Source of the DNA: an uncultured bacterium
GTDB taxonomy: Bacteria; Zixibacteria; MSB-5A5; GN15; FEB-12
Reading direction: 5' to 3'
NCBI GenBank assembly: GCA_965372795.1
Contig: CBDVDR010000016.1
Coordinates: 1 to 64,000, forward strand
Length of the DNA: 64,000 nucleotides
Each line of letters begins with the position of its first letter. Position 1 is the stretch's first letter. Below are positions 1 through 64,000 of the stretch, piece by piece. The notes beneath the pieces were generated by a model. The model was not told where the DNA came from. It saw only the letters and a list, made by a program, of their open reading frames with translations, and searched no databases. The position numbers were made by a program, and so were the translations under genes.

Positions 1-55
1 ACTCTATACTCTATACTCTATACTCTATACTCTATACTCTATACTCTATACTCTA
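1..55. repeat. Tandem heptamer repeat (ACTCTAT)x7 plus a partial copy, truncated by the window start
   Basis: Read directly from the sequence. Confidence 0.9.
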
Positions 56-204
56 GCATTTAACATGCTCTACCCTAGCATTTAACAAAACAATCACTTA
101 AGCGACTTATCTAGAATAACTTATAGTTTTATGAAATCAACTACTATTTAACATTACAAATAATCATATTTAACAAAATTAAGTAAAACTGTCATAATTA
201 TCAT

Positions 205-267
205 AATTGTTCTAATTGTTCTAATTGTTCTAATTGTTCTAATTGTTCTAATTGTTCTAATTGTTCT
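205..267. repeat. Tandem nonamer repeat (AATTGTTCT)x7
   Basis: Read directly; lies ~85 bp upstream of the nitroreductase start. Confidence 0.9.
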
Positions 268-350
268 AAAAAGTTATCATAACTGTAATTATAATATTAT
301 TGTTATTCTATGTAACTCAATGATCTGTTTAAAACTATAAAAGGTATAAT

Positions 351-1022
351 ATGACTCAAAAATATAAATTTGTGCCGTTGACGACTTATCAAGAATTTCC
401 CTCAAATAAAATGGTTGAAAGATCACAAGATTTTTACGATAACATGACTCGAAGGAAAACTATTCGGCAGTTTTCTGATAAAGAGGTTCCAAGAGAAATT
501 ATTGAAAATTGTATCAAAGCCGCCGGGACAGCTCCGAGCGGTGCCAATATGCAGCCGTGGCATTTTGTGGTTGTATCCGATCCTGAAATTAAAAAGCAAA
601 TTCGGATTGAAGCTGAAAAAGTTGAAAAGGAATTTTATGAACAGCGCGCCCCACAGTATTGGCTTGATGCGCTGGCTCCGCTTGGCACCGATAAAGAGAA
701 ACCGTATTTGGAAAAAGCACCCTATCTGATTGTTATTTTTAATAAGCGTCACACTATTGAAGCAGACGGGACAATCAAAAAAAATTATTACCTGTCGGAA
801 TCGGTTGGGATTGCTACCGGGATGCTTATAACTGCGGTTCATAATGCCGGACTTTGCTGTTTGACTCATACTCCGAGCCCGATGGCGTTTTTGCGGGATA
901 TTTTAGGTCGTCCAAAATCTGAATCGCCCTTTTTACTGCTGGTGGTCGGGTATCCTGATGAGAAAGTAGAAATCCCGGATATTCATAAGAAAGAGTTGGA
1001 AGAAATAAGCAGCTGGATCTGA
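351..1022 (+). CDS. Nitroreductase family protein, iodotyrosine deiodinase-like
   Basis: RRKTIRQFS, TAPSGANMQPW, EKEFY, LTHTPSPM motifs typical of IYD-like nitroreductases. Confidence 0.85.
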   Translation: MTQKYKFVPLTTYQEFPSNKMVERSQDFYDNMTRRKTIRQFSDKEVPREIIENCIKAAGTAPSGANMQPWHFVVVSDPEIKKQIRIEAEKVEKEFYEQRAPQYWLDALAPLGTDKEKPYLEKAPYLIVIFNKRHTIEADGTIKKNYYLSESVGIATGMLITAVHNAGLCCLTHTPSPMAFLRDILGRPKSESPFLLLVVGYPDEKVEIPDIHKKELEEISSWI

Positions 1023-1170
1023 TTTTATTCAATAATTCGGCACTTTATCGGCCGTAATTCCAAGCTTTACCTGCTTAAAAACAAAGCGGTTGACTTATCT
1101 GAAAATCCCCTATTTATTTCAGCCTGATTGAAATAAACCGTATATTTGATAAGGATTTAATAAAGATAAA

Positions 1171-2262
1171 ATGGAAGCATTAAAAACCCCATTCTACGAT
1201 TATCATGTCGCTGCCGGCGCCAAAATGGTTGAGTTTGCCGGCTATTTGATGCCGATTCAATATAACGGTATCACCGCCGAACATCTTGCGGTTCGCAAAA
1301 ATATTGGTCTGTTCGATTTGACCCATATGGGCGAATTTGAAGTAACCGGCAATGATGCGCTTGAGTTTCTCCAGAAAACCACAACCAATAATGTTGATGC
1401 TCTGGCAGTAGGTGAAATTCAGTATTCCTGTATGACACAGGAGGATGGCGGGATTGTTGATGATCTTTTGGTTTACCGCGTTGAGGATGGCTATTTTCTG
1501 GTTGTAAATGCTTCAAATATGAAAAAAGATTTCGAATGGCTCGATTCACATAAATTCGGTGATGTGAGATTGACCGATAAGTCAGCCAATATCGCTTTGC
1601 TGGCGATTCAGGGTCCTAAGGCTCAGAAACTGATGGCAGAGCTGACCGATCATGATCTTGACAGTATGAAATATTATACCTGCACAAACGGAGTTGTAGG
1701 CGGGGTGGATCTGTTTTTCTCGCGCACCGGATACACCGGCGAGGATGGGTTTGAAATTTACTGCGATTATGAAAGCGCCAGGAAACTCTGGGATGCTATA
1801 ATTTCAGCCGGAGAGAAATATGGGCTGGAGCTAATCGGGCTGGGTGCCAGAGATTCATTAAGGCTTGAGATGAAGATGTCGCTATATGGTAACGAGATTG
1901 ATGCAACCACGAATCCGATTGAAGCCGGATTGAGCTGGATTGTTGATTTGAATAAAGATTTTATTGGTAAAGAAGCAGTTGCCAAAATGAAAGCAGACAA
2001 ACCGAGCCGCCGACTGGTTTGTCTGGAACTTGAAGGACGAGCTTTCCCCCGTACCGGATATGATATTTATGTCGATGGTAACAAAGCTGGGAAAGTAACT
2101 TCAGGAACTGTTTCACCATCTTTGGAAAAGCCGATTGCAATTGGGTATGTCCCCCGTTCGCACGCCAAGTCGGGTTCGATGGTTGAAGTTGAAATCCGTA
2201 ATAAGAGGTTTCCAGCCAAAGTTGTTAAACCGCCTTTTTATAAAGAGGCATCACATAAGTAA
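1171..2262 (+). CDS. gcvT: Glycine cleavage system aminomethyltransferase T
   Basis: FAGYLMPIQY, GLFDLTHMG, SRTGYTGEDGFE, GLGARDSLRLE motifs. Confidence 0.95.
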   Translation: MEALKTPFYDYHVAAGAKMVEFAGYLMPIQYNGITAEHLAVRKNIGLFDLTHMGEFEVTGNDALEFLQKTTTNNVDALAVGEIQYSCMTQEDGGIVDDLLVYRVEDGYFLVVNASNMKKDFEWLDSHKFGDVRLTDKSANIALLAIQGPKAQKLMAELTDHDLDSMKYYTCTNGVVGGVDLFFSRTGYTGEDGFEIYCDYESARKLWDAIISAGEKYGLELIGLGARDSLRLEMKMSLYGNEIDATTNPIEAGLSWIVDLNKDFIGKEAVAKMKADKPSRRLVCLELEGRAFPRTGYDIYVDGNKAGKVTSGTVSPSLEKPIAIGYVPRSHAKSGSMVEVEIRNKRFPAKVVKPPFYKEASHK

Positions 2263-2268
2263 ATTATT

Positions 2269-2997
2269 ATGAAAATAGATTTATATTTAACCCCGATTCC
2301 GTTTGGTAAAGCAGATATAGAAAATAAGACGGTGGTGATTATTGATGTCCTGCGTTCCTCGACTTCAATCTGCGCCGCCTTGAAATCCAAAGCTAAAGGT
2401 GTTATCCCGGTTGATGATCCGGGTGATGCGGCAGAGATGTGGACAAAAATCGGCACCGAAAATGCATTGCTTGCCGGAGAACGAGGCGGAATTAAGATTG
2501 AGAATTTTCAGCTTGGAAATTCTCCTTTGGAATTTACACCTAAATCGGTGGGTAATAAATTTGTGATTATGACAACAACCAACGGGACGGCTCCGTTTGA
2601 AAAAACATCCTCAGCCTCAATAGTTCTTTCGGGTGCCCTTGTCAATGTTTCACTGGTAGCGGAAAAAATTTCAACAGCTAATAACAATGTGGTTATTGCC
2701 TGTTCGGGAAGGGACGGTCATTTTTCAATTGAGGATACAATTTGCGGCGGGTTGTTGATTGATCTGCTGACTCATAAATATCATAAAACACTTGAATTAA
2801 ACGATGCCGGTGAACTGGCGTTACTTTTATATAATAATAATAAAAATGAATTAAAAGAGACAATCGCCAAAGGTGAACATGGAAGGCATTTAGCTTCAAT
2901 CGGGTTTGCAACTGATGTTGAAACTGCCTGTTCGGTTGATTCGATTCCGGTACTTCCGATTTTGAAAGATGGGCGTTTGATTCTTGATAATGAGTAG
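2269..2997 (+). CDS. comB: 2-phosphosulfolactate phosphatase family protein
   Basis: VIIDVLRSST, GERGG, GNSPLE, MTTTNGT, SIED motifs. Confidence 0.85.
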   Translation: MKIDLYLTPIPFGKADIENKTVVIIDVLRSSTSICAALKSKAKGVIPVDDPGDAAEMWTKIGTENALLAGERGGIKIENFQLGNSPLEFTPKSVGNKFVIMTTTNGTAPFEKTSSASIVLSGALVNVSLVAEKISTANNNVVIACSGRDGHFSIEDTICGGLLIDLLTHKYHKTLELNDAGELALLLYNNNKNELKETIAKGEHGRHLASIGFATDVETACSVDSIPVLPILKDGRLILDNE

Positions 2998-3073
2998 CAT
3001 CATTATTTTTTTGATAGGACAAAAACTATCTTGCTATAATAGACTTCTTCCGGATTGAAAGGTATAATAAATA

Positions 3074-4966
3074 ATGATAAAAATTCTTAGTCTGTTGTTA
3101 ATTGGATTGTTAACCGTTTCCACAGCCCGGGCTGATAACGGAGTTGAAGTAGAGCTTGAGATATTTCAAAAAGACAGCAATCAAAACGATGTTCTTCTTT
3201 TTTCTGATACGGTAGATTTTGTAGAAAATCTGGTTACAACCGGTTTTTTAGTAAATTTTTCTTTGGACTTAGAATTTACCAGAATTGATACGGGCTCAGT
3301 ATCTTTTACAGTTCATATTGTAACGGTCAGACCAAATGTTAACAATTACTCAAAGTTATTTAAGGTTCAGTATGGCCTTCCGGCAAAAATAGAACCGATT
3401 GAAAGTAAAAACGGGAGTGTCTATTCATTTGTAATTACTCCTCTAAAGCAAAAAGAAATCGACCGATCTTACTGTTCGTACGATCATCGTGAACAAGGGC
3501 TATTCAGAATTACCCCTTCGGCGAATATGAATTTTTATCATATCAAAGGATCATTTGGAGAATATAACTGGCAACTCGCCAAAGGAGTTTTAGAAGAAAA
3601 CTATGAACAACTTTTGAAGTTGTTCAAATTTAATCTTCCGGGAAAATATAATATCTACCTGTCACCATGCGCTGTAAATTCGATTATATGGGATAAGCGA
3701 TTTGGTGTTTCTGTTGATCCGACCAAAAGTACCGGCTATACAATTTTTAACGGTCGATATAGCACCTTTGATCCCTTTGTATCGGCTCATGCTGCGATAC
3801 TTCGTAATTTCGGATATGCCCCGCCGTTTTTATCAGAGGGAATGGCGAATTTTCTTTCGTTTGCGGTTTTTGATATGAAAGATATAATTACCGAGAAGAA
3901 AAATATTCCACTTAGAGAACTTTTAAATACTTACAATTATTTTAATGCTGATCCGACAATTGCAGATCGGACCTCAGCCTCGTTTGTAAGATTTTTAATT
4001 CGTCAAAACAATTATGATCAACTTATGAAAGTTTATGAAATGTCAGACGATTTGAATCTGGCTGGTAAAATTGAAGAGGTTTATGGGAAATCTATCGAAG
4101 AGATCGAAACGGAATGGATCACTTATGTTGATACGCTGACATTTTTGAAACCCCGTTTAGTAAAATATGTCGAACTTTCAGAGGCAATGTTCAAATATCC
4201 GCAGATGGCAAAATATTCAAAAAAACTGGTTGAGCTGGCTGATACCGAAGGTGATTCTTTGATGAGTCTGAGCATGTTGCGTACCGCTTATTTTAATATG
4301 GGTGATTATTATAATGCGATTCAAACCCAGGAGCAATTGCTTAAGATGGAAAACAATTCCAGAAGCTGGATGAGTTTTGGCATTAACAATATGATGAACG
4401 GTTTTTATGATGAAGCTCTTTCAAATTTACTTACGGCTAAATCGCTTGATACTCTTAATTCGTTGATTCAATTCAACCTCGGTCTTTGCTATGAAAATAT
4501 TGGAGACAATGAAGAAGCAGCAAAATATTACAACCTGCTTATCGCTTCTGAAGCTCCTCAAGGGGCTATGGGTGAAAGCCGGGTAATGCTTGGCAGACTC
4601 CTTTTAAATTCAAAAAATGAAAAAGATAAAGCCAGAGCGATAACATTATTTTCTGAGGCAGAAGGTATCTTATCAAAAATGATTTCGAGCCAATCACCAA
4701 CCCCGGTTTTTCTTGCCTGGCTTGGAATGGCATACCTCGGACAGGGTGACACCGACAATGCTTATAATTATCTGTCCACCGCCCTGATGCTGGAGACCCG
4801 TCCCTTCTACCTTGGGTTGATAAACCTTGAACTGGGAAAAGTTGTTGATCTACTTAATGACCATGCAACTGCCAAAGAGTATTACTCTCAGGTGATAGCC
4901 TCTCCCTCGGCTGCGTATCACCAAGCCGAAGCAAAAAAGCTAATCGATAATCCTTATAAACAATAG
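3074..4966 (+). CDS. Secreted tetratricopeptide-repeat protein with a peptidase MA-like (non-HEXXH) middle region
   Basis: N-terminal signal peptide, PPFLSEGMA segment, C-terminal TPR-like helical repeats. Confidence 0.6.
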   Translation: MIKILSLLLIGLLTVSTARADNGVEVELEIFQKDSNQNDVLLFSDTVDFVENLVTTGFLVNFSLDLEFTRIDTGSVSFTVHIVTVRPNVNNYSKLFKVQYGLPAKIEPIESKNGSVYSFVITPLKQKEIDRSYCSYDHREQGLFRITPSANMNFYHIKGSFGEYNWQLAKGVLEENYEQLLKLFKFNLPGKYNIYLSPCAVNSIIWDKRFGVSVDPTKSTGYTIFNGRYSTFDPFVSAHAAILRNFGYAPPFLSEGMANFLSFAVFDMKDIITEKKNIPLRELLNTYNYFNADPTIADRTSASFVRFLIRQNNYDQLMKVYEMSDDLNLAGKIEEVYGKSIEEIETEWITYVDTLTFLKPRLVKYVELSEAMFKYPQMAKYSKKLVELADTEGDSLMSLSMLRTAYFNMGDYYNAIQTQEQLLKMENNSRSWMSFGINNMMNGFYDEALSNLLTAKSLDTLNSLIQFNLGLCYENIGDNEEAAKYYNLLIASEAPQGAMGESRVMLGRLLLNSKNEKDKARAITLFSEAEGILSKMISSQSPTPVFLAWLGMAYLGQGDTDNAYNYLSTALMLETRPFYLGLINLELGKVVDLLNDHATAKEYYSQVIASPSAAYHQAEAKKLIDNPYKQ

Positions 4967-4972
4967 AAGCAT

Positions 4973-7045
4973 ATGTTTAATTTTCTTAACTCTACCATAC
5001 TATTTGCAGCCGCAGCAGCATTAATACCGCTGTTGATCCATCTGTTTTCAAAGCGTCGGGTTAAAGTTGTAGAATTTTCATCGTTAAAACATCTCAAACA
5101 GATGCAGCGTCGTCAGGTCAGACGGATAAAAATTCGGCAAATACTTCTGTTACTATTAAGGATGCTCATAATTTTCATGGTTGTACTGGCTTTTGCCCGA
5201 CCAACTACTGATAGCGGGTCTATCGGTTCGCATGCATCTGTTTCGGCCGTCGTTCTATTTGATAACTCTTCCTCGGTTAATCGGTATATAACCGATGGCA
5301 ATTTATTTGAAATGGCACGTAATAGAACTGAAAATCTATTAGAGTCGTTTGGTGAATCTGACCAGATAAGTTTAATCCCATTGGTACCGATAGAAACTGA
5401 TGAGAAAACCCCGGCGTTTACATCTTCGGCTACTGCTATGGAGAAGCTCAAAAAATTACGCATCGGTTATCAAACAGGGAATTTGCAATCAGCTTATCAG
5501 AACGCAATTAATCTTCTTGAAAAGGCACAGAATTTAAATAAGGAGATATATATTGTATCCGACCGGCAGAGGAATTTGCTTCCGAAGGAAACAATTGTAA
5601 CTCCTGATGATGTTCGTTTATTTGTATTGGATCTCCCGCTTGAAAAAACAAACAACCTTGGGATAACAGCGATAGATTTTGGCGGACAACTGATTTTGCC
5701 CGGGCAGGATTTTGATATTAACAGTTCAATAAAGAATTTTGGGAGTGAAGATCGCACTGATGTTATTGCCTCGCTATTTATAAATGATAATCGAATTGCC
5801 CAGACCAGTTTTGATGTCAAAGCCGGTCAGGAAACATCGGTTAAGTTTGAACGTTCGGTTTCCCGAACCGGATTTCATTCGGGCTATATAGAAATTTCTG
5901 ATGATCTTTTACTTGATGACAACCGGCACTATTTTTCATTTAGCATCCCGAACAAATTCAATGTCTTAATAATTAATGGTGATGTTACCGGGGCATTTAT
6001 GTCATTGGCAATGGCTCCGGCGGTAACGGTTAATCAGTATTGGTCGCTTAAGGATGTCAATGCTGATAAACTATCCGGGATCAATTTTCTGGATTATGAT
6101 TTGATAATTCTTGCCGGAGTGCCTAAGCTTCACAAGACTTATGTTAATCGTTTAAAAGCTTTTGTAAATTCCGGTCGTTCTATTTTTCTAACTTATGGTA
6201 ATCAGACCGATCCGACAGAGTTTAATCTGAACTGGTCTAATGTTACCGGCGTTGTTTTTGACAGTCAGATGAAAGAAGATTTTACCCGAGCCGGGTTCTA
6301 CACTTTTTTGTCACTTGATTATAACCACCCGGTATTTTCTGTATTCAACTTTGAAAGCAATAAACCACCACAGATAAAATTTTATACTTTGCCAAAGATG
6401 CATACGATTAATGATGCTAAGAGTCTGTTGTATTTCACCGGGAATCATCCGGCATTGGTCGAGTCAACTTATGGAAAGGGCAAGGTTTTAACCTTTACCG
6501 GACCTATGAGTCCCGAATATTCTGACATGACCACTCATGCCTTTTTTGTGCCGTTTATTTCAAGAGTTGCCGAGTACCTTGCCAGCGATTTATCCAGTTA
6601 TGATTTGAAGTTATATGCTTCTGATAATATCCGCCGTTCGGTTTCACTCAAAGGATCGATCAACACCTCGCTTGAACTAACGCGACCGGACAGTGCGATT
6701 GTTAAGCTCCCCCCCGAAGAAGAGCAGGGTGCCCTTACGGTTCATGCCCAGCCAACTGAATTGCCGGGAGTATATTCCCTTGCCTATCTTGGACGCGAGA
6801 TTGACCGGTTTGCTGTCAACCTCACTCCCGAAGAATCGGATCTGTCGCGTATCGACTCGGATCAAATTGCAAAGTCATTGGGTGCGTCAAGTTATAATGA
6901 ATTATCTTTTGACGGCGATATTGCAGAGAGCCTAAACGAACTTCGGTATGGCAAAGAGCTCTGGCAAATATTTTTATGGTTAGCGGCGCTGTTCATTTTG
7001 ATTGAAATATTTTTATCCCGTTCCCGGGAGACATCGGAGAATTAG
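4973..7045 (+). CDS. BatA/aerotolerance N-terminal and VWA domain membrane protein
   Basis: PLLIHL...FSSL...LLLLLR...LAFARP N-terminus, DNSSS MIDAS-like motif, C-terminal TM helix. Confidence 0.8.
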   Translation: MFNFLNSTILFAAAAALIPLLIHLFSKRRVKVVEFSSLKHLKQMQRRQVRRIKIRQILLLLLRMLIIFMVVLAFARPTTDSGSIGSHASVSAVVLFDNSSSVNRYITDGNLFEMARNRTENLLESFGESDQISLIPLVPIETDEKTPAFTSSATAMEKLKKLRIGYQTGNLQSAYQNAINLLEKAQNLNKEIYIVSDRQRNLLPKETIVTPDDVRLFVLDLPLEKTNNLGITAIDFGGQLILPGQDFDINSSIKNFGSEDRTDVIASLFINDNRIAQTSFDVKAGQETSVKFERSVSRTGFHSGYIEISDDLLLDDNRHYFSFSIPNKFNVLIINGDVTGAFMSLAMAPAVTVNQYWSLKDVNADKLSGINFLDYDLIILAGVPKLHKTYVNRLKAFVNSGRSIFLTYGNQTDPTEFNLNWSNVTGVVFDSQMKEDFTRAGFYTFLSLDYNHPVFSVFNFESNKPPQIKFYTLPKMHTINDAKSLLYFTGNHPALVESTYGKGKVLTFTGPMSPEYSDMTTHAFFVPFISRVAEYLASDLSSYDLKLYASDNIRRSVSLKGSINTSLELTRPDSAIVKLPPEEEQGALTVHAQPTELPGVYSLAYLGREIDRFAVNLTPEESDLSRIDSDQIAKSLGASSYNELSFDGDIAESLNELRYGKELWQIFLWLAALFILIEIFLSRSRETSEN

Positions 7046-8931
7046 TGACCCTTCTTGCCTCACAACATATTTCCAAAAAATTTGATGACCAGATTATACT
7101 GGAAGATGTTTCGTTTACAATTCAGTCGCATGAAAAAATCGGTCTGACCGGAAAAAACGGCAGCGGCAAAACTACCCTGTTTGAAATTCTTACCGGTCGT
7201 ATGGAAGTTGACGAAGGATCGATTACCCGTTCTAAAGTCTGTAAAATAGATTACATCCCTCAAGAGAAAACCGAGCATCTTGAATCAACACTTTTTGATT
7301 TTGTTTCATCAGCACGATCTGATTTGTTGCAGATGAGACAGAGAATCATGGAGCATGAAGAATACCTTGCCCGAAATCCTGAGGATTCAAAAATTGTGGA
7401 AGAGATGGGTATCCTTCAGGCAAAGTTTGAAGCCAACGACGGTTTTGATTTTGAAAACAAAATATCAAATATTTTGGAAGGACTTGGTTTTTTAAAAAAT
7501 CGTCATGCCGATCCGATTAAGAATTTTTCCGGCGGAGAGAAAAACCGAGCCGGACTGGCGTATGCCCTTGCCGGAAATGGGAGTATGATTCTGCTTGATG
7601 AACCGACGAACCATTTGGACATTGAATCAACGCATTGGCTTGAAGAATATCTGGCTTCATTAAATAAAAGTTATATTGTAATTTCTCATGACCGCGCATT
7701 TTTGAATGTAACGGTTAACAAGGTTTGGGAAATAAGCCATGGGAAAATTGATAACTACGTTGGTAATTTTGAAAAGTATCTTGAGAATCGCGAACAGAGA
7801 CGCGCTCTTCAGGAGCATCGGTATAAACACCAACAAGCGGAGATCAAACGAATTGAGGATTTTGTTCAACGTAATATGGCTGGGCAAAAAACCAAGCAAG
7901 CCCAATCAAAATTAAAATATTTGAATCGTATTAAACGGCTGCAACTTCCAAAATCTGACGGTAAACAACATGCTATTAAAATGGAATCTTCGGGAAGGTC
8001 TTACGCTCATGTTTTGTCGGTGCATGATGTTGCGCTTGGTTATGGTAATGAAATAGTTGTACAAAATCTTAATTTTGATGTTTATCGGGGTGATAAAATC
8101 GGTCTTATTGGAAAAAACGGGTCCGGTAAAAGTACCATTTTAAAAGCGTTGGTAGGCGAGTTAGCTCCTATTGAAGGTGAGATCAAACTTGGTGCCAATG
8201 TTGAGGTTGCCTATTTCGATCAGGAACTGGATGATTTGAATCAGCAGATGAATGTTATCGATTCGCTATGGGAAATGGATCCGATGGTTGACAGCGGTCG
8301 GATGCGATCTTTTTTGGCACGTTTTGGATTTTCCGGTGATGATGCCTTCAAACCGATTCTTGCTTTATCAGGCGGAGAAAAAACCAAGTTGTCGCTGGCG
8401 CGGTTATTGTATCATCCGGCAAATTTTACGATCTTTGACGAGCCAACCAACCATCTCGATATAGATTCCCGTAATACCCTTGAAAAAGCGCTGCTTGAGT
8501 ATGAAGGCAGCTGTTTGGTAGTCAGCCATGATCGTTATTTCCTTGATAAGATTGCCACCAAGATTTTCTATCTCGACGGTTCGCACTTAAGAATTTTTGA
8601 TGGCAACTATTCATACTTTAAAGAAAAAACAGACAACAGATCGACTACAACTGTAAAATATAAAGATGAGAACCGCAAAGATGCGTATATTGAATTTAAA
8701 GAGAAATCAAAACAGCGCACAAAATTAAAAAGAGATATCAAAACCACTCGCGAAGAAATTGAAAAGTTTGAAATAGAACTTGAGCAGGTCATTGAAAATT
8801 TAAAATCAAATATACCTGCAAGTGATTGGGAAAAGTTGCAGCAGGCAACCGAACGAAAAAATGAACTTGAGGATACAATCCTACAGTTGATCCATAAATT
8901 GGAAGAACTCGAAGAGATAAACCTTGATTAA
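7045..8931 (+). CDS. ABC-F family ATP-binding protein
   Basis: Two ABC domains (GKNGSGKT/S, SGGEK, LDEPTNHLD), no TM domain, C-terminal coiled coil. Confidence 0.92.
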   Translation: MTLLASQHISKKFDDQIILEDVSFTIQSHEKIGLTGKNGSGKTTLFEILTGRMEVDEGSITRSKVCKIDYIPQEKTEHLESTLFDFVSSARSDLLQMRQRIMEHEEYLARNPEDSKIVEEMGILQAKFEANDGFDFENKISNILEGLGFLKNRHADPIKNFSGGEKNRAGLAYALAGNGSMILLDEPTNHLDIESTHWLEEYLASLNKSYIVISHDRAFLNVTVNKVWEISHGKIDNYVGNFEKYLENREQRRALQEHRYKHQQAEIKRIEDFVQRNMAGQKTKQAQSKLKYLNRIKRLQLPKSDGKQHAIKMESSGRSYAHVLSVHDVALGYGNEIVVQNLNFDVYRGDKIGLIGKNGSGKSTILKALVGELAPIEGEIKLGANVEVAYFDQELDDLNQQMNVIDSLWEMDPMVDSGRMRSFLARFGFSGDDAFKPILALSGGEKTKLSLARLLYHPANFTIFDEPTNHLDIDSRNTLEKALLEYEGSCLVVSHDRYFLDKIATKIFYLDGSHLRIFDGNYSYFKEKTDNRSTTTVKYKDENRKDAYIEFKEKSKQRTKLKRDIKTTREEIEKFEIELEQVIENLKSNIPASDWEKLQQATERKNELEDTILQLIHKLEELEEINLD

Positions 8932-9547
8932 GATTTTAGCCATATCCGCTTCGCCCGTTGAAGGGTCATCGACAGAACTTGTCGTTGAAAAACTTGGTCA
9001 AACAATAAAAAATTTACTTGAGGGTCAATCTAAAGAATCGTCATTGGAATTGATTAATGTAAACAAACTTACGTTTATCCCCTGTCAGGCTTGCGGAAAA
9101 GCACCAACGCCTGAATTTTGTTTTTATGAAGATGACCTGACTGAAATTTATAAAAAACTTGCTGAATGTGATTGTTTTCTTTTTGGATCGCCTATTTATT
9201 TTGATTCGGTTTCGGCTCAGGGTAAAGCCTTTATAGATCGCTGTAACTGTATCCGCCCTCCTGATTTTGAAAATAAAAATAAAGATTCCAACTTTATCAA
9301 AATATTAAAAAGAAAAAGACCGGGAGCAATGGTTTTAGTCGGAGGCGAAGAAGGCTGGTTTGAGGGTGCCCGGAGGACAATCGCCGGATTTTTTAAATGG
9401 GTTGAGATCATAAATTCAGGGATGATTTCATATCGCTCGAATGATTTTAATGCAAAAGGGACGGCAATTAATGATCCGGTGGTTTTAAAGGAGATTTCAG
9501 AACTTGCCAATAAACTTGTGCAGGAATTAAAAAATAATGAATTATAA
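8924..9547 (+). CDS. Flavodoxin family / iron-sulfur flavoprotein (NADPH-dependent FMN reductase-like)
   Basis: ASPxxGSST, CQAC...C, GSPIYF, KAFIDR motifs. Confidence 0.8.
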   Translation: MIKILAISASPVEGSSTELVVEKLGQTIKNLLEGQSKESSLELINVNKLTFIPCQACGKAPTPEFCFYEDDLTEIYKKLAECDCFLFGSPIYFDSVSAQGKAFIDRCNCIRPPDFENKNKDSNFIKILKRKRPGAMVLVGGEEGWFEGARRTIAGFFKWVEIINSGMISYRSNDFNAKGTAINDPVVLKEISELANKLVQELKNNEL

Positions 9548-10193
9548 AAAAAAACTGGTCGAGTACTATTGCCAGCGAGCTAAAGAATACGAACAGATTT
9601 ATTTTCGTGACGTCCCTGATCGTCGCAAAGAGATTGACGATGAAGCTATTAATATAAAAGCGCTGGCAAAAGATAAGACCGTCTTAGATATCCCCTGTGG
9701 CACCGGTTATTGGACCAAAATTATTTCAGAATCTGCTAAAAAGATTGTTGCTGCCGATATTTCACTAGAAATGATCGAGATGGCACGATCAAAAGAATAT
9801 CAAATTCCGGTTGAATTTGTCCAATGTGATTTGAACTTTCCCCCGTTTGAGCCCCATTCATTTGATCTGGTCGTATTAGGTTTTTGGTTTTCGCATCACC
9901 CAAAACAGGATTATGAAGCATTATTTAAGATTTTAAAGTCATTATTAAAAGAAAACGGCTTAATTTGGATGATTGATAATAATCCTCCGGCTGAGGGAGC
10001 AGTTTCAAATTCGGTCGGAAAAGATGAATTTGGGAATAACCAAAAAAAGCGATGGCTTGATAATGGCGAAGAATTTATAATAATAAAAAATTATTTCGAA
10101 AAAGAGGATTTGAGCCGTATTTTTGTACAATCCTTTGATATTCAACAGCTTACCCATAACAAATACTACTGGTCAGCCCTTCTTCAAAGTTAA
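9537..10193 (+). CDS. Class I SAM-dependent methyltransferase
   Basis: VLDIPCGTGYW motif I, FDLVVLGFWFSH. Confidence 0.85.
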   Translation: MNYKKKLVEYYCQRAKEYEQIYFRDVPDRRKEIDDEAINIKALAKDKTVLDIPCGTGYWTKIISESAKKIVAADISLEMIEMARSKEYQIPVEFVQCDLNFPPFEPHSFDLVVLGFWFSHHPKQDYEALFKILKSLLKENGLIWMIDNNPPAEGAVSNSVGKDEFGNNQKKRWLDNGEEFIIIKNYFEKEDLSRIFVQSFDIQQLTHNKYYWSALLQS

Positions 10194-10388
10194 CGTGTTG
10201 TGTTTCATGGGTTTGATGCTAATATATATTATTATATTATGAAAATATACGATTTTGGCTTGTGAAACGGCTTGCGGAGCTAAGAAAATATATTATATTG
10301 GTTGGCTCTGGTTCTTCCATTTATAGGGAACCGGAAGTTGTTATATTAATGAAGAAAATAGATTTTAAAATTATATGAGGTTATTGAA

Positions 10389-10604
10389 GTGAAACCAGGA
10401 ATTCATCCAAAGTACAATACTATAACAGTAAAGTGTGCATGCGGAACAACTTTTGAGAGTCGCTCGACTAACAAAGAGATCAGTGTTGAAATCTGTTCAA
10501 ACTGTCATCCTTTCTTTACCGGCAAACAGAAATTGATTGACACCGCCGGTCGCGTAGAACGATTCCGCCAGAAATATAAAAAAATTCTGGATAAGAAAGA
10601 ATAG
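10389..10604 (+). CDS. rpmE: 50S ribosomal protein L31 (Zn-binding type)
   Basis: [29 protein letters not shown]. Confidence 0.97.
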
Positions 10605-10714
10605 TTCAAAAGAATCCTCACAAATTCAACAGGTGTTTCGTATGGATTACGAGTGCCTGTTATTTTATGGGCTATTTTTTTAAATGATTAATAGATAGGA
10701 CAACTAGATTTAGT

Positions 10715-11683
10715 ATGCCGAATTTGAACGTAGGTGGACAAGCTGTAATAGAGGGCGTAATGATGCGATCTAAAGATAAGATTGCAACTGCCGTCCGAAT
10801 TCCCAATGGACAAATCGCTGTAAAAACGGATGATTATATTTCACTATCCGGTCGTTATAAAATTCTTAATATACCTATCCTTCGCGGTGCTGTTACTTTT
10901 GTCGAAATGTTAATCATCGGTATCAAGACTTTAAATTTTTCCGCCGATATCGCAATCAAAGAGCAGGAAAAAATTGAAGCCGCCGAAAATGGTAAAACCT
11001 ACGAAGAATCAGAAAAAAAATCGAATTCTTTGATGCTGGGGATGACAGTCTTATTTGCGATGTCACTTGGCATATTTATATTCTTCTTCCTGCCCCTTGC
11101 AATTTCTAATTTTTTTGAAATTGATAAAAATGCTATCGGTTTTAATCTGGTTGCGGGTGCAATCAGGCTAACGATGTTTGTCTTGTATGTTTGGGCAATC
11201 TCGTTTTTTGGAGAATTTCAAAGGATTTTCCAATATCACGGAGCCGAACATAAATCTATATATACTTTTGAGATGGGTGATGAATTAACCCCCGAGCGTG
11301 CCGCAACCTATACCAGATTTCATCCCCGCTGCGGAACTTCATTTATTCTGATTGTTGCACTTTTTGCAATTTTAACCTATGCCGTATCAGATACAATATT
11401 TGCATATTATACCGGAGCCGCTCCGACGCTGTTTGTCCGGTTCGGTCTCCATTTTTCACTTCTTCCGATTGTAGCGGGAACCTCTTATGAGATATTGAAG
11501 TTTTCCGGTAAAACCCGCGAAAATCCAATTACGAAGACTCTGATTCAACCCGGTTTGTGGCTTCAGAAGATCACAACCAAAGAGCCTACAAGAGAACAGC
11601 TTGAAGTTGCTATTGTTGCTTTGGAAGCGGCAATGGGCATCGAGCACTCCAAAATCACTTCTGAAAAAATGGCTGTCAGTTAG
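10715..11683 (+). CDS. DUF1385 (YqhQ-like) membrane protein
   Basis: GGQAVIEGVMM, YHGAEHK, RFHPRCGTSF motifs; usual neighbour of rpmE/prfA. Confidence 0.9.
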   Translation: MPNLNVGGQAVIEGVMMRSKDKIATAVRIPNGQIAVKTDDYISLSGRYKILNIPILRGAVTFVEMLIIGIKTLNFSADIAIKEQEKIEAAENGKTYEESEKKSNSLMLGMTVLFAMSLGIFIFFFLPLAISNFFEIDKNAIGFNLVAGAIRLTMFVLYVWAISFFGEFQRIFQYHGAEHKSIYTFEMGDELTPERAATYTRFHPRCGTSFILIVALFAILTYAVSDTIFAYYTGAAPTLFVRFGLHFSLLPIVAGTSYEILKFSGKTRENPITKTLIQPGLWLQKITTKEPTREQLEVAIVALEAAMGIEHSKITSEKMAVS

Positions 11684-11747
11684 TCTATTTTACTCTTGCC
11701 CAATTAGAATTTTCCCTTTACCATTATAGGATTATTACGGTGTAATT

Positions 11748-12827
11748 ATGCTTGAATTAGTAGAAAAATTAGAACAAAAAATATTAGATATCGACGCAAA
11801 GATGGTCGCTCCGGCAACTCTGTCAAATAATAAAATAATGATTGAGTTGAACCGGGAACGACGTCATGTAGAGGATATCCTTTCAGTCGGGCGCAAATAT
11901 CGTCAGATCAAAATCGGTATTGATGAAGCTAATTCTATTATCAAAAGCGGTGAAGATGATGAACTGATTGCCATGGCGAAAGAAGAGCTTGAAGAATATG
12001 AAGCTCAGATATCAGAGATTGAATTAGAATTCAAATTAAAGCTTCTCCCCCGCGACCCTAACGACTCCAAAAACGTGATTATTGAAGTTCGCGCCGGAAC
12101 CGGCGGTGATGAAGCCGGGTTGTTTACCGGTGATATATTTCGGATGTACCAAAAATTTGCTGAATCCAAAGGTTGGAAGCTGGAGATAATGAACTCAAAC
12201 CCAACCGGCGTTGGAGGTTTCAAAGAAGTTTCTTTTTCGCTATCGGGCGATAATGTCTTTGGTGAAATGAAATATGAGTCAGGGGTCCATCGAGTTCAAC
12301 GGGTTCCTGAAACTGAATCTCAGGGGCGGGTGCATACTTCGGCAATTACAGTGGCTGTTTTACCTGAAGCCGAAGATGTTGATATTAATTTAAAAGATAA
12401 TGAAGTTAAAGTTGATGTCTACCGTTCATCGGGACCGGGCGGACAATCGGTTAATACGACTGACTCGGCGGTTCGTCTTACATATTTGCCTACCGGGATG
12501 GTTGTAACCTGTCAGGATGAAAAGTCCCAGATTAAAAATAAAGCGAAAGCCTTTAAAGTTCTTCGGGCGCGCCTCTATGAAGCCAAGATGGCAGAATATA
12601 ATGAAAAGATTGCTTCGGAAAGACGCTCGATGATTTCAACCGGTGATCGTTCCGCAAAAATACGCACCTACAATTTCCCGCAATCACGGGTAACCGATCA
12701 TCGCATCAGTTTGACCCTTTACAGACTTGACGAGATTCTAAACGGAGCGGTTGATCTTATCATTGTACCATTGCAACATAGTGACCAGGAAAAAAGATTA
12801 AAACTTGAATCAACTAAAGAGTCGTAA
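11748..12827 (+). CDS. prfA: Peptide chain release factor 1
   Basis: GTGGDEA, PET anticodon motif (RVPETE), GPGGQ. Confidence 0.97.
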   Translation: MLELVEKLEQKILDIDAKMVAPATLSNNKIMIELNRERRHVEDILSVGRKYRQIKIGIDEANSIIKSGEDDELIAMAKEELEEYEAQISEIELEFKLKLLPRDPNDSKNVIIEVRAGTGGDEAGLFTGDIFRMYQKFAESKGWKLEIMNSNPTGVGGFKEVSFSLSGDNVFGEMKYESGVHRVQRVPETESQGRVHTSAITVAVLPEAEDVDINLKDNEVKVDVYRSSGPGGQSVNTTDSAVRLTYLPTGMVVTCQDEKSQIKNKAKAFKVLRARLYEAKMAEYNEKIASERRSMISTGDRSAKIRTYNFPQSRVTDHRISLTLYRLDEILNGAVDLIIVPLQHSDQEKRLKLESTKES

Positions 12828-12830
12828 CCT

Positions 12831-13814
12831 ATGAAATTCTTAAAAATCTTAATCGCTTTTATTTTAATGCTGGTGATGCTTTATATCGCCCGTACTAATT
12901 CCAAAGGACAGCCAACATCATATTCTCATACTGAGAACGGCATTACCTTTGAAATGGAATCTGTTCCAAAGGGTATTGAAGGAACCACAGTTGAAATCCC
13001 GATAAAAGTTTCCGGTGATATGACAGCCGGCACCCAGCTGGTTATGCGTAAAACTGATGAGAATCAAAACGCATTAACACCACAGAATGAATTTGTCTCA
13101 ATGTCAATGGTATCAAAGAGTGCTAATAGTTATTACACTATTGAAGTATTGTCCGGTGAACGTGGAAAAAGATTTTATTATTATTTTGAAGTTATAGACA
13201 GCACTAACGCTTCTTTAGCTACTTTTACAATGCCTGAAGGCGAAGCCTATGTTTTTAAATATATCGGTGATGTTCCCAAACTGGTTTTGATCGGGCATCT
13301 CTTTTTTATCTTTGCAACGGTTTTCTTTGTCATGCTCGGTACGGTTGAAGCGGTTAATGTGATTAGAAACGGCACCGGATTAGCCGCTATGGCGAAGCAT
13401 TTTTTCATTGCTACAATCATGCTTTTTATCGGCGGTTACCCCATCGGGTTTGCGATGAACTGGTATGCTTTTAACGGATTATGGGAAGGGGTTCCGTTTG
13501 GAACCGATGCTACTGATAATAAAACGCAGTTGGTTTTTGTCTATCTGATTATGGTAAATCTTATCACGCTGGCATCTATCACTAAAGGGAAATGCGGCTC
13601 GGATATTTATTCGGTGAAAACCCGGGGATGGCTCGGTTTGGGTGCGTTTTTTATTATGCTTGGGAATTATCTGATTCCACATTCGATTCAGTTTGACCCG
13701 TTCCAGACATACTTGGTTTGTTATGCGTTTATCGCGATGGTGGCTTTAATTTATCTTTATGGTAAATTCAGTGGGCGAGCCCACCCTTATTCTCCTTCAA
13801 GTATTTCTAATTAG
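12831..13814 (+). CDS. Hypothetical multi-pass membrane protein with an extracytoplasmic domain
   Basis: N-terminal TM, soluble domain, several C-terminal TM helices, GVPFGTDATDNKT segment. Confidence 0.6.
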   Translation: MKFLKILIAFILMLVMLYIARTNSKGQPTSYSHTENGITFEMESVPKGIEGTTVEIPIKVSGDMTAGTQLVMRKTDENQNALTPQNEFVSMSMVSKSANSYYTIEVLSGERGKRFYYYFEVIDSTNASLATFTMPEGEAYVFKYIGDVPKLVLIGHLFFIFATVFFVMLGTVEAVNVIRNGTGLAAMAKHFFIATIMLFIGGYPIGFAMNWYAFNGLWEGVPFGTDATDNKTQLVFVYLIMVNLITLASITKGKCGSDIYSVKTRGWLGLGAFFIMLGNYLIPHSIQFDPFQTYLVCYAFIAMVALIYLYGKFSGRAHPYSPSSISN

Positions 13815-13826
13815 GCAGGTTTTAAA

Positions 13827-14690
13827 GTGATTAAATCCCTTCCAAAATTTATTACAGAAAAAGGGAAAGTCTTAGAAGCGGTCGGTATTGATCAGGGTAA
13901 AGCCGAGATCGAAATCATTCTTTGTTCAATTTTAAAAGTTGAGCGGCTTGAACTATTTCTTGAGGCAGAAAAATTACTCACCCCGGAAGTTTTGAATAAG
14001 TTTGAAGAGATTTTAAAAAAACGCCGCAGTCGCTATCCTTTACAATATATTCTTGAAGAATCATGGTTTTACGGACGCAAATTTTTTGTCTCTCCGGCAG
14101 TCATGGTTCCCACGCCTGAGACTGAGATGCTTTGTGAGTCGGCGGTTCGGTTTGTTCAACAGAATGAGATCAAAAATCCACGGATCCTTGATATAGGGGT
14201 CGGGTCGGGAGTTATCTCGGTCACCCTTGCCAATGAAATAAAAGACGGCACGATATTGTCGATGGATATTTCAGAAGAGGCAATTGAGGTTGCTAAAAAA
14301 AATGCCAATGATTTAGGGGTGTCAGATAAAATTGAATTTCGTCAGTCGGATCTGTTTGATAAGCTTGAAGATGATGAAAAATTTGATCTGATTGTTTCGA
14401 ACCCGCCCTATATTTCTGATGATGAATATAAAGAGCTTCCCCCCGAGGTTTTAGCTGATCCGAAAGTTTCGCTGACCTCTGGCGGTGAAGGACTAGATGC
14501 GATCAAAGAGATTATATGCAGTGCTCCGAACTATCTTAAATCGGGCGGACGGATTATGTTTGAAATCGGGCATAATCAAGCCGAGAGAGTGTATGAAATC
14601 TCCGGAGAAGATAATCGGTACAAGTCGATTGTGGTGATGAAAGATTTAAACGATATCGACCGGGTTGTAATTTTTTCATGTTTTGATTGA
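13827..14690 (+). CDS. prmC: Release factor glutamine methyltransferase
   Basis: YPLQYI, LDIGVGSG, SNPPY motifs; downstream of prfA. Confidence 0.93.
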   Translation: MIKSLPKFITEKGKVLEAVGIDQGKAEIEIILCSILKVERLELFLEAEKLLTPEVLNKFEEILKKRRSRYPLQYILEESWFYGRKFFVSPAVMVPTPETEMLCESAVRFVQQNEIKNPRILDIGVGSGVISVTLANEIKDGTILSMDISEEAIEVAKKNANDLGVSDKIEFRQSDLFDKLEDDEKFDLIVSNPPYISDDEYKELPPEVLADPKVSLTSGGEGLDAIKEIICSAPNYLKSGGRIMFEIGHNQAERVYEISGEDNRYKSIVVMKDLNDIDRVVIFSCFD

Positions 14691-15342
14691 TATGCCCAGA
14701 GAATCAAAAGAAAATAAAATTATTCGGGCAACCAAGGTTGTCAAATTACTCAAAAGAAATTATCCCGACACAAAATGTTCGTTAAATTTTAAGTCCATAC
14801 ACCAATTGATGGTTGCGACGATTCTGTCGGCACAATGCACCGATGAACGGGTCAATGCGGTGACTCCGGCTTTATTTAAAAAGTATAAATCAATCAAAGA
14901 ATTTGCAGAGAGTGATCTTGCCGTATTGGGTCAGGATGTTTTTTCAACCGGATTTCATAATTCCAAAGCGAAGTCGATCAAAAATTCGGCTGTGATGTTG
15001 CTTGAAGATTTCAAAGGACGCATCCCGAAAACACTTGATGAGTTAGTTAAACTCCCCGGTGTCGGACGGAAGACCGGATCGGTTATTTTGGGGGTTGGGT
15101 ATAAACTTGCCGAGGGGATTGTGGTCGATACTCATGTGGGACGGATCAATCGTCTGCTGGGGTTCAGTAAAGAGAAAGACCCGGTGAAGGTTGAACAGGA
15201 TTTGATGAAGATCATTTCTGAAAAGGACTGGATTATTTATTCTCATCTGATGATAGACCATGGCCGGGCGATTTGCAAGGCGAGAAAACCTGATTGCGGG
15301 AGTTGTTTTTTGAGTGAGTTGTGCCCGGGTAAGAGTGAGTGA
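14683..15342 (+). CDS. nth: Endonuclease III (start possibly ATG 14692)
   Basis: LSAQCTDERVN, LPGVGRKT, VDTHV, C-terminal Cx6Cx2Cx5C. Confidence 0.95.
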   Translation: MIDMPRESKENKIIRATKVVKLLKRNYPDTKCSLNFKSIHQLMVATILSAQCTDERVNAVTPALFKKYKSIKEFAESDLAVLGQDVFSTGFHNSKAKSIKNSAVMLLEDFKGRIPKTLDELVKLPGVGRKTGSVILGVGYKLAEGIVVDTHVGRINRLLGFSKEKDPVKVEQDLMKIISEKDWIIYSHLMIDHGRAICKARKPDCGSCFLSELCPGKSE

Positions 15343-15379
15343 ATCAGCCTATGGGAGTCGAAACTGCAGGAGTTTAGCC

Positions 15380-16558
15380 CTACTCCTGCTTAATAGCTTT
15401 ATTTATTTTTTCAATTACTTTAGGATCTAATAGTTTAAACTCGTCATTCCTCTTAATTATAATATCTTTGCCACTTCCTTTCCATTGAAGTCCTACATCA
15501 AAGGAATAGTCATCGGTATGCTCTTGAAAAATAACTTCCATTGTACTGATATTAAAGATCCATCGGGAAGGTCCGGTAAGTATTCCTCTCTCATATCTTT
15601 TTGTAGGCATCAAATCAAGAGCTAAAACAGAGCCTGAGTTTCCTAACCATTTTGGATAAATTGATAAACCAAAATTATTAAGAGTATCACCTATTATTTC
15701 ATACATATTTCCTGCTACATTTTCGCCTGTATTAGAATCATAAATTTTGAATATCCTGCCAAACATAGATGATGAGTAGTAGTATTTGCCATCCGGAGAA
15801 AAAGAATCTGGATATTCTACATTTAAACCAGTTCTTGTAACAGTTAATGATAATGGGTCAACTCTAAACAATCCATTCACGCTATTACCTTGGTGTCTCA
15901 ATTCCTGATTAGGTTTAAAAGTTATATCATCTATTCCGTATGCAACACGAAGGAAATCATTATTGTCATTTGTCCACCCTTTAACAAAAATTGAACCACC
16001 TTTAGGCCAGGAGCAATATTGAATTATCGGATTTCTTGTTTTTTCTGGTCCACCAGTGACCCACTTTATAGATTTTTCAGAAATATTCAAAATACCAAAC
16101 CCGACAGGTATCTTGCTAAAATCAGCATTTTCATAGGGATTCTCAATTCCCGCTACAAAAGCAATAAATTTTGAAGTTGGATCAAAACAAAAATCCAGAA
16201 CAAGATAATCAGTGAGTTCGTCTAAAGAGTAGAGATATTCTGCTTCTGAAGATATAATATCTAAAGTTTTGTGAGATATTTTAGCTTCATTATCTTTTCG
16301 ATATGAATTTCTAACAGCTATTAAATTTCCATCCTGAGAAACTTTTGGGTCGAGTACCATAGCTCCATCAAATTTATAAAATTCGACAATTTTATTTGAT
16401 TGTATATTTTTACTGAACAAAACCTGTCTGCTATTCTTAGATTTATTATCTTCCACTCCCAAGTAACTTGAGTAGAGTGTTTGAGATAAAACTGTTCCAT
16501 TTACAAATAGAACCACAAATAAAACTAAAGTCGAAATAAGTAATAAAGTCTTTTTCAT
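15380..16558 (-). CDS. Secreted hypothetical protein, TolB/WD40-like beta-propeller
   Basis: Signal peptide; SQDG, FDPT and FSPDGK propeller-like turns; opposite strand to its neighbours. Confidence 0.55.
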   Translation of the reverse strand: MKKTLLLISTLVLFVVLFVNGTVLSQTLYSSYLGVEDNKSKNSRQVLFSKNIQSNKIVEFYKFDGAMVLDPKVSQDGNLIAVRNSYRKDNEAKISHKTLDIISSEAEYLYSLDELTDYLVLDFCFDPTSKFIAFVAGIENPYENADFSKIPVGFGILNISEKSIKWVTGGPEKTRNPIIQYCSWPKGGSIFVKGWTNDNNDFLRVAYGIDDITFKPNQELRHQGNSVNGLFRVDPLSLTVTRTGLNVEYPDSFSPDGKYYYSSSMFGRIFKIYDSNTGENVAGNMYEIIGDTLNNFGLSIYPKWLGNSGSVLALDLMPTKRYERGILTGPSRWIFNISTMEVIFQEHTDDYSFDVGLQWKGSGKDIIIKRNDEFKLLDPKVIEKINKAIKQE

Positions 16559-16638
16559 TATGAAACCTTTGAAATCAATTTATCCTCTGCATTTTTTTAC
16601 ATGGATAAATATATATGTTTTAATTCATTAAATCAAGA

Positions 16639-16665
16639 CTGGATCCCCGCGTTCGCGAGGATGAC
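16639..16665. repeat. Short palindromic element (CTGGATCCCCGCG-TT-CGCGAGGATGAC)
   Basis: Imperfect GC-rich hairpin resembling dRS3/RPE-like dispersed repeats. Confidence 0.4.
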
Positions 16666-16703
16666 ACAGGTTTCACCTGTGTTATGCCTTATCCACAAGA
16701 ATT

Positions 16704-16733
16704 GTCAGGAGCACAGGGCTCCTGACCTACTCG
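16704..16733. repeat. REP-like palindrome, copy 1 (GTCAGGAGC-N5-GCTCCTGAC-CTAC)
   Basis: 9-bp perfect stem with GTAG on the minus strand; near-identical copy at 51503-51532. Confidence 0.7.
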
Positions 16734-16844
16734 AAGACTTCAAGTATCAAGTAATTAAACTTCCTTCTCAAATCCCCAAAAACTTCTCAATTGACCTCTA
16801 CTATTAACAGCCGTATATTCCCTGTCTAATAATAAGGAGAAAAT

Positions 16845-19085
16845 ATGTCGACTACCTATAAGCAGCCCGAAGTCACCCCGGAAATGGTTGAAAAACACGG
16901 ACTTAGCCCTGACGAATACGAAAAAATCAAGAAATTCCTCGGCCGCGATCCAAATTATACCGAACTTGGTGTCTACTCGGTTATGTGGTCGGAGCATTGT
17001 TCCTACAAAAACTCAATCACTCTTCTGAAAACTCTGCCTCGTGAAGGAAAAGCTATCCTGTCAAAAGCCGGTGAAGAAAACGCCGGAGCGGTTGATATCG
17101 GCGATGGTCTGGCTTGTGTTTTTAAAATCGAATCCCATAATCACCCCTCGGCAATTGAACCATATCAAGGCGCAGCCACCGGAGTCGGCGGAATTTTAAG
17201 AGATATTTTTACTATGGGTGCCCGCCCAATTGCAGCCTTGAATTCGCTACGGTTTGGTTCTCCTGATAATCCGCGGGTTCGGTATCTGGTTGACGGCGTA
17301 GTCAAAGGGATTGGCGACTATGGCAACTGTTTTGGAGTGCCCACTGTTGGCGGTGAAGTTTATTTTGATGAATCATACACCGGCAATCCATTGATCAACG
17401 CCATGGCAGTCGGACTTGTAAAATCGGATATGATGGCAACGGCTACCGCCGAAGGTGACGGCAACCCGATAATGATAGTCGGTTCCAAAACCGGACGGGA
17501 TGGTATCCACGGAGCAACCTTTGCCTCGGAAGAAATCAGCGAAAAATCTCAGGAAAAAAGACCCTCGGTGCAGATCGGCGATCCGTTTACGGAAAAATTA
17601 CTGCTTGAAGCGACCCTTGAGATTATCAAAAAAGATTTGATCGTCGGTATCCAGGATATGGGTGCGGCGGGAATTACCTGTTCATGTTCAGAGATGTCGG
17701 CCAAAGGTGAGTCGGGAATCGAAATTGATATTGATAAAGTTCCGGTGCGCGAAACCGGGATGATTCCTTATGAGACTTTACTGTCAGAATCACAGGAACG
17801 GATGCTGGTTTGTGTTAAAAAAGGGAATGAAGATAAAGTTAAAGAAGTGTTTGACAAATGGGGATTGGATTCGACTCTGATTGGAAAAGTTACCAGCGAC
17901 GGCATGTTTCGGGTTAAATTAAACGGTGAAGTGGTTTCAGAAATTCCATCACAAAGCTTAGTGCTTGGCGGAGAAGCTCCGGTTTATCAACGTGAGACCA
18001 AACGTCCGGCCTATATGGATGAAATTGTTAAAATTAATCTGAATGATTACTCACTCGATAAAGACTGGAATGAAACTCTGCTAACTATGTTAGCCTCGCC
18101 TAATATTTGTAATAAGAACTGGGTCTTTGATCAGTATGATTCGATGGTTCGCACCAATACTGCCGTAGGTCCGGGTTCGGATGCTGCAGTGATGCGGATT
18201 CGTAAATCTGATAAATCGCTGGCTATGTCAACCGATTGTAATAGCCGCTATTGTTATATCAATCCTCGTCTTGGGGCTCAGTCAGCAGTAGCTGAATCGG
18301 CACGCAATGTGGTTTGTTCGGGTGGACAACCGGTGGCGATTACCAACTGTTTGAATTTTGGCAATCCTTATAAACCGGAAGTCTATTACGGATTCACTGA
18401 AGCTGTTGGCGGCATGGGTGAAGCCTGTCGGGTGTTTGAAACTCCGGTGACCGGCGGGAATGTTTCATTTTACAACGAAGACCCGGAACGGGCGGTGTTC
18501 CCGACTCCGACAATCGGGATGCTGGGCGTGGTGGAACATACTAAAGATATTACAACCCAATGGTTCAAAGATGACGGCGATGTGGTTTTGCTCTTAGGGG
18601 AAAACAAGGAGGAACTTGGCGCCTCGGAATATTTACATACAATTTATAAACAGACCAAAGGTGAAGTTCCAGAGTTGGATTTACAGTTTGAGAAAAAATT
18701 GCAGGTTGTATTGTTAAAAGCTATTCAAGGCGGACTTGTAAAATCGGCTCATGACTGCAGCGAAGGCGGTATCTCGGTAGCACTAGCTGAGTGTTGTATT
18801 TCTAACCGCGACAATCAAATGGGTGCCGATATAAAACTTGATAACAGTATCCGCAACGATGCGTTACTTTTTGGAGAGACGCAATCACGAATTATAATAA
18901 GTTGTAATTCAGAAAACGCCATCAAAATCAGCGAGCTATTTAAAAAAGCTGATGTAAGCTGTACGTTGATCGGTAAAGTTGGCGGAACCAATTTAAAAAT
19001 TAATGATACTGTCGATCTTTCAATTACCGATATGTCGGAAGCATTTTTTGAAGCGATGCGTAAATCAATTGAACGGATCGGCTGA
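16845..19085 (+). CDS. purL: Phosphoribosylformylglycinamidine synthase subunit PurL
   Basis: [38 protein letters not shown]. Confidence 0.97.
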
Positions 19086-19150
19086 TAACAGTTTTCCTTT
19101 GCTGAGTTGGCACGGATAATTAATATCTATATAGAAAGTTTATAAACGTC

Positions 19151-19870
19151 GTGGCGTTGTATATTTTTTCAGATGCTCATCTTGGTTCTTTTGATGTTTC
19201 TGCAGAAGAAATAAAAAAAGAAAAGATCGATAAACTATTAGCCATAGTTAAATCCGATGGCGACCGTCTGGTTATACTCGGTGATCTGTTTGAGTTCTGG
19301 TTTGAATACAAAAATGCGATGCCTAAAGAACATTTTGATATTCTCAGCAAACTTTACCAGCTAAAACAACAGGGTGTCATAATTGATTATGTCAGCGGGA
19401 ATCATGATTTCTGGATGGATGATTTTTTTGAAAAGCAGATGGGGATAAATGTTTATCTCGACAGTTTTGAGCTTCAATATGAAAATCAGAAAATATATTT
19501 TACTCATGGCGACGGTCTTGCCAAAGGTGATCGCGGTTATCGGTTGTTGAAACGAATTCTTAGGAATCGTCTGAATATCTGGCTGTACCGAAAGCTCCCC
19601 CCCGACTGGGCTATTCCTCTGGCAAAATCGGTAGCGGGTGGATCAAGAAACCATACTTCGGGCCGCTGTGATACTTTTTCAAAAGATTATGAGGATTACG
19701 CCAAAGCTAAATTAGCTGATGGCTATGATATTGTGGCAATTGGTCATCTGCATAAACCTCTTCGCATCGAAAGTGAAAATGGAATTTATGTCAACAGCGG
19801 AGATTTTATAAATCATTTCAGTTATATAAAAATAACGAACGAAGATGTAACTCTGAATTATATCGAGTAA
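19151..19870 (+). CDS. lpxH: UDP-2,3-diacylglucosamine diphosphatase (LpxH-like metallophosphoesterase)
   Basis: SDAHLG, LGDLFEFW, GNHDFW, HGD, GHLH motifs. Confidence 0.75.
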   Translation: MALYIFSDAHLGSFDVSAEEIKKEKIDKLLAIVKSDGDRLVILGDLFEFWFEYKNAMPKEHFDILSKLYQLKQQGVIIDYVSGNHDFWMDDFFEKQMGINVYLDSFELQYENQKIYFTHGDGLAKGDRGYRLLKRILRNRLNIWLYRKLPPDWAIPLAKSVAGGSRNHTSGRCDTFSKDYEDYAKAKLADGYDIVAIGHLHKPLRIESENGIYVNSGDFINHFSYIKITNEDVTLNYIE

Positions 19871-19873
19871 ATA

Positions 19874-20446
19874 ATGCGACTGATTTTTTTAATAGCATTT
19901 TTATTATTTTTCAACATATCAAGCCAATGTCAAAGCGAACCGTTTGACTCAACCTCATTGTATTTCCAGCCAACAATCAACAGTAACCGGAATATGTTTC
20001 ATGAGTACTGGGATGTATCAACCGGATATGAACTTACAGTCCGAACCAAATTTTATCTGGGGCAATTAGAACTTGGAACGCTGATAAATAATAACTCTTC
20101 CAATTTTGAAACCCAGCCTGATTATTATTCGATGTTTTCATATTTGGGTTGGGGATATAAATTCCAAATAAATAACAGATTTTCCAACTACAGCGGGATG
20201 CGACTTGGTAATTATTATATGAGTTTTGATGATCCTGATATTCATGCCGAATTAAAATCTGAGAATGAAATGGGTGTGGGACTGGTTACATCTTTTCAAT
20301 TTAATTTCAATAATAAATGGTCGGCGATATTATCAGGCGAATATCTAAAAGTTTACACTTTTAATAGAATACACCTGTCGTTTATTTCATTTGGAATCGG
20401 CTATTCTTTTGAATCACCTGATTGGTTTCGGAGGTTTTTCAAGTGA
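19874..20446 (+). CDS. Outer membrane beta-barrel protein
   Basis: Signal peptide, alternating aromatic beta-strands, GIGYSF near the C-terminus. Confidence 0.55.
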   Translation: MRLIFLIAFLLFFNISSQCQSEPFDSTSLYFQPTINSNRNMFHEYWDVSTGYELTVRTKFYLGQLELGTLINNNSSNFETQPDYYSMFSYLGWGYKFQINNRFSNYSGMRLGNYYMSFDDPDIHAELKSENEMGVGLVTSFQFNFNNKWSAILSGEYLKVYTFNRIHLSFISFGIGYSFESPDWFRRFFK

Positions 20447-22287
20447 GGGCTTTGAAGCACTGGATAATATTGTCCATACTGATATTTGTAATTTCATCCA
20501 ATGTTTATAGTGGCAATTTAAATATCAGAACTATTGGTCATGAGACTATTGAAGCATCCGGTATAAGTCGGTTATCAGAAATTTTCACTCTTATACCTGA
20601 ATGGCCGGTTAGCTCTATTGATCGCGTTACCTGGCAGGTTAACCCAAACGGAATGGGGACCTATCAGCACTCACGGTGGAAAATATTTCTTGATGGAGTG
20701 ATGTTAGAGTTGGACTTTGTGGGAAGCAAACCGTTGGATATGATTCCGATAACAATGAATCAATTAGACTATGTGGAAGTTATTAATTCATCGGGGATAT
20801 ATTATGGGGAGTTTATAGATGATGGTGCGATACATATTCATACTAAAAAACCTTATGAAGATAAATCTTTATCTATAGAAGCTAATCTTGCCAATGAAAC
20901 CGGTGACCCGGGACCTTATCGCTACACCGAACATTTCAGCCCGAATATTGATCGCCTTGGAGAATCAATCGCAGCCGATTTTTCCAAGCGATTTAACAAT
21001 TCTGCTTTTAAAATTAATTTCAAAAACGATATACACTTCCCTACCGATGTAGCTGTTAGGGAAAGAAATATTGCTTTATCTGGAAAGCACCCCAAACAGA
21101 CATTATATGCAAGTTCATTTAGTTATAACACCGACTTTAATTATACTGACATTAATTGGATTAAATCTATTTCCGGTGGCTATTCATATTTTGAAAATTT
21201 CAATTTCAATGAATTCACAAAACAGGAAAAGTATGAAATTGAGCGGTTCTCTTATATATCAATAAGAGGTAATTTAACAAAGAAACACAATTTAAAATAC
21301 GAAACATCATTTCAATCTAACAAAACAAATGACTATCAAATCAACAATTTAACTGCCAAAGGGTCATATAATTTATCCCGAGTAAATTACGAAAATACTT
21401 TCGGTTTGAAATTTAATTTGATTTCGAATGCAAGCATAAATCAAAATAACTCGTTATTTAATTTTACTATAAGTAATAAGTTCTTCCGACGTTATTCGAA
21501 CAGATTTAAACAAAACTATGAAATTTCAATGTCAGCAGTTGATGGTAGATTAGGATTTGATATTAATATTGGGTCGAAATTGATTCATTTAAGAAATAAT
21601 TATCTAAAACTAAATATTTCATTTGTAAACAGGCAGTTCAATCAAGACTATCAATATTGGCTCTATCGAGATATAAACTCAAATTCAGGACAATTAGAAT
21701 ATTTTAAAAACATAAAAATATTATCTGCTCAAGTAAGCTGGTTTTCATTGATTAATAAAACTCTTACGTTAACTGTGAACAACCGCTTTAATTTTATTTA
21801 TGATTATTATTATAATTACCAAAACAATTTGAACATATCTGATGGATTCAGTTATAGTGGCGGAATAAATATTAATTTGATTCCTTCTGAGAAATTTAAT
21901 ATCAATTTTGACTATAATCTCATTCTAGCAAATTCTGTTTCGGATGAATTAAAGGAATTATGGAATAGCCTACAGAAACATACTTTGCAAACAAGCATCC
22001 GATATAATCCGGTAAAGAATCTTTCTTTATGGGGAAGAATTAAATATACCAGTGCGACCTATTGGTCGGACTATGAACAGATTACGAATCAATCAGATGG
22101 TAAATATTCTTCAAATATTAATGAGATATTTCTAATTGATATAACCGCCCGGAAGTTACTTCAGGATGGAAAATATACATTTGCAGTCGGAGTGCGAAAT
22201 CTATTAAACAAAATTCAGCGCTACCATCCTTTAGGGGCACAGTTTGATCTGAACTATTATATCAATTTAAAAGCCCGGATTTTGTAA
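20443..22287 (+). CDS. TonB-dependent receptor-like outer membrane protein
   Basis: Plug-like N-terminus (LDYVEVI...GAIHIHTK), C-terminal GVRNLLNK...Y motif; GTG start overlaps the upstream TGA. Confidence 0.7.
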   Translation: MRALKHWIILSILIFVISSNVYSGNLNIRTIGHETIEASGISRLSEIFTLIPEWPVSSIDRVTWQVNPNGMGTYQHSRWKIFLDGVMLELDFVGSKPLDMIPITMNQLDYVEVINSSGIYYGEFIDDGAIHIHTKKPYEDKSLSIEANLANETGDPGPYRYTEHFSPNIDRLGESIAADFSKRFNNSAFKINFKNDIHFPTDVAVRERNIALSGKHPKQTLYASSFSYNTDFNYTDINWIKSISGGYSYFENFNFNEFTKQEKYEIERFSYISIRGNLTKKHNLKYETSFQSNKTNDYQINNLTAKGSYNLSRVNYENTFGLKFNLISNASINQNNSLFNFTISNKFFRRYSNRFKQNYEISMSAVDGRLGFDINIGSKLIHLRNNYLKLNISFVNRQFNQDYQYWLYRDINSNSGQLEYFKNIKILSAQVSWFSLINKTLTLTVNNRFNFIYDYYYNYQNNLNISDGFSYSGGININLIPSEKFNINFDYNLILANSVSDELKELWNSLQKHTLQTSIRYNPVKNLSLWGRIKYTSATYWSDYEQITNQSDGKYSSNINEIFLIDITARKLLQDGKYTFAVGVRNLLNKIQRYHPLGAQFDLNYYINLKARIL

Positions 22288-22312
22288 GAGAACGCCAAAT
22301 AAATAATGTCAC

Positions 22313-22522
22313 TTACTCTTTGACTAAAAGAACGTTGATAGCTTTCACAATCACTCGGACTTTGTCGCCCTTTTTAAGTTCCATCTCATCAAGAGATTCG
22401 ATTGTCATGACCGAACTCATTTTACATTCTGCCGGGATATCCAACTTTACTTTGCACATCATCGTGCCTTTATCAATAGCTGTGACCTCGCCGATAATTT
22501 GATTCCTTGCTCCAAACTTCAC
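22313..22522 (-). CDS. TOBE domain molybdate-binding (Mop) protein
   Basis: ARNQIIGEV, SVMTIESLDEMELKKGD, IVKA. Confidence 0.88.
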   Translation of the reverse strand: MKFGARNQIIGEVTAIDKGTMMCKVKLDIPAECKMSSVMTIESLDEMELKKGDKVRVIVKAINVLLVKE

Positions 22523-22539
22523 CTTAACTCCTTTGTATA

Positions 22540-22824
22540 TTATCCCAATAATTTTGAAAAATCATCATACGGGATAACCGGCCAGGTTTCCGTATTTATA
22601 ATGCCTTGAGCATTTATTTCTGAGGCTACCTTGAAGGCGTCTCTTTGATCAAGGGCTTCAAAAGCGACCAGGAAATCATATCTGCCAAGGGTAGCAAATA
22701 TGTATTCTACTTTTAATTCCATACGTGAAAAGACTTCCATTGATTCGTTCACACAATGTGAAAGATTCGGGTGCTTTTTTTTAGCATCCGGATTGATACT
22801 CATGGCCATAATAAAATTCGTCAT
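22540..22824 (-). CDS. GYD domain protein
   Basis: ATLGRYDF motif, 94 aa. Confidence 0.8.
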   Translation of the reverse strand: MTNFIMAMSINPDAKKKHPNLSHCVNESMEVFSRMELKVEYIFATLGRYDFLVAFEALDQRDAFKVASEINAQGIINTETWPVIPYDDFSKLLG

Positions 22825-22917
22825 AAAACACCTCCTGCTTATTACTATCTAAATTTACGTTTCCAGAAGGAAAGATACAAACTTTATGAATTATTTTTTG
22901 AGCGGAAACTTATCTAT

Positions 22918-23880
22918 TTATGCTGAAACTATTTCCGGATTTTTATCGAAATCTTCAGACAATTCCGATTCAAACGGATTTTCCATTTGCCAGCCGGTTT
23001 TTCCGGTTGATCTAAAATGTTCAAGCCGTCTGATTGAGAGTTCGGCAAAGATCGGATCGATATCTATCGTAAAACATCGCCGGTTTAATTTTTCACAGGC
23101 GATCAGGGTTGTTCCTGAATGTGAGAAGAAGTCGGTTACTATCTCTTTTTCTTTGGAAGAGGCAAAAATTATTCGCTCGATAGCTTTGAGCGGTTTTTGA
23201 GCATAACAGCCGTTAACATTTTCTACCATGCGGTAAAAAACCTGCTGTATGTCAACCCATACATTGCCGGAACGAATATTGGGCGATTTGCTTCGTTCGA
23301 TATTTTCTGTTACAGTGCCGTTGATTTCTTTATAATAACCACGGAGTATTTTGGGGATATCAGTATATTGGACCTTAAAACTCGGATTCCCTTTAGTATA
23401 GTAGAGCAGCTCCTGACGGATTGCCATCCAGTTTTTCTGAGTCCCATACCCGCGTTGGTTACGCATGGTAATTAATGATCGGGATTTAAAATCTGTGTCA
23501 GCCATCATAATCATGAATTGGGGCAATGGCTGAAAATTATCATTTTGATCAGCACCCAGCCAAATATATAAGGATGCATCGTCATTTAAAATTTTATAAG
23601 AACCATCAATCCAAATTTGGCACCATTCGATAAATTCATCGACCGATTTTTTCTCAAACATGACCAAATTATATGGCGGATCATGAAGAGCTATTGCGGC
23701 TTTATCGCCAGAAAATAGTTTTGAGATAAAATCATAATCAGAGGCATCTCCACAGCCAATCCGATGTTTCCCCAGAGGGTCTTCCCAGATCTCCCCCGGC
23801 TGCAATCTGCACTGCGGTAATAAGCGGTTGCGGATACTCCCTGTATCCAAATCCAACCGCGGAAAAGAATTCCGTTTCAT
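22918..23880 (-). CDS. Site-specific DNA methyltransferase (N4/N6, beta class), orphan
   Basis: DPPY precedes AQKP and DFFSHSGTT; no adjacent endonuclease. Confidence 0.85.
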   Translation of the reverse strand: MKRNSFPRLDLDTGSIRNRLLPQCRLQPGEIWEDPLGKHRIGCGDASDYDFISKLFSGDKAAIALHDPPYNLVMFEKKSVDEFIEWCQIWIDGSYKILNDDASLYIWLGADQNDNFQPLPQFMIMMADTDFKSRSLITMRNQRGYGTQKNWMAIRQELLYYTKGNPSFKVQYTDIPKILRGYYKEINGTVTENIERSKSPNIRSGNVWVDIQQVFYRMVENVNGCYAQKPLKAIERIIFASSKEKEIVTDFFSHSGTTLIACEKLNRRCFTIDIDPIFAELSIRRLEHFRSTGKTGWQMENPFESELSEDFDKNPEIVSA

Positions 23881-24114
23881 AAACCCAAGAAAGTCAAACG
23901 GCTTTTGAAGCTCAACTAAAATTTTTAATTTATATGTCTAATTGTTTAGACAGCAATAAGTTAATCAGAAAGTAAAACATATAAGAAAAGACAATCGTCA
24001 CGAAACCACGTAACCGCACATAATCTGTTGCACTACATGTACTTATCGAAGCACTTGTATATTTATGGGTAATATCATTTGATTAATAGAAAAATTTTAG
24101 TAATATAGAGTACT

Positions 24115-24603
24115 ATGTCAGACAAAATGTTATGGGCGCCGTGGCGTTACGGCTTCATTAAAAGTGAGAAAGAAAAGGGCTGCATTTTCTGTAACCGGAT
24201 TAAAATGAAAGATTCTATTAAGAATCTCATTGTTTACCGGACGGATAAATCCTGTCTGATTTTGAATAAGTTTCCTTATAATTCCGGTCATGCTATGATT
24301 GTACCTAAGCGACATATTGGTCAGATAGAGAAACTTAATGAGCAGGAATCAGCAGATTTTTTTAAATTGATTCAATTGTCTGTAAAAATAATCAAAAAAG
24401 TGTTAACACCGGATTCGATGAACCTTGGAATGAATCTTGGTCGCAGTTCCGGGGCGGGTATCCCGGGGCATCTTCATATGCACATCGTTCCCCGATGGCT
24501 TGGTGATACTAATTTTATGCCGGTTATTGGAAAAACTAAAATTGTGTCAGTTCCAATTAAGCCGATATATGATGCTCTTAAGAAAGAATTCTCGAAAATA
24601 TGA
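24115..24603 (+). CDS. HIT family protein (Ap4A hydrolase/phosphorylase-like)
   Basis: WAPWR, CIFC, NKFPYNSGH, HLHMHIVPRW. Confidence 0.9.
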   Translation: MSDKMLWAPWRYGFIKSEKEKGCIFCNRIKMKDSIKNLIVYRTDKSCLILNKFPYNSGHAMIVPKRHIGQIEKLNEQESADFFKLIQLSVKIIKKVLTPDSMNLGMNLGRSSGAGIPGHLHMHIVPRWLGDTNFMPVIGKTKIVSVPIKPIYDALKKEFSKI

Positions 24604-26228
24604 GTCCTCGTAAAAAAATCCCCACAAAAATTGAGCTTGAGCAGTTACAAAAGCTGTATAAAACCGATGAAAAAATCGGTGAACGATTAGGCGGGGTCCC
24701 GGCATATCTGGTGGCATACTGGCGCAGGAAAAAGAATGTCCCAAAATTTTCAATGCCAAAATTCTCAGAACGGGAAATTAGAAATCTTTGGGAACGATTC
24801 GGAGATGATGACAAATGCGGACTAGAACTGAGTATTTCCAAAGCCGCCTATTATAACTGGCGTCGTCGTTATGGGATCAAAGAAAAACCGGCGTTTTTAA
24901 AACTGGAACAACTTGAATTAAATTTCCCGGGACTCAAAACTAAAACCGGCAAACCATCGCTGTATGGCGAACGGTCAATAACTCAAAAGATATTGGCTCA
25001 ACTTAGTAATAAAGAAACGGTAAATGTTGGCGAGACGGTTGAGATTGAACCGGATCTGGTGGTTAGTCGGGTTCACAATCATGAAATTATTAATCAATTT
25101 TTAAAGCTTAGTTCTGATTATGTGTGGAATCCAAATAAGATTGCAATCTCGACTCAGCCAATAGATATAAATTCAACTGATAAACTCGCTGAAGAAAATA
25201 AGCTGGTCAGAGAATTCAGCCGGCGACAAAACATTAAAAATTTCTTCGATATGAATTCGGGTAATTGCCATCAATTGGTGGTTGAATCGGGATTGATCAA
25301 ACCCGGACAGCTTGGTTTAGGAACCGATAAAAATGTAGTCTCTTATGGTTGTCTGTCTTCCTTTGCTTCGTTAATAACACCCTCTGAGATGGCAACTATC
25401 TGGTCCAAAGGGAAATATGAATTGGATGTCCCGCCATCAATTAGAATTGACATTAATGGACGAAGATTACGTTCGGTTTCTTCAAGAGATATTGCTCTCT
25501 CGATCATAAAACAGCTTTCCAAAGAGGATGTGGTTGGCAAAGTGCTTGAGTATTATGGGTCGGTTGTCTCACGGATGAGTATCAGTGACCGCTTCACTCT
25601 TACCAATCAGGCGGCAGCGGCGGGTGCCAAAGGAGCTTTGTGCCATTTTGATTCTGCAACCCGACGGTATCTGAGCGGACGAACTAATGAAAATTATATG
25701 CCGATTATTGCTGATAAAGATGCGGTATACAATGGCATGTACCAAATCAATATCGATCAGCTAACCCCTCAGATTGCCGGACCGAATGGAAGTAGCGATG
25801 TTAAGGCTGTGGCTGAATTGGATGGTCTTCCTGTCCAGCAGATTATAATCGGTTCCTGTGCCAGTGGCAGATTTGAAGATTTACGAATCGGGGCTGAGAT
25901 ATTAAAAGGGAATAAAGTAAGCGCTGACTGCCGTTTAATTATTATACCGGGATCATTAGCGGTGTACCTTGATGCTCTAAAAAAAGGTTTGATTCGAGTT
26001 TACATTGAAGCCGGAGCTATGATTTTAAATCCCGGGTATCCGGTTGAAATGAATAGAATAATCAAATCGCTCGCCTCGGGTGAACGTTGTCTGGCAACTA
26101 TTAATAATATTTTTAAGCAGGCGCACGAAACTGAGAATAAAAAAGAAGTTTATATATGTTCACCGGCAACAGCAGCGGCATCGGCGATCAACGCCGCAGT
26201 AACCGATCCGACAAGGTACATGGGGTGA
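24600..26228 (+). CDS. Aconitase/LeuC large-subunit homologue fused to N-terminal tandem HTH-like domains; degenerate Fe-S motifs
   Basis: LeuC-like core (CHQ, GSCASGRFEDL, SPATAAASA), but NPGCxxC is replaced by NPGYPVE and DSHT by DKNV; two N-terminal W-RR HTH-like repeats. Confidence 0.75.
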   Translation: MSPRKKIPTKIELEQLQKLYKTDEKIGERLGGVPAYLVAYWRRKKNVPKFSMPKFSEREIRNLWERFGDDDKCGLELSISKAAYYNWRRRYGIKEKPAFLKLEQLELNFPGLKTKTGKPSLYGERSITQKILAQLSNKETVNVGETVEIEPDLVVSRVHNHEIINQFLKLSSDYVWNPNKIAISTQPIDINSTDKLAEENKLVREFSRRQNIKNFFDMNSGNCHQLVVESGLIKPGQLGLGTDKNVVSYGCLSSFASLITPSEMATIWSKGKYELDVPPSIRIDINGRRLRSVSSRDIALSIIKQLSKEDVVGKVLEYYGSVVSRMSISDRFTLTNQAAAAGAKGALCHFDSATRRYLSGRTNENYMPIIADKDAVYNGMYQINIDQLTPQIAGPNGSSDVKAVAELDGLPVQQIIIGSCASGRFEDLRIGAEILKGNKVSADCRLIIIPGSLAVYLDALKKGLIRVYIEAGAMILNPGYPVEMNRIIKSLASGERCLATINNIFKQAHETENKKEVYICSPATAAASAINAAVTDPTRYMG

Positions 26229-26309
26229 GTGACATTAATACATTAATAGTCTTTTTAAAAATATAAACCGGCATTCTTGTCTATAAGCTTTGTCATTAAA
26301 ATCCGAAGG

Positions 26310-26477
26310 TTAAACCTTTGCGGTGTGAAAACCTAAACAAGCACTGCATTCCGGGCAAATATAAACAGATCGTTTGCCCAAATCGCCCTTCATTTCCTGA
26401 TAACAAATTTTCCTAATCTGTTTTTTACAATGCGGGCAGATAGGAACGATACTGTCATTTTTTTCAAAAAACATCAT
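26310..26477 (-). CDS. Small zinc-finger protein (55 aa, CPHC...CPEC), absent from the ORF track; possible frameshift near the C-terminus
   Basis: GGAGG RBS before ATG; translates as MMFFEKNDSIVPICPHCKKQIRKICYQEMKGDLGKRSVYICPECSACLGFHTAKV. Confidence 0.65.
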   Translation of the reverse strand: MMFFEKNDSIVPICPHCKKQIRKICYQEMKGDLGKRSVYICPECSACLGFHTAKV

Positions 26478-26602
26478 AACGACCTCCACAAGTTTATCTT
26501 AAATACTATAATTTTCTTACAATATTCAAATAAACAAGCGAAGCTTGTGAACTTTCAATGTTAAGATTCTGTTAAAATATGCACTACTAATTAGATTAAT
26601 AA

Positions 26603-27142
26603 ATGAAAGGATTTAAAATGGAACGTTCAAATGTAATTACAATGCAAGGCAACCCGCTAACACTTGTTGGTCAGGAACTAAAAGTAGGTGATAAAGCACC
26701 TGATTTTACTCTGCTTGATAATGGTTTGGGTGAAGTCAAACAATCAGATTTTTCGGGCAAACCTCGTTTAATTTCGATTGTCCCCTCGCTTGATACCGGA
26801 ACCTGTTCTTTGCAGACAAAAACATTTAATGATAGAATTGCCGAACTTTCTGATAAAGCTCAGGCGATTACTGTTTCGGCTGATCTCCCCTTTGCTCAAG
26901 CGCGTTTCGCCGATGCCGAGAAAATTGAAAAAATTAAGATTTTATCTGATCATCGCACTACCAAGTTTGGTGAAGATTACGGGCTTTTGATTAAAGAGCT
27001 TCGTCTTTTAACCCGAGCTGTCATTGTTGTTGATAAAAATGATACTATCACTCATTTGGAAATCGTACCCGAAGTTTCCACCGAGCCAAATTATACGACT
27101 GCCTTGGATGCTCTAAACAAGGCGATCAACGAACCAGTTTAA
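26603..27142 (+). CDS. tpx: Thiol peroxidase (atypical 2-Cys peroxiredoxin Tpx; start possibly 26618)
   Basis: VPSLDTGTC, SADLPFAQARF, LLTRAV, EPNY. Confidence 0.92.
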   Translation: MKGFKMERSNVITMQGNPLTLVGQELKVGDKAPDFTLLDNGLGEVKQSDFSGKPRLISIVPSLDTGTCSLQTKTFNDRIAELSDKAQAITVSADLPFAQARFADAEKIEKIKILSDHRTTKFGEDYGLLIKELRLLTRAVIVVDKNDTITHLEIVPEVSTEPNYTTALDALNKAINEPV

Positions 27143-27160
27143 CTGGTTTTATTACTAAAT

Positions 27161-27198
27161 AAAAGAAGGCAGTTAATAAAATATCTGCCTTTTTATTT
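27161..27198. terminator. Bidirectional intrinsic terminator between tpx and the convergent gene
   Basis: AAGGCAG...CTGCCTT stem flanked by A and T tracts. Confidence 0.55.
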
Positions 27199-27199
27199 T

Positions 27200-27541
27200 T
27201 CAATTTTTTTCAGGGGGATCCGGGTTGTCTTCCTCATCCGGTTCCGGCTCTTTTTTGGTTTCCAATTTTCGAGATAATGGCGTAAACATAAACAAGATCA
27301 GTAATAGTGCCGGTAAAAATATTGGTAAATATGATGCCAATATCGGCACATTTTCACTGGGGACATCAGGTTGCGAGGCTGCCGGATCGCCATGTGAGCG
27401 CCATCCTCCGTTACCATCGGGAACCCAGCAATCTTCTCCCGACCACATATCATAAGACGGTCCGTAAGTTACTTTTAAAACTATCGACGGAGCCAGGTAC
27501 AGCAGGAAGATTCCTATCAACAAATATAGATTATTTCTCAT
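27200..27541 (-). CDS. Hypothetical membrane protein
   Basis: Two TM helices flanking a GEDCW...GGW..HGDP loop. Confidence 0.6.
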   Translation of the reverse strand: MRNNLYLLIGIFLLYLAPSIVLKVTYGPSYDMWSGEDCWVPDGNGGWRSHGDPAASQPDVPSENVPILASYLPIFLPALLLILFMFTPLSRKLETKKEPEPDEEDNPDPPEKN

Positions 27542-27731
27542 ATTTAAAATTAACAGAAGTTATGACAGTTAGTCAAGTTTTGCTTTTACCGGATTTCTGG
27601 AAATTCTAGTATTTTGCTTGTAACATTATGTTGCAAATTGATAAGCATAAAATTATTATGGAATGTAATTAGAAATTAAATAAATATAATCAGGTGAAAA
27701 ACGATAATTTTCAGATAAAAAGAGTAATAAT

Positions 27732-28289
27732 ATGAGCGATAAAAAATTATTTCCAACCCAGCCATCAATGGTTGGGAAAAAAGTGTATCTTCGTCCGGCT
27801 ACTTCTGATGATGTGAAAAATTTTCATTATTGGAGACTTCAAGCTGAACCCCAATCCATTTCGTGCCGACCGCTCCCTTTTAGAACAGCAGCTGAAGATT
27901 CAGAAAATTATAAAAAAATGCAAACCTCCCTTGATAGACAATCTTTTGCGATTGTAAATAAAGATGACAAAACGCTCCTGGGTAAGATCAGTTTTTTCGA
28001 TTATAACAATCTGAATCGTTCGGCAGAGGTCGGATTAATGATTGATCCTGATGAACAGAAAAATGGTTACGGTTCTGATGCTATGAAAATTTTATGTAAA
28101 TTTTTATTCAGATATCGCGGGTTGAATAAAGTTTATGCTCAGACCAGTGAATTTAATGAAGGCTCTGTTAGTCTGCTTGAAAATCTGGGTTTCAAAAAAG
28201 ACGGAACGCTAAGGGACCATCGTTTTTATAATGGCGAGTTTCATAATGATCTGATTTATTCGCTGCTTCTCTTTGAACTCGAATGGTAG
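27732..28289 (+). CDS. GNAT family N-acetyltransferase (RimJ/RimL-like)
   Basis: VYLRP, QKNGYG, NEGSVSLLENLGFKKDG. Confidence 0.88.
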   Translation: MSDKKLFPTQPSMVGKKVYLRPATSDDVKNFHYWRLQAEPQSISCRPLPFRTAAEDSENYKKMQTSLDRQSFAIVNKDDKTLLGKISFFDYNNLNRSAEVGLMIDPDEQKNGYGSDAMKILCKFLFRYRGLNKVYAQTSEFNEGSVSLLENLGFKKDGTLRDHRFYNGEFHNDLIYSLLLFELEW

Positions 28290-28295
28290 GTGGGG

Positions 28296-28362
28296 TTGAA
28301 GTAATGTTGTAATTGTTTTAAAATTATTAGGGACAGAGTTCACACTCTGTCCCTTTTTTTTT
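28296..28362 (+). repeat. Direct repeat copy 1, including an intrinsic terminator (GGGACAGAG-TTCACA-CTCTGTCCC-T tract)
   Basis: Imperfect ~65 bp duplicate at 30587-30649. Confidence 0.6.
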
Positions 28363-28525
28363 CGTCTCAGATCAAGGAAAATTCATTTTAGATATCAGAA
28401 GCCCTGTTCTTCCTATTTTCTGATTGAGCAGTAAATAATCAATAAAGTGTTGCGTAATAGAGCTACATAGCTATATTAATTATAGACTACAAATAAATAT
28501 CAATTAAATTGCACTGGAGGATGAT

Positions 28526-30532
28526 ATGGCTAAGTTTATGCTTCCTCGATTACTGCTAAGTTTAATTTTTGCTTCATTAACTATTTCAATCAATGCTCAA
28601 ATACCACAAGTTATTAATTATCAGGGTCAATTGACTGACATTGGAGGAACACCGGTAGCTGACGGACTATACCTTATCAAGTTCCGTCTTTATGATGATC
28701 CGACTGCCGGTACAACTTTGTGGGATTCTGACTTTCGAACAATTCAGGTTACCGATGGACTCTTTTCGTATATGTTGGGTGATACTGTTACTATCCCGGC
28801 TACGGTCTTTACCAATAATTCCAATGTCTATCTTGGTATAAAAGTCAGTGCCGATCCTGAGTTATCACCGCGAAACAAGATCACATCGGTAGGATTTTCT
28901 TATCACTCTTTACTTGCCGATTCGGCTAAGGTCGCCGGAAATTCCAAGTTGTTGGATAATTTACCTTCATTGTATTATCTCGACTGGGGCAATCTAACCG
29001 GCATGCCAGCAGGTTTTGCTGACGGCATTGATAATGAAGGCAGTGGCGGTGGTGGTGATATTACAAGTGTGACCGCCGGATCCGGTTTGACAGGCGGAGG
29101 TATATCCGGCGATGTTTCATTGTCAATAGGAGCCGGTGCGATTGCCAATGGTCATTTGGCGACTAATTCTGTTACAAGCGATAAAATTCTAAACCAAACC
29201 ATAAACGGTAATGATATTGTAAACAATTCACTCGCAGGAACTCACTTAATAAACAATACAATAACTTTTAATAAAATGGGTTCAAATGGTGCCGCAGAAG
29301 GTGAAGTTATGAAAATGATAGGTGGTAACTGGACAGCGGAGCCTGATGAAACCGGTAGTGGAGGTGACATTACTGCTGTCAACTCCGGTAGCGGTCTGAT
29401 CGGTGGCGGGACATCGGGTGATGTAACCTTATCAGTTGGCACTGGTGCGATAACATCTGATCACATTGCCAACAATTCCGTTGGTACCGATAACATCCAA
29501 ATCAACTCTGTAACAACGAACAAAATTGCCAACTATGCAATAACCCATGTGAAAATAGATGATGGTGCCGTGAACGGTTCAAAAATCGCAGCCAGCTCTA
29601 TAGATCATAATCATATCGTTAACGGTGAGGTTAACTCTGATGAAATTGCTGCAGATGCCGTGACCAGTAGCAAGATACTCGATGGAGCCGTGACCAGCTC
29701 TAAAATTTATGATGGTACCATTACATCAGTTGATATAGCCAGCGGTGGTGTTGCTATGTCTAACATCAATCAATCTGGCGCAACCGAGTCTCAGGCTATC
29801 ACATGGAGTGAGAGTGAAGATGTCTGGCAGCCCTCTACTGTCGGTGATATAACATCAGTATACGGCACTGAATTAGGTGGATTGGTAGGTGGCGGCACTG
29901 AAGGTGATGTTGGTTTAAGTATTGAATATCAAGGAGTAAATTCCTATTACATTCAAGATAATACCATTGTTGATGAAGATATAAGTGCATCGGCTGATAT
30001 TGAGCCAAGTAAAATAAGAGGTGGCGCTGTTAATCACACCGATGCTCAATTAATTGAGGGGGACAAAACATTCCTCAGTTTGAGTATTGGCACAACAACA
30101 AGAAAACTGGCAGTTCCAAGTGCTGCTTTTGTTCCCAGTAGGAATACTTATTCATTTTCAAGAAACAGCTCATATTTGAGGAATACTGTTTCTTCTAATC
30201 AAGTATTTGTAGCACCTGTATTTTTGCCAGATGGTGCAATTGTTACGAAGGTTAAAGTTACTTATTATGATAATGAAGCGTCTTACGATGGACATATCGA
30301 TTTGGTCAAAGTTTATATGTATGGTGGTGGTGAGATCTTAATGGCAAGTGAAGGAACATCCGGCACGCCGGGTTTTTCAACAGTTACAGATAATACGATT
30401 ATCAGCGAAACAGTAAGTAATGATGGTTATAATTATTATTTGTCTGCAAGCATGACATACAGCAGTAACTCACTCAACATGAGACTCTATGGCGCCGAGA
30501 TTGAATACACTATTACGAAACCGCTGCCATAA
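28526..30532 (+). CDS. Secreted repetitive surface/fibre-like protein
   Basis: Signal peptide, INYQGQLTD N-terminal domain, GDITxV-GxGLxGGG repeats, 10-residue VTSSKIxDG repeats. Confidence 0.7.
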   Translation: MAKFMLPRLLLSLIFASLTISINAQIPQVINYQGQLTDIGGTPVADGLYLIKFRLYDDPTAGTTLWDSDFRTIQVTDGLFSYMLGDTVTIPATVFTNNSNVYLGIKVSADPELSPRNKITSVGFSYHSLLADSAKVAGNSKLLDNLPSLYYLDWGNLTGMPAGFADGIDNEGSGGGGDITSVTAGSGLTGGGISGDVSLSIGAGAIANGHLATNSVTSDKILNQTINGNDIVNNSLAGTHLINNTITFNKMGSNGAAEGEVMKMIGGNWTAEPDETGSGGDITAVNSGSGLIGGGTSGDVTLSVGTGAITSDHIANNSVGTDNIQINSVTTNKIANYAITHVKIDDGAVNGSKIAASSIDHNHIVNGEVNSDEIAADAVTSSKILDGAVTSSKIYDGTITSVDIASGGVAMSNINQSGATESQAITWSESEDVWQPSTVGDITSVYGTELGGLVGGGTEGDVGLSIEYQGVNSYYIQDNTIVDEDISASADIEPSKIRGGAVNHTDAQLIEGDKTFLSLSIGTTTRKLAVPSAAFVPSRNTYSFSRNSSYLRNTVSSNQVFVAPVFLPDGAIVTKVKVTYYDNEASYDGHIDLVKVYMYGGGEILMASEGTSGTPGFSTVTDNTIISETVSNDGYNYYLSASMTYSSNSLNMRLYGAEIEYTITKPLP

Positions 30533-30586
30533 GATTTTATTGCATTTGCAAGCCGTAGATTATGTGAGCAAAAGAAAATGCTTCTC

Positions 30587-30649
30587 TTGAAGTAGTTAGT
30601 AATTGTTTTTAAATAATTAAGGGCAGATATCACATCTGTCCTTTTTTTT
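30587..30649 (+). repeat. Direct repeat copy 2, including an intrinsic terminator
   Basis: TTGAAGTA...GTAATTGTTTT..AA..ATTA.GG.CAGA..TCACA.TCTGTCC-T tract, matches 28296-28362. Confidence 0.6.
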
Positions 30650-30710
30650 GGGACTTGACATGGACAATTCGGTAGGTTATAATTGTTATGAAATCGTGGG
30701 ATAATAACGT

Positions 30711-31331
30711 TTGTTAATATTGAAAGGTGAAAAAGTGGCAATTAATGATGCCGAGAGGCTTAATAGCAATAATTCTGCCTTATATTGCTATGGCACTGCA
30801 TATATCTTTGAACAAAGAGTTACGCCTCTTCGAATTGCTATCAAAATACTTCTATTCAGTAGCCTAGCTGGGCCTCTTGTTATAGGTGCTTTAGTCATAG
30901 CAGTTGGTACAAAAGGAACAATAATAAAATGGGCATTAATTGTTGCAGCAATTTTAAGCTTTATCCAGATTATAGTTTCTTTATGGTCACTAGTAGCACA
31001 GTGGCAAAACAAGCTTCCTTCTTACGAGAATAGCATTATTGAAAATCACCTACTTTCTAATGAATTCAAGGATTTAGCTAACAATAACATATTATCTGAT
31101 TCAGAATGGAGAACACGTTCTGATGTTTTAGAAGTGAAAGGGGAGTTTCAAAAGAGAAAGGATTTAACACAAAGTATTTCTGAAGAAGAAAAAAGAATGG
31201 GAATGCGATATGCCCTTCGGTTTTTTGGACGACAATGTGTAGGGTGTAGTGAAGTACCCATAACAATTGAAACATCGGATTGTCCAGTTTGTGGTCAATT
31301 CAAAACAAGGAAATTTAAATGGCTGATGTAA
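30711..31331 (+). CDS. Mobilome CxxCx(11)CxxC protein (SLATT-like 2-TM protein; start possibly GTG 30735)
   Basis: Two TM helices; EEKRMGMRYAL...CVGC-x11-CPVC C-terminus. Confidence 0.8.
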   Translation: MLILKGEKVAINDAERLNSNNSALYCYGTAYIFEQRVTPLRIAIKILLFSSLAGPLVIGALVIAVGTKGTIIKWALIVAAILSFIQIIVSLWSLVAQWQNKLPSYENSIIENHLLSNEFKDLANNNILSDSEWRTRSDVLEVKGEFQKRKDLTQSISEEEKRMGMRYALRFFGRQCVGCSEVPITIETSDCPVCGQFKTRKFKWLM

Positions 31332-31525
31332 ATCCAAAGATGTTAAAAGTAATGCAAGGTTTCGCTTCACTTGATTATGAAGAACGACCTGAACTGCTTA
31401 AATGGATAGTACAATATCAAGATAACATTGATGATCGAAGAGATATAATGGAATCTATAGCAAAAGCTGCTGGTGTTTCTTTAGGACCAATAGGGCAAGG
31501 TTCGTGTCCATGTTGTGGTAAGTAA
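31319..31525 (+). CDS. Small hypothetical protein ending in a CPCCG knuckle
   Basis: Overlaps the upstream stop, AAGGA RBS; SLGP...CPCCGK C-terminus. Confidence 0.7.
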   Translation: MADVNPKMLKVMQGFASLDYEERPELLKWIVQYQDNIDDRRDIMESIAKAAGVSLGPIGQGSCPCCGK

Positions 31526-31598
31526 TTTTTCTACTAATTATTTATCAAAAGTAATAATAAATAAATTATTGAGGTATCTTAGGAGCTTACTTTTCAAA

Positions 31599-32249
31599 AT
31601 GACAAAAATCAAGAGTGGTTTTCTTTATACAATCGTAAATTCGGGAATAAACTCACTAAAGTATATAAATTTAGTTGAACTATTCAAATTTGTTGTGATT
31701 CATCTCTTCTCAGATAAGAAAAATAATGATAAAAAAATAATGTGTTCTCAAATTGCTGTCGATTTATTCATAATATTTAAGTGGTTATTCATCCTCGTCC
31801 TATGGATTTATAATATATCCAATAATTGGTTGCTAATTATTGTTTGGTATTTATTGGTAACTAATCTCTATACCTATTTCTATTATCATACTTGGTCTAG
31901 TGAGGTTTTAGAAGATGCTTATATGGATACTGCAAGAGTTAAACGACGATTCTTTAATTCATTACTTGCACTTTTTTATTCAATTTACGGTTTTGCATAT
32001 TTGTATAATATCCCATACTCAAATGAATTTTCTTGGGGGTTAAATGGACATTCTGCTCAAAGTTCTTTATGGTATAGCATATCAAATTCCTTTACTGCAA
32101 GTTATGATGTTGTTAAATCTACAACAGACTTAGGCCACACCATTTCGATTATACAACTTGTGATGATGTTTATTTTTGTAACTATAATTATTGGAGGTTC
32201 TATACCTCAAATAAATCAAAAAAAAACGGAGAGTAATGATGGCTTATAA
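31599..32249 (+). CDS. Membrane protein with an ion-channel-like (Ion_trans_2) C-terminal pore region
   Basis: Four TM helices; SLWYSISNSFTASY...TM pattern mimics the K+ channel pore (TxGY degenerate). Confidence 0.6.
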   Translation: MTKIKSGFLYTIVNSGINSLKYINLVELFKFVVIHLFSDKKNNDKKIMCSQIAVDLFIIFKWLFILVLWIYNISNNWLLIIVWYLLVTNLYTYFYYHTWSSEVLEDAYMDTARVKRRFFNSLLALFYSIYGFAYLYNIPYSNEFSWGLNGHSAQSSLWYSISNSFTASYDVVKSTTDLGHTISIIQLVMMFIFVTIIIGGSIPQINQKKTESNDGL

Positions 32250-32736
32250 AAATAAAACTTATGTATGTTTTGATGCTGATACCGACATTCATTATTATTG
32301 GCTTATGACTGCTTGGAAAGAAAACGAAAAATTCGCATTTAATTTTGATAATGCTCATGAGATAAATAATTTGAGTGACAGCAGTTCTGAAGAAACTATA
32401 AAGACAAAACTAAGAGAACGACTCAAAAATACAAAAGTACTTATAGTATTAATCGGAAAAAACACAAAAAAACTCTATAAATATGTTCGTTGGGAAATTG
32501 AATATGCAATTGATAAAGATATTCCTATAGTTGCTGTAAACTTAAATAAAAAGAAAAAATTTGATCAACAACTTTGCCCACCAATATTATCGAAGAAACT
32601 AGCTGTTCATATATCATATGAACAAAAAATTATAGACTTTGCCTTAAATAACTGGCCAAGTAGTCACCAAACTTACAAGAAGAAAGGGAAAGTAGGATCA
32701 TTTTATTATGAAACAAGTGTTTATGATAACCTATAA
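32236..32736 (+). CDS. TIR domain protein (DUF1863/MTH538, ThsB-like)
   Basis: KTYVCFD, LRERL, LIVLIG, YVRWEIEYA (catalytic Glu), PIVAVNL. Confidence 0.85.
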   Translation: MMAYKNKTYVCFDADTDIHYYWLMTAWKENEKFAFNFDNAHEINNLSDSSSEETIKTKLRERLKNTKVLIVLIGKNTKKLYKYVRWEIEYAIDKDIPIVAVNLNKKKKFDQQLCPPILSKKLAVHISYEQKIIDFALNNWPSSHQTYKKKGKVGSFYYETSVYDNL

Positions 32737-32914
32737 ATAGCACTATCAAAAATAGTTAATCTTGGTTACTTCCAATATCCGGAAAAACTTTTAAACTTTC
32801 TACTCCCCCACTCTCCCCCTAAAATAAAAGCCAATTCTCGCCCTTGACTCGAGTCGAATATCTTCTTTTATTAGATGAAATTCAAAAAGTCAAAGTAACT
32901 GCAAAGGTTAGTTT

Positions 32915-34393
32915 ATGTCACAAACTTCCGCATCACCCCAATCGGGGGCATCATCCCAAATGGGAACTGAAAGTTTATTCAAACAAATGGCATCGCTTAG
33001 TTGGCCGTTCTGGATGGTCAATATTATGGAGATGTTCGAACGACTGGCGTATTATGGGGTTAGGGTTGTAATCCCGATCTACATCGCTCAGGCTGATGAA
33101 ATCAATGGTCTTCATTTTACCCAAGTCGATAAAGGGATCATCTTTTTCTGGTGGGCGATTTTTCAGTCGATCACCCCGATGTTTTCCGGCGGGTTTGCTG
33201 ACCGCTATGGTTTCAAAAAAACTATCGGAATCTCGATAGCTATTAAAGTGTTCGGGTATGTTTTAATGGCAACTCAAACCGAGTTTTGGCCATTTTTGAT
33301 CGGTTGCTGTATTTTAGCGCTGGGAACGGCAATATTCAAACCGGGGGTTCAGGGTACAATGGTGCAGACCATTACCAAAAAGAACTCATCGGTCGGATGG
33401 GGCACGTTTTATATGCTGGTAAATATCGGTGGGTTCCTTGGACCACCCCTGGCTCATTATCTTTATGGTATATCCTGGCCGGCAGTATTTTACGGTTGTG
33501 CCGCTATCGTATCGATCAATTTCCTGATGCTGTTTACTTATAAAGAAGTTCCGCCGGGCGGCGTTCAAAAAGGCGGCGCAATGGAAGTTCTTCGGCTAAC
33601 AGCCAAAAATTTGATGAACCCAAGATTAGCCATATTTATTCTGATCATGTCCGGGTTTTGGCTGATGTTTATGCAGTTGTTTGATATGCTTCCCAACTTC
33701 ATTGTCGACTGGGTTGACAGTTCACAACTGGTGGCTGATTTGAATCTGCCGGATTGGATGCTTCAAGCTAACTCAACCAGAGGTCCGCAACTTTCACAGG
33801 AATGGATGATTAATATTAACCCCGGGCTTATTATTTTTACGGTGGTGATGATTTCATGGATGGTCGCCAAGATGCGACGGGTGATGTCGATATTTTTTGG
33901 AATCGTAATCGCATCATTGGGGTTAATTTTTGCCGGCTTTACAACTTCCGGTTATCTCTGTCTGATGGGTGTTTTGGTATTCTCTGTCGGTGAGATGATG
34001 TCTTCACCCAAAATGAACGACTATCTCGGAGTGATTGCTCCCGAAGGTCAAAAAGGTTTGTACATGGGGTATGCCAATATTCCGCAAGGAATAGGCTGGG
34101 CGATTGGTTCGTTGTTTGCCGGTCATGTTTATGATACTATGGGCGATAAAGCTAATCTGGCTTTGAAATATCTGGCTGAAAACTATAGTATCACCGGAAT
34201 CGAACGATCGGAGGCGATGACAAAGCTTATGGAAGTATCCGGGATGGATGCAATTGAGGCAACAAAATTGCTTTGGAACGCGTATGACCCTTATAAGCTT
34301 TGGTATCAGTTTGCCGCAATCGGAATTGCCTCGGCGATTGGGATGCTGTTCTATGCTAAGTGGGTGAAAAAATATGAAGCACCCGATGTTTAA
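32915..34393 (+). CDS. MFS/POT family peptide transporter
   Basis: EMFERLAYYG (ExxERxxYY) motif, GGFADRYG, FYMLVNIG; next to an oligoendopeptidase. Confidence 0.85.
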   Translation: MSQTSASPQSGASSQMGTESLFKQMASLSWPFWMVNIMEMFERLAYYGVRVVIPIYIAQADEINGLHFTQVDKGIIFFWWAIFQSITPMFSGGFADRYGFKKTIGISIAIKVFGYVLMATQTEFWPFLIGCCILALGTAIFKPGVQGTMVQTITKKNSSVGWGTFYMLVNIGGFLGPPLAHYLYGISWPAVFYGCAAIVSINFLMLFTYKEVPPGGVQKGGAMEVLRLTAKNLMNPRLAIFILIMSGFWLMFMQLFDMLPNFIVDWVDSSQLVADLNLPDWMLQANSTRGPQLSQEWMININPGLIIFTVVMISWMVAKMRRVMSIFFGIVIASLGLIFAGFTTSGYLCLMGVLVFSVGEMMSSPKMNDYLGVIAPEGQKGLYMGYANIPQGIGWAIGSLFAGHVYDTMGDKANLALKYLAENYSITGIERSEAMTKLMEVSGMDAIEATKLLWNAYDPYKLWYQFAAIGIASAIGMLFYAKWVKKYEAPDV

Positions 34394-34432
34394 AGTGACA
34401 ATGTAATTATTTAAATTTTTGGAGAATAAAAA

Positions 34433-36256
34433 ATGACAACTGCAACAGAAACTAAAACTCCTGCTGCACCCAAATGGGATCTTGAATCTGTTTTCCCCGG
34501 TGGAAGCGGCTCAACCGAATTTAAAGAATATCGCGAGAAAGTTAAAGCTGAGGTAATTCACACAGCAGAACTTTTGAAAAATCTTCCTGAATCAATCGAT
34601 AATTCCTCAATTGATAAATGGACAGAATCGGTTGTCGCTCTTCAATCCAATATTGAAAATATCGAACTGATTTTAGCCTTTGCCGGATGTCTGACTTCAC
34701 AGAATGTTGATGATGCTGACGCTTTGGTAATTGAAGCCGAAGCTGATGAGCTTCATTCTGAATGGCAAAAACTTTTAACCGATCTTGAGGCTCGTTCATT
34801 AAAACAGACCGATGAACAATGGGCATCACTATTGGCAAGAGACGAACTCAAGGGCTTAACTTTTTATCTCAATAAAGTTCGTGAGATTGCAAAAAGTAAA
34901 ATGCCTTTGGAACTTGAGACCCTGGCATTGGACCTTGCTGTTAACGGATACCACGCCTGGAATCGTCTTTATGATAAAATGGCTGGAGATTTAAAAGTTG
35001 AGTTCGATGAAAACGGCGAATCCAAAACTTTATCACTGGGGCAGCTTTCCACAAAAATGTCTGATCCGAACCGTGATATCCGCAAACAGGCTTTTGAAAA
35101 AATGACTACTGCCTGGGAGAGCCGTGAAGAACTGGCTGCCATGACATTGAATTCTCTTGGTGGATTTCGTCTCAGTCTTTACAAAAACCGTAAATGGGAA
35201 TCCCCTCTTTATGAACCGCTGGTTATGTCACGCATGAAACAAGGGACTCTTGACACAATGTGGAATGTGATCGAACGAGAGACACCTCGTTTACAATCAT
35301 ACGTTGATGCCAAGAAAAAACTTTTGAACATTGATAAATACAGATGGTATGATGAGTTTGCTCCGGTCGGTAAAGCTGACAAGCTGTATTCATTTGAAGA
35401 AGCCGGTAAATTTATCATTGATAACATTCGTCCTTTCTCAGAAGACATGGCTGACTTTGTAAAAATGGCTTTGGATAAAAGATGGGTCGAGGCTGAGGAT
35501 CGTGCCGGTAAACGGGGCGGTGCTTTCTGTACCGGATTCGGACCTTTACGTCAGACCAGAGTATTCATGACTTACTCAGGGACTTATGAAAATCTATTGA
35601 CGCTTGCCCATGAATTAGGACATGCATATCATGGCTGGGTCTTAAAAGATTCTCCATACTTTGCGACTGAGTATCCGATGAACCTTGCCGAAACAGCTTC
35701 AATTTTTGCAGAAACTCTGGTAACAGATGCTGCCTTGAAACAGACAACTGATCCAAGAGAAAAGCTGATGTTGCTTGAACAAAAGATACAAGGCGCATAT
35801 GTCATGTTCACCGATATTTACAGCCGTTATCTTTTTGATCGTTCGTTCTATGCCAAACGCAAAGATGGTGTGGTTTCAGCCCAACAGTTACGGGAATTGA
35901 TGGTTGCCGCCCAAAAACAGGCTTATGGAAATCTGCTTGATGAGTCAGGCTTCCACCCTCTGTTCTGGTGTTCGAAATTACATTTCTATATTTCCGACGC
36001 ACCATTCTATAATTTCCCATACACTTTTGGATTCTTATTCTCAGGCGGGGTGTATGACCGTTCTCAAAAAGAAGGGGCATCATTCGCCGACAAATACCGA
36101 GCCTTGCTTGCTGACACCGGCAGAATGACCACTGAAGATGTAGCATCAAAACATCTCGGCGTAGATTTAACCAAAGACGAATTTTGGAAGGACGCTGTTA
36201 GTCGGTCTCTGGCTGATATTGATGAATTTGTTAAACTGGCCAATGAGCTTTCCTAA
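34433..36256 (+). CDS. pepF: M3 family oligoendopeptidase F
   Basis: WDLESVF, GKRGGAFC, TLAHELGHAYH, AETASIFAE, FYNFPY. Confidence 0.88.
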   Translation: MTTATETKTPAAPKWDLESVFPGGSGSTEFKEYREKVKAEVIHTAELLKNLPESIDNSSIDKWTESVVALQSNIENIELILAFAGCLTSQNVDDADALVIEAEADELHSEWQKLLTDLEARSLKQTDEQWASLLARDELKGLTFYLNKVREIAKSKMPLELETLALDLAVNGYHAWNRLYDKMAGDLKVEFDENGESKTLSLGQLSTKMSDPNRDIRKQAFEKMTTAWESREELAAMTLNSLGGFRLSLYKNRKWESPLYEPLVMSRMKQGTLDTMWNVIERETPRLQSYVDAKKKLLNIDKYRWYDEFAPVGKADKLYSFEEAGKFIIDNIRPFSEDMADFVKMALDKRWVEAEDRAGKRGGAFCTGFGPLRQTRVFMTYSGTYENLLTLAHELGHAYHGWVLKDSPYFATEYPMNLAETASIFAETLVTDAALKQTTDPREKLMLLEQKIQGAYVMFTDIYSRYLFDRSFYAKRKDGVVSAQQLRELMVAAQKQAYGNLLDESGFHPLFWCSKLHFYISDAPFYNFPYTFGFLFSGGVYDRSQKEGASFADKYRALLADTGRMTTEDVASKHLGVDLTKDEFWKDAVSRSLADIDEFVKLANELS

Positions 36257-36265
36257 GCTGATTAT

Positions 36266-37378
36266 ATGCCAAAAGAAACAAACAGACCTGAATCCGGTTT
36301 ATGGAAAGATTTCATAAACCGGAAATCTATTGATAGTCTTGCAGAACATCTCGGTCGGGTTTACAAAAAATTTGATCGAAATGAATTTGTCACAACTATC
36401 TTATCAGATGGATTTTTTCAATTAGAACTAAAAGATCGCATCACAACTATCGCCACAAAATTAAATGATTTTATGCCGAAAGATTATTCCAGAACTACAA
36501 AACTGTTAATCAAAATCGCTCCGGAACTTGATGCCCTTCATAATTGGATAATGACCGATTATGTTCGAATTCATGGGGTTAATTATTTTGAAGAATCAAT
36601 TAATGCTTTGAAAGAATTAACCAAATACGGCACCAGTGAATTTGCTATTAAAGTATTCATAAATCGCTATACCGATAAAATGATTCCCATTTTGAACGAG
36701 TGGGCGATTGATGACAATGAACATGTTCGCAGACTTGCCGCCGAAGGTTCCCGCCCCCGGGGAGTCTGGGTCGAGCATATTGATGAATTTAAAAAAGACC
36801 CTAAGCCGGTTTTGGATCTGCTTGAGAAATTAAAAGCTGATCCCTCGTTGTATGTTCGCAAAGCAGTGGCTAACAATCTAAATGATATTTCCAAGGAACA
36901 TCCGAAAACGGTAATTAGGATTTCTAAGAGGTGGAAAAAGGACAAAAACAAACTGACCGACTGGATTATCAAACATGGTTGTCGTTCGCTGATAAAACAG
37001 GGATATCCGGAAGTCTTCCCTCTTTTTGATTTCGCCTCTGACCCTAAAATTGAAATCTCTGATTTTGCGCTAAAGAAAACTAAAATAAAGTTGAATGATA
37101 AAATTGAAATTCCATTTAGTATAAGTTCATCATCAAACAGAACTCAAAAACTGGCGATTGATTATGCCATTCAATATATGAAAAAAAACGGCAAGCTCTC
37201 GCGAAAAGTTTTTAAATTGAGTGAAAAGAAACTCGAATCATCAAAACAGATCGACCTTAGATTACGTCATAGCTTTATAAATAATTCCACCCGTAAACAT
37301 AATAACGGGAAACATCAGATAGAACTTATGGTTTGCGGGAAATCTTTTGGGATCATTGATATTAGTTTAAGCGTATAA
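36266..37378 (+). CDS. DNA alkylation repair protein (AlkC-like HEAT-repeat glycosylase)
   Basis: ELKDR, TSEFAI, HVRRLAAEGSRPR, YVRKAVANNLNDISK. Confidence 0.85.
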   Translation: MPKETNRPESGLWKDFINRKSIDSLAEHLGRVYKKFDRNEFVTTILSDGFFQLELKDRITTIATKLNDFMPKDYSRTTKLLIKIAPELDALHNWIMTDYVRIHGVNYFEESINALKELTKYGTSEFAIKVFINRYTDKMIPILNEWAIDDNEHVRRLAAEGSRPRGVWVEHIDEFKKDPKPVLDLLEKLKADPSLYVRKAVANNLNDISKEHPKTVIRISKRWKKDKNKLTDWIIKHGCRSLIKQGYPEVFPLFDFASDPKIEISDFALKKTKIKLNDKIEIPFSISSSSNRTQKLAIDYAIQYMKKNGKLSRKVFKLSEKKLESSKQIDLRLRHSFINNSTRKHNNGKHQIELMVCGKSFGIIDISLSV

Positions 37379-37434
37379 CTTCTGGAACTCGAATATATTT
37401 ATTACTGTTGCATATATTAAAACAAGGATCAACT

Positions 37435-38460
37435 ATGAAAAAATTTGTATTCTTAATATTTGTACTTTCAATCTTATTGATAACTCAATCTCTGTTTGCT
37501 CAACGCACCGAGCCAGAGAAAACCGAAGTGCGCGGGCATACAATGTTCACGGTTTTGCAACCGGGAGAAATTCCGGCAATTTTTGAGCCGGAGTTTCTTA
37601 CTATTGCTGAAGCCGAACAAATGTTTTACCCCGATGAAAATCTTCTGGTAGTACGGGATGGTGACGTTGTCAAAGGGTACTCAACCTGGCATCTTGACAA
37701 TCATGAAATAGTAAACGATTATATAAACGGTAAAGCTATTACCGTAACATGGTGACCGCTTTGCTATACCGGCATAGTTTATGCCGCAACCCTTGATAAT
37801 AAACGATATACTTTTCAACCTTCCGGTTCACTCTGGCAGGATGCTTTGGTAATGCAGGATATGGAGACCGGCTCGCTCTGGGCGCAAGTATTAGGTGAAT
37901 CAATTATGGGCGATATGGAAAACAGTAAGCTGACTTTGTTTCCATCATCCCGGACCACGTTTGAAGAATTCAAAAGATTATATCCAAACGGTATTCTTCT
38001 AAAAAAGGATGGGCGGGGTTTACCAAATTCTCCTTATGAAAATTATTTCCGTGACCGGACCAAACTTGGAATCTTCGGGCGTGTTGATAATTTTCGCCGT
38101 CTTAAAGGCAAAGAGATGGTTGTTGGAGTTCGGTATAATGGAGTTCAGGTTGCAGTTACCAGAAAAGTATTAAGAAAAAAGGGGTTTTGTGTCATTAAAG
38201 AGCTCCATCCACCAGTTATTTTGACTTATAATGATAGCACCGAGTCAATATCAGCTTTCCGCTATAGCATTCCCGGTGCAAAACTGGAATTTGAATTAAA
38301 AGGAAATTTGATTCAATTAAAGAAGTCTGATAATAGTTGGAATCTTTTTACTGGAAAAATAGCTACGGGAAATGCCAAAGACCTTGAATTAGCACCGTTT
38401 ACGACATCTTATTGGTTTGCCTGGTCGAGTTTTTTCCCAGAGACAAAATTGATAAAATAG
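37435..38460 (+). CDS. DUF3179 domain (seleno)protein; in-frame UGA at 37753-37755 read as Sec (W-U-P-L-C)
   Basis: The two track ORFs are in one frame separated by a single TGA at the position of the first Cys of the CPLC motif; hairpin downstream. Confidence 0.85.
37770..37786 (+). promoter_or_regulatory. Candidate bacterial SECIS element
   Basis: CGGCATA-GTT-TATGCCG, 7-bp perfect stem, loop G 22 nt after the UGA. Confidence 0.65.
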
Positions 38461-38481
38461 CAAAGTTCTTAATAAAACTTC

Positions 38482-38509
38482 TTGCCTTTTTGATAAATTT
38501 ATTTATAAT
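38482..38509 (+). promoter_or_regulatory. Sigma70-like promoter for the tRNA pair
   Basis: TTGCCT-16 bp-TATAAT. Confidence 0.5.
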
Positions 38510-38583
38510 TAAAAGCCCGGTCTAAAAGCCGGGCTGTTTTAAAATGTCGCATGTAAGGCGTTGTCTTACAACAGTATTAAATA

Positions 38584-38657
38584 GGGCGATTAGCTCAGCT
38601 GGTTAGAGCACATGCCTTACACGCATGGGGTCATAAGTTCGAATCTTATATCGCCCA
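38584..38657 (+). tRNA. tRNA-Val(TAC)
   Basis: GGGCGAT/ATCGCCC acceptor stem, CATGC-CTTACAC-GCATG anticodon arm, GTTCGAATC T-loop. Confidence 0.95.
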
Positions 38658-38733
38658 TTTAAAACGGCGACGAGATCGAATGGCTGATTTTTGGAGAGAA
38701 AATTCGACATTTGTCGATACATATAAGATTAAC

Positions 38734-38807
38734 GGGGTTGTAGTTCAGTTGGTTAGAACGCCTGCCTGTCACGCAGGAGGCCGCGAGTTCGAGTCTCGTC
38801 AACCCCG
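38734..38807 (+). tRNA. tRNA-Asp(GTC); integration site, CCA not encoded
   Basis: GGGGTTG/CAACCCC acceptor stem, CCTGC-CTGTCAC-GCAGG anticodon arm, GTTCGAGTC T-loop. Confidence 0.95.
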
Positions 38808-40271
38808 CTTAATTTTCAAATTGCCCCCTTCAGCAAATATGTTGAAGGGTTTTCTGTATGTAACACAAAGACTTCCATCATCAATTGTACAGTTCGAAAG
38901 TAAGTATTTGAGCAAGTGTCTTCGATCATCGTTTGATTGATGTAAGTACAAGTCATATGCTTGTTTTGCAAGTTCGATAATCTGGCTACCCATTTCGAGG
39001 TATTCATGATTTGCATGACGATGTTTGGAAATCTGTATTTCAATTTGGCGAAGCTCAGTATTCCACTCATAGGATTTTCTTTTCCAGAAATCTTCATCAA
39101 TTAAACCATTCAACCTATCTTCATATGCTTTCTCCTGATAGCCTCTGATACGATCGTAACGATTTTGTAAGGATTTTATAGATTTTCTTTGAAACTCTTC
39201 CTTGTCTGAGTGACTTTCACGAAGAGCAGCTTTCAACCCCTCAGCAGCTTTTGAAGATAGTGATATTCGCTTTACTACTTCACCAAATAATTCACTGAGC
39301 CTATTTTCTTTTACTGAGTTTTTACATTTACCTTTAAACTGAGTACATCGATAATATATATACTTACCTTTTTTGATATCAGGTGTCATAGAGCATCCAC
39401 ATCTATCGCATTTGACAAGTCCTCTAAAAGCAAAGTTTCGTTTTGTCATTTTTGGAGTTTTCCCACCATTCAAAACTTGTTGTACAGCATTGTAGAGTTC
39501 AACTGATATGATTGCTTCATGGATTCCGTTTTCATATAAAACATTCTTGTACTCAAAATACTTACCTGTATAGATTTGATTTTTGAGAATTCGATGAATT
39601 CCTGCTTTGTTGATTTTCTTTCCGTTCACAGACCTCAAGCCTAAATTATATGCGAACTCTTCCAAAAACTTGAGAGAATAGCGTCCGGTAGCATACTCTT
39701 CAAAAAGTCTTGCCACAAAAGGAGCTTTTTGAGAGTCTACATAAATCAAATGGTCTTGTAAATTTCTCATATATCCAATTGGAGATTTTGATGGCCACTG
39801 ACCAAGAGAAGCTTTTTTATTCATACCTTTCTTCACTTCTTCGGACAAATTGTCTATATAATTCTTTGCCATGAGAACCTTGATGCCATGTACAAACTTC
39901 GAATGAGATGAACTTTCACTTGAGATAATCCCACCTTCTTTGACAAGATGAACTATAGTATCCAAATCTTCAAGATCAACAAAATCTCTGAAGTTGCGAT
40001 AGAGTCGATCAGTTTTTTCAACCAAAATTGTTCGAACAAATGGATTAGCTTTTATAAAGTCGATCATCTGACCATATTGAGTTCGACCTACTGATTTTGC
40101 TGTCTCCTCATCAGTATATTCGTGCACAACCTCAAAACTATTCGTTAGTGCATAATCTCGTAACAAGTCGAGTTGTGCATCTATAGAAAATCCTTCCTCA
40201 GCCTGCCGCTCAGAGGAAACTCGTGCGTAAATAACTGCTTTCTTTTCTATTTGTTTCTGATATTTTTTCAT
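38799..40271 (-). CDS. Large serine recombinase (resolvase, recombinase and Zn-ribbon domains)
   Basis: YARVSS catalytic motif, DRLYRN, PIGY, CDRCG...YYRC...C, coiled coil; stop codon lies inside tRNA-Asp. Confidence 0.95.
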   Translation of the reverse strand: MKKYQKQIEKKAVIYARVSSERQAEEGFSIDAQLDLLRDYALTNSFEVVHEYTDEETAKSVGRTQYGQMIDFIKANPFVRTILVEKTDRLYRNFRDFVDLEDLDTIVHLVKEGGIISSESSSHSKFVHGIKVLMAKNYIDNLSEEVKKGMNKKASLGQWPSKSPIGYMRNLQDHLIYVDSQKAPFVARLFEEYATGRYSLKFLEEFAYNLGLRSVNGKKINKAGIHRILKNQIYTGKYFEYKNVLYENGIHEAIISVELYNAVQQVLNGGKTPKMTKRNFAFRGLVKCDRCGCSMTPDIKKGKYIYYRCTQFKGKCKNSVKENRLSELFGEVVKRISLSSKAAEGLKAALRESHSDKEEFQRKSIKSLQNRYDRIRGYQEKAYEDRLNGLIDEDFWKRKSYEWNTELRQIEIQISKHRHANHEYLEMGSQIIELAKQAYDLYLHQSNDDRRHLLKYLLSNCTIDDGSLCVTYRKPFNIFAEGGNLKIKRG

Positions 40272-40302
40272 GGATCATATTACCGATATTATCCGCTATA
40301 TG

Positions 40303-40518
40303 TCAACGGATATTTTTTTTGGTTCCTTTCTCTTTTTTCTTCCATTCATGTAAAGTTGTAAAAAAACCAGCAACGTTTGTGTTAATTTCATCGGTGCAGT
40401 CAACAGATATGTATTCTCTTGATAAAATACTCCAATGAAATCGGCTTGATCTCAAGTTCTGCTTCAAAGTAGATATTGAACTATCACTCAACCTATCTTT
40501 TGTTTGCTTTCGAGTCAT
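40303..40518 (-). CDS. Small hypothetical protein directly upstream of the recombinase (candidate directionality factor)
   Basis: AAGGAG RBS, overlaps the end of the Rep-like gene; function inferred from position only. Confidence 0.5.
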   Translation of the reverse strand: MTRKQTKDRLSDSSISTLKQNLRSSRFHWSILSREYISVDCTDEINTNVAGFFTTLHEWKKKEKGTKKNIR

Positions 40519-41683
40519 AGGAATTCTCCTTTCTTGAATTCAGCTTATTGTCTGAGATGAAATCTATATAAGACTGCAATAAGTTTTTGATATCCTGTGG
40601 AACTTGATATACACCTTTGTCAATACGAGTAACCAGCCCTTGATTGAGAAGTTTGGCAAGAAGGTACTTGGATGAGTTATTGGCTATCACTCTACCAGTC
40701 GTTGCAAGGAGAGATATCAACTTTATAAACTGTGGATGATTTTTACACGCACGACTCAGATTGTAGAGGATTTGCCCCTTATCTGACTGTCCCGCCAATG
40801 CGGATTGAGATTGCTCAAAAAATTTGAGTATATTTGTGATTGATCGCTGATACCAGCAATCGATAATATGGTCGAGAGTCACTATGGTGTTCGATCCAAT
40901 CACAGAGGTGCCAACAAGTTCTCGGATACGCCTACTGTTGAGTAGAGTTTCTACTCGCAAGGAGTCGACAAATTTCGGATAAATCATTATTCTCTCATTC
41001 TTCAACGGAAAAGCGGCAAGTCCATAGGAATTACGAGTTATTTTATCTCGTGGTAATAGTACTGTATAAGGCTTTGCTTCGTTATTTTTGAACATAGATT
41101 GAAAGAGCTTACGGTTTTTTTCAGTAAATAAGATCGCATCTTCTATGAACATATCCCAATAAAGTTCAAGATGTGTAATAGATATTGAGGGTTCTGTAAA
41201 GCTCAAATTATTTGAGGTTGAAGACTGCTTCATGATTTCAACGATAGATCCAAGTAAATCTTCGAGAGTATTGTGTAGTAACGACCTTGTTTCAGCTGCC
41301 AGAATCGCTCGATCATGAGTTGTGTATAAATCCTGAGGTAAAAAGTTATCATTATCATCCAATGATTCTAAAGTCAAGAAATTGAATGATTTATGCCTTA
41401 GTATACGAGTAGGATTGATTGTGACATCCATAAACAAGGTTACAGAGTTTGTGGTTCGATTGTGATAAAGTTTCATTTCTGCCAAAATTCGGTTTTGACG
41501 TCTTGTACGGAGTTTCAAGAAGGCATATTTCTGATAGCTATGTCTTATAGTGAAGAGATCGTTACCAAGATTTACAACAGTCCTTGCGAATTCATCTGAG
41601 TTCATCCCAGCAGCCGAAAAACCAGCGACTTTCATCTGTACCTTATCTATCATGACCATCTCGGATCTGAGAATATCAATCAT
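40493..41683 (-). CDS. Putative rolling-circle replication initiator/relaxase (Rep_trans or gpII/X-like) with C-terminal wHTH
   Basis: ITHLELYWD, MIYPK and LRVE resemble the RxD.xD / YxK / RxE motifs; LLNQGLVTRIDKGVY wHTH. Confidence 0.45.
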   Translation of the reverse strand: MIDILRSEMVMIDKVQMKVAGFSAAGMNSDEFARTVVNLGNDLFTIRHSYQKYAFLKLRTRRQNRILAEMKLYHNRTTNSVTLFMDVTINPTRILRHKSFNFLTLESLDDNDNFLPQDLYTTHDRAILAAETRSLLHNTLEDLLGSIVEIMKQSSTSNNLSFTEPSISITHLELYWDMFIEDAILFTEKNRKLFQSMFKNNEAKPYTVLLPRDKITRNSYGLAAFPLKNERIMIYPKFVDSLRVETLLNSRRIRELVGTSVIGSNTIVTLDHIIDCWYQRSITNILKFFEQSQSALAGQSDKGQILYNLSRACKNHPQFIKLISLLATTGRVIANNSSKYLLAKLLNQGLVTRIDKGVYQVPQDIKNLLQSYIDFISDNKLNSRKENSYDSKANKR

Positions 41684-42081
41684 GACAAGAATCTTTCAAT
41701 GTAAAATTTTTGACGTAAAATACATCTATAGTATAAAGGTGAGACCATTGACTTGTTGTTTAATGCGATTAGCATAATAGTTATAATTTGGCACAAAACA
41801 TTATCTCCTTATCCAACAAAATGTTACGAGATTCATCTTCTTCTCTTAATCTATTGTACAACTACCTAAGTTGACTATAAGTAGAGTTAGTTAGTAAGCA
41901 TGATATTTTTTTGTTATGCGATTTCAGTCAGGAGAATGGAGTTAAAAGGACGCATTATTTGCATAGCAAACCGCTCATGGACTTATTAAACAAGTGTCGG
42001 CTCGTCGCATCGGGTTGAGACAGAAACTGCCTCAGCGACCTTGCATTTGAATCTATCAATGCATCCATACAAGATTAACCT

Positions 42082-42118
42082 AATGATACTTATAGTCCGT
42101 AGACCTATAAGTATCATT
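42082..42118. promoter_or_regulatory. C-box-type operator (14-bp inverted repeat) upstream of the XRE controller gene
   Basis: AATGATACTTATAG-TCCGTAGAC-CTATAAGTATCATT. Confidence 0.75.
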
Positions 42119-42155
42119 GGATTATCCTACATATATCTTAATTGATTGGTAATAG

Positions 42156-42383
42156 ATGATGGATGATCCAAAGATAAAATTCGGAAAAATGGTAAGACAG
42201 AAACGACTTCAGTGGAATTATTCTCAAGAAGAACTTGCTCATCGTTGTGATCTCGACAGAACTTATATTGGTGGAGTTGAACGAGGAGAACGCAATATAA
42301 GCCTAATAAATATTTGTAAAATTGCCAAAGCTTTGAATACTACACCCAAAACCTTACTCGACTTCGGTAAAATCGAGTATTGA
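42156..42383 (+). CDS. XRE family HTH regulator, R-M controller (C protein)-like
   Basis: SQEELAHRCDLDRTYIGGVERGERNISLINI. Confidence 0.9.
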   Translation: MMDDPKIKFGKMVRQKRLQWNYSQEELAHRCDLDRTYIGGVERGERNISLINICKIAKALNTTPKTLLDFGKIEY

Positions 42384-42478
42384 ATTTAATTATTGTGTAT
42401 TTCGAAAAATTCCTTCAAAAGACCTCATAGATTTTTAATTAAATAAACCTATAGATTTATATTTTCCGCTTGTATGGA

Positions 42479-42498
42479 ATGTTGACTATAAGTATCAT
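42479..42498. promoter_or_regulatory. Second (single) C-box-like operator
   Basis: ATGTTGACTATAAGTATCAT shares CTATAAGTATCAT with the upstream operator. Confidence 0.6.
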
Positions 42499-42534
42499 AT
42501 TGTAAGCGCAAACTAATATATGAGGGTATAATCG

Positions 42535-43233
42535 ATGTTTTTAAAAGTACTTTTAATATCAATAATTTTATTGATTAATATTCCATTTTCTGGATATTCA
42601 CAGACAAAATTTATTGAAAATCGTAAAAAGTTAGAAATCGCAGTAAATGAAAACATATCTACACATTACTTATTCAAAAATTGTCAACTTCAGGATGATA
42701 ACAAATGGTTAAGTATTGAACTAAAATCAAAAACTTGGAAGAATCCTAATGACACAAAAGCTCTAATTGATTCTATCATAAAAATTACTAAAAACTTTGC
42801 ACCGTTTAGTGCTAATAAAAATTCGGAATTTCAAATTTATATTGATGAACCTAAAAGTGGATTCCCTATAGCAACTGTACGATCTTATTCTACAAAGACC
42901 TACTATGATTATTCATTTTCTGAGTGGCAAACGAAAGCTAAAGAAAAGTTATTCGGAATAAGGCAATCTACTCAGTATGTTTCAGAAGAAATAAAGTTTG
43001 GCAGGCCAATAATGTCAATGTGGTCTGGTGTTAAGCTATATTATGGATCTGGCTCATCAAAAAAGTTTGTTGGTAAAATAGTATGTTTTAGTGGTGATCT
43101 TGTTATGATCAAATATCCGTCTGGGTCTATAGAATCGAAATACAGAAGCGTAATTATAGACTTGAAAGGAAAGTGGTATATTGACAAGAATGATCCTGCT
43201 TTAAATGCGATGGAGTACTATACTTGTGACTAA
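42535..43233 (+). CDS. Secreted hypothetical protein
   Basis: Signal peptide; GAGGG RBS. Confidence 0.6.
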   Translation: MFLKVLLISIILLINIPFSGYSQTKFIENRKKLEIAVNENISTHYLFKNCQLQDDNKWLSIELKSKTWKNPNDTKALIDSIIKITKNFAPFSANKNSEFQIYIDEPKSGFPIATVRSYSTKTYYDYSFSEWQTKAKEKLFGIRQSTQYVSEEIKFGRPIMSMWSGVKLYYGSGSSKKFVGKIVCFSGDLVMIKYPSGSIESKYRSVIIDLKGKWYIDKNDPALNAMEYYTCD

Positions 43234-43391
43234 TAACACCAAATTGAGTTTGCCAATTATTATTTTTGAATTTTTTATCTTTTGCCCTTATAAATCGCCT
43301 CATATTTACTTAAACAAATGTGAAACTATCCACTTTACAAATCCTTTCTTACCGCTTATTTTTATGTAATTGTACCACAGGAGCTTACGTA

Positions 43392-44036
43392 ATGATCGAG
43401 TTGTTTCCGGTTGATAAAGTCAACCAAATGAGATGCAAATTGGAAACAGCCAGAGCTCCGGCAGGTGATACTCTTAAACAAAATGGATGGCACAAGAGTG
43501 ACCTGTCACCAAATGTATTACTGGAAACGCTTGAAAGTCTTTGGCTTAAAGAAGGATATACACTTCGAGGATACTTATATAAATCAGGTGAAAACGGAAA
43601 CGGCATTGTTTGGGCAATGCCAATCGACTCACCTTTTCCAGAACCTTCAGAGTGCACCAGTCTTACCGATCAGTTTCTTGAACCACCAAAACCAGAACAC
43701 GCTCTTGATGATTTCATGGAAGCAATTGATGGTGATCACACAGCTTGGTCATACATGTGTTCCTCAATCCTTGGCCGAGAATTACTTGAGTTCGGTGCAA
43801 GATGGCATGGCTGTGAATGGAGTTATGAAAGGATTGTATCTTTTAAGAAGTTATATAGAATATGTAGGTTAAAACCAATAACTGATAAATCTTTCATTTA
43901 TAATCCAATTGTAATTATAAATCAGATTGTAATTTGTTCTTTATTTACTATTCATGAGCAATATGGTTTTATTAAGGAGAACAGAGACATTTACCAGAAA
44001 GGGAATTATGAAAATAATAATAACGATCAAAAATAA
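43392..44036 (+). CDS. Hypothetical protein
   Basis: AGGAG RBS; GENGNG...ELLEFGARWHG segment. Confidence 0.6.
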   Translation: MIELFPVDKVNQMRCKLETARAPAGDTLKQNGWHKSDLSPNVLLETLESLWLKEGYTLRGYLYKSGENGNGIVWAMPIDSPFPEPSECTSLTDQFLEPPKPEHALDDFMEAIDGDHTAWSYMCSSILGRELLEFGARWHGCEWSYERIVSFKKLYRICRLKPITDKSFIYNPIVIINQIVICSLFTIHEQYGFIKENRDIYQKGNYENNNNDQK

Positions 44037-44065
44037 TAAAATTTGGGATAAATATTATACCTTAA

Positions 44066-44911
44066 TCAACTTACTCGAATAGTTATTTTTTTTGATTTCA
44101 TATTCCTCATAAAATTACTAATATGCCTTAAACCATCTATAAATGCATACCTACATTCTCTATAAGTTTTATGTGCATCTTTTTTCGATCTTGGAGCATG
44201 AACAGCTGGATTACCAAAATCACTTACAAAAGATTTCATCCCTCCAATAATAGCAGAAGTATCGCTAAACTGTCTGGCATCATTCATGTCATTCAAAATA
44301 TCCGCTAAATCTTTTGAAAGAGTTGAAGTAGTTAGCCAATCTTTTTTGATACTTGATTTAACAGCACTTTTGACCATTTCTTCAATAAGGATTCGGAGAT
44401 CACCTACACCTGAACGAGGATCATTTTGATATTTATCAAATGCATCAAGTACCCTTACTTTGACTTTACCTTTAATGTCCTTTGTTTTTTCGTTAAATTC
44501 CTTTCCTTTTATATGTTGAACTAAAGGTACAGTTGACTCTTGAAATTTCGCATCACCATTATCATCTACTATTATTATTCCATATCCATGAGATAATAAT
44601 TTCTTGAATTCTGCTTTATTTTTTTTATCGTTGTATAGCCCTTCAGTACATACACAATAAATTTCAATTGGTATAGTTACTTCTATGATATCAGCCAAAT
44701 ATAATTTAAAAACTGTTGGGTAAGGCATTTGAGATACTTCAGCAACTAAAATTCTTTTTCGAGTAGTTTCAAAATGTAAAGCAGGTGCCCAATCGATCTC
44801 ATGTGAGATCGGTTGCGATACTTTTGGTTGTGTTTGGAATCGCTCACTTAAAAATTTATGAGCAGAATTGAACAAAAAATCATCTCCAGATGATAAGCCC
44901 TTGTATGACAT
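44066..44911 (-). CDS. Hypothetical protein, restriction-endonuclease-like N-terminus and HEPN/DUF4145-like C-terminus
   Basis: LVAEVS, YGIIIVD segments; LIEE...GNPAVH; last gene of the MTase-ParB operon. Confidence 0.45.
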   Translation of the reverse strand: MSYKGLSSGDDFLFNSAHKFLSERFQTQPKVSQPISHEIDWAPALHFETTRKRILVAEVSQMPYPTVFKLYLADIIEVTIPIEIYCVCTEGLYNDKKNKAEFKKLLSHGYGIIIVDDNGDAKFQESTVPLVQHIKGKEFNEKTKDIKGKVKVRVLDAFDKYQNDPRSGVGDLRILIEEMVKSAVKSSIKKDWLTTSTLSKDLADILNDMNDARQFSDTSAIIGGMKSFVSDFGNPAVHAPRSKKDAHKTYRECRYAFIDGLRHISNFMRNMKSKKITIRVS

Positions 44912-45877
44912 TTACTTGCCCCCCAAAATTCTCTGGAGGAATTCTCTAAGATTATTTAATTTTTCAACAAATTCATCATCCAATTGAGAGACAAGATTCT
45001 CCTTCAACAAAATATCAAAATAAGCGTTTAAGTGATCAATTTGACTGATTGCCTTTTTTTCATCATAACCAAATTCTACTGTCCTTTCATACACCTCACG
45101 AATGCCTACTTCATTATTGGAATTGAACAAACTTTTCAAAGCAGATTCAGCTTGAGACTTTTTGATACCGATATTATCGATTGCAGTAGCAATTTTGGAT
45201 AATTGCCTAAAATCTGTAACAGCTCCAATTGTCCCTTCACGGTACTTGTCAATAAGCGTATTTCTTATTCCGTCAATATTGGATTCAAATTGAGGAAGTC
45301 TTTTGGTAATAGTCTTGAGAGACCGTTCCATTTCAAGAAAGAAATCCTCTGTAATTTTCTGACGAGATTTAGGAAGCTGCAATTCTTCCATCAACATTTG
45401 CTCAAACTGTGGAGGCATCTCCATAAGTAATTGGCATCTACGTATCTGCCCTCTTGTAAGACCAGTCTCTTTACTCAACTCTATCTCATTTGGTGGGTAC
45501 CCTTTTTCTTCTGTAAATAAATCAATAATTCGTCCTAAGTTTTTTGCAATTGTAAAGTAATCCCACTGTTCTCGAAGTGCGTGAATATTCGACATCAACA
45601 ATAAGTTTTCTAATTCTGAAGGACGATCCTGTATAATTGCTGGGATTTTATCAAGAGCAAGTTTTATTGAACATCGCCATCTTCTCTCTCCATCAATGAG
45701 AAAGTACTTGTCTTTATGTTCAAAAACTGAAATTGGAACTTGAATACCATGTTCAGAAATAGACACCATAAGGATCTCCATTTCTTCTTGACGAAAAACC
45801 ATTCTTGGATTTTCAGGGTTTGGCTGAATATCTTTAGGTGATATTTGCTTTAACCTTTTTATTTTTGTTTTATCCAT
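44912..45877 (-). CDS. ParB/Srx N-terminal domain protein
   Basis: PNPENPR, SISEHGIQVPI, LIDGERRWR. Confidence 0.85.
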   Translation of the reverse strand: MDKTKIKRLKQISPKDIQPNPENPRMVFRQEEMEILMVSISEHGIQVPISVFEHKDKYFLIDGERRWRCSIKLALDKIPAIIQDRPSELENLLLMSNIHALREQWDYFTIAKNLGRIIDLFTEEKGYPPNEIELSKETGLTRGQIRRCQLLMEMPPQFEQMLMEELQLPKSRQKITEDFFLEMERSLKTITKRLPQFESNIDGIRNTLIDKYREGTIGAVTDFRQLSKIATAIDNIGIKKSQAESALKSLFNSNNEVGIREVYERTVEFGYDEKKAISQIDHLNAYFDILLKENLVSQLDDEFVEKLNNLREFLQRILGGK

Positions 45878-47108
45878 ATGCTCTCCTACCCAATATTAAC
45901 AACTCCTTTGCGGAGTATTTTCCATATCCTTTTGAAGCACCCAGAGTAGAGTGCTCTATATCAACTTCGTTAGTAATCTCAACTGAACGATACTTTTTTT
46001 TCATAAGTTTGGGAAGTTGTTCTTTCGCATTCGGTAATAATCCTACTTCAGGATAACTGATAATAAAATCTGATCCAATTCCAGCGACAGAATCTATTAA
46101 ATCAGTAAAAGCGTTCATTACTTTTGGAGAACTACAAAAAGGTGACTGAAATCGATCCCCCCTATACCTACCAACTCCTGATGCTGTTGGATAGTCGTAT
46201 AGTATCAAGGTTTCATACAGATGATAATATCTGGAATATTGGTCATTAGTATAAGGAGGGTCAGCGTAAACAACAGCAGGTTTAATTTTATAACGCATCA
46301 TTTTATTCACGAGTTCAAGTGCATCTTCATTAAAAACTCGATTGGTACTTCTCCAATCTGCCCAACCAATAGGAACCAATTCATCAATCGCATCTAACCA
46401 GTGAAGCCATACTGATTTCTTTCTTTGATTTACAAAATGCCTACAATTATTATCCTTTATTTTGAGATATTGTGCGAAATGTCCAGTTGTTGTAGAAACC
46501 TTACAAGTAGCTTGGCAAAGTGCAAGTATCCACCATCGATGTAAATCTTGATCGATAACTCTATTCTCTCTAAGAACATCAATAGAATATCTAATTGAAT
46601 CTATCTCGATAGCCTGTTTTAAGCCTATATACCCACCAGCAAATGTGATAGAGAATAAACGATATGGAAACGTAGATGATTTTCTTTTGAGTCTTTTACT
46701 TTCAGACTGAAGTTTTGAGTCATTACCAACATGAGGTAGCTGGCTGTAAAAGTCTCCAAAACTCTCAGGACTTGAGGTTACCAGTTCTTCTAATTCTTGA
46801 TCAATATATTTTACAAACCTATTGTATAATTTTTCTTTATTCCTCTCAAAATTACTGTATGCTTTGTCGGCGGCTTCTATTGATGTCAAACTGATGTTCT
46901 TGGATTGAAAAAAAGCTTTTGCAACTGTAGATGCGAATACTTGAATATCATTACACCAAACTGATCTTTCAGTGCCTATTGATTCTCCAACAGCACATAC
47001 TCCTGAAAATAAGTCAAGAAAAGGACCTCTCTTCAAGTTATGTGTAATTTCAGCGATTGTAGGAGCTATCCTGCGCTTAGTTCCCATGTAACTTACCGAT
47101 ATTGTCAA
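45870..47108 (-). CDS. DNA adenine methyltransferase (D12 class)
   Basis: YMGTK, DLFSG, NDIQ, YADPPY, YSRYYH motifs. Confidence 0.85.
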   Translation of the reverse strand: MTISVSYMGTKRRIAPTIAEITHNLKRGPFLDLFSGVCAVGESIGTERSVWCNDIQVFASTVAKAFFQSKNISLTSIEAADKAYSNFERNKEKLYNRFVKYIDQELEELVTSSPESFGDFYSQLPHVGNDSKLQSESKRLKRKSSTFPYRLFSITFAGGYIGLKQAIEIDSIRYSIDVLRENRVIDQDLHRWWILALCQATCKVSTTTGHFAQYLKIKDNNCRHFVNQRKKSVWLHWLDAIDELVPIGWADWRSTNRVFNEDALELVNKMMRYKIKPAVVYADPPYTNDQYSRYYHLYETLILYDYPTASGVGRYRGDRFQSPFCSSPKVMNAFTDLIDSVAGIGSDFIISYPEVGLLPNAKEQLPKLMKKKYRSVEITNEVDIEHSTLGASKGYGKYSAKELLILGRRAYG

Positions 47109-47476
47109 TCAACCTCGCTACTCATTAAAATGGATAACTAACAACTTAATTTTATTAAAATACAAATGTAAAGGAGCTTTGTCAAGTCATCAAACCCCTC
47201 ATAACGATATAGTAATAAGCAACTTAAGATTAAGTTGAAGGATTGGATGAAAAACCTACTGAGTTATATTTATTCTGACTTATAAAACCACCTATAGAAT
47301 ATAACAATTTACAGAATCAGATCATGAAATTTTCAACTTTAAAAATAAACACAATTAAGATTTAAAAGGCAATTGCACAATACTACTTTTTACAATAATT
47401 ATTCTTACCTAATTAACATTTTATCTGAAATGTGAGATACTTTATTTTCTTTTTTTTAGGGATGCATATAGTATAA

Positions 47477-48466
47477 TTATGCTTTTTCACACAATTCCTT
47501 TTTCCATGTTAACTTCCCGAAGTAATCCAGGCACCACAAGCAAGGGTATGGATAGAGACAATTTTGATCCGACATGCTGCTCAACCTAACGCTTGTAAAT
47601 TTAGACAATAACTCATAATGGCGTGCAATACATTTTTCTAATCCTTCAACATTCACACTCCCCAACATCTCTTTTCCCATAATTGAGGGTTTATTTCCAT
47701 TACATACATGAGACAGATTACAGCAAAAAACTGCATTTCCCAAATGATCAATAGAGTATGATTGTTGATAAGCATTGCAATTAAATAAGGCACTATCCTC
47801 TCCCCAAGAACCCTCAATCATTATCTCTGTCTTGATGTTTGGAATAATGTCACTTTTAATGAATAAGAAGATTTGTTTCGTTTCCTCATGAGAGGGTAAA
47901 AGATTGTTCTCCAATAATCGTGGTGTAGGAACAAGAGTAAGAAACGAGTGTTGGTTTGCGCCTAACTTTGATCCCAAAAGAGCAATCTCTATAATCTCTT
48001 GTATATTAGCATTGGTCACTACTGTTTTAAAGCTTAACGGCAATCCTTGAAGTCGGCTGAGATTAGCTGCGTCAATTACTTCAGAAAATGAGTCATTTCC
48101 TCTTAAAGTATTATGTGAAGTAGGTGATGCACCGTCCAAACTTAGACATATACTATCTAAGTATCTTTTTACCATTGGATTGGACAATACTGGTAATGTC
48201 CTTTGTTTGAACTGATATCCGTTGCTCACAAAACTGAACTTCAGTTTTCTTTCTGCTAAAGCGACTAACATATCAGGCCAAGCAGGATGAAGTGTGGGCT
48301 CACCACCTGTAAGACTAATATGAGTTATTCCAAAACTATACGCACTATCTAATATTTCTATAAAGACATCCAAAGGAAGATGTTTTCTGGGCTCCAATTT
48401 ATCCCTCAGACAGTGAATACAATCACGGTTGCAAACATTCGTTAGATCTATAGATAAATCTGGCAT
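47477..48466 (-). CDS. Radical SAM protein with a Cys-rich (SPASM/twitch-like) C-terminus
   Basis: CNRDCIHC, LTGGEP, SLDG, additional C-terminal cysteines. Confidence 0.88.
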   Translation of the reverse strand: MPDLSIDLTNVCNRDCIHCLRDKLEPRKHLPLDVFIEILDSAYSFGITHISLTGGEPTLHPAWPDMLVALAERKLKFSFVSNGYQFKQRTLPVLSNPMVKRYLDSICLSLDGASPTSHNTLRGNDSFSEVIDAANLSRLQGLPLSFKTVVTNANIQEIIEIALLGSKLGANQHSFLTLVPTPRLLENNLLPSHEETKQIFLFIKSDIIPNIKTEIMIEGSWGEDSALFNCNAYQQSYSIDHLGNAVFCCNLSHVCNGNKPSIMGKEMLGSVNVEGLEKCIARHYELLSKFTSVRLSSMSDQNCLYPYPCLWCLDYFGKLTWKKELCEKA

Positions 48467-48483
48467 ATAATATAACTCTTCAA

Positions 48484-48945
48484 CTAATAGGCTCTTTGAC
48501 CGCTTCTTCTTGCTTGTCTTACTGCAGAGCTTACACGACCCGTTACAACAGCTCCTATTTTATGAAAATGCTCACCCTCCACTTCCATAATCGGCCTTGT
48601 ATAAGTTATCTTCTTAGCATTAGGTTTCGTTGTAATACTGACGCACTCTTTCTGTATCTGTGATGATAATAGATTGTGTCGCTTAAGGTCAACTATAAAC
48701 CTATCAATGTCCTCCGAGACATTTTCTATATCAATATTCTCATATCTTGCCGATACCAATGACATTACAGAAGACAATGGAATCCCATCAGTACTTTCCT
48801 TGATCAAACGCAAAATGCAGCATGCGGGGTCATTCAACCAAAAAGACTGCTTTGTTTCTAAATCAACAATTAATCCCTCGTCCTCAAGTGTCGATAAGAT
48901 AATATCGCTTTTGAGGTTAATTACTTCTTTTATTCTCTCGTCCAC
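48484..48945 (-). CDS. PqqD/RRE domain protein with a C-terminal leader/core-like peptide extension
   Basis: LNDPACCIL...ARYE...DIDRFIVDL RRE pattern followed by YTRPIMEVEG; GGAGG RBS. Confidence 0.7.
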   Translation of the reverse strand: MDERIKEVINLKSDIILSTLEDEGLIVDLETKQSFWLNDPACCILRLIKESTDGIPLSSVMSLVSARYENIDIENVSEDIDRFIVDLKRHNLLSSQIQKECVSITTKPNAKKITYTRPIMEVEGEHFHKIGAVVTGRVSSAVRQARRSGQRAY

Positions 48946-49553
48946 TACGACTTACCTCCTAACCTGAACTTATATTATCCGTTCAATGAATAGTGTTAAT
49001 TTCAAAGTCGTTTGAATACAATCACTTACATTAAACATCCTTATCTTCGATAATATTATGATCTTTTTTTCGCATACTTAACAGTACGGAACTCGTTGCA
49101 TGTTAGTAATATATTGATGCGATACACGAAACACCAGTAAAAAATTCGAGTTGATTAAGTGTAATCTCTGCTTTCAAAAGCATACTGTTGCAAGATAGAG
49201 TATCCTCAATGTAAGGTGGGTACTATTGAGATTAGAGACAAAAAATCTTTAAAATCTCATTAGACCTTTCTAATTTTGTTCTTATCGCAAGAGGTCAATG
49301 ATTATATAGTATCCTGAACCTCTTCGAAGTTCCGCTAATCTTCCAAAAAGTCAAACATGATGCTCAAGGATCTTGTCTATACGGCTATAAGTTGTGTTAG
49401 AACTCATTCAGTCTGCCAATTATGTCATCCGTTAGAGATTTGCAAACATTATCTATTCTGGGGAGCTTTTCTGTGTGATGTTATGATACTTGGGGACAGT
49501 CTACTGGTATTCAGCAGATCAGCTATGATCTTTGAGCTGAAACCTATCACAGT

Positions 49554-49598
49554 GATACTTGACATCCAGTTGTGATAATCGTCTCGTAGAGCCCGCCA
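49554..49598 (+). repeat. att-like site A
   Basis: AGTTGTGATAATCGTCTCGTAGAGCCCGCCA. Confidence 0.75.
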
Positions 49599-49608
49599 TT
49601 TTTTGGAG

Positions 49609-49636
49609 AACCCTGATGAAATCATCGGGGTTTTTT
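49609..49636 (+). terminator. Intrinsic terminator after site A (duplicated after site B)
   Basis: AACCCTGATGA-AA-TCATCGGGGTT-TTTT. Confidence 0.75.
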
Positions 49637-49834
49637 CATGTCAAAATTTATAAAAATTTGACATGCATCCCAACAACTCCTCTTATTTATATCTACTTGT
49701 TTGACAAAGTGTTACACGTTCGAATCTGCCTACAAACTTTCTTTTAATAGACTGTATTAAATATCCTTTCATACTGCGCAAGATAAGGGTATACTTTTCG
49801 TCATGAAACCTGCAATCTTAAATAGCCTTTCCCC

Positions 49835-51079
49835 GTGCATATAGTTGTTGTCGGAGGTGGCCCGGCGGGCATATTTGCAGCTATCAGAGCAGCCGAAACG
49901 GGAAGCAACAATCGTGTGACAGTGCTTGAAGCGACCAATGAACCACTCGGCAAAGTACGTATCTCCGGCGGTGGGCGATGCAATGTCACTCACAACTGTT
50001 TTGATCCTGCTGAATTAGTCAAACACTACCCACGTGGCCACAAAGAATTGAGAGGACCGTTTTCCAGGTTCCAGCCGCACGACACAGTCGAGTTTTTCCT
50101 ACGGCACGGCGTCCAACTGAAGTCTGAATCAGATGGACGCATGTTTCCGACCTCCGACTCATCGGAGACTATAATAGACTGCCTGCTTTCAGTCGCAAAA
50201 TCGCTCGGGGTAGAAATTAGACTTGGGAAGAGAGTGACGGCTATCAACATATTATCAGATGCTAACTCCCCTCAGTTTATCGCCAGTTTGCACAGCGACA
50301 AGTCAATCGAGTGCGATAGGGTCATGATCGCGAGTGGAAGCAGCCCGCAAGGGTATCGTTTGGCCGACTCGGTCGGGCATACGATTGTGCCCGGTGTTCC
50401 TTCCCTCTTTACCTTCAAAATTAGGGATGAGCGGCTGAATGATTTGGCCGGTATCAGTTTTGACCGTGTGCAACTGCAACTGGATGTGGGGAAAAAAAAG
50501 AAGCTGTCGCAGATTGGACCATTGTTGATAACACATTGGGGACTAAGCGGTCCGGCGGTGCTCAAGCTCTCCGCCTGGGGAGCGCGTGCTTTAAACGAAT
50601 GCCGCTATAAAGCAAAACTCACCGTGAATTTTCTGCCAGAGCATGATACAGAATCTGTGTACGACGAATTTCTGTTGTACAAAAGAGAGAACCCTAAGAA
50701 GCGAATTGTATCACAGTCGCTTTTCGATACTCCAAAAAGGTATTGGAGTCAGGCAACTACCGCCGCCGGAATCGCTGACACGCTCCTGTGGGCCGACGTT
50801 ACCAAGGTTGCCTTGAAAGCCCTCGCGCACCAGCTGACAGCCGCGACATTTCTGGTTACCGGCAAAGGGATATTCAAAGACGAGTTTGTGACTGCAGGTG
50901 GAGTAAGACTAAATGAGATTGATTTCAGAACAATGCAGAGCCGTATCTGTCCCGGCTTGTATTTTGGAGGTGAGGTTCTAGATATCGATGGTATCACAGG
51001 CGGGTTTAATTTTCAGTCGGCCTGGACGACCGGCTGGATTGCCGGTGGGAGTATGGCGGAAACGTCAGTCGAAGCCTGA
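49835..51079 (+). CDS. BaiN/HI0933 (YhiN) family FAD-dependent oxidoreductase (cassette A-B)
   Basis: GGGPAG, SGGGRCNVT, THWGLSGP, VTAGGV, TGGFNFQ; visibly GC-richer than the host. Confidence 0.92.
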   Translation: MHIVVVGGGPAGIFAAIRAAETGSNNRVTVLEATNEPLGKVRISGGGRCNVTHNCFDPAELVKHYPRGHKELRGPFSRFQPHDTVEFFLRHGVQLKSESDGRMFPTSDSSETIIDCLLSVAKSLGVEIRLGKRVTAINILSDANSPQFIASLHSDKSIECDRVMIASGSSPQGYRLADSVGHTIVPGVPSLFTFKIRDERLNDLAGISFDRVQLQLDVGKKKKLSQIGPLLITHWGLSGPAVLKLSAWGARALNECRYKAKLTVNFLPEHDTESVYDEFLLYKRENPKKRIVSQSLFDTPKRYWSQATTAAGIADTLLWADVTKVALKALAHQLTAATFLVTGKGIFKDEFVTAGGVRLNEIDFRTMQSRICPGLYFGGEVLDIDGITGGFNFQSAWTTGWIAGGSMAETSVEA

Positions 51080-51251
51080 TGGAGTCACAGTTAAAAGTAG
51101 TGATTGCGTAGACAGCCTTCGTATTTCTTGCTCATAAATGAACAGGGCTTTTATTTGTATTTAAATAAACTACGCAGCAGTTCTAACAAAATCCACGAAA
51201 GCCCGCTTTCTTACAAAGAAAATTGAAATTTAGGCATGAATTTATGTATTT

Positions 51252-51294
51252 CATACATCAAATAGTTGCGAAGATCGTCTATTGAACCCCGCCA
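51252..51294 (+). repeat. att-like site B
   Basis: CATACATCAAATAGTTGCGAAGATCGTCTATTGAACCCCGCCA. Confidence 0.9.
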
Positions 51295-51305
51295 TTTTTT
51301 GGAAG

Positions 51306-51333
51306 AACCCTGATGAAATCATCGGGGTTTTTT
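51306..51333 (+). terminator. Intrinsic terminator after site B
   Basis: Identical hairpin to 49609-49636. Confidence 0.75.
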
Positions 51334-51502
51334 CATGCCATAAATTATCTCAGATACATAGACATCAAGAACCTTGACGGTTAAGTCTATCTTGTTCTTA
51401 AGACCTGAGTATTTTTCAATAATTATGGGGTTTACAATTATCGTTGAGTTTACTATCTTTAATAAATCGTGGAAATGTAATTTAATAATTTTAATAGAAG
51501 AT

Positions 51503-51532
51503 GTCAGGAGCACACGGCTCCTGACCTACTCG
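51503..51532. repeat. REP-like palindrome, copy 2
   Basis: GTCAGGAGC-ACACG-GCTCCTGAC-CTACTCG. Confidence 0.7.
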
Positions 51533-51574
51533 TGCTATCTTATGATCAGCTAACAGTATACGTGGCAGTAATAA

Positions 51575-51706
51575 ACTTATGATTCAGTCGATATGATCTC
51601 GGATACCGAGGCTGATGCGGCGATGAAGATCGCTGTGGAACTGGGAAAGGAGGTGACTATGTGGCTGAAGGAAAATCATCCGCAATTGTTGGAGAGGCAA
51701 GAATAG
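51575..51706 (+). pseudogene. C-terminal fragment of a HEPN-like protein
   Basis: TYDSVDMISDTEADAAMKIAVELGKEVTMWLKENHPQLLERQE*; no start region. Confidence 0.4.
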
Positions 51707-51778
51707 GTAATGCCTGATGAGGTACTAGTTGACAGCAAGGAGACCATATAATGTTTTTTTCGAAAAGAAAGCAAACAC

Positions 51779-52642
51779 ATGGAACAAGTAATAGAGATCG
51801 CAGAATGGGTCGTCTGGGGATTTGCGTTGCTTCTTAGCTTCGCGTTCTTGATGAACCGGCACAAAGATGGCGGCGTAATGTTGCTTTCCCGCCGTTACGC
51901 AATTCTCGTTTTGGTTGGAGCTTTGGTCACATTCGTCACTGACATTTCCAAATTGCATCTCCTCTGGTGGATGCCGATTGCGTATTTTCTCAATATGTAT
52001 CTATTTACCATCATCTTTCAGAATAAAATGAAATCCTTCGAGAACAACTTGATGAACGCGGTGGGTAGCCGGCCAAACATTGAGCAAGATAGTGGATTTA
52101 CTGAAGAAGATGATGACGACGAAGAGTATGCTTTCGCAAGAGAAATGCTGGTTGCGTATTTGAAGGTATCGAAAGAATACCTCATGTACAGAGTTGTTGA
52201 TGAGTCGCGACTGCCTTTCAAAAAGGAGGATTTGAAAACAGTGATAAAACTAATGATGTGTTATCTTGACAGTGATTCTGAAAAAGAAGCTTTCCGAGAG
52301 AGTTATTACCTGCTTTCCAAATACCAGCCTGATTCAGAAACACTCGAAAACGTCCAAAGACTAACCATGGAGGCTTATGAAGAAGTGATTAAACATGAGG
52401 GGACGGATATCGATGAAGATGAAAGGCTTGCAGGATTACTAGACGCGGTAGAAAACAACTTAGACTTGGAAGATACAGAAGCCGTTGACCACGAAAAAGA
52501 ACTGCTGGTGGCTGAATTAAAACTGTGGGAAAAGAAAATTGAGGTGGAAGAAGCCAAACAAGAGATAAGAGATTACATTTCTTCTTTAAAGGACGACTCC
52601 GAACAAGGTGATGAAGGCGACGGGATGAAGCGTGCACATTAG
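51779..52642 (+). CDS. Hypothetical membrane protein with an acidic helical C-terminal domain (cassette B-C)
   Basis: Three N-terminal TM segments (SKLHLLWW), D/E-rich tail. Confidence 0.7.
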   Translation: MEQVIEIAEWVVWGFALLLSFAFLMNRHKDGGVMLLSRRYAILVLVGALVTFVTDISKLHLLWWMPIAYFLNMYLFTIIFQNKMKSFENNLMNAVGSRPNIEQDSGFTEEDDDDEEYAFAREMLVAYLKVSKEYLMYRVVDESRLPFKKEDLKTVIKLMMCYLDSDSEKEAFRESYYLLSKYQPDSETLENVQRLTMEAYEEVIKHEGTDIDEDERLAGLLDAVENNLDLEDTEAVDHEKELLVAELKLWEKKIEVEEAKQEIRDYISSLKDDSEQGDEGDGMKRAH

Positions 52643-52760
52643 CTCAAACGTTATGTAATTACCTTCCAAAGTGTTCCGCTTGCAACAGAATAGCCCGTTT
52701 TCACCTGAAACCTGAATACCACAAAAGTTTGGGGAGAGTGAGGTCCACCCCACATAGACC

Positions 52761-52791
52761 AAAAAAGCCCACGTTAATACGTGGGCATTTT
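52761..52791. terminator. Bidirectional terminator between convergent genes
   Basis: AAAAAA-GCCCACGT-TAAT-ACGTGGGC-ATTTT. Confidence 0.6.
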
Positions 52792-52833
52792 CCAATTACT
52801 CCTGATCAAGTCATCATTAGTAAACTTGAATTG

Positions 52834-53034
52834 TTAATCACTTTCATCTAATTCAAAGAAATCATTCACAGGCTTGTCAAATGTATATGACAACTTTAAT
52901 GCCAATACAGTTGATGGAACGAATTTATTCTTCTCAATCGAACTGATCGTTTGTCTTGATACTCCAATTTTGACAGCTAACTCTTCTTGTGTAAGATCCA
53001 AGATAGTTCTTTCAATTTTAATTTTATTGTTCAT
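52834..53034 (-). CDS. XRE/Cro-CI HTH transcriptional regulator
   Basis: MNNKIK...LTQEELAVKIGVSRQTI...PSTVLALK; ATGA overlap with the upstream gene. Confidence 0.88.
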   Translation of the reverse strand: MNNKIKIERTILDLTQEELAVKIGVSRQTISSIEKNKFVPSTVLALKLSYTFDKPVNDFFELDESD

Positions 53035-53498
53035 TGATGCATCTTCTTTAAAAAATGGAAAAAACCAATCTGCACGCTTAACAACATCCATAAAATTGTA
53101 AAATCTCCAATATCTTGAATACCTTCGGTTTCTTTATTCAAAACGATACCAACAAAATAATTAACAAATGGAAGAACCATCGAATAGATCACAGCTATAA
53201 TAAATGCAATAGAATACGATTGCATTCGTAAATCTTTCACTAATTCATCTTCAATTTTTTCTTTTGAAATTGAAATGAGCAATAAACCGACTAATAGTAT
53301 ATTTTTGGCTATCAACTCTAAATTGTTAAATTCCTTGGGAATTCCAATTATAATAATTGCTATAAATGCTACAAGAAACATCCCTAAGCCAATTTTCTTG
53401 AAAACGTTAGGGAGTTGGTATTTCTTGAGTTTTTCAAGAGATTTTCTTTCGCACTCTAAAAACGATTTTGTATTCATCCTGTCTCCTTTAATTAACAC
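53031..53498 (-). CDS. Membrane protein paired with the XRE regulator
   Basis: LPNVFKKIG, SKEKIEDE...LRMQS, four TM helices. Confidence 0.75.
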   Translation of the reverse strand: MLIKGDRMNTKSFLECERKSLEKLKKYQLPNVFKKIGLGMFLVAFIAIIIIGIPKEFNNLELIAKNILLVGLLLISISKEKIEDELVKDLRMQSYSIAFIIAVIYSMVLPFVNYFVGIVLNKETEGIQDIGDFTILWMLLSVQIGFFHFLKKMHQ

Positions 53499-53813
53499 GT
53501 CAGATTATTGTAATCTTTACTTGTCATTATATCGGCTATACTTTACATAATGTCAAGTATATTTTACATATTATCATGAAATATTTCTAATACTATCCAG
53601 AATTTAATAATATCAGGACATTAACTTCGTTTAATTCAACAACTTGTAACAGTATTTTGGCTTGGACAAATTAACTCGAACTAAGGTATTCTAAGGTGTT
53701 AACCTTACAATACCACTTCTATTCTAACGGGTAGCTTGATTTCAGTAGTTCCTGTTCGTTAAGCACGGCAGTTTCGAATCAAAATCAGAGTTCAATGGTT
53801 TCTTGCGTTATTT

Positions 53814-53855
53814 CAAATTGTAAATAGTTGGGAAGATCGTCTAATGAACCCCGCA
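53814..53855 (+). repeat. att-like site C
   Basis: AAATAGTTGGGAAGATCGTCTAATGAACCCCGCA. Confidence 0.85.
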
Positions 53856-53979
53856 AAATCCTTCTCGACAATATCAACAATTAACAATATTTCAAATTCC
53901 TAAAATTAGTACTATTTATATTATTGACTGATATATCTAATTATATTAGATTTTGATAACAATAACAATTGGAGTTGAA

Positions 53980-54282
53980 ATGAAATGTCCAAAATGTACA
54001 CACAACGTGATGTCATTTGGTAAAACTATGGTATTGATCGACCCGCGACATATAAGTTGCTGGAAGTGTCATGCCAAACTGAAGTTGTCGAACCAATGGG
54101 TATCCACTTTCTGGGTTTCTATCACTGTTGGGTTCTTTCTTGGTGTACTTCATGCACTATTCGACAATCTGCTAATCTCGGATAACGCAGCAATCTACAT
54201 TATCGCTTGGATAGCTTTCGCTTTGTGTTACGACCTAATCTTCTGGAAATTTGCCAACTATGAAGTGATGCCTAATGATTGA
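53980..54282 (+). CDS. Small Zn-ribbon plus 2-TM protein (sole gene of the 564-bp cassette C-D)
   Basis: MKCPKC...CWKC, two TM helices, GGAG RBS. Confidence 0.7.
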   Translation: MKCPKCTHNVMSFGKTMVLIDPRHISCWKCHAKLKLSNQWVSTFWVSITVGFFLGVLHALFDNLLISDNAAIYIIAWIAFALCYDLIFWKFANYEVMPND

Positions 54283-54377
54283 AGCCGGACGAGTTTTATC
54301 ATTTATATCTTAAATAGTATAATTCCCCCCGCTTCATTAAAGAAATGATTGAAGTTGTTTAACGTAATTACTCGTTC

Positions 54378-54420
54378 CATACATCAAAAAGTTGCGAAGA
54401 TCGTCTAATGAGCCCCGCCA
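54378..54420 (+). repeat. att-like site D
   Basis: CATACATCAAAAAGTTGCGAAGATCGTCTAATGAGCCCCGCCA, followed by a hairpin and T tract. Confidence 0.9.
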
Positions 54421-54671
54421 TTTTTATTTACTCTGCCAATCGGTGGGGTAATTTTTTTAGCATACAGTTGAGATCATATAATCAAGTCAATAAGAGGCTT
54501 TATAAAACCCACTTTAAAAATGGGGCACCCGGTTTAAAAGATGGACTAACTAATTTTGTTGATGTTCAATGATGAATTTCTAAAAACTGAGATAATATTT
54601 TTGATTTGAAATTTTTTTGCATAAAAGAAAATTTGAATGAAGATTTTGCTGAAAAGAGAACATTTGTAATC

Positions 54672-55187
54672 TTATAATATTATATCATTTAATTCCTTCC
54701 TACCTTGTGGCTCAGGATCTTCCGCAGGATAGCCAATTGGTATTACAAATGGGACAATAAAATCTTTAGGTATATTAAGAATTTCTTTTAACTTATCACG
54801 ATATACCCAAGCAACAAAGACTGTGCCTAATCCTAGTTCTGTAGCCCTTAAGACTAAAAAAGAAGCAGCAATTGATAGGTCTATATAAGCATAGTTGATA
54901 GGATTTTCGTCAACATCTTCACTATCAGGATATTGGGATGGATCAGCGCAACAAACAATAATAAGAGGAGCATCATAAACATAAGGCTGTTTAAAAACCT
55001 TTTGTTTCATTAATTTCTTTATAATTTCTTTATCGTTAACAATCAAATACCTATGAGATTGAATATTTTTAGCTGACGGTGCTTTTCTGGCGGCATTAAG
55101 GAGTTCTTTTATTATTTCTTCTGGAATTTCTTTGTCTTTATACTTCCTTATGCTTTTTCTTAAGTTTATTGTTTCTTTAACGCTCAT
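54672..55187 (-). CDS. Nitroreductase family protein (cassette D-E)
   Basis: RKSIRKY, APSAKNIQ, ATELGLGT, PIGYP; very AT-rich. Confidence 0.88.
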   Translation of the reverse strand: MSVKETINLRKSIRKYKDKEIPEEIIKELLNAARKAPSAKNIQSHRYLIVNDKEIIKKLMKQKVFKQPYVYDAPLIIVCCADPSQYPDSEDVDENPINYAYIDLSIAASFLVLRATELGLGTVFVAWVYRDKLKEILNIPKDFIVPFVIPIGYPAEDPEPQGRKELNDIIL

Positions 55188-55613
55188 ATTACAATTATAT
55201 ATCATATTAAAAATAAAAAACAACCTCCTTATAAGATAATTTTTTGGCTCCCCCTAGTGCCAGCCCGCCATAACCACCGATCAGGCGTGTCGGGTGGGAA
55301 GGAAGTTCGCACATCACAGCTCGTAAATATTGTCATAATAGCAGCGGTTGCCGCCCTAATGTATGCCTGTAAAGTTTAGTATTCTCTTTTAAGGGTTCTT
55401 ATGATACTTCACAACTTATTGTTTTCCAACGATTTCCATTTAGTATTTTGAAACTTGTTGAAATTTCAATCTCGAATATCACAAAAGTTTTCTGAGAGTG
55501 ATATTGGCACCGCTTTTAAAAATCATTTAACTTCATGCGTTTACATCACAACCCTAAGTGCTTATCACATAAACTTCGAACTTTTACAGAAATATATTTC
55601 TCCACTTATCTCT

Positions 55614-58259
55614 TTATCCTGTATTTCTCATTCCGGCGGCGATTCCTACAATAGTCAGTAACAAGGCGTGACGAAGGTCCGAATCTTTGGTCATTCGACT
55701 CATTCGATATCGTTTCAACGCTTCAACCTGTAGAATATTTAAAGTATCGGTATATGGATTCCGAACCGAAATTGATCGTTGTATTACCGGTGAGCCACTA
55801 AGCAGTTCATTCTGTCCAGTCAATTCCAACCAGCCTTTAGTGACCTCCAGCAAGTCTGTGCGAAGTTGTTTCCCAATGGGGTGCAGGACTTTTTCTGTTA
55901 GATTATTTTCATAATGTTCAGTTATATCCGGAAGTGTTTTAGCTAAAACCATCTCCTGCATCCCTACCATATTCCTGAAATATACCCAATCTTCGAGCAT
56001 CTCCTGTAATTGCTTTTTATCAAAAGTGTCATAATTAAAAATAACCTGGGTACCAAGCCAGGCTGGGAGCATCAGACGCACTTGAGTCCAGCCGAAAACC
56101 CACGGAATCGCTCGCAGGCTGTCGATATCTTTCCCCCGTTTTCGTTTTGCGGGACGACTTCCGATTGCAATCTCCTCCAGTTCAAGAATTGGTGTTGTTT
56201 GCGTAAAATAGTCAACAAATCGTTTCTCTTCCCTGACTACCTGCCGGTATTTAGCTGTTGATTTCTCAGCAAAGCTTTCCATCATTATCCGCCATGATTC
56301 TTTTGGTTTATCAGGTGGCAACAATCTTGCCTCCAGTGCTGCCGACAAGTAGACTTCGAGTGAACGCAATGCTACACCCTGTAATCCAAATTTATATCTG
56401 ATCACTTCTCCCTGCTCAGTCACACGAACTCCTCCTTGAACTGCTCCAGGCGGCTGTGAAAGCAGAGCCTGGTGTGCCGATGCTCCTCCCCGACTGATAG
56501 TTCCCCCTCTACCATGGAACAGGGTAAGCGGTATATCATGGTGAGAACAAACAGCAGTCAATGCTTCCTGTGCTTTATACTGCTCCCAGGAAGCCGCTAA
56601 AAATCCAGCATCTTTTGTAGAATCAGAATACCCAATCATTACTTCCTGTTTTGTAACGTTTTGTCGATACCAATCAATCCTTAACAGTTTATCAATTGTA
56701 TCTCCAGCTGAACGCAGGTCATCAAGAGTTTCAAATAACGGCACAACCCGTATCATTTTTTTTACTCTCGAAAGTTTTTGCAAAAAGTAAACCGCCAATA
56801 CATCAGAAGGCACTTTAGCCATAGAAATAACATAAGCCCCAAGCAAAGAAAAATCCTGCGATGCTATTAGACGAAAAGTTGAAAGTAATTCAATATCTTC
56901 CGAATCAGATGGAAATGATTTTGGCAACTTAATTTGTTCTGACTGAATTCCTTCTAACAAAAATTTCTGGCGTTCAATTTCTGTCATTGTATCAAACGGT
57001 TTCTTTCTACGAAGTTTAGTAAAGTTTGTTAGAAACTGAGTGTGTCGACCGGCATCCTGACGAATATCCAGTCGTAATAACGAATGACCAAAACAGGCCA
57101 ACTTTCGAAGTACATCTTTTAACTTACCATTGGCAATTGGTTTCATATTGGTTGCGATCAGCGACTGATAACAGAGTAAAAGCGGTTCTTTTAATGCTTC
57201 AAGGGTAATAATTGAAGGTTTAAATTTTTTCCGCCTGCCATCTAAGACTTCTTTAATTTGTTTTTGATCTTTATTAAGATTTTCCAATACAGATTTTAAA
57301 AGCGCCCGGTACGGCTCTCTGCTATTGCCTACCAGTTTACGAAGTTGGGAGGAACATGTGGTCATCGATAGTTCAGAACGGATCAGTTTCAGATCTTTTA
57401 TCAGCAATTCAGCAGCTTCCCACTGCCCCAACAAGAGAACTTCCTGGGTAACTTCAGCAGTAACATAAGGGTTACCGTCACGATCCCCACCCATCCAGGA
57501 TGAAAACCTAATTGGGCTAAAATCGACAGGGAGAGATTCACCTAATGACTCTTGTAAAATTAGATCGATATTTCGTAAAAAGAGTGGTACAGCCTCCCAC
57601 AATGTCTGCTCAACTACCGCAAATCCCCAACGGGCTTCCTCAACTGGAGTCGGTTTGGTTAATCGCAATTCATCAGTTTGCCATGCTGCCAATAGAATCC
57701 GGTGTAACGATTCCTCATTCCAATGACGTTCCGATTTAGTTAGGTCCTCCCTGTCAAGATTGCAAAGTTTTTCAGCAATAGCATTGTACTTCTGAATCAT
57801 TGTCCTACGCTGGGTTTCAGTTGGATGCGCAGTCAGGACAAAATCTATATTAGTATCCATCAGATAACGGATAATCCGCTTCTTTTCTATCCCCGCCTCA
57901 AGTAATCGCGGAAGTAATTCTTCCAATGAGCCTTTTTGAGGATGAGGTTCAGTCAATCGTTTGTATGAAAGACGGCGGCGTACCCGGTGTTGTTGTTCAG
58001 CTATATTGGCAAGATTTAAGAACTGGTTAAATGCTTTGGCAATTAACATTAGATTTTTATTATCAAGATTCTGAATAACTCCGATTAGTTGATTCCGAGC
58101 CTCTCTATCACCGGTTCTGGCATCTTGAGAGAGTTCACGTATTTCAGTAACTTTATCAAGAATTGGTTTACCTTCCAGTGAACTGATGACAGTACCGAGA
58201 ATATTTCCCAACATCCGAATGTTTTGGCGCAAGGGTTTGTGCGGATCGACAATACTCAT
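55614..58259 (-). CDS. ppc: Phosphoenolpyruvate carboxylase (cassette D-E)
   Basis: VLTAHPTE, WMGGDRDGNP, QEVMIGYSDS, FHGRGG, LRAIPWVF, MRNTG. Confidence 0.97.
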   Translation of the reverse strand: MSIVDPHKPLRQNIRMLGNILGTVISSLEGKPILDKVTEIRELSQDARTGDREARNQLIGVIQNLDNKNLMLIAKAFNQFLNLANIAEQQHRVRRRLSYKRLTEPHPQKGSLEELLPRLLEAGIEKKRIIRYLMDTNIDFVLTAHPTETQRRTMIQKYNAIAEKLCNLDREDLTKSERHWNEESLHRILLAAWQTDELRLTKPTPVEEARWGFAVVEQTLWEAVPLFLRNIDLILQESLGESLPVDFSPIRFSSWMGGDRDGNPYVTAEVTQEVLLLGQWEAAELLIKDLKLIRSELSMTTCSSQLRKLVGNSREPYRALLKSVLENLNKDQKQIKEVLDGRRKKFKPSIITLEALKEPLLLCYQSLIATNMKPIANGKLKDVLRKLACFGHSLLRLDIRQDAGRHTQFLTNFTKLRRKKPFDTMTEIERQKFLLEGIQSEQIKLPKSFPSDSEDIELLSTFRLIASQDFSLLGAYVISMAKVPSDVLAVYFLQKLSRVKKMIRVVPLFETLDDLRSAGDTIDKLLRIDWYRQNVTKQEVMIGYSDSTKDAGFLAASWEQYKAQEALTAVCSHHDIPLTLFHGRGGTISRGGASAHQALLSQPPGAVQGGVRVTEQGEVIRYKFGLQGVALRSLEVYLSAALEARLLPPDKPKESWRIMMESFAEKSTAKYRQVVREEKRFVDYFTQTTPILELEEIAIGSRPAKRKRGKDIDSLRAIPWVFGWTQVRLMLPAWLGTQVIFNYDTFDKKQLQEMLEDWVYFRNMVGMQEMVLAKTLPDITEHYENNLTEKVLHPIGKQLRTDLLEVTKGWLELTGQNELLSGSPVIQRSISVRNPYTDTLNILQVEALKRYRMSRMTKDSDLRHALLLTIVGIAAGMRNTG

Positions 58260-58445
58260 TTGTTATTCCTTAATTAGAGAATCAATTAACCGCAACTGTA
58301 TTTTCCTTCAAAGCTTCCTACAATAAGCGACAGTAAAAGAAAGAGATAAATGTGGTTTAAACAAGTTTCAAAAATAGGAGTAAGTTATAAAACTGTTTTC
58401 CTTAAAACTCAATTGATTGAAAGTGTATTTATTAATTTCTTGCTT

Positions 58446-58488
58446 CATACATCAAAAAGTTGCAAAAGTTGTCCAACGAATCCCGTCT
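58446..58488 (+). repeat. att-like site E
   Basis: CATACATCAAAAAGTTGCAAAAGTTGTCCAACGAATCCCGTCT. Confidence 0.85.
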
Positions 58489-58680
58489 TTTGTAATTGCC
58501 TGTGTAGCACTACGTTACAAGCTCTCACTATTTATTTATTCATAATTTATTTAGACTTCTTTGTGTTCCAATCATAGATGTTTTCCTTGTTATTGTTTGC
58601 TTTAAAGGTCTAAATAATCTATCTTGTAATTAGTTAATAAGTATTGAATGCTATTGAAAAGTTAATGAGGTAGTCGGCCT

Positions 58681-61323
58681 ATGGCGGCAAACGAATTTGA
58701 TGATGACCAAACAAGATCGTTTACTCTATTAGTCGCTGGTACCAAAGTCTCGCATTACACAATCATCTCCAAGATCGGTGCCGGTGGAATGGGTGAAGTC
58801 TATCTGGCAGAAGATTCTCAATTAGATCGTAAAGTTGCCTTAAAATTCCTCCCCCCTCATCTCTCTCAAAATAAAGCCAGTCGTGCTCGATTTGCACGTG
58901 AAGCAAAAGCTGCCGCCAAGCTTGATCATCCAAACATTGTCCCAGTTTACGAAGTTGGTGAATTTCAGGACAGACCGTACTTCGCTATGGCGCATATTGA
59001 GGGTCAATCTCTCAAGGAAGTTATCAGGGAAGGAAAGCTAACAGTACCCAATGCGGTTGAATACACCAAACAAATATGTGAAGGACTTTATAAGGCTCAT
59101 GAATCAAATGTTGTACATCGTGATATAAAACCTGCCAATATAATTATCGACAATGATAATAAACCTCGCATCCTTGATTTTGGATTGGCTACAGTTCAGG
59201 GTGAAGAAAAGCTGACCCAAACCGGTTCAACATTGGGTACGGTTGGCTACATGTCGCCTGAGCAGATCACCGGCAAGAGTGTTGATCATCGCTCTGATCT
59301 GTTTTCAGTTGGAGTGATTTTATATGAAATGCTCACCGGACGACGTCCTTTTGAGGGCGACAACGATGTTTCTATTCTCAATGCCATAACCAGTTCGACT
59401 CCGGAACCGGTGGCTCGTTTCAAGTCTGGCGTTACAGGAGAATTACAACAAATTGTAAACAAAGCCCTCGCAAAAGATTCTTCCGTTCGCTATCAGCATG
59501 CTGATGGGATGCTTGCTGACCTGAAGGGTCTTAGCATAGAGTCCAAGAGCCGGGTGAAGAGAAAGCTTCCCCTGTGGATAGCTGTAACAATTGTAGCTTT
59601 GGTTTTAGGATTTTTCGGTCTTTCTCAGATACTTGACGAGCGCACTTTCTCCTCGGGGCCAACCAGACTCGCCGTGCTACCTTTTGGGAATCTGGGTGAG
59701 AGAGATAAAGACTATTTTGCTACAGGGATGACCGACGAAATCATTAACAAGCTTATCTCAATCAGAGATTTGAAAGTGATTACAAGACAAAGTGCGGGAC
59801 GGATGAAACAGGAGGGGATGGACGTCAGCCAGATCGGTAAAGAACTAGGGGTTGACTATGTTCTGGATGCTTCGGTTCACTGGTTGAAAAGCAGCAATGG
59901 TGCCAAGCGTGTTAAACTGGTAACACGTTTAATTAAAGTATCTGACGGGTCTGTTCACTGGGGAAAATCATATGATACGACCATGACAGAGCTTTTTGAC
60001 ATTCAAGCGGATATGGCCACAAGGATTTCCGAGCAACTTGGGGTTGTGCTTACTCCTCAAGAGAAGATCATTGTCGCGGGAAGAACCACGAACAGCGACG
60101 AAGCCTGGGATTATTTTGTTCGAGGAGATAGTTATTATAATGAAGACCCATACTCTGAGAAATATCTTAACCTGGCTCTGGAAATGTATAATAAAGCTAT
60201 CGAGACAGATTCTGGTTTTGCCAAAGCCTATACGCAAAAATCGCGAATGTACACCCGATTATATTTCTACAACATCAATGTAACCGATTCCATTAAGTCG
60301 CTTTCTTGGGAAATGGCTAATAAGGCAATTGAAGTCTGCTCTGACCGCTCTTCTGATCACGAAGGTCACATGGCCCTTGCAAATTACTATTATCGTTGTG
60401 AAAGAGATTATGAGAGAGCCTTAGAATCGTTGGATAAGGCGTATGTAGGGATCGGCGGAAAGGATAACGCAGGATATCATCATTTTGCTTCTACTTACTT
60501 ACGTCGTATGGGAAGATGGAAGGAAGCCTACAAACATGGAGCAATCGCCGCCGAAATGGAACCGAAAAACTTCCACTTACACAATGAGCTTGGTGGCACA
60601 CTCATCTTGATGCGGAAATACAGAGAAGCGGAAAAGTCTTTTCGAAAGGCAATCGCGCTGAAACCTGATTATTTTGTGCCGTACGAAATGTTGACTGAGG
60701 TAAGTATCAGTTGGCAGGCTGATACCGAGAGGGCGCGGGAAATCATAGAATCTTCATGGCATAAAATTGAAGATACCGCTCGCTGGGGGGATTTCATGAT
60801 AACTCTTAACGGAATGGAAGGGGATTTTGAGGCCGTAAGAAACCATGCCAATTCATACTCGGATAAAGCATTGTTATATGATTGGCAGGATATTACAGAT
60901 TCTGCTGTAATTTATTGGGATTCAGCTCTGATTGAAAATCAAGAAGAATTAAAGGATAAAACGCTGACTCCCATCCAATGGGGTAGCCTTGGAAAATTGT
61001 ATGCTCGTATGGGAAACCGTAAAGAAGCAATAAATCATATTAATAAAGCATTGGAATTGATGCCTATGTCGAGGGATGCGCTTGACGGAACTGATCATCT
61101 GATTCAGCTTTTCTATTGTTATGTTTTCTTCGGCGAATTTGAAAATGCTAACAATCAAGCTGAGAAGATTCTTCAAGTCCCTGCCTATTTTGATATTGGA
61201 CAACTCTTATTGGATCCCGACACACGTAAATTTATCAAACATCCAGGCTTTGCGCGCTTGGTTAGTGAGTATGGCAATGAATATCATAAACGGCTTTATA
61301 TAGAAAAAGTCGGACAGTTGTAA
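58681..61323 (+). CDS. Hanks-type Ser/Thr protein kinase with TM, TolB-N-like and TPR domains (cassette E-F)
   Basis: GAGGMGEVY, VALK, HRDIKPAN, DFGLA, YMSPEQ; LAVLPF; TPRs. Confidence 0.92.
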   Translation: MAANEFDDDQTRSFTLLVAGTKVSHYTIISKIGAGGMGEVYLAEDSQLDRKVALKFLPPHLSQNKASRARFAREAKAAAKLDHPNIVPVYEVGEFQDRPYFAMAHIEGQSLKEVIREGKLTVPNAVEYTKQICEGLYKAHESNVVHRDIKPANIIIDNDNKPRILDFGLATVQGEEKLTQTGSTLGTVGYMSPEQITGKSVDHRSDLFSVGVILYEMLTGRRPFEGDNDVSILNAITSSTPEPVARFKSGVTGELQQIVNKALAKDSSVRYQHADGMLADLKGLSIESKSRVKRKLPLWIAVTIVALVLGFFGLSQILDERTFSSGPTRLAVLPFGNLGERDKDYFATGMTDEIINKLISIRDLKVITRQSAGRMKQEGMDVSQIGKELGVDYVLDASVHWLKSSNGAKRVKLVTRLIKVSDGSVHWGKSYDTTMTELFDIQADMATRISEQLGVVLTPQEKIIVAGRTTNSDEAWDYFVRGDSYYNEDPYSEKYLNLALEMYNKAIETDSGFAKAYTQKSRMYTRLYFYNINVTDSIKSLSWEMANKAIEVCSDRSSDHEGHMALANYYYRCERDYERALESLDKAYVGIGGKDNAGYHHFASTYLRRMGRWKEAYKHGAIAAEMEPKNFHLHNELGGTLILMRKYREAEKSFRKAIALKPDYFVPYEMLTEVSISWQADTERAREIIESSWHKIEDTARWGDFMITLNGMEGDFEAVRNHANSYSDKALLYDWQDITDSAVIYWDSALIENQEELKDKTLTPIQWGSLGKLYARMGNRKEAINHINKALELMPMSRDALDGTDHLIQLFYCYVFFGEFENANNQAEKILQVPAYFDIGQLLLDPDTRKFIKHPGFARLVSEYGNEYHKRLYIEKVGQL

Positions 61324-61354
61324 AAATTCCCTAAGATCAAGGTACGTCACTGAT

Positions 61355-61397
61355 CATACATCAAAAAGTTGCAAAAGTTGTCTAATGAATCCTGTCT
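61355..61397 (+). repeat. att-like site F
   Basis: CATACATCAAAAAGTTGCAAAAGTTGTCTAATGAATCCTGTCT. Confidence 0.85.
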
Positions 61398-61636
61398 TTG
61401 ACCTATATGCTTGACAATTGTTGAGCATTTTTTTGTAAATATACAAAGGCATAAACCGATTTGGCGACATTTTACCCCCATAATTTGTGTTTGTTTTTAT
61501 TGGCTATATTACTCATTTTATATATTGAGAATACGAAAAAACAAAATAGAAATATTTTAGCCTATGGTGACAAACAGTTTTGATGATGTTTCCAAAAATA
61601 TTTTAAATTTTTATTTTGAAAGTATGATCGTGAGAC

Positions 61637-63913
61637 ATGAATAAATTTTTACAAAAACAATTTGGTTTTCAACAGATTGAAATAAAAAAACTCAACGGCT
61701 ATGAGAATCAAAACTATCTGGTTAAAAGCGAACGCGGGAAATATGTTTTTAAAACATATCTCAAAAACAGAGAATTGTTAGCACTGATTGAAGCAGAGAA
61801 TGAAACACTTTTATTTTTGCAAAACAGTAAGAGTGAGAAATTCCCCAAACCAATTCAATTTACAGATGGCAGTCTGGTCAAAAATCTTAAAATAGACGGA
61901 AAAGAACGAATATGTAGAATGCTCTCTTTCCTTGATGGGCATTTATTAGGAGAAGTAACCCACACAAAAAGCTTATTTCAATCTTTGGGAGCCTTTCTGG
62001 CTCAATTGGATAAACAACTTCAATCGTTCAATAGCTATACCCTCAAGGCAAGACAATGGGAATGGGGTGTTCAATACTTTCATTGGAATAAAAAATACAT
62101 TAAGGATATCGCAAGTGCGAAGAACCGAAGCATGGTAAGCTATTTTTTTCAACAATTTGAAGAAAATGTTGTTCCTATACTTCCTGAGTTAAGAAAATCC
62201 ATTATTCACAATGATGCCAACGAATGGAATGTTTTGGTGAATGATGGAGAAGTATCGGGTATTATTGATTTTGGTGATTTGGGGTACTCTCCACTTATTA
62301 ATGAATTGGCAGTAGCTATTGCTTATTCCTGTTTCGACAAGGAAAATCCTTTGGAATGGGCATCTACCATTCTAAAATCATATCACCAAATATTGCCGAT
62401 TGAAGAAAATGAAATAACAGTTTTATACTACCTGATAGCGGCCAGACTATGCACAAGTGTATGTAATTCTGCCTATTCAAAAAAACAAAATCCTGATAAC
62501 AAATATGCCTTTGTAAGTGAAAAATCGGCTTGGGGAATGCTCTATCGTTGGCTAAGAATCAATCCGATAGCAGCTGAAAACAGTTTCCGCATAGCGATAG
62601 GGTTGCATACTTTTAATCCGAAGTCAACTGACAAAATGATAAAAGAAAGACATGATATAGCGAGTCCTGTACTTGCTTTGACTTATTCGAAGCCGATTTA
62701 TATGACCGGGGCAGCTTTTCAATATATGTTTGATGCCTACGGGAATACGTACTTAGACGCATACAATAATATTCCTCAGGTCGGTCATTCACACCCGAAA
62801 GTAGTAGCGGCCGGTCAGAAACAAATGGCTGCACTCAATACTAACACAAGGTATCTCTACGATCTTTTACCTGAGTATGCTAATAAGTTATTATCTAAAT
62901 TCCCTGACTCACTTAACAAAGTATTCTTTGTTAATTCCGGGAGTGCCGCATGTGATTTAGCAATTAGATTAGCCCAAGCGCATACCGGGCACAAAAACAT
63001 TATGGTAGTCGAACATGGTTATCACGGTCAAACTCAGACCGGAATAGATATCAGCGCCTATAAGTTTAGCAACCAAGCAGGCCAAAGGCAAAAAGACTAC
63101 GTCCTTAAGGCAACTATTCCCGACACTTACAGAGGGCAATATACTACCAATGATGGCAGTGCCGGAAAATTGTACGCTACTGATGCGATTGTACAGATTA
63201 ATAATTCAGACTCACCAATTGCGGCCTTTATCAGCGAACCTATAGTAGGTTGCGGCGGACAGGTTCCTTTAGCCAGAGGATATTTAAAAGAAATTTACCC
63301 GGAGATAAGAAAACAAGGCGGAGTTTGTATTAGCGATGAAGTTCAAACAGGATTCGGACGTTTGGGAGATTTGTTCTGGGGATTTGAGGCGCAAGAAGTT
63401 GTACCTGATATTGTAATTTTAGGAAAACCTATGGGCAATGGTCATCCTATGGGAGCGGTAATAACCACAACAGGAATAGTCGAATCATTTAGTAAAGGGG
63501 TTGAGTTTTTTAGTTCATTTGGCGGTAATCCGGTTTCGTGTGCGATTGGCTTATCTGTTTTAGAGGTGATTGAAGAAGAAAAGTTGCAGGAAAATGCGAG
63601 GATAGTGGGTGATTTCTATAAATCACTTTTTATTGAACTTCAAAAAGAGTTTCCTTGTATTGGTGATGTAAGAGGTTCCGGTTTATTTATTGGTGTGGAA
63701 TTGATAAAAAATGAAAATAACTCAGAACCAGATACTCATTTAGCCAATCATATTAAAAACGAACTTAGAAACCGAAATATACTCATCAGTACAGATGGTC
63801 CTTTTGATAGTGTTCTTAAAACTAAACCTCCGTTGTGTTTTACTAAGGAAAATGCTCAACAAGTAACAGACCAGATCTATGAAGTGTTAAAAACATATTA
63901 CTGCAAAAGATAA
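61637..63913 (+). CDS. Aminoglycoside/hydroxylysine kinase-like phosphotransferase fused to a class III PLP aminotransferase/phospho-lyase (cassette F-G)
   Basis: IHNDANEWN and IIDFGD kinase motifs; [25 protein letters not shown] motifs. Confidence 0.88.
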
Positions 63914-63980
63914 ATGTCATTAAAAACAAGCATTGATTAGTTTTATTCAGTCATAGTAGAACACCTGATATATTTTGGGA

Positions 63981-64000
63981 ATACATCAAAAAGTTGCGAA
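63981..64000 (+). repeat. att-like site G (truncated by the window end)
   Basis: ATACATCAAAAAGTTGCGAA, identical to the corresponding part of site D. Confidence 0.85.

Follow-up and report, generated by a model that had tools for sequence, protein, structure and literature searches.

An array of small gene units downstream of tRNA-Asp in an uncultured bacterium, probably built by repeated integration of serine-recombinase elements

This analysis concerned a set of short repeats that follow a tRNA-Asp gene in the genome of an uncultured bacterium. At least ten small gene units follow the gene in a row, and each has half of an attachment site at its end; the array is a new example of the known piling-up of mobile DNA at tRNA genes. 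The repeats are probably junction sites of serine-recombinase elements that integrated at the 3' end of tRNA-Asp, accreting in tandem while the older units were reduced. On the best reading, these elements come from at least three recombinase/att families, and the older units have been cut to one or two genes and left without an integrase. The window analysed is a stretch of 64,000 nucleotides, positions 1 to 64,000 of contig C16 (CBDVDR010000016.1, assembly GCA_965372795.1), and the whole genome searched amounts to 3.35 Mb. The original prediction had described the array as integron-like, with cassettes captured in trans by the recombinase beside the tRNA; the observation itself was confirmed, and its interpretation was partly supported, capture in trans being the less likely reading.

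Layout of the array and structure of its sites

A profile made from copies A to F of the repeat and run against the genome (nhmmer) gave exactly seven strong matches, all on the plus strand of C16, with E-values from 3.2e-13 to 3e-6 (Table 1), and the next-ranking matches were on C7 (1.2e-4) and C8 (3.3e-3). All seven predicted copies are therefore real. None lies inside an ORF (those of at least 80 aa were checked), so that every copy is intergenic. Their coordinates give unit sizes of 10.79, 1.70, 2.56, 0.57, 4.07, 2.91 and 2.62 kb, in agreement with those first reported, and the predicted differences in base composition are seen in a per-kb GC content of 0.29 to 0.50 along the array. Three further same-strand sites, M1, M2 and M3, belong to a second arm family ('m2'). 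M1 and M2 split two of the units as first drawn, so that most units consist of a single gene.

A site consists of two parts, a conserved arm about 20 nt long and, after it, the final 8-11 nt of a tRNA. The cores of B, C and D are the last 8 nt of tRNA-Asp (tRNA positions 67-74), to which B and D add CA, while A, E, F and G carry diverged versions of the same end; both the match in B to D and the greater divergence of E and F had been predicted. The cores of the second arm family are merely tRNA-like. Three arm types occur in the array: type 2 at site A, type 1 at B to G, and the second family at M1 to M3. Sites A and B are followed by CCA, a T run and a terminator hairpin (at 49599-49651 for A), nearly the same as those after the outer site G, and the units therefore rebuild the same tRNA flank. 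Each unit is bordered by direct repeats that include the 3' end of the target gene, as is expected of accretion and of CIMEs.

The sites keep to arrays rather than being dispersed over the genome, a point on which the original prediction could have failed. Three profiles run on the whole genome found ten places in the C16 array, two in a second array on C7, one on C8 and one on C3, and a search with the core added two more sites to the C7 array. This second array follows tRNA-Asn and has the same arm joined to the tRNA-Asn end, which is carried by all four sites, 9.8-20.4 kb downstream of that tRNA on the same strand; its island also encodes a Rep-like protein. Taken together, these observations support the view that the repeats are sites of attachment type and belong with the 3' end of a tRNA.

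It is extremely improbable that the repeats are instead a regulatory or structural motif with no role in recombination, whether as promoter or operator in a regulon, as a small RNA, as the gene of a short peptide or as a REP-like element. Plus-strand genes do lie 98-485 nt downstream of sites A, B, C, E and F, and on the antisense strand a short peptide that contains a conserved stretch can be read. However, the sites of genome G143 are antisense and just 3' of genes, D and G have no downstream gene on the same strand, and the orientation of flanking genes relative to the sites is inconsistent. A start codon is missing from many copies, and neither strand offers more than short open frames. 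Rfam recognised only the tRNAs, the sites have no stable fold, and such a motif would not adapt its last 8-11 nt to the nearest tRNA.

Table 1. Features of the tRNA-Asp array (coordinates are those of the window and of C16)
Feature	Position	Strand	Basis
tRNA-Val(tac), upstream partner of target tRNA	38584..38657	+	ARAGORN, Rfam
tRNA-Asp(gtc), integration target and putative attL junction; CCA not encoded	38734..38808	+	ARAGORN, Rfam
LSR-A, large serine recombinase, 490 aa; stop codon within tRNA acceptor stem	38799..40271	-	Pfam, PDB matches, ortholog positions
Island-borne right arm and terminator hairpin for the tRNA; kept among LSR-A islands	38809..38856	+	sequence comparison
Cargo of 10.8-kb recombinase island	40493..48945	.	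Pfam, PADLOC
Degenerate site with tRNA-Asn-type end, within tRNA-Asp array	49436..49469	+	spotted by eye, placed by script
Site A (arm type 2), at far end of recombinase island	49553..49600	+	profile
Unit 2 gene, HI0933/BaiN-like flavoprotein	49835..51079	+	Pfam
Site B (arm type 1); then same terminator hairpin as A	51248..51296	+	profile
Unit 3 gene, 287-aa protein without Pfam family	51779..52642	+	ORF list, Pfam
Site M1 (second arm family)	52714..52753	+	profile, E 5.8e-8
Unit 4 genes, XRE-type HTH protein and 155-aa protein	52834..53498	-	Pfam
Site C (arm type 1)	53810..53856	+	profile
Unit 5 gene, 109-aa protein	53953..54282	+	homolog comparison
Site D (arm type 1), best-kept copy	54373..54422	+	profile, E 1.2e-12
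Unit 6 gene, nitroreductase	54672..55223	-	Pfam
Site M2 (second arm family)	55473..55516	+	profile, E 1.4e-9
Unit 7 gene, PEP carboxylase; sole copy in genome	55614..58259	-	Pfam, tblastn
Site E (arm type 1, diverged end)	58441..58490	+	profile
Unit 8 gene, Ser/Thr kinase with TPR repeats	58681..61323	+	Pfam
Site F (arm type 1, diverged end)	61352..61399	+	profile
Unit 9 gene, APH-type kinase fused to class-III aminotransferase	61637..63913	+	Pfam
Site G (arm type 1), to C16:64021 past window end; then A/B terminator hairpin	63981..64000	+	profile
Site M3 (second arm family), after one further unit beyond site G	C16:65391-65431	+	profile

Recombinases and inverted half-sites

LSR-A has the full set of large-serine-recombinase domains (Pfam Resolvase, Recombinase and Zn_ribbon_recom) and matches the TP901-1 and A118 integrases in the PDB, so the enzyme class had been correctly named and is not that of an integron integrase. 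The recombinase at tRNA-Asn on C7 has the same three kinds of domain. The LSR-A reading frame shares 10 nt with tRNA-Asp, and that of the C7 enzyme shares 40 nt with tRNA-Asn. Four large serine recombinases are present in the genome, each adjoining the 3' end of a tRNA (Asp, Asn, Ser-tga and Ser-gct); members of the LSR-A clade, that of the window included, adjoin tRNA-Asp in 11 of 12 loci, the orthologs lying at tRNA-Val/tRNA-Asp in 10 of the 11 others. Besides LSR-A, the 10.8-kb island carries four ORFs without a Pfam family, a ParB_N protein, a D12 methyltransferase, a radical-SAM (viperin-like) protein and a PqqD-like protein. As first reported, it is the only unit of the C16 array with a recombinase by Pfam, and tblastn with five serine recombinases gave no match at E<=1 across C16 49.6-70 kb.

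Of the arm types, only that of site A is linked to LSR-A, the proposed driver of the array, and the two types carried by the other nine sites match inverted half-sites of two other recombinase clades. Type 2 is the first site downstream of LSR-A clade members in three genomes and was not detected in six others (3/9 islands), and an inverted copy of site A's arm was sought beside the tRNA for LSR-A and not found. At the tRNA-Asn island, the 20 nt just 3' of the tRNA are the reverse complement of the arm of the distal site in 16 of 20 aligned columns. A third recombinase clade, at tRNA-Asp in six to seven loci, is followed after the tRNA by DNA that is the reverse complement of the second arm family (18/23); in three of its islands distal ends were not found within 40 kb. 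The arrangement predicted of an attP, two inverted half-sites round a short core, is thus seen in the sequences of the tRNA-Asn island and of the third clade, and judged on this basis the arms are half-sites of serine recombinases. When the small units were searched for inverted right arms without gaps, even the positive control reached no better than p=0.13.

The mechanism suggested by this anatomy is as follows. An incoming circle would bear an attP of two inverted half-sites round a short core copied from the 3' strand of the tRNA's acceptor stem. A crossover in the core would link the tRNA body to the element's right arm, which would provide a new tRNA end and terminator, while the displaced old end would fuse with the element's left arm on its far side; the last bases of tRNA-Asp would thus be supplied by the inserted island. 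The regenerated tRNA could be hit again and again, and since repeated integrations would push older elements outward, an internal site would consist of the newer unit's left arm and the older unit's right end. Read in this way, the C16 array would record at least ten integrations involving at least three arm families, with the 10.8-kb island, the sole unit to retain its recombinase, as presumably the newest. A difficulty for this reading is that attL is not a target of classical serine integrases, and re-entry at the same tRNA would call for permissive enzymes or for right arms able to restore a target-like site.

It is very unlikely that the arms are used by an enzyme of another kind, be it a tyrosine integrase like those of classical tRNA islands and tycheposons or an Xer-type enzyme of the host, with the serine enzymes as bystanders at a shared hot spot. 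An identity of 8-11 nt with the tRNA end, as found here, is more typical of the att sites of tyrosine integrases than of the 2-nt overlap of serine integrases, and sites persist in genomes where no homolog of either LSR-A or the tRNA-Asn enzyme is detectable. However, there is no Phage_integrase (PF00589) match on C16 or C7, the four in the genome being on C6 (two), C12 and C10, and the 69 ORFs of six other arrays include no recombinase by Pfam other than one DDE transposase. Two of the arm families, moreover, are mirrored as inverted copies immediately beside serine recombinase genes.

Other genomes, and accretion versus capture

Of 151 genomes in the order, 30 contain the arm pattern, compared with a single match for a reversed-pattern control, and six other genomes have same-strand clusters on single contigs. 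In G074 and G132 the sites are downstream of tRNA-Val/tRNA-Asp, and G049 has one site with a tRNA-Ser-like end. Two hybrid junctions of the kind that accretion should leave were recognised, one joining a type-1 arm to the third clade's right arm and recombinase tail (G001:C202), the other a second-family arm to an LSR-A ortholog (G012:C24). The presence of recombinase homologs does not track that of the sites: an LSR-A homolog is found in 12 of 30 genomes with sites versus 49 of 121 without, a homolog of the tRNA-Asn enzyme in 4 of the 30, and two complete genomes (G126 and G106) have sites and no homolog at E<=1e-30.

Integrase remnants, which the original prediction had named as a sign of eroded islands, were found beside junctions in three other genomes (G141, 106 aa, E 1.7e-10; G075, 98 aa, E 1e-4; G001, 37 aa, E 1e-12), but the 13 units without an integrase in the two arrays of this genome have none at E<=1. 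As the intergenic space is short, decay in these would have to have been clean. The small units are nonetheless most likely decayed, CIME-like elements, some of which may still be mobile with outside help.

It is rather improbable that the array is a cassette platform, in which the small units are non-autonomous circles, with a standard arm and a tRNA-end core, moved in trans by a resident tRNA-targeting serine recombinase; equally so that a captured right arm (CCA, T run and terminator) restores both the tRNA and a usable target, like attI in an integron. The 13 units lacking an integrase are consistent with such capture, being mostly single-gene, 0.57-8.5 kb long and without recombinase remnants, as is the flank that the A and B units share with outer site G. 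Arm likeness is also about 90% across three families of bacteria, versus about 65% DNA identity for orthologous genes. Unit 5 (the 109-aa ORF and its leader) follows a site of tRNA-Asp type here and one of tRNA-Asn type in G004, and the homology between the two begins directly after the core and stops at the stop codon. A weak hint comes from a metagenome contig that fuses a second-family arm, with a well-kept tRNA-Asp end, directly to sequence that follows site F here (depth 3, short side 22 nt, likeness threshold 85%).

Other evidence is against capture. The only sequencing runs found, which held about 6% of the sampled words, revealed neither circular junctions nor empty sites nor any gain or loss between strains. 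The recombinase fragments at junctions in other genomes favour decay, and recombinases and sites do not co-occur, a point that counts against accretion as well. Homologs of unit 4 and unit 5 are present without sites, in G005 (83% DNA identity for the unit 4 gene pair) and G074, respectively. The internal junctions, furthermore, are attP-like hybrids, and classical serine integrases do not recombine such pairs. A working gene-capture platform, inserting recombinase-free single-gene circles in trans at tRNA-Asp, tRNA-Asn or tRNA-Ser, is unlikely, and similarly doubtful is the version in which several recombinase clades serve it, each reading the T-arm and acceptor region of the tRNA. If true, the array could grow without limit, since the right arm would rebuild both tRNA and entry site, and it would be the functional counterpart of an integron, distributed through an order of uncultured bacteria. 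Tandem accretion with reduction of the older units is the preferred explanation.

Relationship to known systems

Integrons resemble the array in their fixed entry point, row of small, mostly single-gene units and conserved boundary site. In contrast to integrons, it has no attI or Pc and, judging from Pfam searches of the array ORFs and the genomic positions of PF00589 off C16 and C7, no IntI tyrosine recombinase, and gene orientation is mixed, with units 4, 6 and 7 on the minus strand and the others on the plus strand. Nor do the sites fold as attC hairpins: six of them folded as DNA (one on both strands) gave minimum free energies of -0.8 to -5.2 kcal/mol, with z-scores of -1.7 to +1.8 against shuffles.

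The original statement that no such system had been described was too strong, as tandem serine-recombinase islands with integrase-less units have already been published for Dehalococcoides ssrA (PMC3146451) and for SCC/ECC (PMC6222049). Among the ssrA islands (DsiB), some units without an integration module were proposed to be cis-mobilizable (McMurdie et al. 2011, PMC3146451). As described there, the islands also lie in tandem downstream of a small stable-RNA gene, with a direct repeat of its 3' end as border and a conserved motif, unlike the target gene, just 5' of the repeat, and a large serine recombinase gene runs into attL and the target 3' end, as it does here. The target there is tmRNA, however, and not tRNA-Asp or tRNA-Asn. 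The six-gene integration module reported for those islands, with a second, small serine recombinase (DsiA-like), was not found here, where the neighbouring ORFs have no Resolvase domain by Pfam. In comparison with that account, the present units are far smaller (0.57-4 kb, mostly one gene), and arms of at least three recombinase clades are mixed within one array.

In SCC/ECC, it is likewise large serine recombinases that insert the cargo, which varies, where a conserved gene has its 3' end, with repeated att borders and recombinase-less remnants, but the target is the protein gene rlmH, the enzymes are a CcrA/CcrB pair (CcrAB), the elements are tens of kb long and there is no mimicry of a tRNA end. 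Prochlorococcus tycheposons are cargo elements stacked at tRNA genes, parted by partial tRNA copies and with degenerate remnants deeper in the stack, and a large serine recombinase is present in a minority, 27 of 937 (Hackl et al., bioRxiv 10.1101/2020.12.28.424599). Most of those described have a tyrosine recombinase and a replication module, whereas the island in the window has no tyrosine recombinase, primase or helicase by Pfam, and the junctions are partial tRNAs there and a conserved non-tRNA arm with a short tRNA end here. Decay followed by accretion is a textbook route, according to a review (PMC5704250, citing Pavlovic 2004). The CIME/ICE/IME model outlined in it leads from integration, through integrase-less decay that keeps the att sites, to neighbouring integration and tandem arrays at tRNA 3' ends, as proposed for the present array. 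The cases described in that outline mostly involve tyrosine integrases and two to three large elements, whereas the array reported here consists of ten single-gene units.

The repeat sites and their tRNA-like cores

A profile of copies A–F, run over the whole genome (3.35 Mb in 69 contigs, the window being C16:1-64000), gave seven strong matches, all on the + strand of contig C16 (E-values 3.2e-13 to 3e-6), which confirmed the seven same-orientation copies of the original prediction at their places; the top matches outside C16 were on contigs C7 (1.2e-4) and C8 (3.3e-3). As had also been predicted, copies B, C, and D carry the final eight bases of tRNA-Asp at their ends. CA is added in B and D, and divergence is greater in A, E, F, and G. 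The copies are indeed intergenic, no ORF of ≥80 aa covering any of them, and the unit sizes first given (about 10.8, 1.7, 2.6, 0.56, 4.1, 2.9, and 2.6 kb) were correct. A second arm family, m2, was first spotted as two short conserved stretches in DNA matches to relatives, and its only good copies in the genome are the three listed in the table, found by profile in the same array, with a weaker fourth on C3. The m2 sites split the 2.6-kb and 4.1-kb units, which brings the junctions of the array to at least ten and leaves a single gene in most units. The unit genes specify a BaiN-like flavoprotein, a 287-aa protein, an XRE protein with a 155-aa protein (unit 4), a 109-aa protein (unit 5), a nitroreductase, PEP carboxylase, a Ser/Thr kinase with TPR repeats, an APH-aminotransferase fusion, and a Reg_prop protein.

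Features of the array, its surroundings, and related loci (positions without a contig name are those of the window; sites A–F are given by their start)
Feature	Position	Strand	Remark
Tandem repeats	1-270		14-nt (1-55); 9-nt (178-269)
Hairpin element	16703-16733		~31 nt, perfect
DUF3179 gene	37408-38460		directly upstream of tRNA-Val
tRNA-Val	38584-38657		ARAGORN
tRNA-Asp	38734-38808		ARAGORN
Large serine recombinase	38799-40271	-	adjoins tRNA-Asp
Island cargo	44912-48945
Degenerate site	49436-49469		tRNA-Asn-type end
Site A	49553	+	type 2 arm
Site B	51248	+	type 1 arm
Hairpin element	51502-51532		~31 nt, perfect
m2 site	52714-52753	+
Site C	53810	+	type 1 arm
Site D	54373	+	type 1 arm
m2 site	55473-55516	+
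PEP carboxylase	55614-58259		one-gene unit
Site E	58441	+	type 1 arm
Site F	61352	+	type 1 arm
Site G	63981-64021	+	type 1 arm
m2 site	C16:65391-65431	+
Multihaem cytochrome cluster	C16:66269-79829		downstream of array
Serine recombinase	C4:23600-25129		adjoins tRNA-Ser(gct)
Second array	C7:33900-54360		behind tRNA-Asn
Serine recombinase	C7:33934-35478	-	40-nt overlap with tRNA-Asn
Serine recombinase	C10:63807-66237		adjoins tRNA-Ser(tga)

Each site consists of a conserved arm of about 20 nt followed by a core of 8–11 nt, the core being a copy of the 3' strand of a tRNA acceptor stem, the discriminator base, and the first C. The pattern is present in this genome and in 30 of 151 genomes of the order, while the reversed-pattern control gave one match. 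A listing of all 46 tRNAs of the genome showed the core to vary with the local tRNA: the C7 match carries the 3' end of tRNA-Asn, a gene of the same strand located 19 kb upstream. Downstream of tRNA-Asn and on its strand, a core search placed four sites, at distances of 9.8, 10.6, 19.2, and 20.4 kb, each with the tRNA-Asn end. Among the other genomes, G049 has one site with a tRNA-Ser-like end, and G074 and G132 have sites downstream of a tRNA-Val/tRNA-Asp pair, oriented as in the window. The arms resemble a tRNA T-arm, which would fit one protein reading attB and attP half-sites alike.

Because the core tracks the local tRNA, promoter, RNA, and peptide readings of the repeats are ruled out. 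An antisense short peptide gene (a possible RiPP precursor for the nearby radical-SAM/PqqD pair) was rejected, the start codon being missing in many copies and the frames, of 13–100 aa, inconsistent; a sense-strand remnant of the C-terminus of a protein was also rejected, the open frames being short although the substitution pattern looked coding-like; and a promoter or terminator was discarded for its inconsistent orientation to neighbouring genes. As for a known RNA family, Rfam gives only the two tRNAs and Leu_leader at E 0.43, and the sites fold no better than shuffles (z -1.7 to +1.8).

Several other features were observed. The 15.7-kb contig C104 of G143 carries at least 11 same-strand sites with all three arm types, as well as a DDE transposase, and at three places among the positions listed an m2 site stands about 75–150 nt upstream of a type-1 site, a spacing at which the units between would be almost empty. 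The PEP carboxylase gene of the array is the only copy in the genome. A homolog in G012 (66% DNA identity; region C5:6808-9760) lies 130 nt after tRNA-Tyr, and about 95 nt past its stop codon the end of tRNA-Tyr is repeated over 10 nt with one mismatch, which may be due to chance (about 0.01 for that stretch). The DUF3179 gene consists of two ORFs covering profile positions 3-64 and 96-292, and is probably broken. The hairpin element recurs on C1, C2, C13, C20, and C27, and several more members of the order have it at >90% identity. The large cytochrome cluster has doubled CXXCH motifs and MtrC/MtrF-like domains, along with beta-propeller proteins.

Serine recombinases at tRNA ends and their predicted attachment sites

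The recombinase beside tRNA-Asp carries Resolvase, Recombinase, and Zn_ribbon_recom domains (Pfam), and tblastn with five serine recombinases as queries found nothing at E≤1 in C16 49.6–70 kb, bearing out the claim that only the first unit has such an enzyme. Orthologs (45–53% identity) adjoin tRNA-Val/tRNA-Asp in 10 of 11 loci of other genomes, and the post-tRNA flank with its hairpin is kept in the four islands of this clade that were compared. The C7 ORF adjoining tRNA-Asn is also a large serine recombinase (28% identity to the window's enzyme), for which a related-locus search returned a single distant match, and further paralogs adjoin two tRNA-Ser genes on C10 and C4, behind which the search gave no arm-type sites. 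The members of a third clade, with about 554 aa and 34–35% identity to the tRNA-Asn enzyme, adjoin tRNA-Asp in 6 of 13 loci. There is no tyrosine recombinase on C16 or C7, the four Phage_integrase matches of the genome being on C6, C12, and C10; C10 has a tyrosine recombinase ORF immediately upstream of its serine recombinase.

The key result of this analysis comes from tRNA-Asn, where the arm at the distal site of the island recurs, as its reverse complement, in the 20 nt after the tRNA end (16 of 20 aligned columns, one gap). Joining the two island ends rebuilds a putative attP, with two inverted half-sites around a 12-nt tRNA-like core, which is the geometry expected for a serine integrase. 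In the third clade, the post-tRNA flank is likewise the reverse complement of the m2 arm (18/23). The sites are accordingly described here as predicted att junctions of serine recombinases.

Pairing of arms with enzymes does not point to a single driver. The arm of site A is a third variant, type 2. In three genomes (at 10.8 kb here, 21.8 kb in G059, and 17 kb in G022), the nearest site downstream of a recombinase of the window's clade is of this type, and none was detected behind six further islands of that clade. The type 1 arms are nearest to those of the tRNA-Asn enzyme, and m2 pairs with the third clade, which this genome lacks; the distal ends of third-clade islands were not found within 40 kb in G021, G130, and G056. 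Checking every unit for an inverted right arm by ungapped comparison was uninformative, since the positive control failed. The proposed role of the 38799-40271 protein as driver of the entire array is not supported, as the enzyme is tied to one junction, site A, and no inverted copy of that arm was found beside tRNA-Asp. Sites showed no enriched co-occurrence with either recombinase: homologs of the window's enzyme occur in 12 of 30 genomes with sites vs 49 of 121 without, and those of the tRNA-Asn enzyme in 4 of the 30 with sites, so that the presence of a recombinase does not predict that of sites.

The cargo of the islands was also surveyed. In the window it includes a ParB_N protein with a D12 adenine methyltransferase as its neighbour, and a radical-SAM protein matching prokaryotic viperin models (E 1e-16) beside a PqqD-like protein, which may be defence cargo; PADLOC reported only a type II methyltransferase, a viperin-like radical-SAM match, and HTH matches. 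The second array begins with the 9.8-kb island of the C7 recombinase, carrying an IrrE-like protease with XRE, a Rep-like protein, two TIR-domain proteins (one ThsB-like), and a pentapeptide ATPase, followed by units of 0.85 kb, 8.5 kb (MacB/HlyD transporter and two-component system), and 1.2 kb (DUF4382).

Accretion or a cassette platform

If elements integrated successively at a tRNA, the left arm of the newer would be fused to the right end of the older. Two hybrid junctions match this prediction and argue for stacking: on contig C202 of G001, a type-1 arm and core are joined to a third-clade right arm and the last 37 recombinase codons, and on contig C24 of G012, an ortholog of the window's enzyme is fused to an m2 arm and core instead of to the tRNA. 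Recombinase fragments beside junctions in G141, G075, and G001 show units in apparent decay. The route would have three steps, integration, decay to a CIME, and accretion, such as are described in an IME review (PMC5704250), and tandem accretion with decay is the probable origin of the array, in preference to an active cassette platform of mobile one-gene units, which we regard as unlikely.

Some observations do favour mobile units. The integrase remnants expected of eroded islands, although seen in the three genomes with fragments, are absent from all 13 integrase-less units of this genome. The flank after sites A and B is nearly identical to the CCA-T-run-terminator after the outer site G, so that these units put the same sequence back behind the tRNA. 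Unit 5 is found again in G004, there behind a site of tRNA-Asn type, and the homology extends from the end of the core to the stop codon. In one metagenome contig, the sequence following site F is attached immediately to an m2-type arm; with a depth of 3 and just 22 nt on the short side, this is only a hint. However, homologs of unit 4 (G005) and unit 5 (G074) are without sites; a homolog of the unit 5 ORF is present in 5 of 151 genomes, and only the copies in the window and in G004 have a junction immediately before them (the upstream region in G139 is partly masked). Nor was any excision product or empty site seen in three public runs of one study, which contained only ~6% of sampled words and from which mostly relatives at <95% likeness were recovered. 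Comparison with G001, the one genome of the same genus and too diverged and fragmented for synteny, gave no DNA match over the 19 kb downstream of the array and only five short matches over the 11.8 kb upstream; the site-bearing contig of G001 matches other contigs of the window's genome. From the original interpretation, the att-type junctions and integron-like layout are retained, the named recombinase as driver is not, and active cassettes are less favoured than accretion with decay.

Significance and comparison with known systems

If this account is correct, a large share of the accessory genes beside tRNA-Asp and tRNA-Asn in this lineage, including the sole PEP carboxylase of this genome, came via serine recombinases, and the sites would map entry points of gene flow in these uncultured bacteria. 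Whether the one-gene units are still mobile would tell a mere burial ground of decayed islands from a second kind of cassette platform next to the integron. The occurrence of several clades on one tRNA target, with short defined arms, would also offer candidate natural attB/attP pairs, which are of use because large serine recombinases are in demand for genome engineering.

The layout of the array is like that of an integron, and no description of such a layout for tRNA-targeting serine recombinases was found in the open-access literature. The closest system is that of the Dehalococcoides ssrA islands, which (PMC3146451) are also tandem and bounded by a repeat of the 3' end of the target, with a conserved motif upstream of the repeat that is unlike the target, a CcrB-like serine recombinase gene running into attL, and integrase-less units, there proposed to be cis-mobilizable. 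Further precedents are SCC/ECC (PMC6222049) and the tycheposons, with a large serine recombinase in 27 of 937 elements (bioRxiv 10.1101/2020.12.28.424599). The arrays described here are distinct in their tRNA-Asp and tRNA-Asn targets, in their very small units, in the mixing of three arm families within one array, and in having a constant arm next to a core that varies with the tRNA.

Follow-up and report, generated by a model that had tools for sequence, protein, structure and literature searches.

We identified a large serine recombinase (LSR) gene that ends inside an oppositely oriented tRNA-Asp gene in a 64,000-nucleotide stretch of contig CBDVDR010000016.1 (hereafter the window) from an uncultured Zixibacteria bacterium. 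The gene probably belongs to a mobile element of ~10.8 kb inserted at the 3' end of tRNA-Asp, with a reading frame that crosses attP, so that insertion beside the tRNA clips the tail of the enzyme; most of the repeats B to G that lie further along would then be relics.

The window enzyme is a large serine recombinase with three Pfam domains: Resolvase (PF00239, E 3e-20), which carries the catalytic serine, Recombinase (PF07508) and Zn_ribbon_recom (PF13408). R17-V18-S19-S20 is almost invariant among 52 aligned homologues, and the model of homologue P0023 has long helices (331-410) after the zinc ribbon that match the coiled-coil insert of LSRs. The features at this end of the element are:

38584..38657, plus strand: tRNA-Val(TAC), first of a tRNA-Val/tRNA-Asp pair (ARAGORN, Rfam)
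38734..38808, plus strand: tRNA-Asp(GTC), its 3' part being the putative host (B) arm of attL (ARAGORN, Rfam)
38799..40271, minus strand: LSR of 490 aa, clipped prophage form (Pfam, translation)
38826..38849, plus strand: terminator-like hairpin followed by a T run, directly 3' of tRNA-Asp (dG -15 kcal/mol, z -4.3)

The translated LSR ends in ...GGNLKIKRG, and TCA at 38799-38801, read in antisense to tRNA-Asp, supplies its TGA stop, just as an earlier note on this DNA had described. The final 10 nt of the ORF overlap the tRNA, and reading through the stop gives RDSNSRPPA and a second stop, again antisense of tRNA-Asp. The sequence ACCCCGC at 38802-38808 is the core common to tRNA and element. 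The hairpin sits within the last conserved codons of the LSR (KPFNIFAEGG) and is part of the element-side (P') arm. The final 18 nt of tRNA-Asp occur once only, with no second copy when up to three mismatches were allowed. Among 17 ORFs scanned with Pfam there is a single Resolvase domain and no small second serine recombinase (DsiA-type). No isolated phage carries a close relative of this LSR, the best match having 28.6% identity.

Seven repeats (A to G) follow on one strand. In the register of the LSR, set by the R codon of the core, they read on the minus strand as recombinase tails, G excepted:

49449..49598, minus strand: site A, P arm and 49-aa tail WRALRDDYHNWMSS..., the probable cognate attR
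51211..51299, minus strand: site B, P arm and 27-aa orphan tail WRGSIDDLRNYLMYEIHKFMPKFQFSL, then a stop
53785..53861, minus strand: site C, P arm and 23-aa orphan tail LRGSLDDLPNYLQFEITQETIEL, then a stop, with R changed to P in the RNF block
54337..54425, minus strand: site D, P arm and 27-aa orphan tail WRGSLDDLRNFLMYGTSNYVKQLQSFL, then a stop, the copy nearest to the order-wide consensus
58432..58493, minus strand: site E, decayed, core TCCCGT, RRDSLDNFCNFLMYEARN with a stop 4 codons past LMY
61347..61402, minus strand: site F, decayed, core TCCTGT, RQDSLDNFCNFLMYDQ with a stop 2 codons past LMY
63979..64000, minus strand: site G, truncated at the window end and reaching 64027 on the contig, out of register with its core

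The tail readings themselves come from 51211-51294 in B, 53785-53856 in C, 54337-54420 in D, 58432-58488 in E and 61347-61397 in F. The CCCGC core and an open in-register tail are kept in A, B, C and D. In site G, 2 nt are deleted between RNFLMY block and core, and translation in the core register gives RVVRRSSQLFDVF...; the outermost junction, the one with native flank, is probably this site. The tail readings of the earlier note were reproduced exactly for A to F and not for G, where the deletion also overturns its statement that the core is free of indels. The B' arm after site A, read on the plus strand, consists of CCA, a T run and a terminator hairpin. The B'-type arm and terminator after site B are 91% identical to those after A, and the same terminator follows G. 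The tRNA downstream flank is present in three copies (after A, B and G), an observation that we count against our main reading. The proximal 15 nt of A to D match the tRNA at 11-12 positions, and their RNF codons spell a T-loop-like TCGCAAC. The host acceptor strand CAACCCC is absent from all of A to G; a crossover further 5' would have left it in them. When the window's own sites were compared at shifts of 0-8 for the attP/attB offset, expected to be 5 bp, no clear peak in match count appeared.

From these comparisons, we propose that the repeats are P-type half-sites of an attP that lies inside the LSR reading frame, and that each carries the ~20-50 terminal codons cut off from such a recombinase gene. 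Sequence comparison shows that in this family the last codons of the enzyme lie in the element-side P' arm, and that crossover falls in the few bases common to the element and the tRNA acceptor/CCA end. In the free form, the frame runs on into the P arm and encodes a C-terminal tail of about 25-50 residues. Insertion parts the P and P' arms and strands the tail at the far junction, and the clipped gene beside the tRNA ends in tRNA antisense, here at once, after RG. Site A, which is in register and has the tail type of homologue P0017, would be the far junction of the resident element, and B to G junctions of the same type from other mini-islands that have lost their recombinase and are stacked behind it. 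Each of these would consist of a P-type half-site and an orphan tail, several of them followed by a copy of the tRNA downstream flank with its terminator. The stack may have grown through repeated insertion, or through elements that took flanking DNA along; we know of no LSRs with repeated integration at one site. With crossover in the CCCGC/CCA-acceptor core, the host would keep the tRNA-derived stop and the frame of the excised element would stay open into the tail, so that excision between the tRNA junction and site A would give a 537-aa enzyme (488 + 49). The tail of the free form may modulate activity or stability, so that the gene would 'know' its integration state.

Comparison with homologues shows that ending in a tRNA is a trait of this family, which is large (6143 matches among 7999 scored candidates) and spread over many phyla. 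Among 80 genomic homologues, at least 57 have their 3' end within a tRNA on the opposite strand, with 11 tRNA kinds used. Another 7 run off their contig, and several of the 15 classed as having no tRNA simply read through one. The same holds for 39 of 80 metagenome loci. The genome studied here has three further genes of this kind, at tRNA-Ser(TGA), tRNA-Ser(GCT) and tRNA-Asn. The element at tRNA-Asn, on a second contig (C7), has a clean attL/attR pair whose two halves lie in a single genome: the gene on the tRNA side ends in ..TKLP/RQDSNLRPAD and a stop, and a site at a distance of 19.2 kb gives KLP/QLDEFRNFLMYSNNVITSISF and a stop, in register. This pair and the prophage form of the window gene, which ends after RG in tRNA antisense, support the proposal of the earlier note that integration truncates the enzyme.

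Fifteen IMG/VR loci (L101, 102, 103, 105, 106, 110, 112, 114, 116, 118, 122, 123, 126, 128 and 131) have the free form, with no tRNA at the gene end and a longer tail. In the phage free forms the frame continues for 30-35 codons, and in L106, a phage genome, the genes downstream of the recombinase include lysis and tail genes. The tails of these unintegrated phage homologues are under purifying selection: five of the six informative pairs give dN/dS values of 0.09-0.25 and the sixth gives 0.46 (a seventh is undefined), at dS up to 1.06, as compared with 0.02-0.23 for the gene body in the same pair comparison. Thirteen of the 15 tails end in Ala, mostly as -AA, -VA, -IA or -CA. Phage and prophage siblings share their sequence as far as the CCA/acceptor end and diverge exactly there; together with the lack of CAACCCC in A to G, this favors the suggestion that crossover within CCCGC would fuse the window LSR to a tail. 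A phage group at tRNA-Leu carries a 5-nt insertion in the P arm relative to the tRNA arm, between the proximal and distal shared motifs, which fits the attP/attB model for the Listeria A118/LI integrase, as described in part of Rutherford et al. 2013 (PMC3783163).

Tails of the window's own types are found in frame in 4 of the 120 best homologues: RGWLYEFRNFL... on P0009 and P0023, RAFVYEFRIYL on P0029, and WRALRDEF..., the type of site A, on P0017. Genome G086 adds an in-frame gene remnant with a tail, so that homologues with such tails, which the earlier note had proposed to look for, do exist. Homologues of the tRNA-Asn enzyme have related tails (LDAFRTFL, VDDFRTFL and others).

The DNA between the LSR and site A, and between the sites, encodes diverse cargo:

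40493..48945, strand not specified: resident-element cargo, namely a 396-aa protein without assignment, ParB_N, a D12 adenine methyltransferase, radical-SAM, PqqD-like and other proteins
49835..63913, strand not specified: cassettes between the sites (Pfam)

The cassettes carry a HI0933-type flavoprotein, two proteins without assignment, a 109-aa membrane protein, a nitroreductase with a PEP carboxylase, a Ser/Thr kinase-TPR protein and an APH-aminotransferase fusion. They are accessory genes, the PEP carboxylase being present in 2 of 41 related genomes. The most fitting reading of the array A to G is a stack of mini-islands that have no recombinase and carry such genes. This organization is not restricted to the window. 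Arrays of 3-4 sites also occur in G054, G086, G145 and G042, and recombinase-less arrays are found in other genomes, for example in G042 behind an identical tRNA-Asp. A 20-mer core of the repeat gave 6 forward matches in this genome, with 0 in reverse and 0 for a reversed-pattern control. In 160 genomes of the order there were 57 matches versus 8 for the control, with 38 genomes positive, and in 125 further genomes of the phylum there were 8 matches in 7 genomes, about the control level. The residue before the core in the other genomes is K (P' side, like the LSR end) in 19 of 46 sites and W (CCA and flank) in 8 of 46.

The 46 unique copies from the order indicate how far the orphan tails are constrained as protein. 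Mean entropy at codon positions 1, 2 and 3 is 0.76, 0.54 and 0.73; the periodicity is not significant (p=0.39 for a higher value at position 3, p=0.12 for a lower one at position 2), leaving the assertion that differences between copies are mostly synonymous or conservative without statistical support. At least 8 open codons follow LMY in 40 of the 46 sites, E or D stands after LMY in 30, and a stop 8-17 codons past LMY occurs in 33 in register as compared with 10 and 9 in the other two frames. The conserved block itself is stop-free in the other frames too (46 and 44 of 46). Orphan tails have a pN/pS of 0.73, versus 0.85 and 1.02 for control frames; coding constraint on them across the order is weak.

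We considered several other explanations. The conserved block overlaps the DNA that an LSR would contact, which counts against our main reading because constraint at the DNA level alone could explain much of the conservation. The repeats might thus be DNA sites only, with half-sites that mimic the T-loop and acceptor end of the tRNA and a peptide that is a by-product, functionless in any form. The match of A to D to the tRNA, the lack of significant codon periodicity and the low fold confidence of the tail (pLDDT ~40 in the AlphaFold model of a tailed homologue) are consistent with this. Nevertheless, we consider it improbable: conservation extends ~40 nt from the core as compared with the 24-26 bp half-site of the solved attP given in the relevant part of PMC3783163, stops cluster 9 and 13-14 codons past the block in otherwise diverged DNA, the phage-form tails evolve like the gene body, and one peptide motif is shared by two subfamilies whose N-terminal 320 residues have 28% identity and whose remaining parts cannot be aligned. 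Alternatively, A to G may be a working menu, as the earlier note proposed: the LSR could excise with any of them, and the site used would decide which functional C-terminus it gains, adjusting its direction or stability. Across the order, the tails keep their length and an acidic residue past LMY, A to D retain core and open tail, and the same idea was raised for DsiB beside the fragment of another island (McMurdie et al. 2011, PMC3146451, in the part consulted). The altered cores and short tails of E and F, the register of G, the weak constraint on orphan tails and the persistence of arrays in genomes without a recombinase nearby make a menu very unlikely. The same decay and weak constraint fit best with the fallback of that note, in which the tails simply record the ancestry of the sites.

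The one- and two-gene units may instead be integron-like mobile circles that the LSR takes up and releases in trans, rather than remains of larger islands. They measure 0.56-4.1 kb, mostly hold a single gene with a same-strand site at its 3' end, contain no mobility-gene remnants by Pfam and carry accessory cargo, and 3-4-site arrays recur in the four genomes named above. We regard this as doubtful, because no cassette circle or reshuffling between genomes was seen among the genomes compared, the right arms of the sites are of B' or P' type, as those of island junctions should be, some sites retain a gene remnant, and known LSRs pair attP solely with attB (PMC3783163, as far as the part consulted goes). 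A true integron was rejected, as the sole recombinase among the 17 ORFs is a serine enzyme (no IntI) and the sites resemble tRNA ends with recombinase-gene tails.

Excision by LSRs needs a separate directionality factor, and to our knowledge these factors share no common family. We speculate that the tailed free form integrates and is short-lived, with the clipped form stable and inert or excision-biased; that the gene in this way signals whether it is integrated, with or without a separate directionality factor; and that spare tails restore function when excision uses a neighbor's site, moving several mini-islands together. We regard these three proposals, taken jointly, as unlikely to hold.

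The closest precedents for a recombinase frame that crosses attP are the Dehalococcoides ssrA islands and phage Mx8, which we compare here from portions of the respective papers. In the former, a serine recombinase of ~540 aa (DsiB), encoded on the reverse strand, lies by attL and in every case overlaps it at the 3' end, its stop lies only outside the island, and tandem islands, some without an integration module, follow one small-RNA gene (PMC3146451). ParB-domain and methylase-type genes near the recombinase likewise resemble the ParB_N and D12 methyltransferase of the window. The authors suggested that the enzyme may reach full length only in the circular form or where a neighboring island holds the 3' fragment, and judged the overlap unlikely to encode function, whereas free-form tails of the window family are under selection. 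The Dehalococcoides target is tmRNA (ssrA), the repeats are 20-bp copies of the target end rather than an arm of the element with a shared core of 5-8 nt, and the six-gene module includes the small second serine recombinase DsiA, which is lacking from our 17 ORFs. The window element, which targets tRNA-Asp and has neither 20-bp repeats nor a DsiA-type gene, was not assigned to that island type.

In Mx8, attP lies within the integrase gene, and integration gives that gene a new 3' end, turning IntP into IntX, an enzyme with changed properties (PMC6070905); that enzyme is a tyrosine recombinase with a larger exchanged part and an effect shown by experiment, whereas the window case is known from sequence. 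BPs-type mycobacteriophages have attP inside the repressor frame, so that integration removes a C-terminal extension with a degradation tag, and their integrase also has a C-terminal proteolysis signal (PMC4557955, in part). There it is the repressor gene that is split, and here the recombinase itself; a degradation role for the Ala-ended tails is a guess from their end residues. The comparison of the earlier note with the SSV1 integrase is a loose one, since the SSV1 gene is both split and disabled; Mx8 and DsiB are closer. The A118/LI integrase has the same three domains, but in the part of the account consulted (PMC3783163) the frames of enzymes of that type do not span attP, and their targets are mostly protein genes. 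In Prochlorococcus, tRNA-side islands of tycheposons grow as newcomers push older elements outward, with partial target copies and imported flanking DNA accounting for most of the island; 910 of 937 use tyrosine recombinases, and tail-splitting is no part of the account in the text seen (bioRxiv 10.1101/2020.12.28.424599).

Serine integrases are prized as genome-engineering tools because they are one-way, and control of their direction is still being worked out. The window alone adds modestly, since its layout was already in print for Dehalococcoides in 2011 (PMC3146451, in part). The very large, almost unstudied branch to which it belongs, which rewrites its own C-terminus upon integration, offers a new place to seek control of direction and stability. 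This family targets the universal tRNA end and appears to build stacks of small accessory-gene units, and those found here, with a PEP carboxylase, a protein kinase and an aminotransferase fusion, bear on gene gain in little-studied environmental bacteria.

We examined the large serine recombinase (LSR) gene beside tRNA-Asp(GTC) and the same-strand att-like repeats, sites A to G, that lie downstream, in an assembly of 3.35 Mb and 69 contigs, of which contig C16, positions 1-64000, is the window.

Recombinase junction and att-like sites (tRNAs from tRNA and Rfam calls, sites from a repeat search; at every site the repeat is on the + strand and the tail reads on the - strand)
38584-38657, + strand: tRNA-Val
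38734-38808, + strand: tRNA-Asp(GTC)
38799-40271, - strand: LSR of 490 aa with Resolvase, Recombinase and Zn_ribbon_recom domains
about 49568-49607, + strand: site A
51251-51299, + strand: site B
about 53810-53861, + strand: site C
54377-54425, + strand: site D
58445-58493, + strand: site E
61354-61402, + strand: site F
63979-64027, + strand: site G, which crosses the window end at 64000

Translation agrees with the earlier note that the recombinase ends in KIKRG on a stop lent by the tRNA: the C-terminus is ...GGNLKIKRG, and the TGA that follows is complementary to 38799-38801 and thereby lies ten bases within tRNA-Asp. Past this stop the frame spells RDSNSRPPA and a further stop, which is tRNA-Asp antisense. 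Read in register with the recombinase, sites A to F give exactly the tails that the note had listed, that of site A comprising 49 residues in register with the R codon of the LSR, but site G has lost 2 nt between its conserved block and its core, which shifts the reading and yields a differing peptide. Directly 3' of tRNA-Asp, a strong hairpin and T run resembling a terminator (38826-38849, + strand) fall within the codons of the last conserved motif of the LSR, KPFNIFAEGG. The element apparently supplies a substitute terminator for the tRNA operon, antisense within its own LSR gene.

The repeats are not plain copies of the tRNA 3' end, as the last 18 nt of tRNA-Asp occur only once at up to three mismatches. 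What the tRNA and the sites have in common is ACCCCGC-type cores of 5-8 nt only; in the 15 nt beyond the core, 11-12 positions agree with the tRNA in sites A-D. A curated RNA element is also ruled out, since a search of 38000-64000 against known RNA families returned nothing beyond tRNA-Val and tRNA-Asp. Nor are the tails independent small genes, given that they have no in-frame start and that the two solitary repeat copies elsewhere in the genome, on contigs C7 and C8, are both intergenic. The C8 copy (15457-15505, - strand) lies just downstream of a gene on a contig without a tRNA; its core differs and is tRNA-like (..CCAACTCCA), and its tail is short, WVDNLRNYFIVNRKF and a stop.

Phage/prophage alignments, selection on the tails and loci that end at tRNAs together place attP of this LSR family within the recombinase gene, and integration swaps the native tail for tRNA-antisense residues. 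Comparison of sequences gives good support to the earlier proposal of a recombinase clipped by integration, with the sites as its tails. The family is very large: of 7999 candidates scored, 6143 were hits at E<=0.001, and the best 120 were examined. At 15 IMG/VR loci the LSR gene is internal, has no tRNA at its end and encodes a longer C-terminus. One of these (L106) is a phage genome, in which genes for recombination and replication lie upstream of the LSR gene and those for endolysin, tail chaperone and tail fibre lie downstream. It also carries a reverse transcriptase beside the tail-fibre genes (14184-15476, - strand), which is suggestive of a diversity-generating retroelement. DNA alignments in three groups (targets tRNA-Asp, tRNA-Leu and one other tRNA) show that phage forms and their integrated siblings are identical up to the antisense of the tRNA CCA and first acceptor bases, and then differ.

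The tails of the phage forms evolve under purifying selection. Five pairs have a tail dN/dS of 0.09-0.25 and a sixth has 0.46, with dS up to 1.06, and dN is zero in a seventh pair; values for the gene body are 0.02-0.23. In the phage branch, the last residue is Ala in 13 of the 15 free-form tails (mostly -AA, -VA, -IA or -CA), which resemble C-terminal degradation tags, whereas window-type tails have hydrophobic end residues and give no hint of such a tag. The exact repeat 20-mer had no matches in IMG/VR, so window-type elements are absent from those viral contigs. Among isolated phages there was no close relative of the window LSR (best 28.6% identity).

Integrated members show the complementary arrangement. 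In at least 57 of 80 loci from species-representative genomes, the ORF terminates within or at a tRNA of the other strand (Asp, Gln, Asn, Arg, Ile, Val, Glu, Ala, His, Ser or Leu); a further 7 ORFs leave the contig, and of 15 scored as lacking a tRNA, several read through a whole tRNA. The same strict test is passed by 39 of 80 metagenome loci. The genome studied here encodes three further LSR genes that end in tRNA antisense, on contigs C10, C4 and C7. Two belong to the window family and adjoin tRNA-Ser genes: C10:64719-66237 at tRNA-Ser(TGA), with 46% identity, and C4:23600-25129 at tRNA-Ser(GCT), with 38%. The far ends of these two elements were not found, a search for repeats of the tRNA-Ser ends giving no match.

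The third, a 514-aa LSR, belongs to an element at tRNA-Asn that spans about 19.2 kb (C7:33900-53145, loci L288 and L289). This tRNA terminates ...GGGGGAGC, and the neighbouring LSR ends ...TKLP followed by RQDSNLRPAD and a stop. At the site 19.2 kb away the core GGGGGAGC is identical, and KLP is followed in register by QLDEFRNFLMYSNNVITSISF and a stop. The two ends form a clean attL/attR pair, with gene and tail in the same register. Its LSR has 28% identity to that of the window over the first 320 residues and is unalignable beyond, and its homologues bear tails such as LDAFRTFL and VDDFRTFL.

Whether homologues ever bear tails of the window kinds was a point raised by the earlier note, and we found them in frame after RG or WR codons on 4 of the best 120 homologues. 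The tail reads RGWLYEFRNFL... in P0009 and P0023, RAFVYEFRIYL... in P0029 and WRALRDEFLKSM..., the site A type, in P0017. A metagenome scan did not recover the contig of P0017, the top match being 48% identical. In the genome G086, from the same order, a recombinase remnant (residues ~383-488) continues in frame into such a tail, and in G001, from the same genus, a frameshifted remnant adjoins a D-like site.

Detached copies of the repeat occur across the order, where the 20-mer had 57 hits (reversed control, 8) and 38 of 160 genomes were positive; the 125 genomes of the phylum outside the order showed no enrichment. We gathered 46 unique copies from the order for in-register analysis. Their consensus is RG[S/W/Q]L[D/Y][D/E][L/F]RNFLMY, the block is open in 41 of the 46, and the residue after LMY is E or D in 30. 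Past the block the DNA has diverged, yet at least 8 further codons are open in 40 of 46 copies, compared with ~53% expected from base composition. A stop follows at 8-17 codons past the block in 33 of 46, with peaks at codons 9 and 13-14, as against 10/46 and 9/46 in the two remaining frames.

These copies also bear on the position of the crossover. The codon before the core, in the tail frame, is K at 19 of 46 sites (CCCCGC-TT..., like the LSR end) and W at 8 of 46 (CCCCGC-CA and a terminator), and the tail side is unchanged in both. Taken with the divergence point between phage and prophage and the strands of the sites, this K/W switch leads us to infer that the exchange would occur within the shared CCCGC. 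The three comparative lines agree with the earlier placement in CCCGC rather than 5' of the TCA. The TCA sits in CAACCCC, which pairs with the 5' strand of the tRNA, GGGGTTG. The far-junction counterparts of CAACCCC are AGAGCCC at A, GAACCCC at B and C, GAGCCCC at D, GAATCCC at E and GAATCCT at F; the lack of the host CAACCCC at sites A-F argues against a crossover further 5'.

The idea that the spare sites provide alternative tails on demand is not supported. As a rule, these tails are probably not in service, because E and F are decayed, G is out of register, and the coding signal in the orphan copies is weak. Specifically, the cores of sites E and F are altered, their RNF block has C in place of R, and their tails stop 4 and 2 codons past LMY. 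Among pooled alignable pairs, pN/pS of the orphan tails is 0.73 in register and 0.85 and 1.02 in the other frames, as expected for decaying relics. The entropy of the conserved block by codon position (0.76/0.54/0.73) is not significant, and its stop-free status fails to single out the tail frame.

The conserved block overlaps the expected contact zone of the enzyme, and at the DNA level its RNF codons are a T-loop-like TCGCAAC. As the block would be both contact zone and coding sequence, DNA- and protein-level constraints are confounded there, and the case for translation rests on the distal part of the tails, the tailed full-length proteins and the phage branch. Compared with the tRNA arm, the P arm (the tail-coding side of attP) in the tRNA-Leu group of phages contains 5 inserted nt, an offset of the type predicted by the attP/attB model (PMC3783163). 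On the window's own sites, match counts by shift gave no clear peak for a 5-bp offset. An AlphaFold model of P0023 is confident for the body (mean pLDDT 86), and the tail helix, at pLDDT ~40, is uninformative on docking.

The layout of the window is already in print as a kind. Tandem islands behind ssrA have been described in Dehalococcoides by McMurdie et al. (2011), who suggest that the enzyme may need to be on the circle, or next to an island with the 3' fragment, to work fully (PMC3146451). In Mx8, attP lies in a tyrosine integrase gene, and integration creates a new 3' end with altered properties (PMC6070905). In mycobacteriophage BPs, integration strips a degradation tag from the repressor, and the integrase has a C-terminal proteolysis signal (PMC4557955). 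Beyond the papers cited here, literature listings and abstracts gave no description of serine recombinases that target tRNAs and have split tails or cassette arrays. The value of the present analysis lies in its family-wide evidence for selected free-form tails and crossover at the tRNA end, in a tail motif common to subfamilies and in arrays found order-wide.

The array is probably a stack of recombinase-less mini-islands, with site A as the far junction of a resident 10.8-kb element whose cargo comprises genes of ParB-like, adenine methylase, radical-SAM and PqqD types. At 44912-48945 (- strand), ParB_N overlaps a D12 adenine methyltransferase, followed by the radical-SAM enzyme and its PqqD-like partner, a peptide-maturation pair. 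Genes between the sites look ordinary yet are accessory; they encode an HI0933 flavoprotein, two unknowns, a small membrane protein, a nitroreductase and a PEP carboxylase, a Ser/Thr kinase-TPR protein and an APH-aminotransferase fusion. The PEP carboxylase (55614-58259, - strand) is full-length and, although a central-metabolism gene, behaves as accessory cargo; with this query it was found in 2 of 41 related genomes including its own, the other being G012 (70% identity). Same-strand arrays of 2-4 sites occur in five genomes of the order (G054, G086, G145, G085 and G042). That of G042 lies 3' of a tRNA-Asp identical in all 75 nt and its last site has CCA and a terminator; there is no recombinase within the 20 kb fetched. 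The surroundings of tRNA-Val/Asp in 8 relatives had no genes in common with the window contig on either side, one kinase hit and one unrelated hit being the only matches, and no empty site was seen among them. A 17-kb query matched G001 at a D-like site and a few short stretches only, and the DNA of the units between the sites is not shared with that same-genus genome.

Sites A, B and G are followed by near-identical flank copies, each comprising CCA or CTA, then a T run and then a strong hairpin terminator, which look like the native flank of the tRNA operon; sites D and F have different hairpins downstream. Simple LSR integration would be insufficient to produce multiple copies of the host flank, and we conjecture that excision with a remoter site might carry the flank along. 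Gene capture of that kind has been proposed for tRNA-anchored Prochlorococcus islands (bioRxiv 10.1101/2020.12.28.424599). Two short repeats were also noted within the array. A stretch of ~40 nt in the B-C unit (51487-51531) matches three G001 contigs at 88-97% identity and is an unrelated short repeat. A 29-nt stretch at the kinase start codon (58677-58705) recurs, at 83%, upstream of the aminotransferase-fusion gene (61560-61588).
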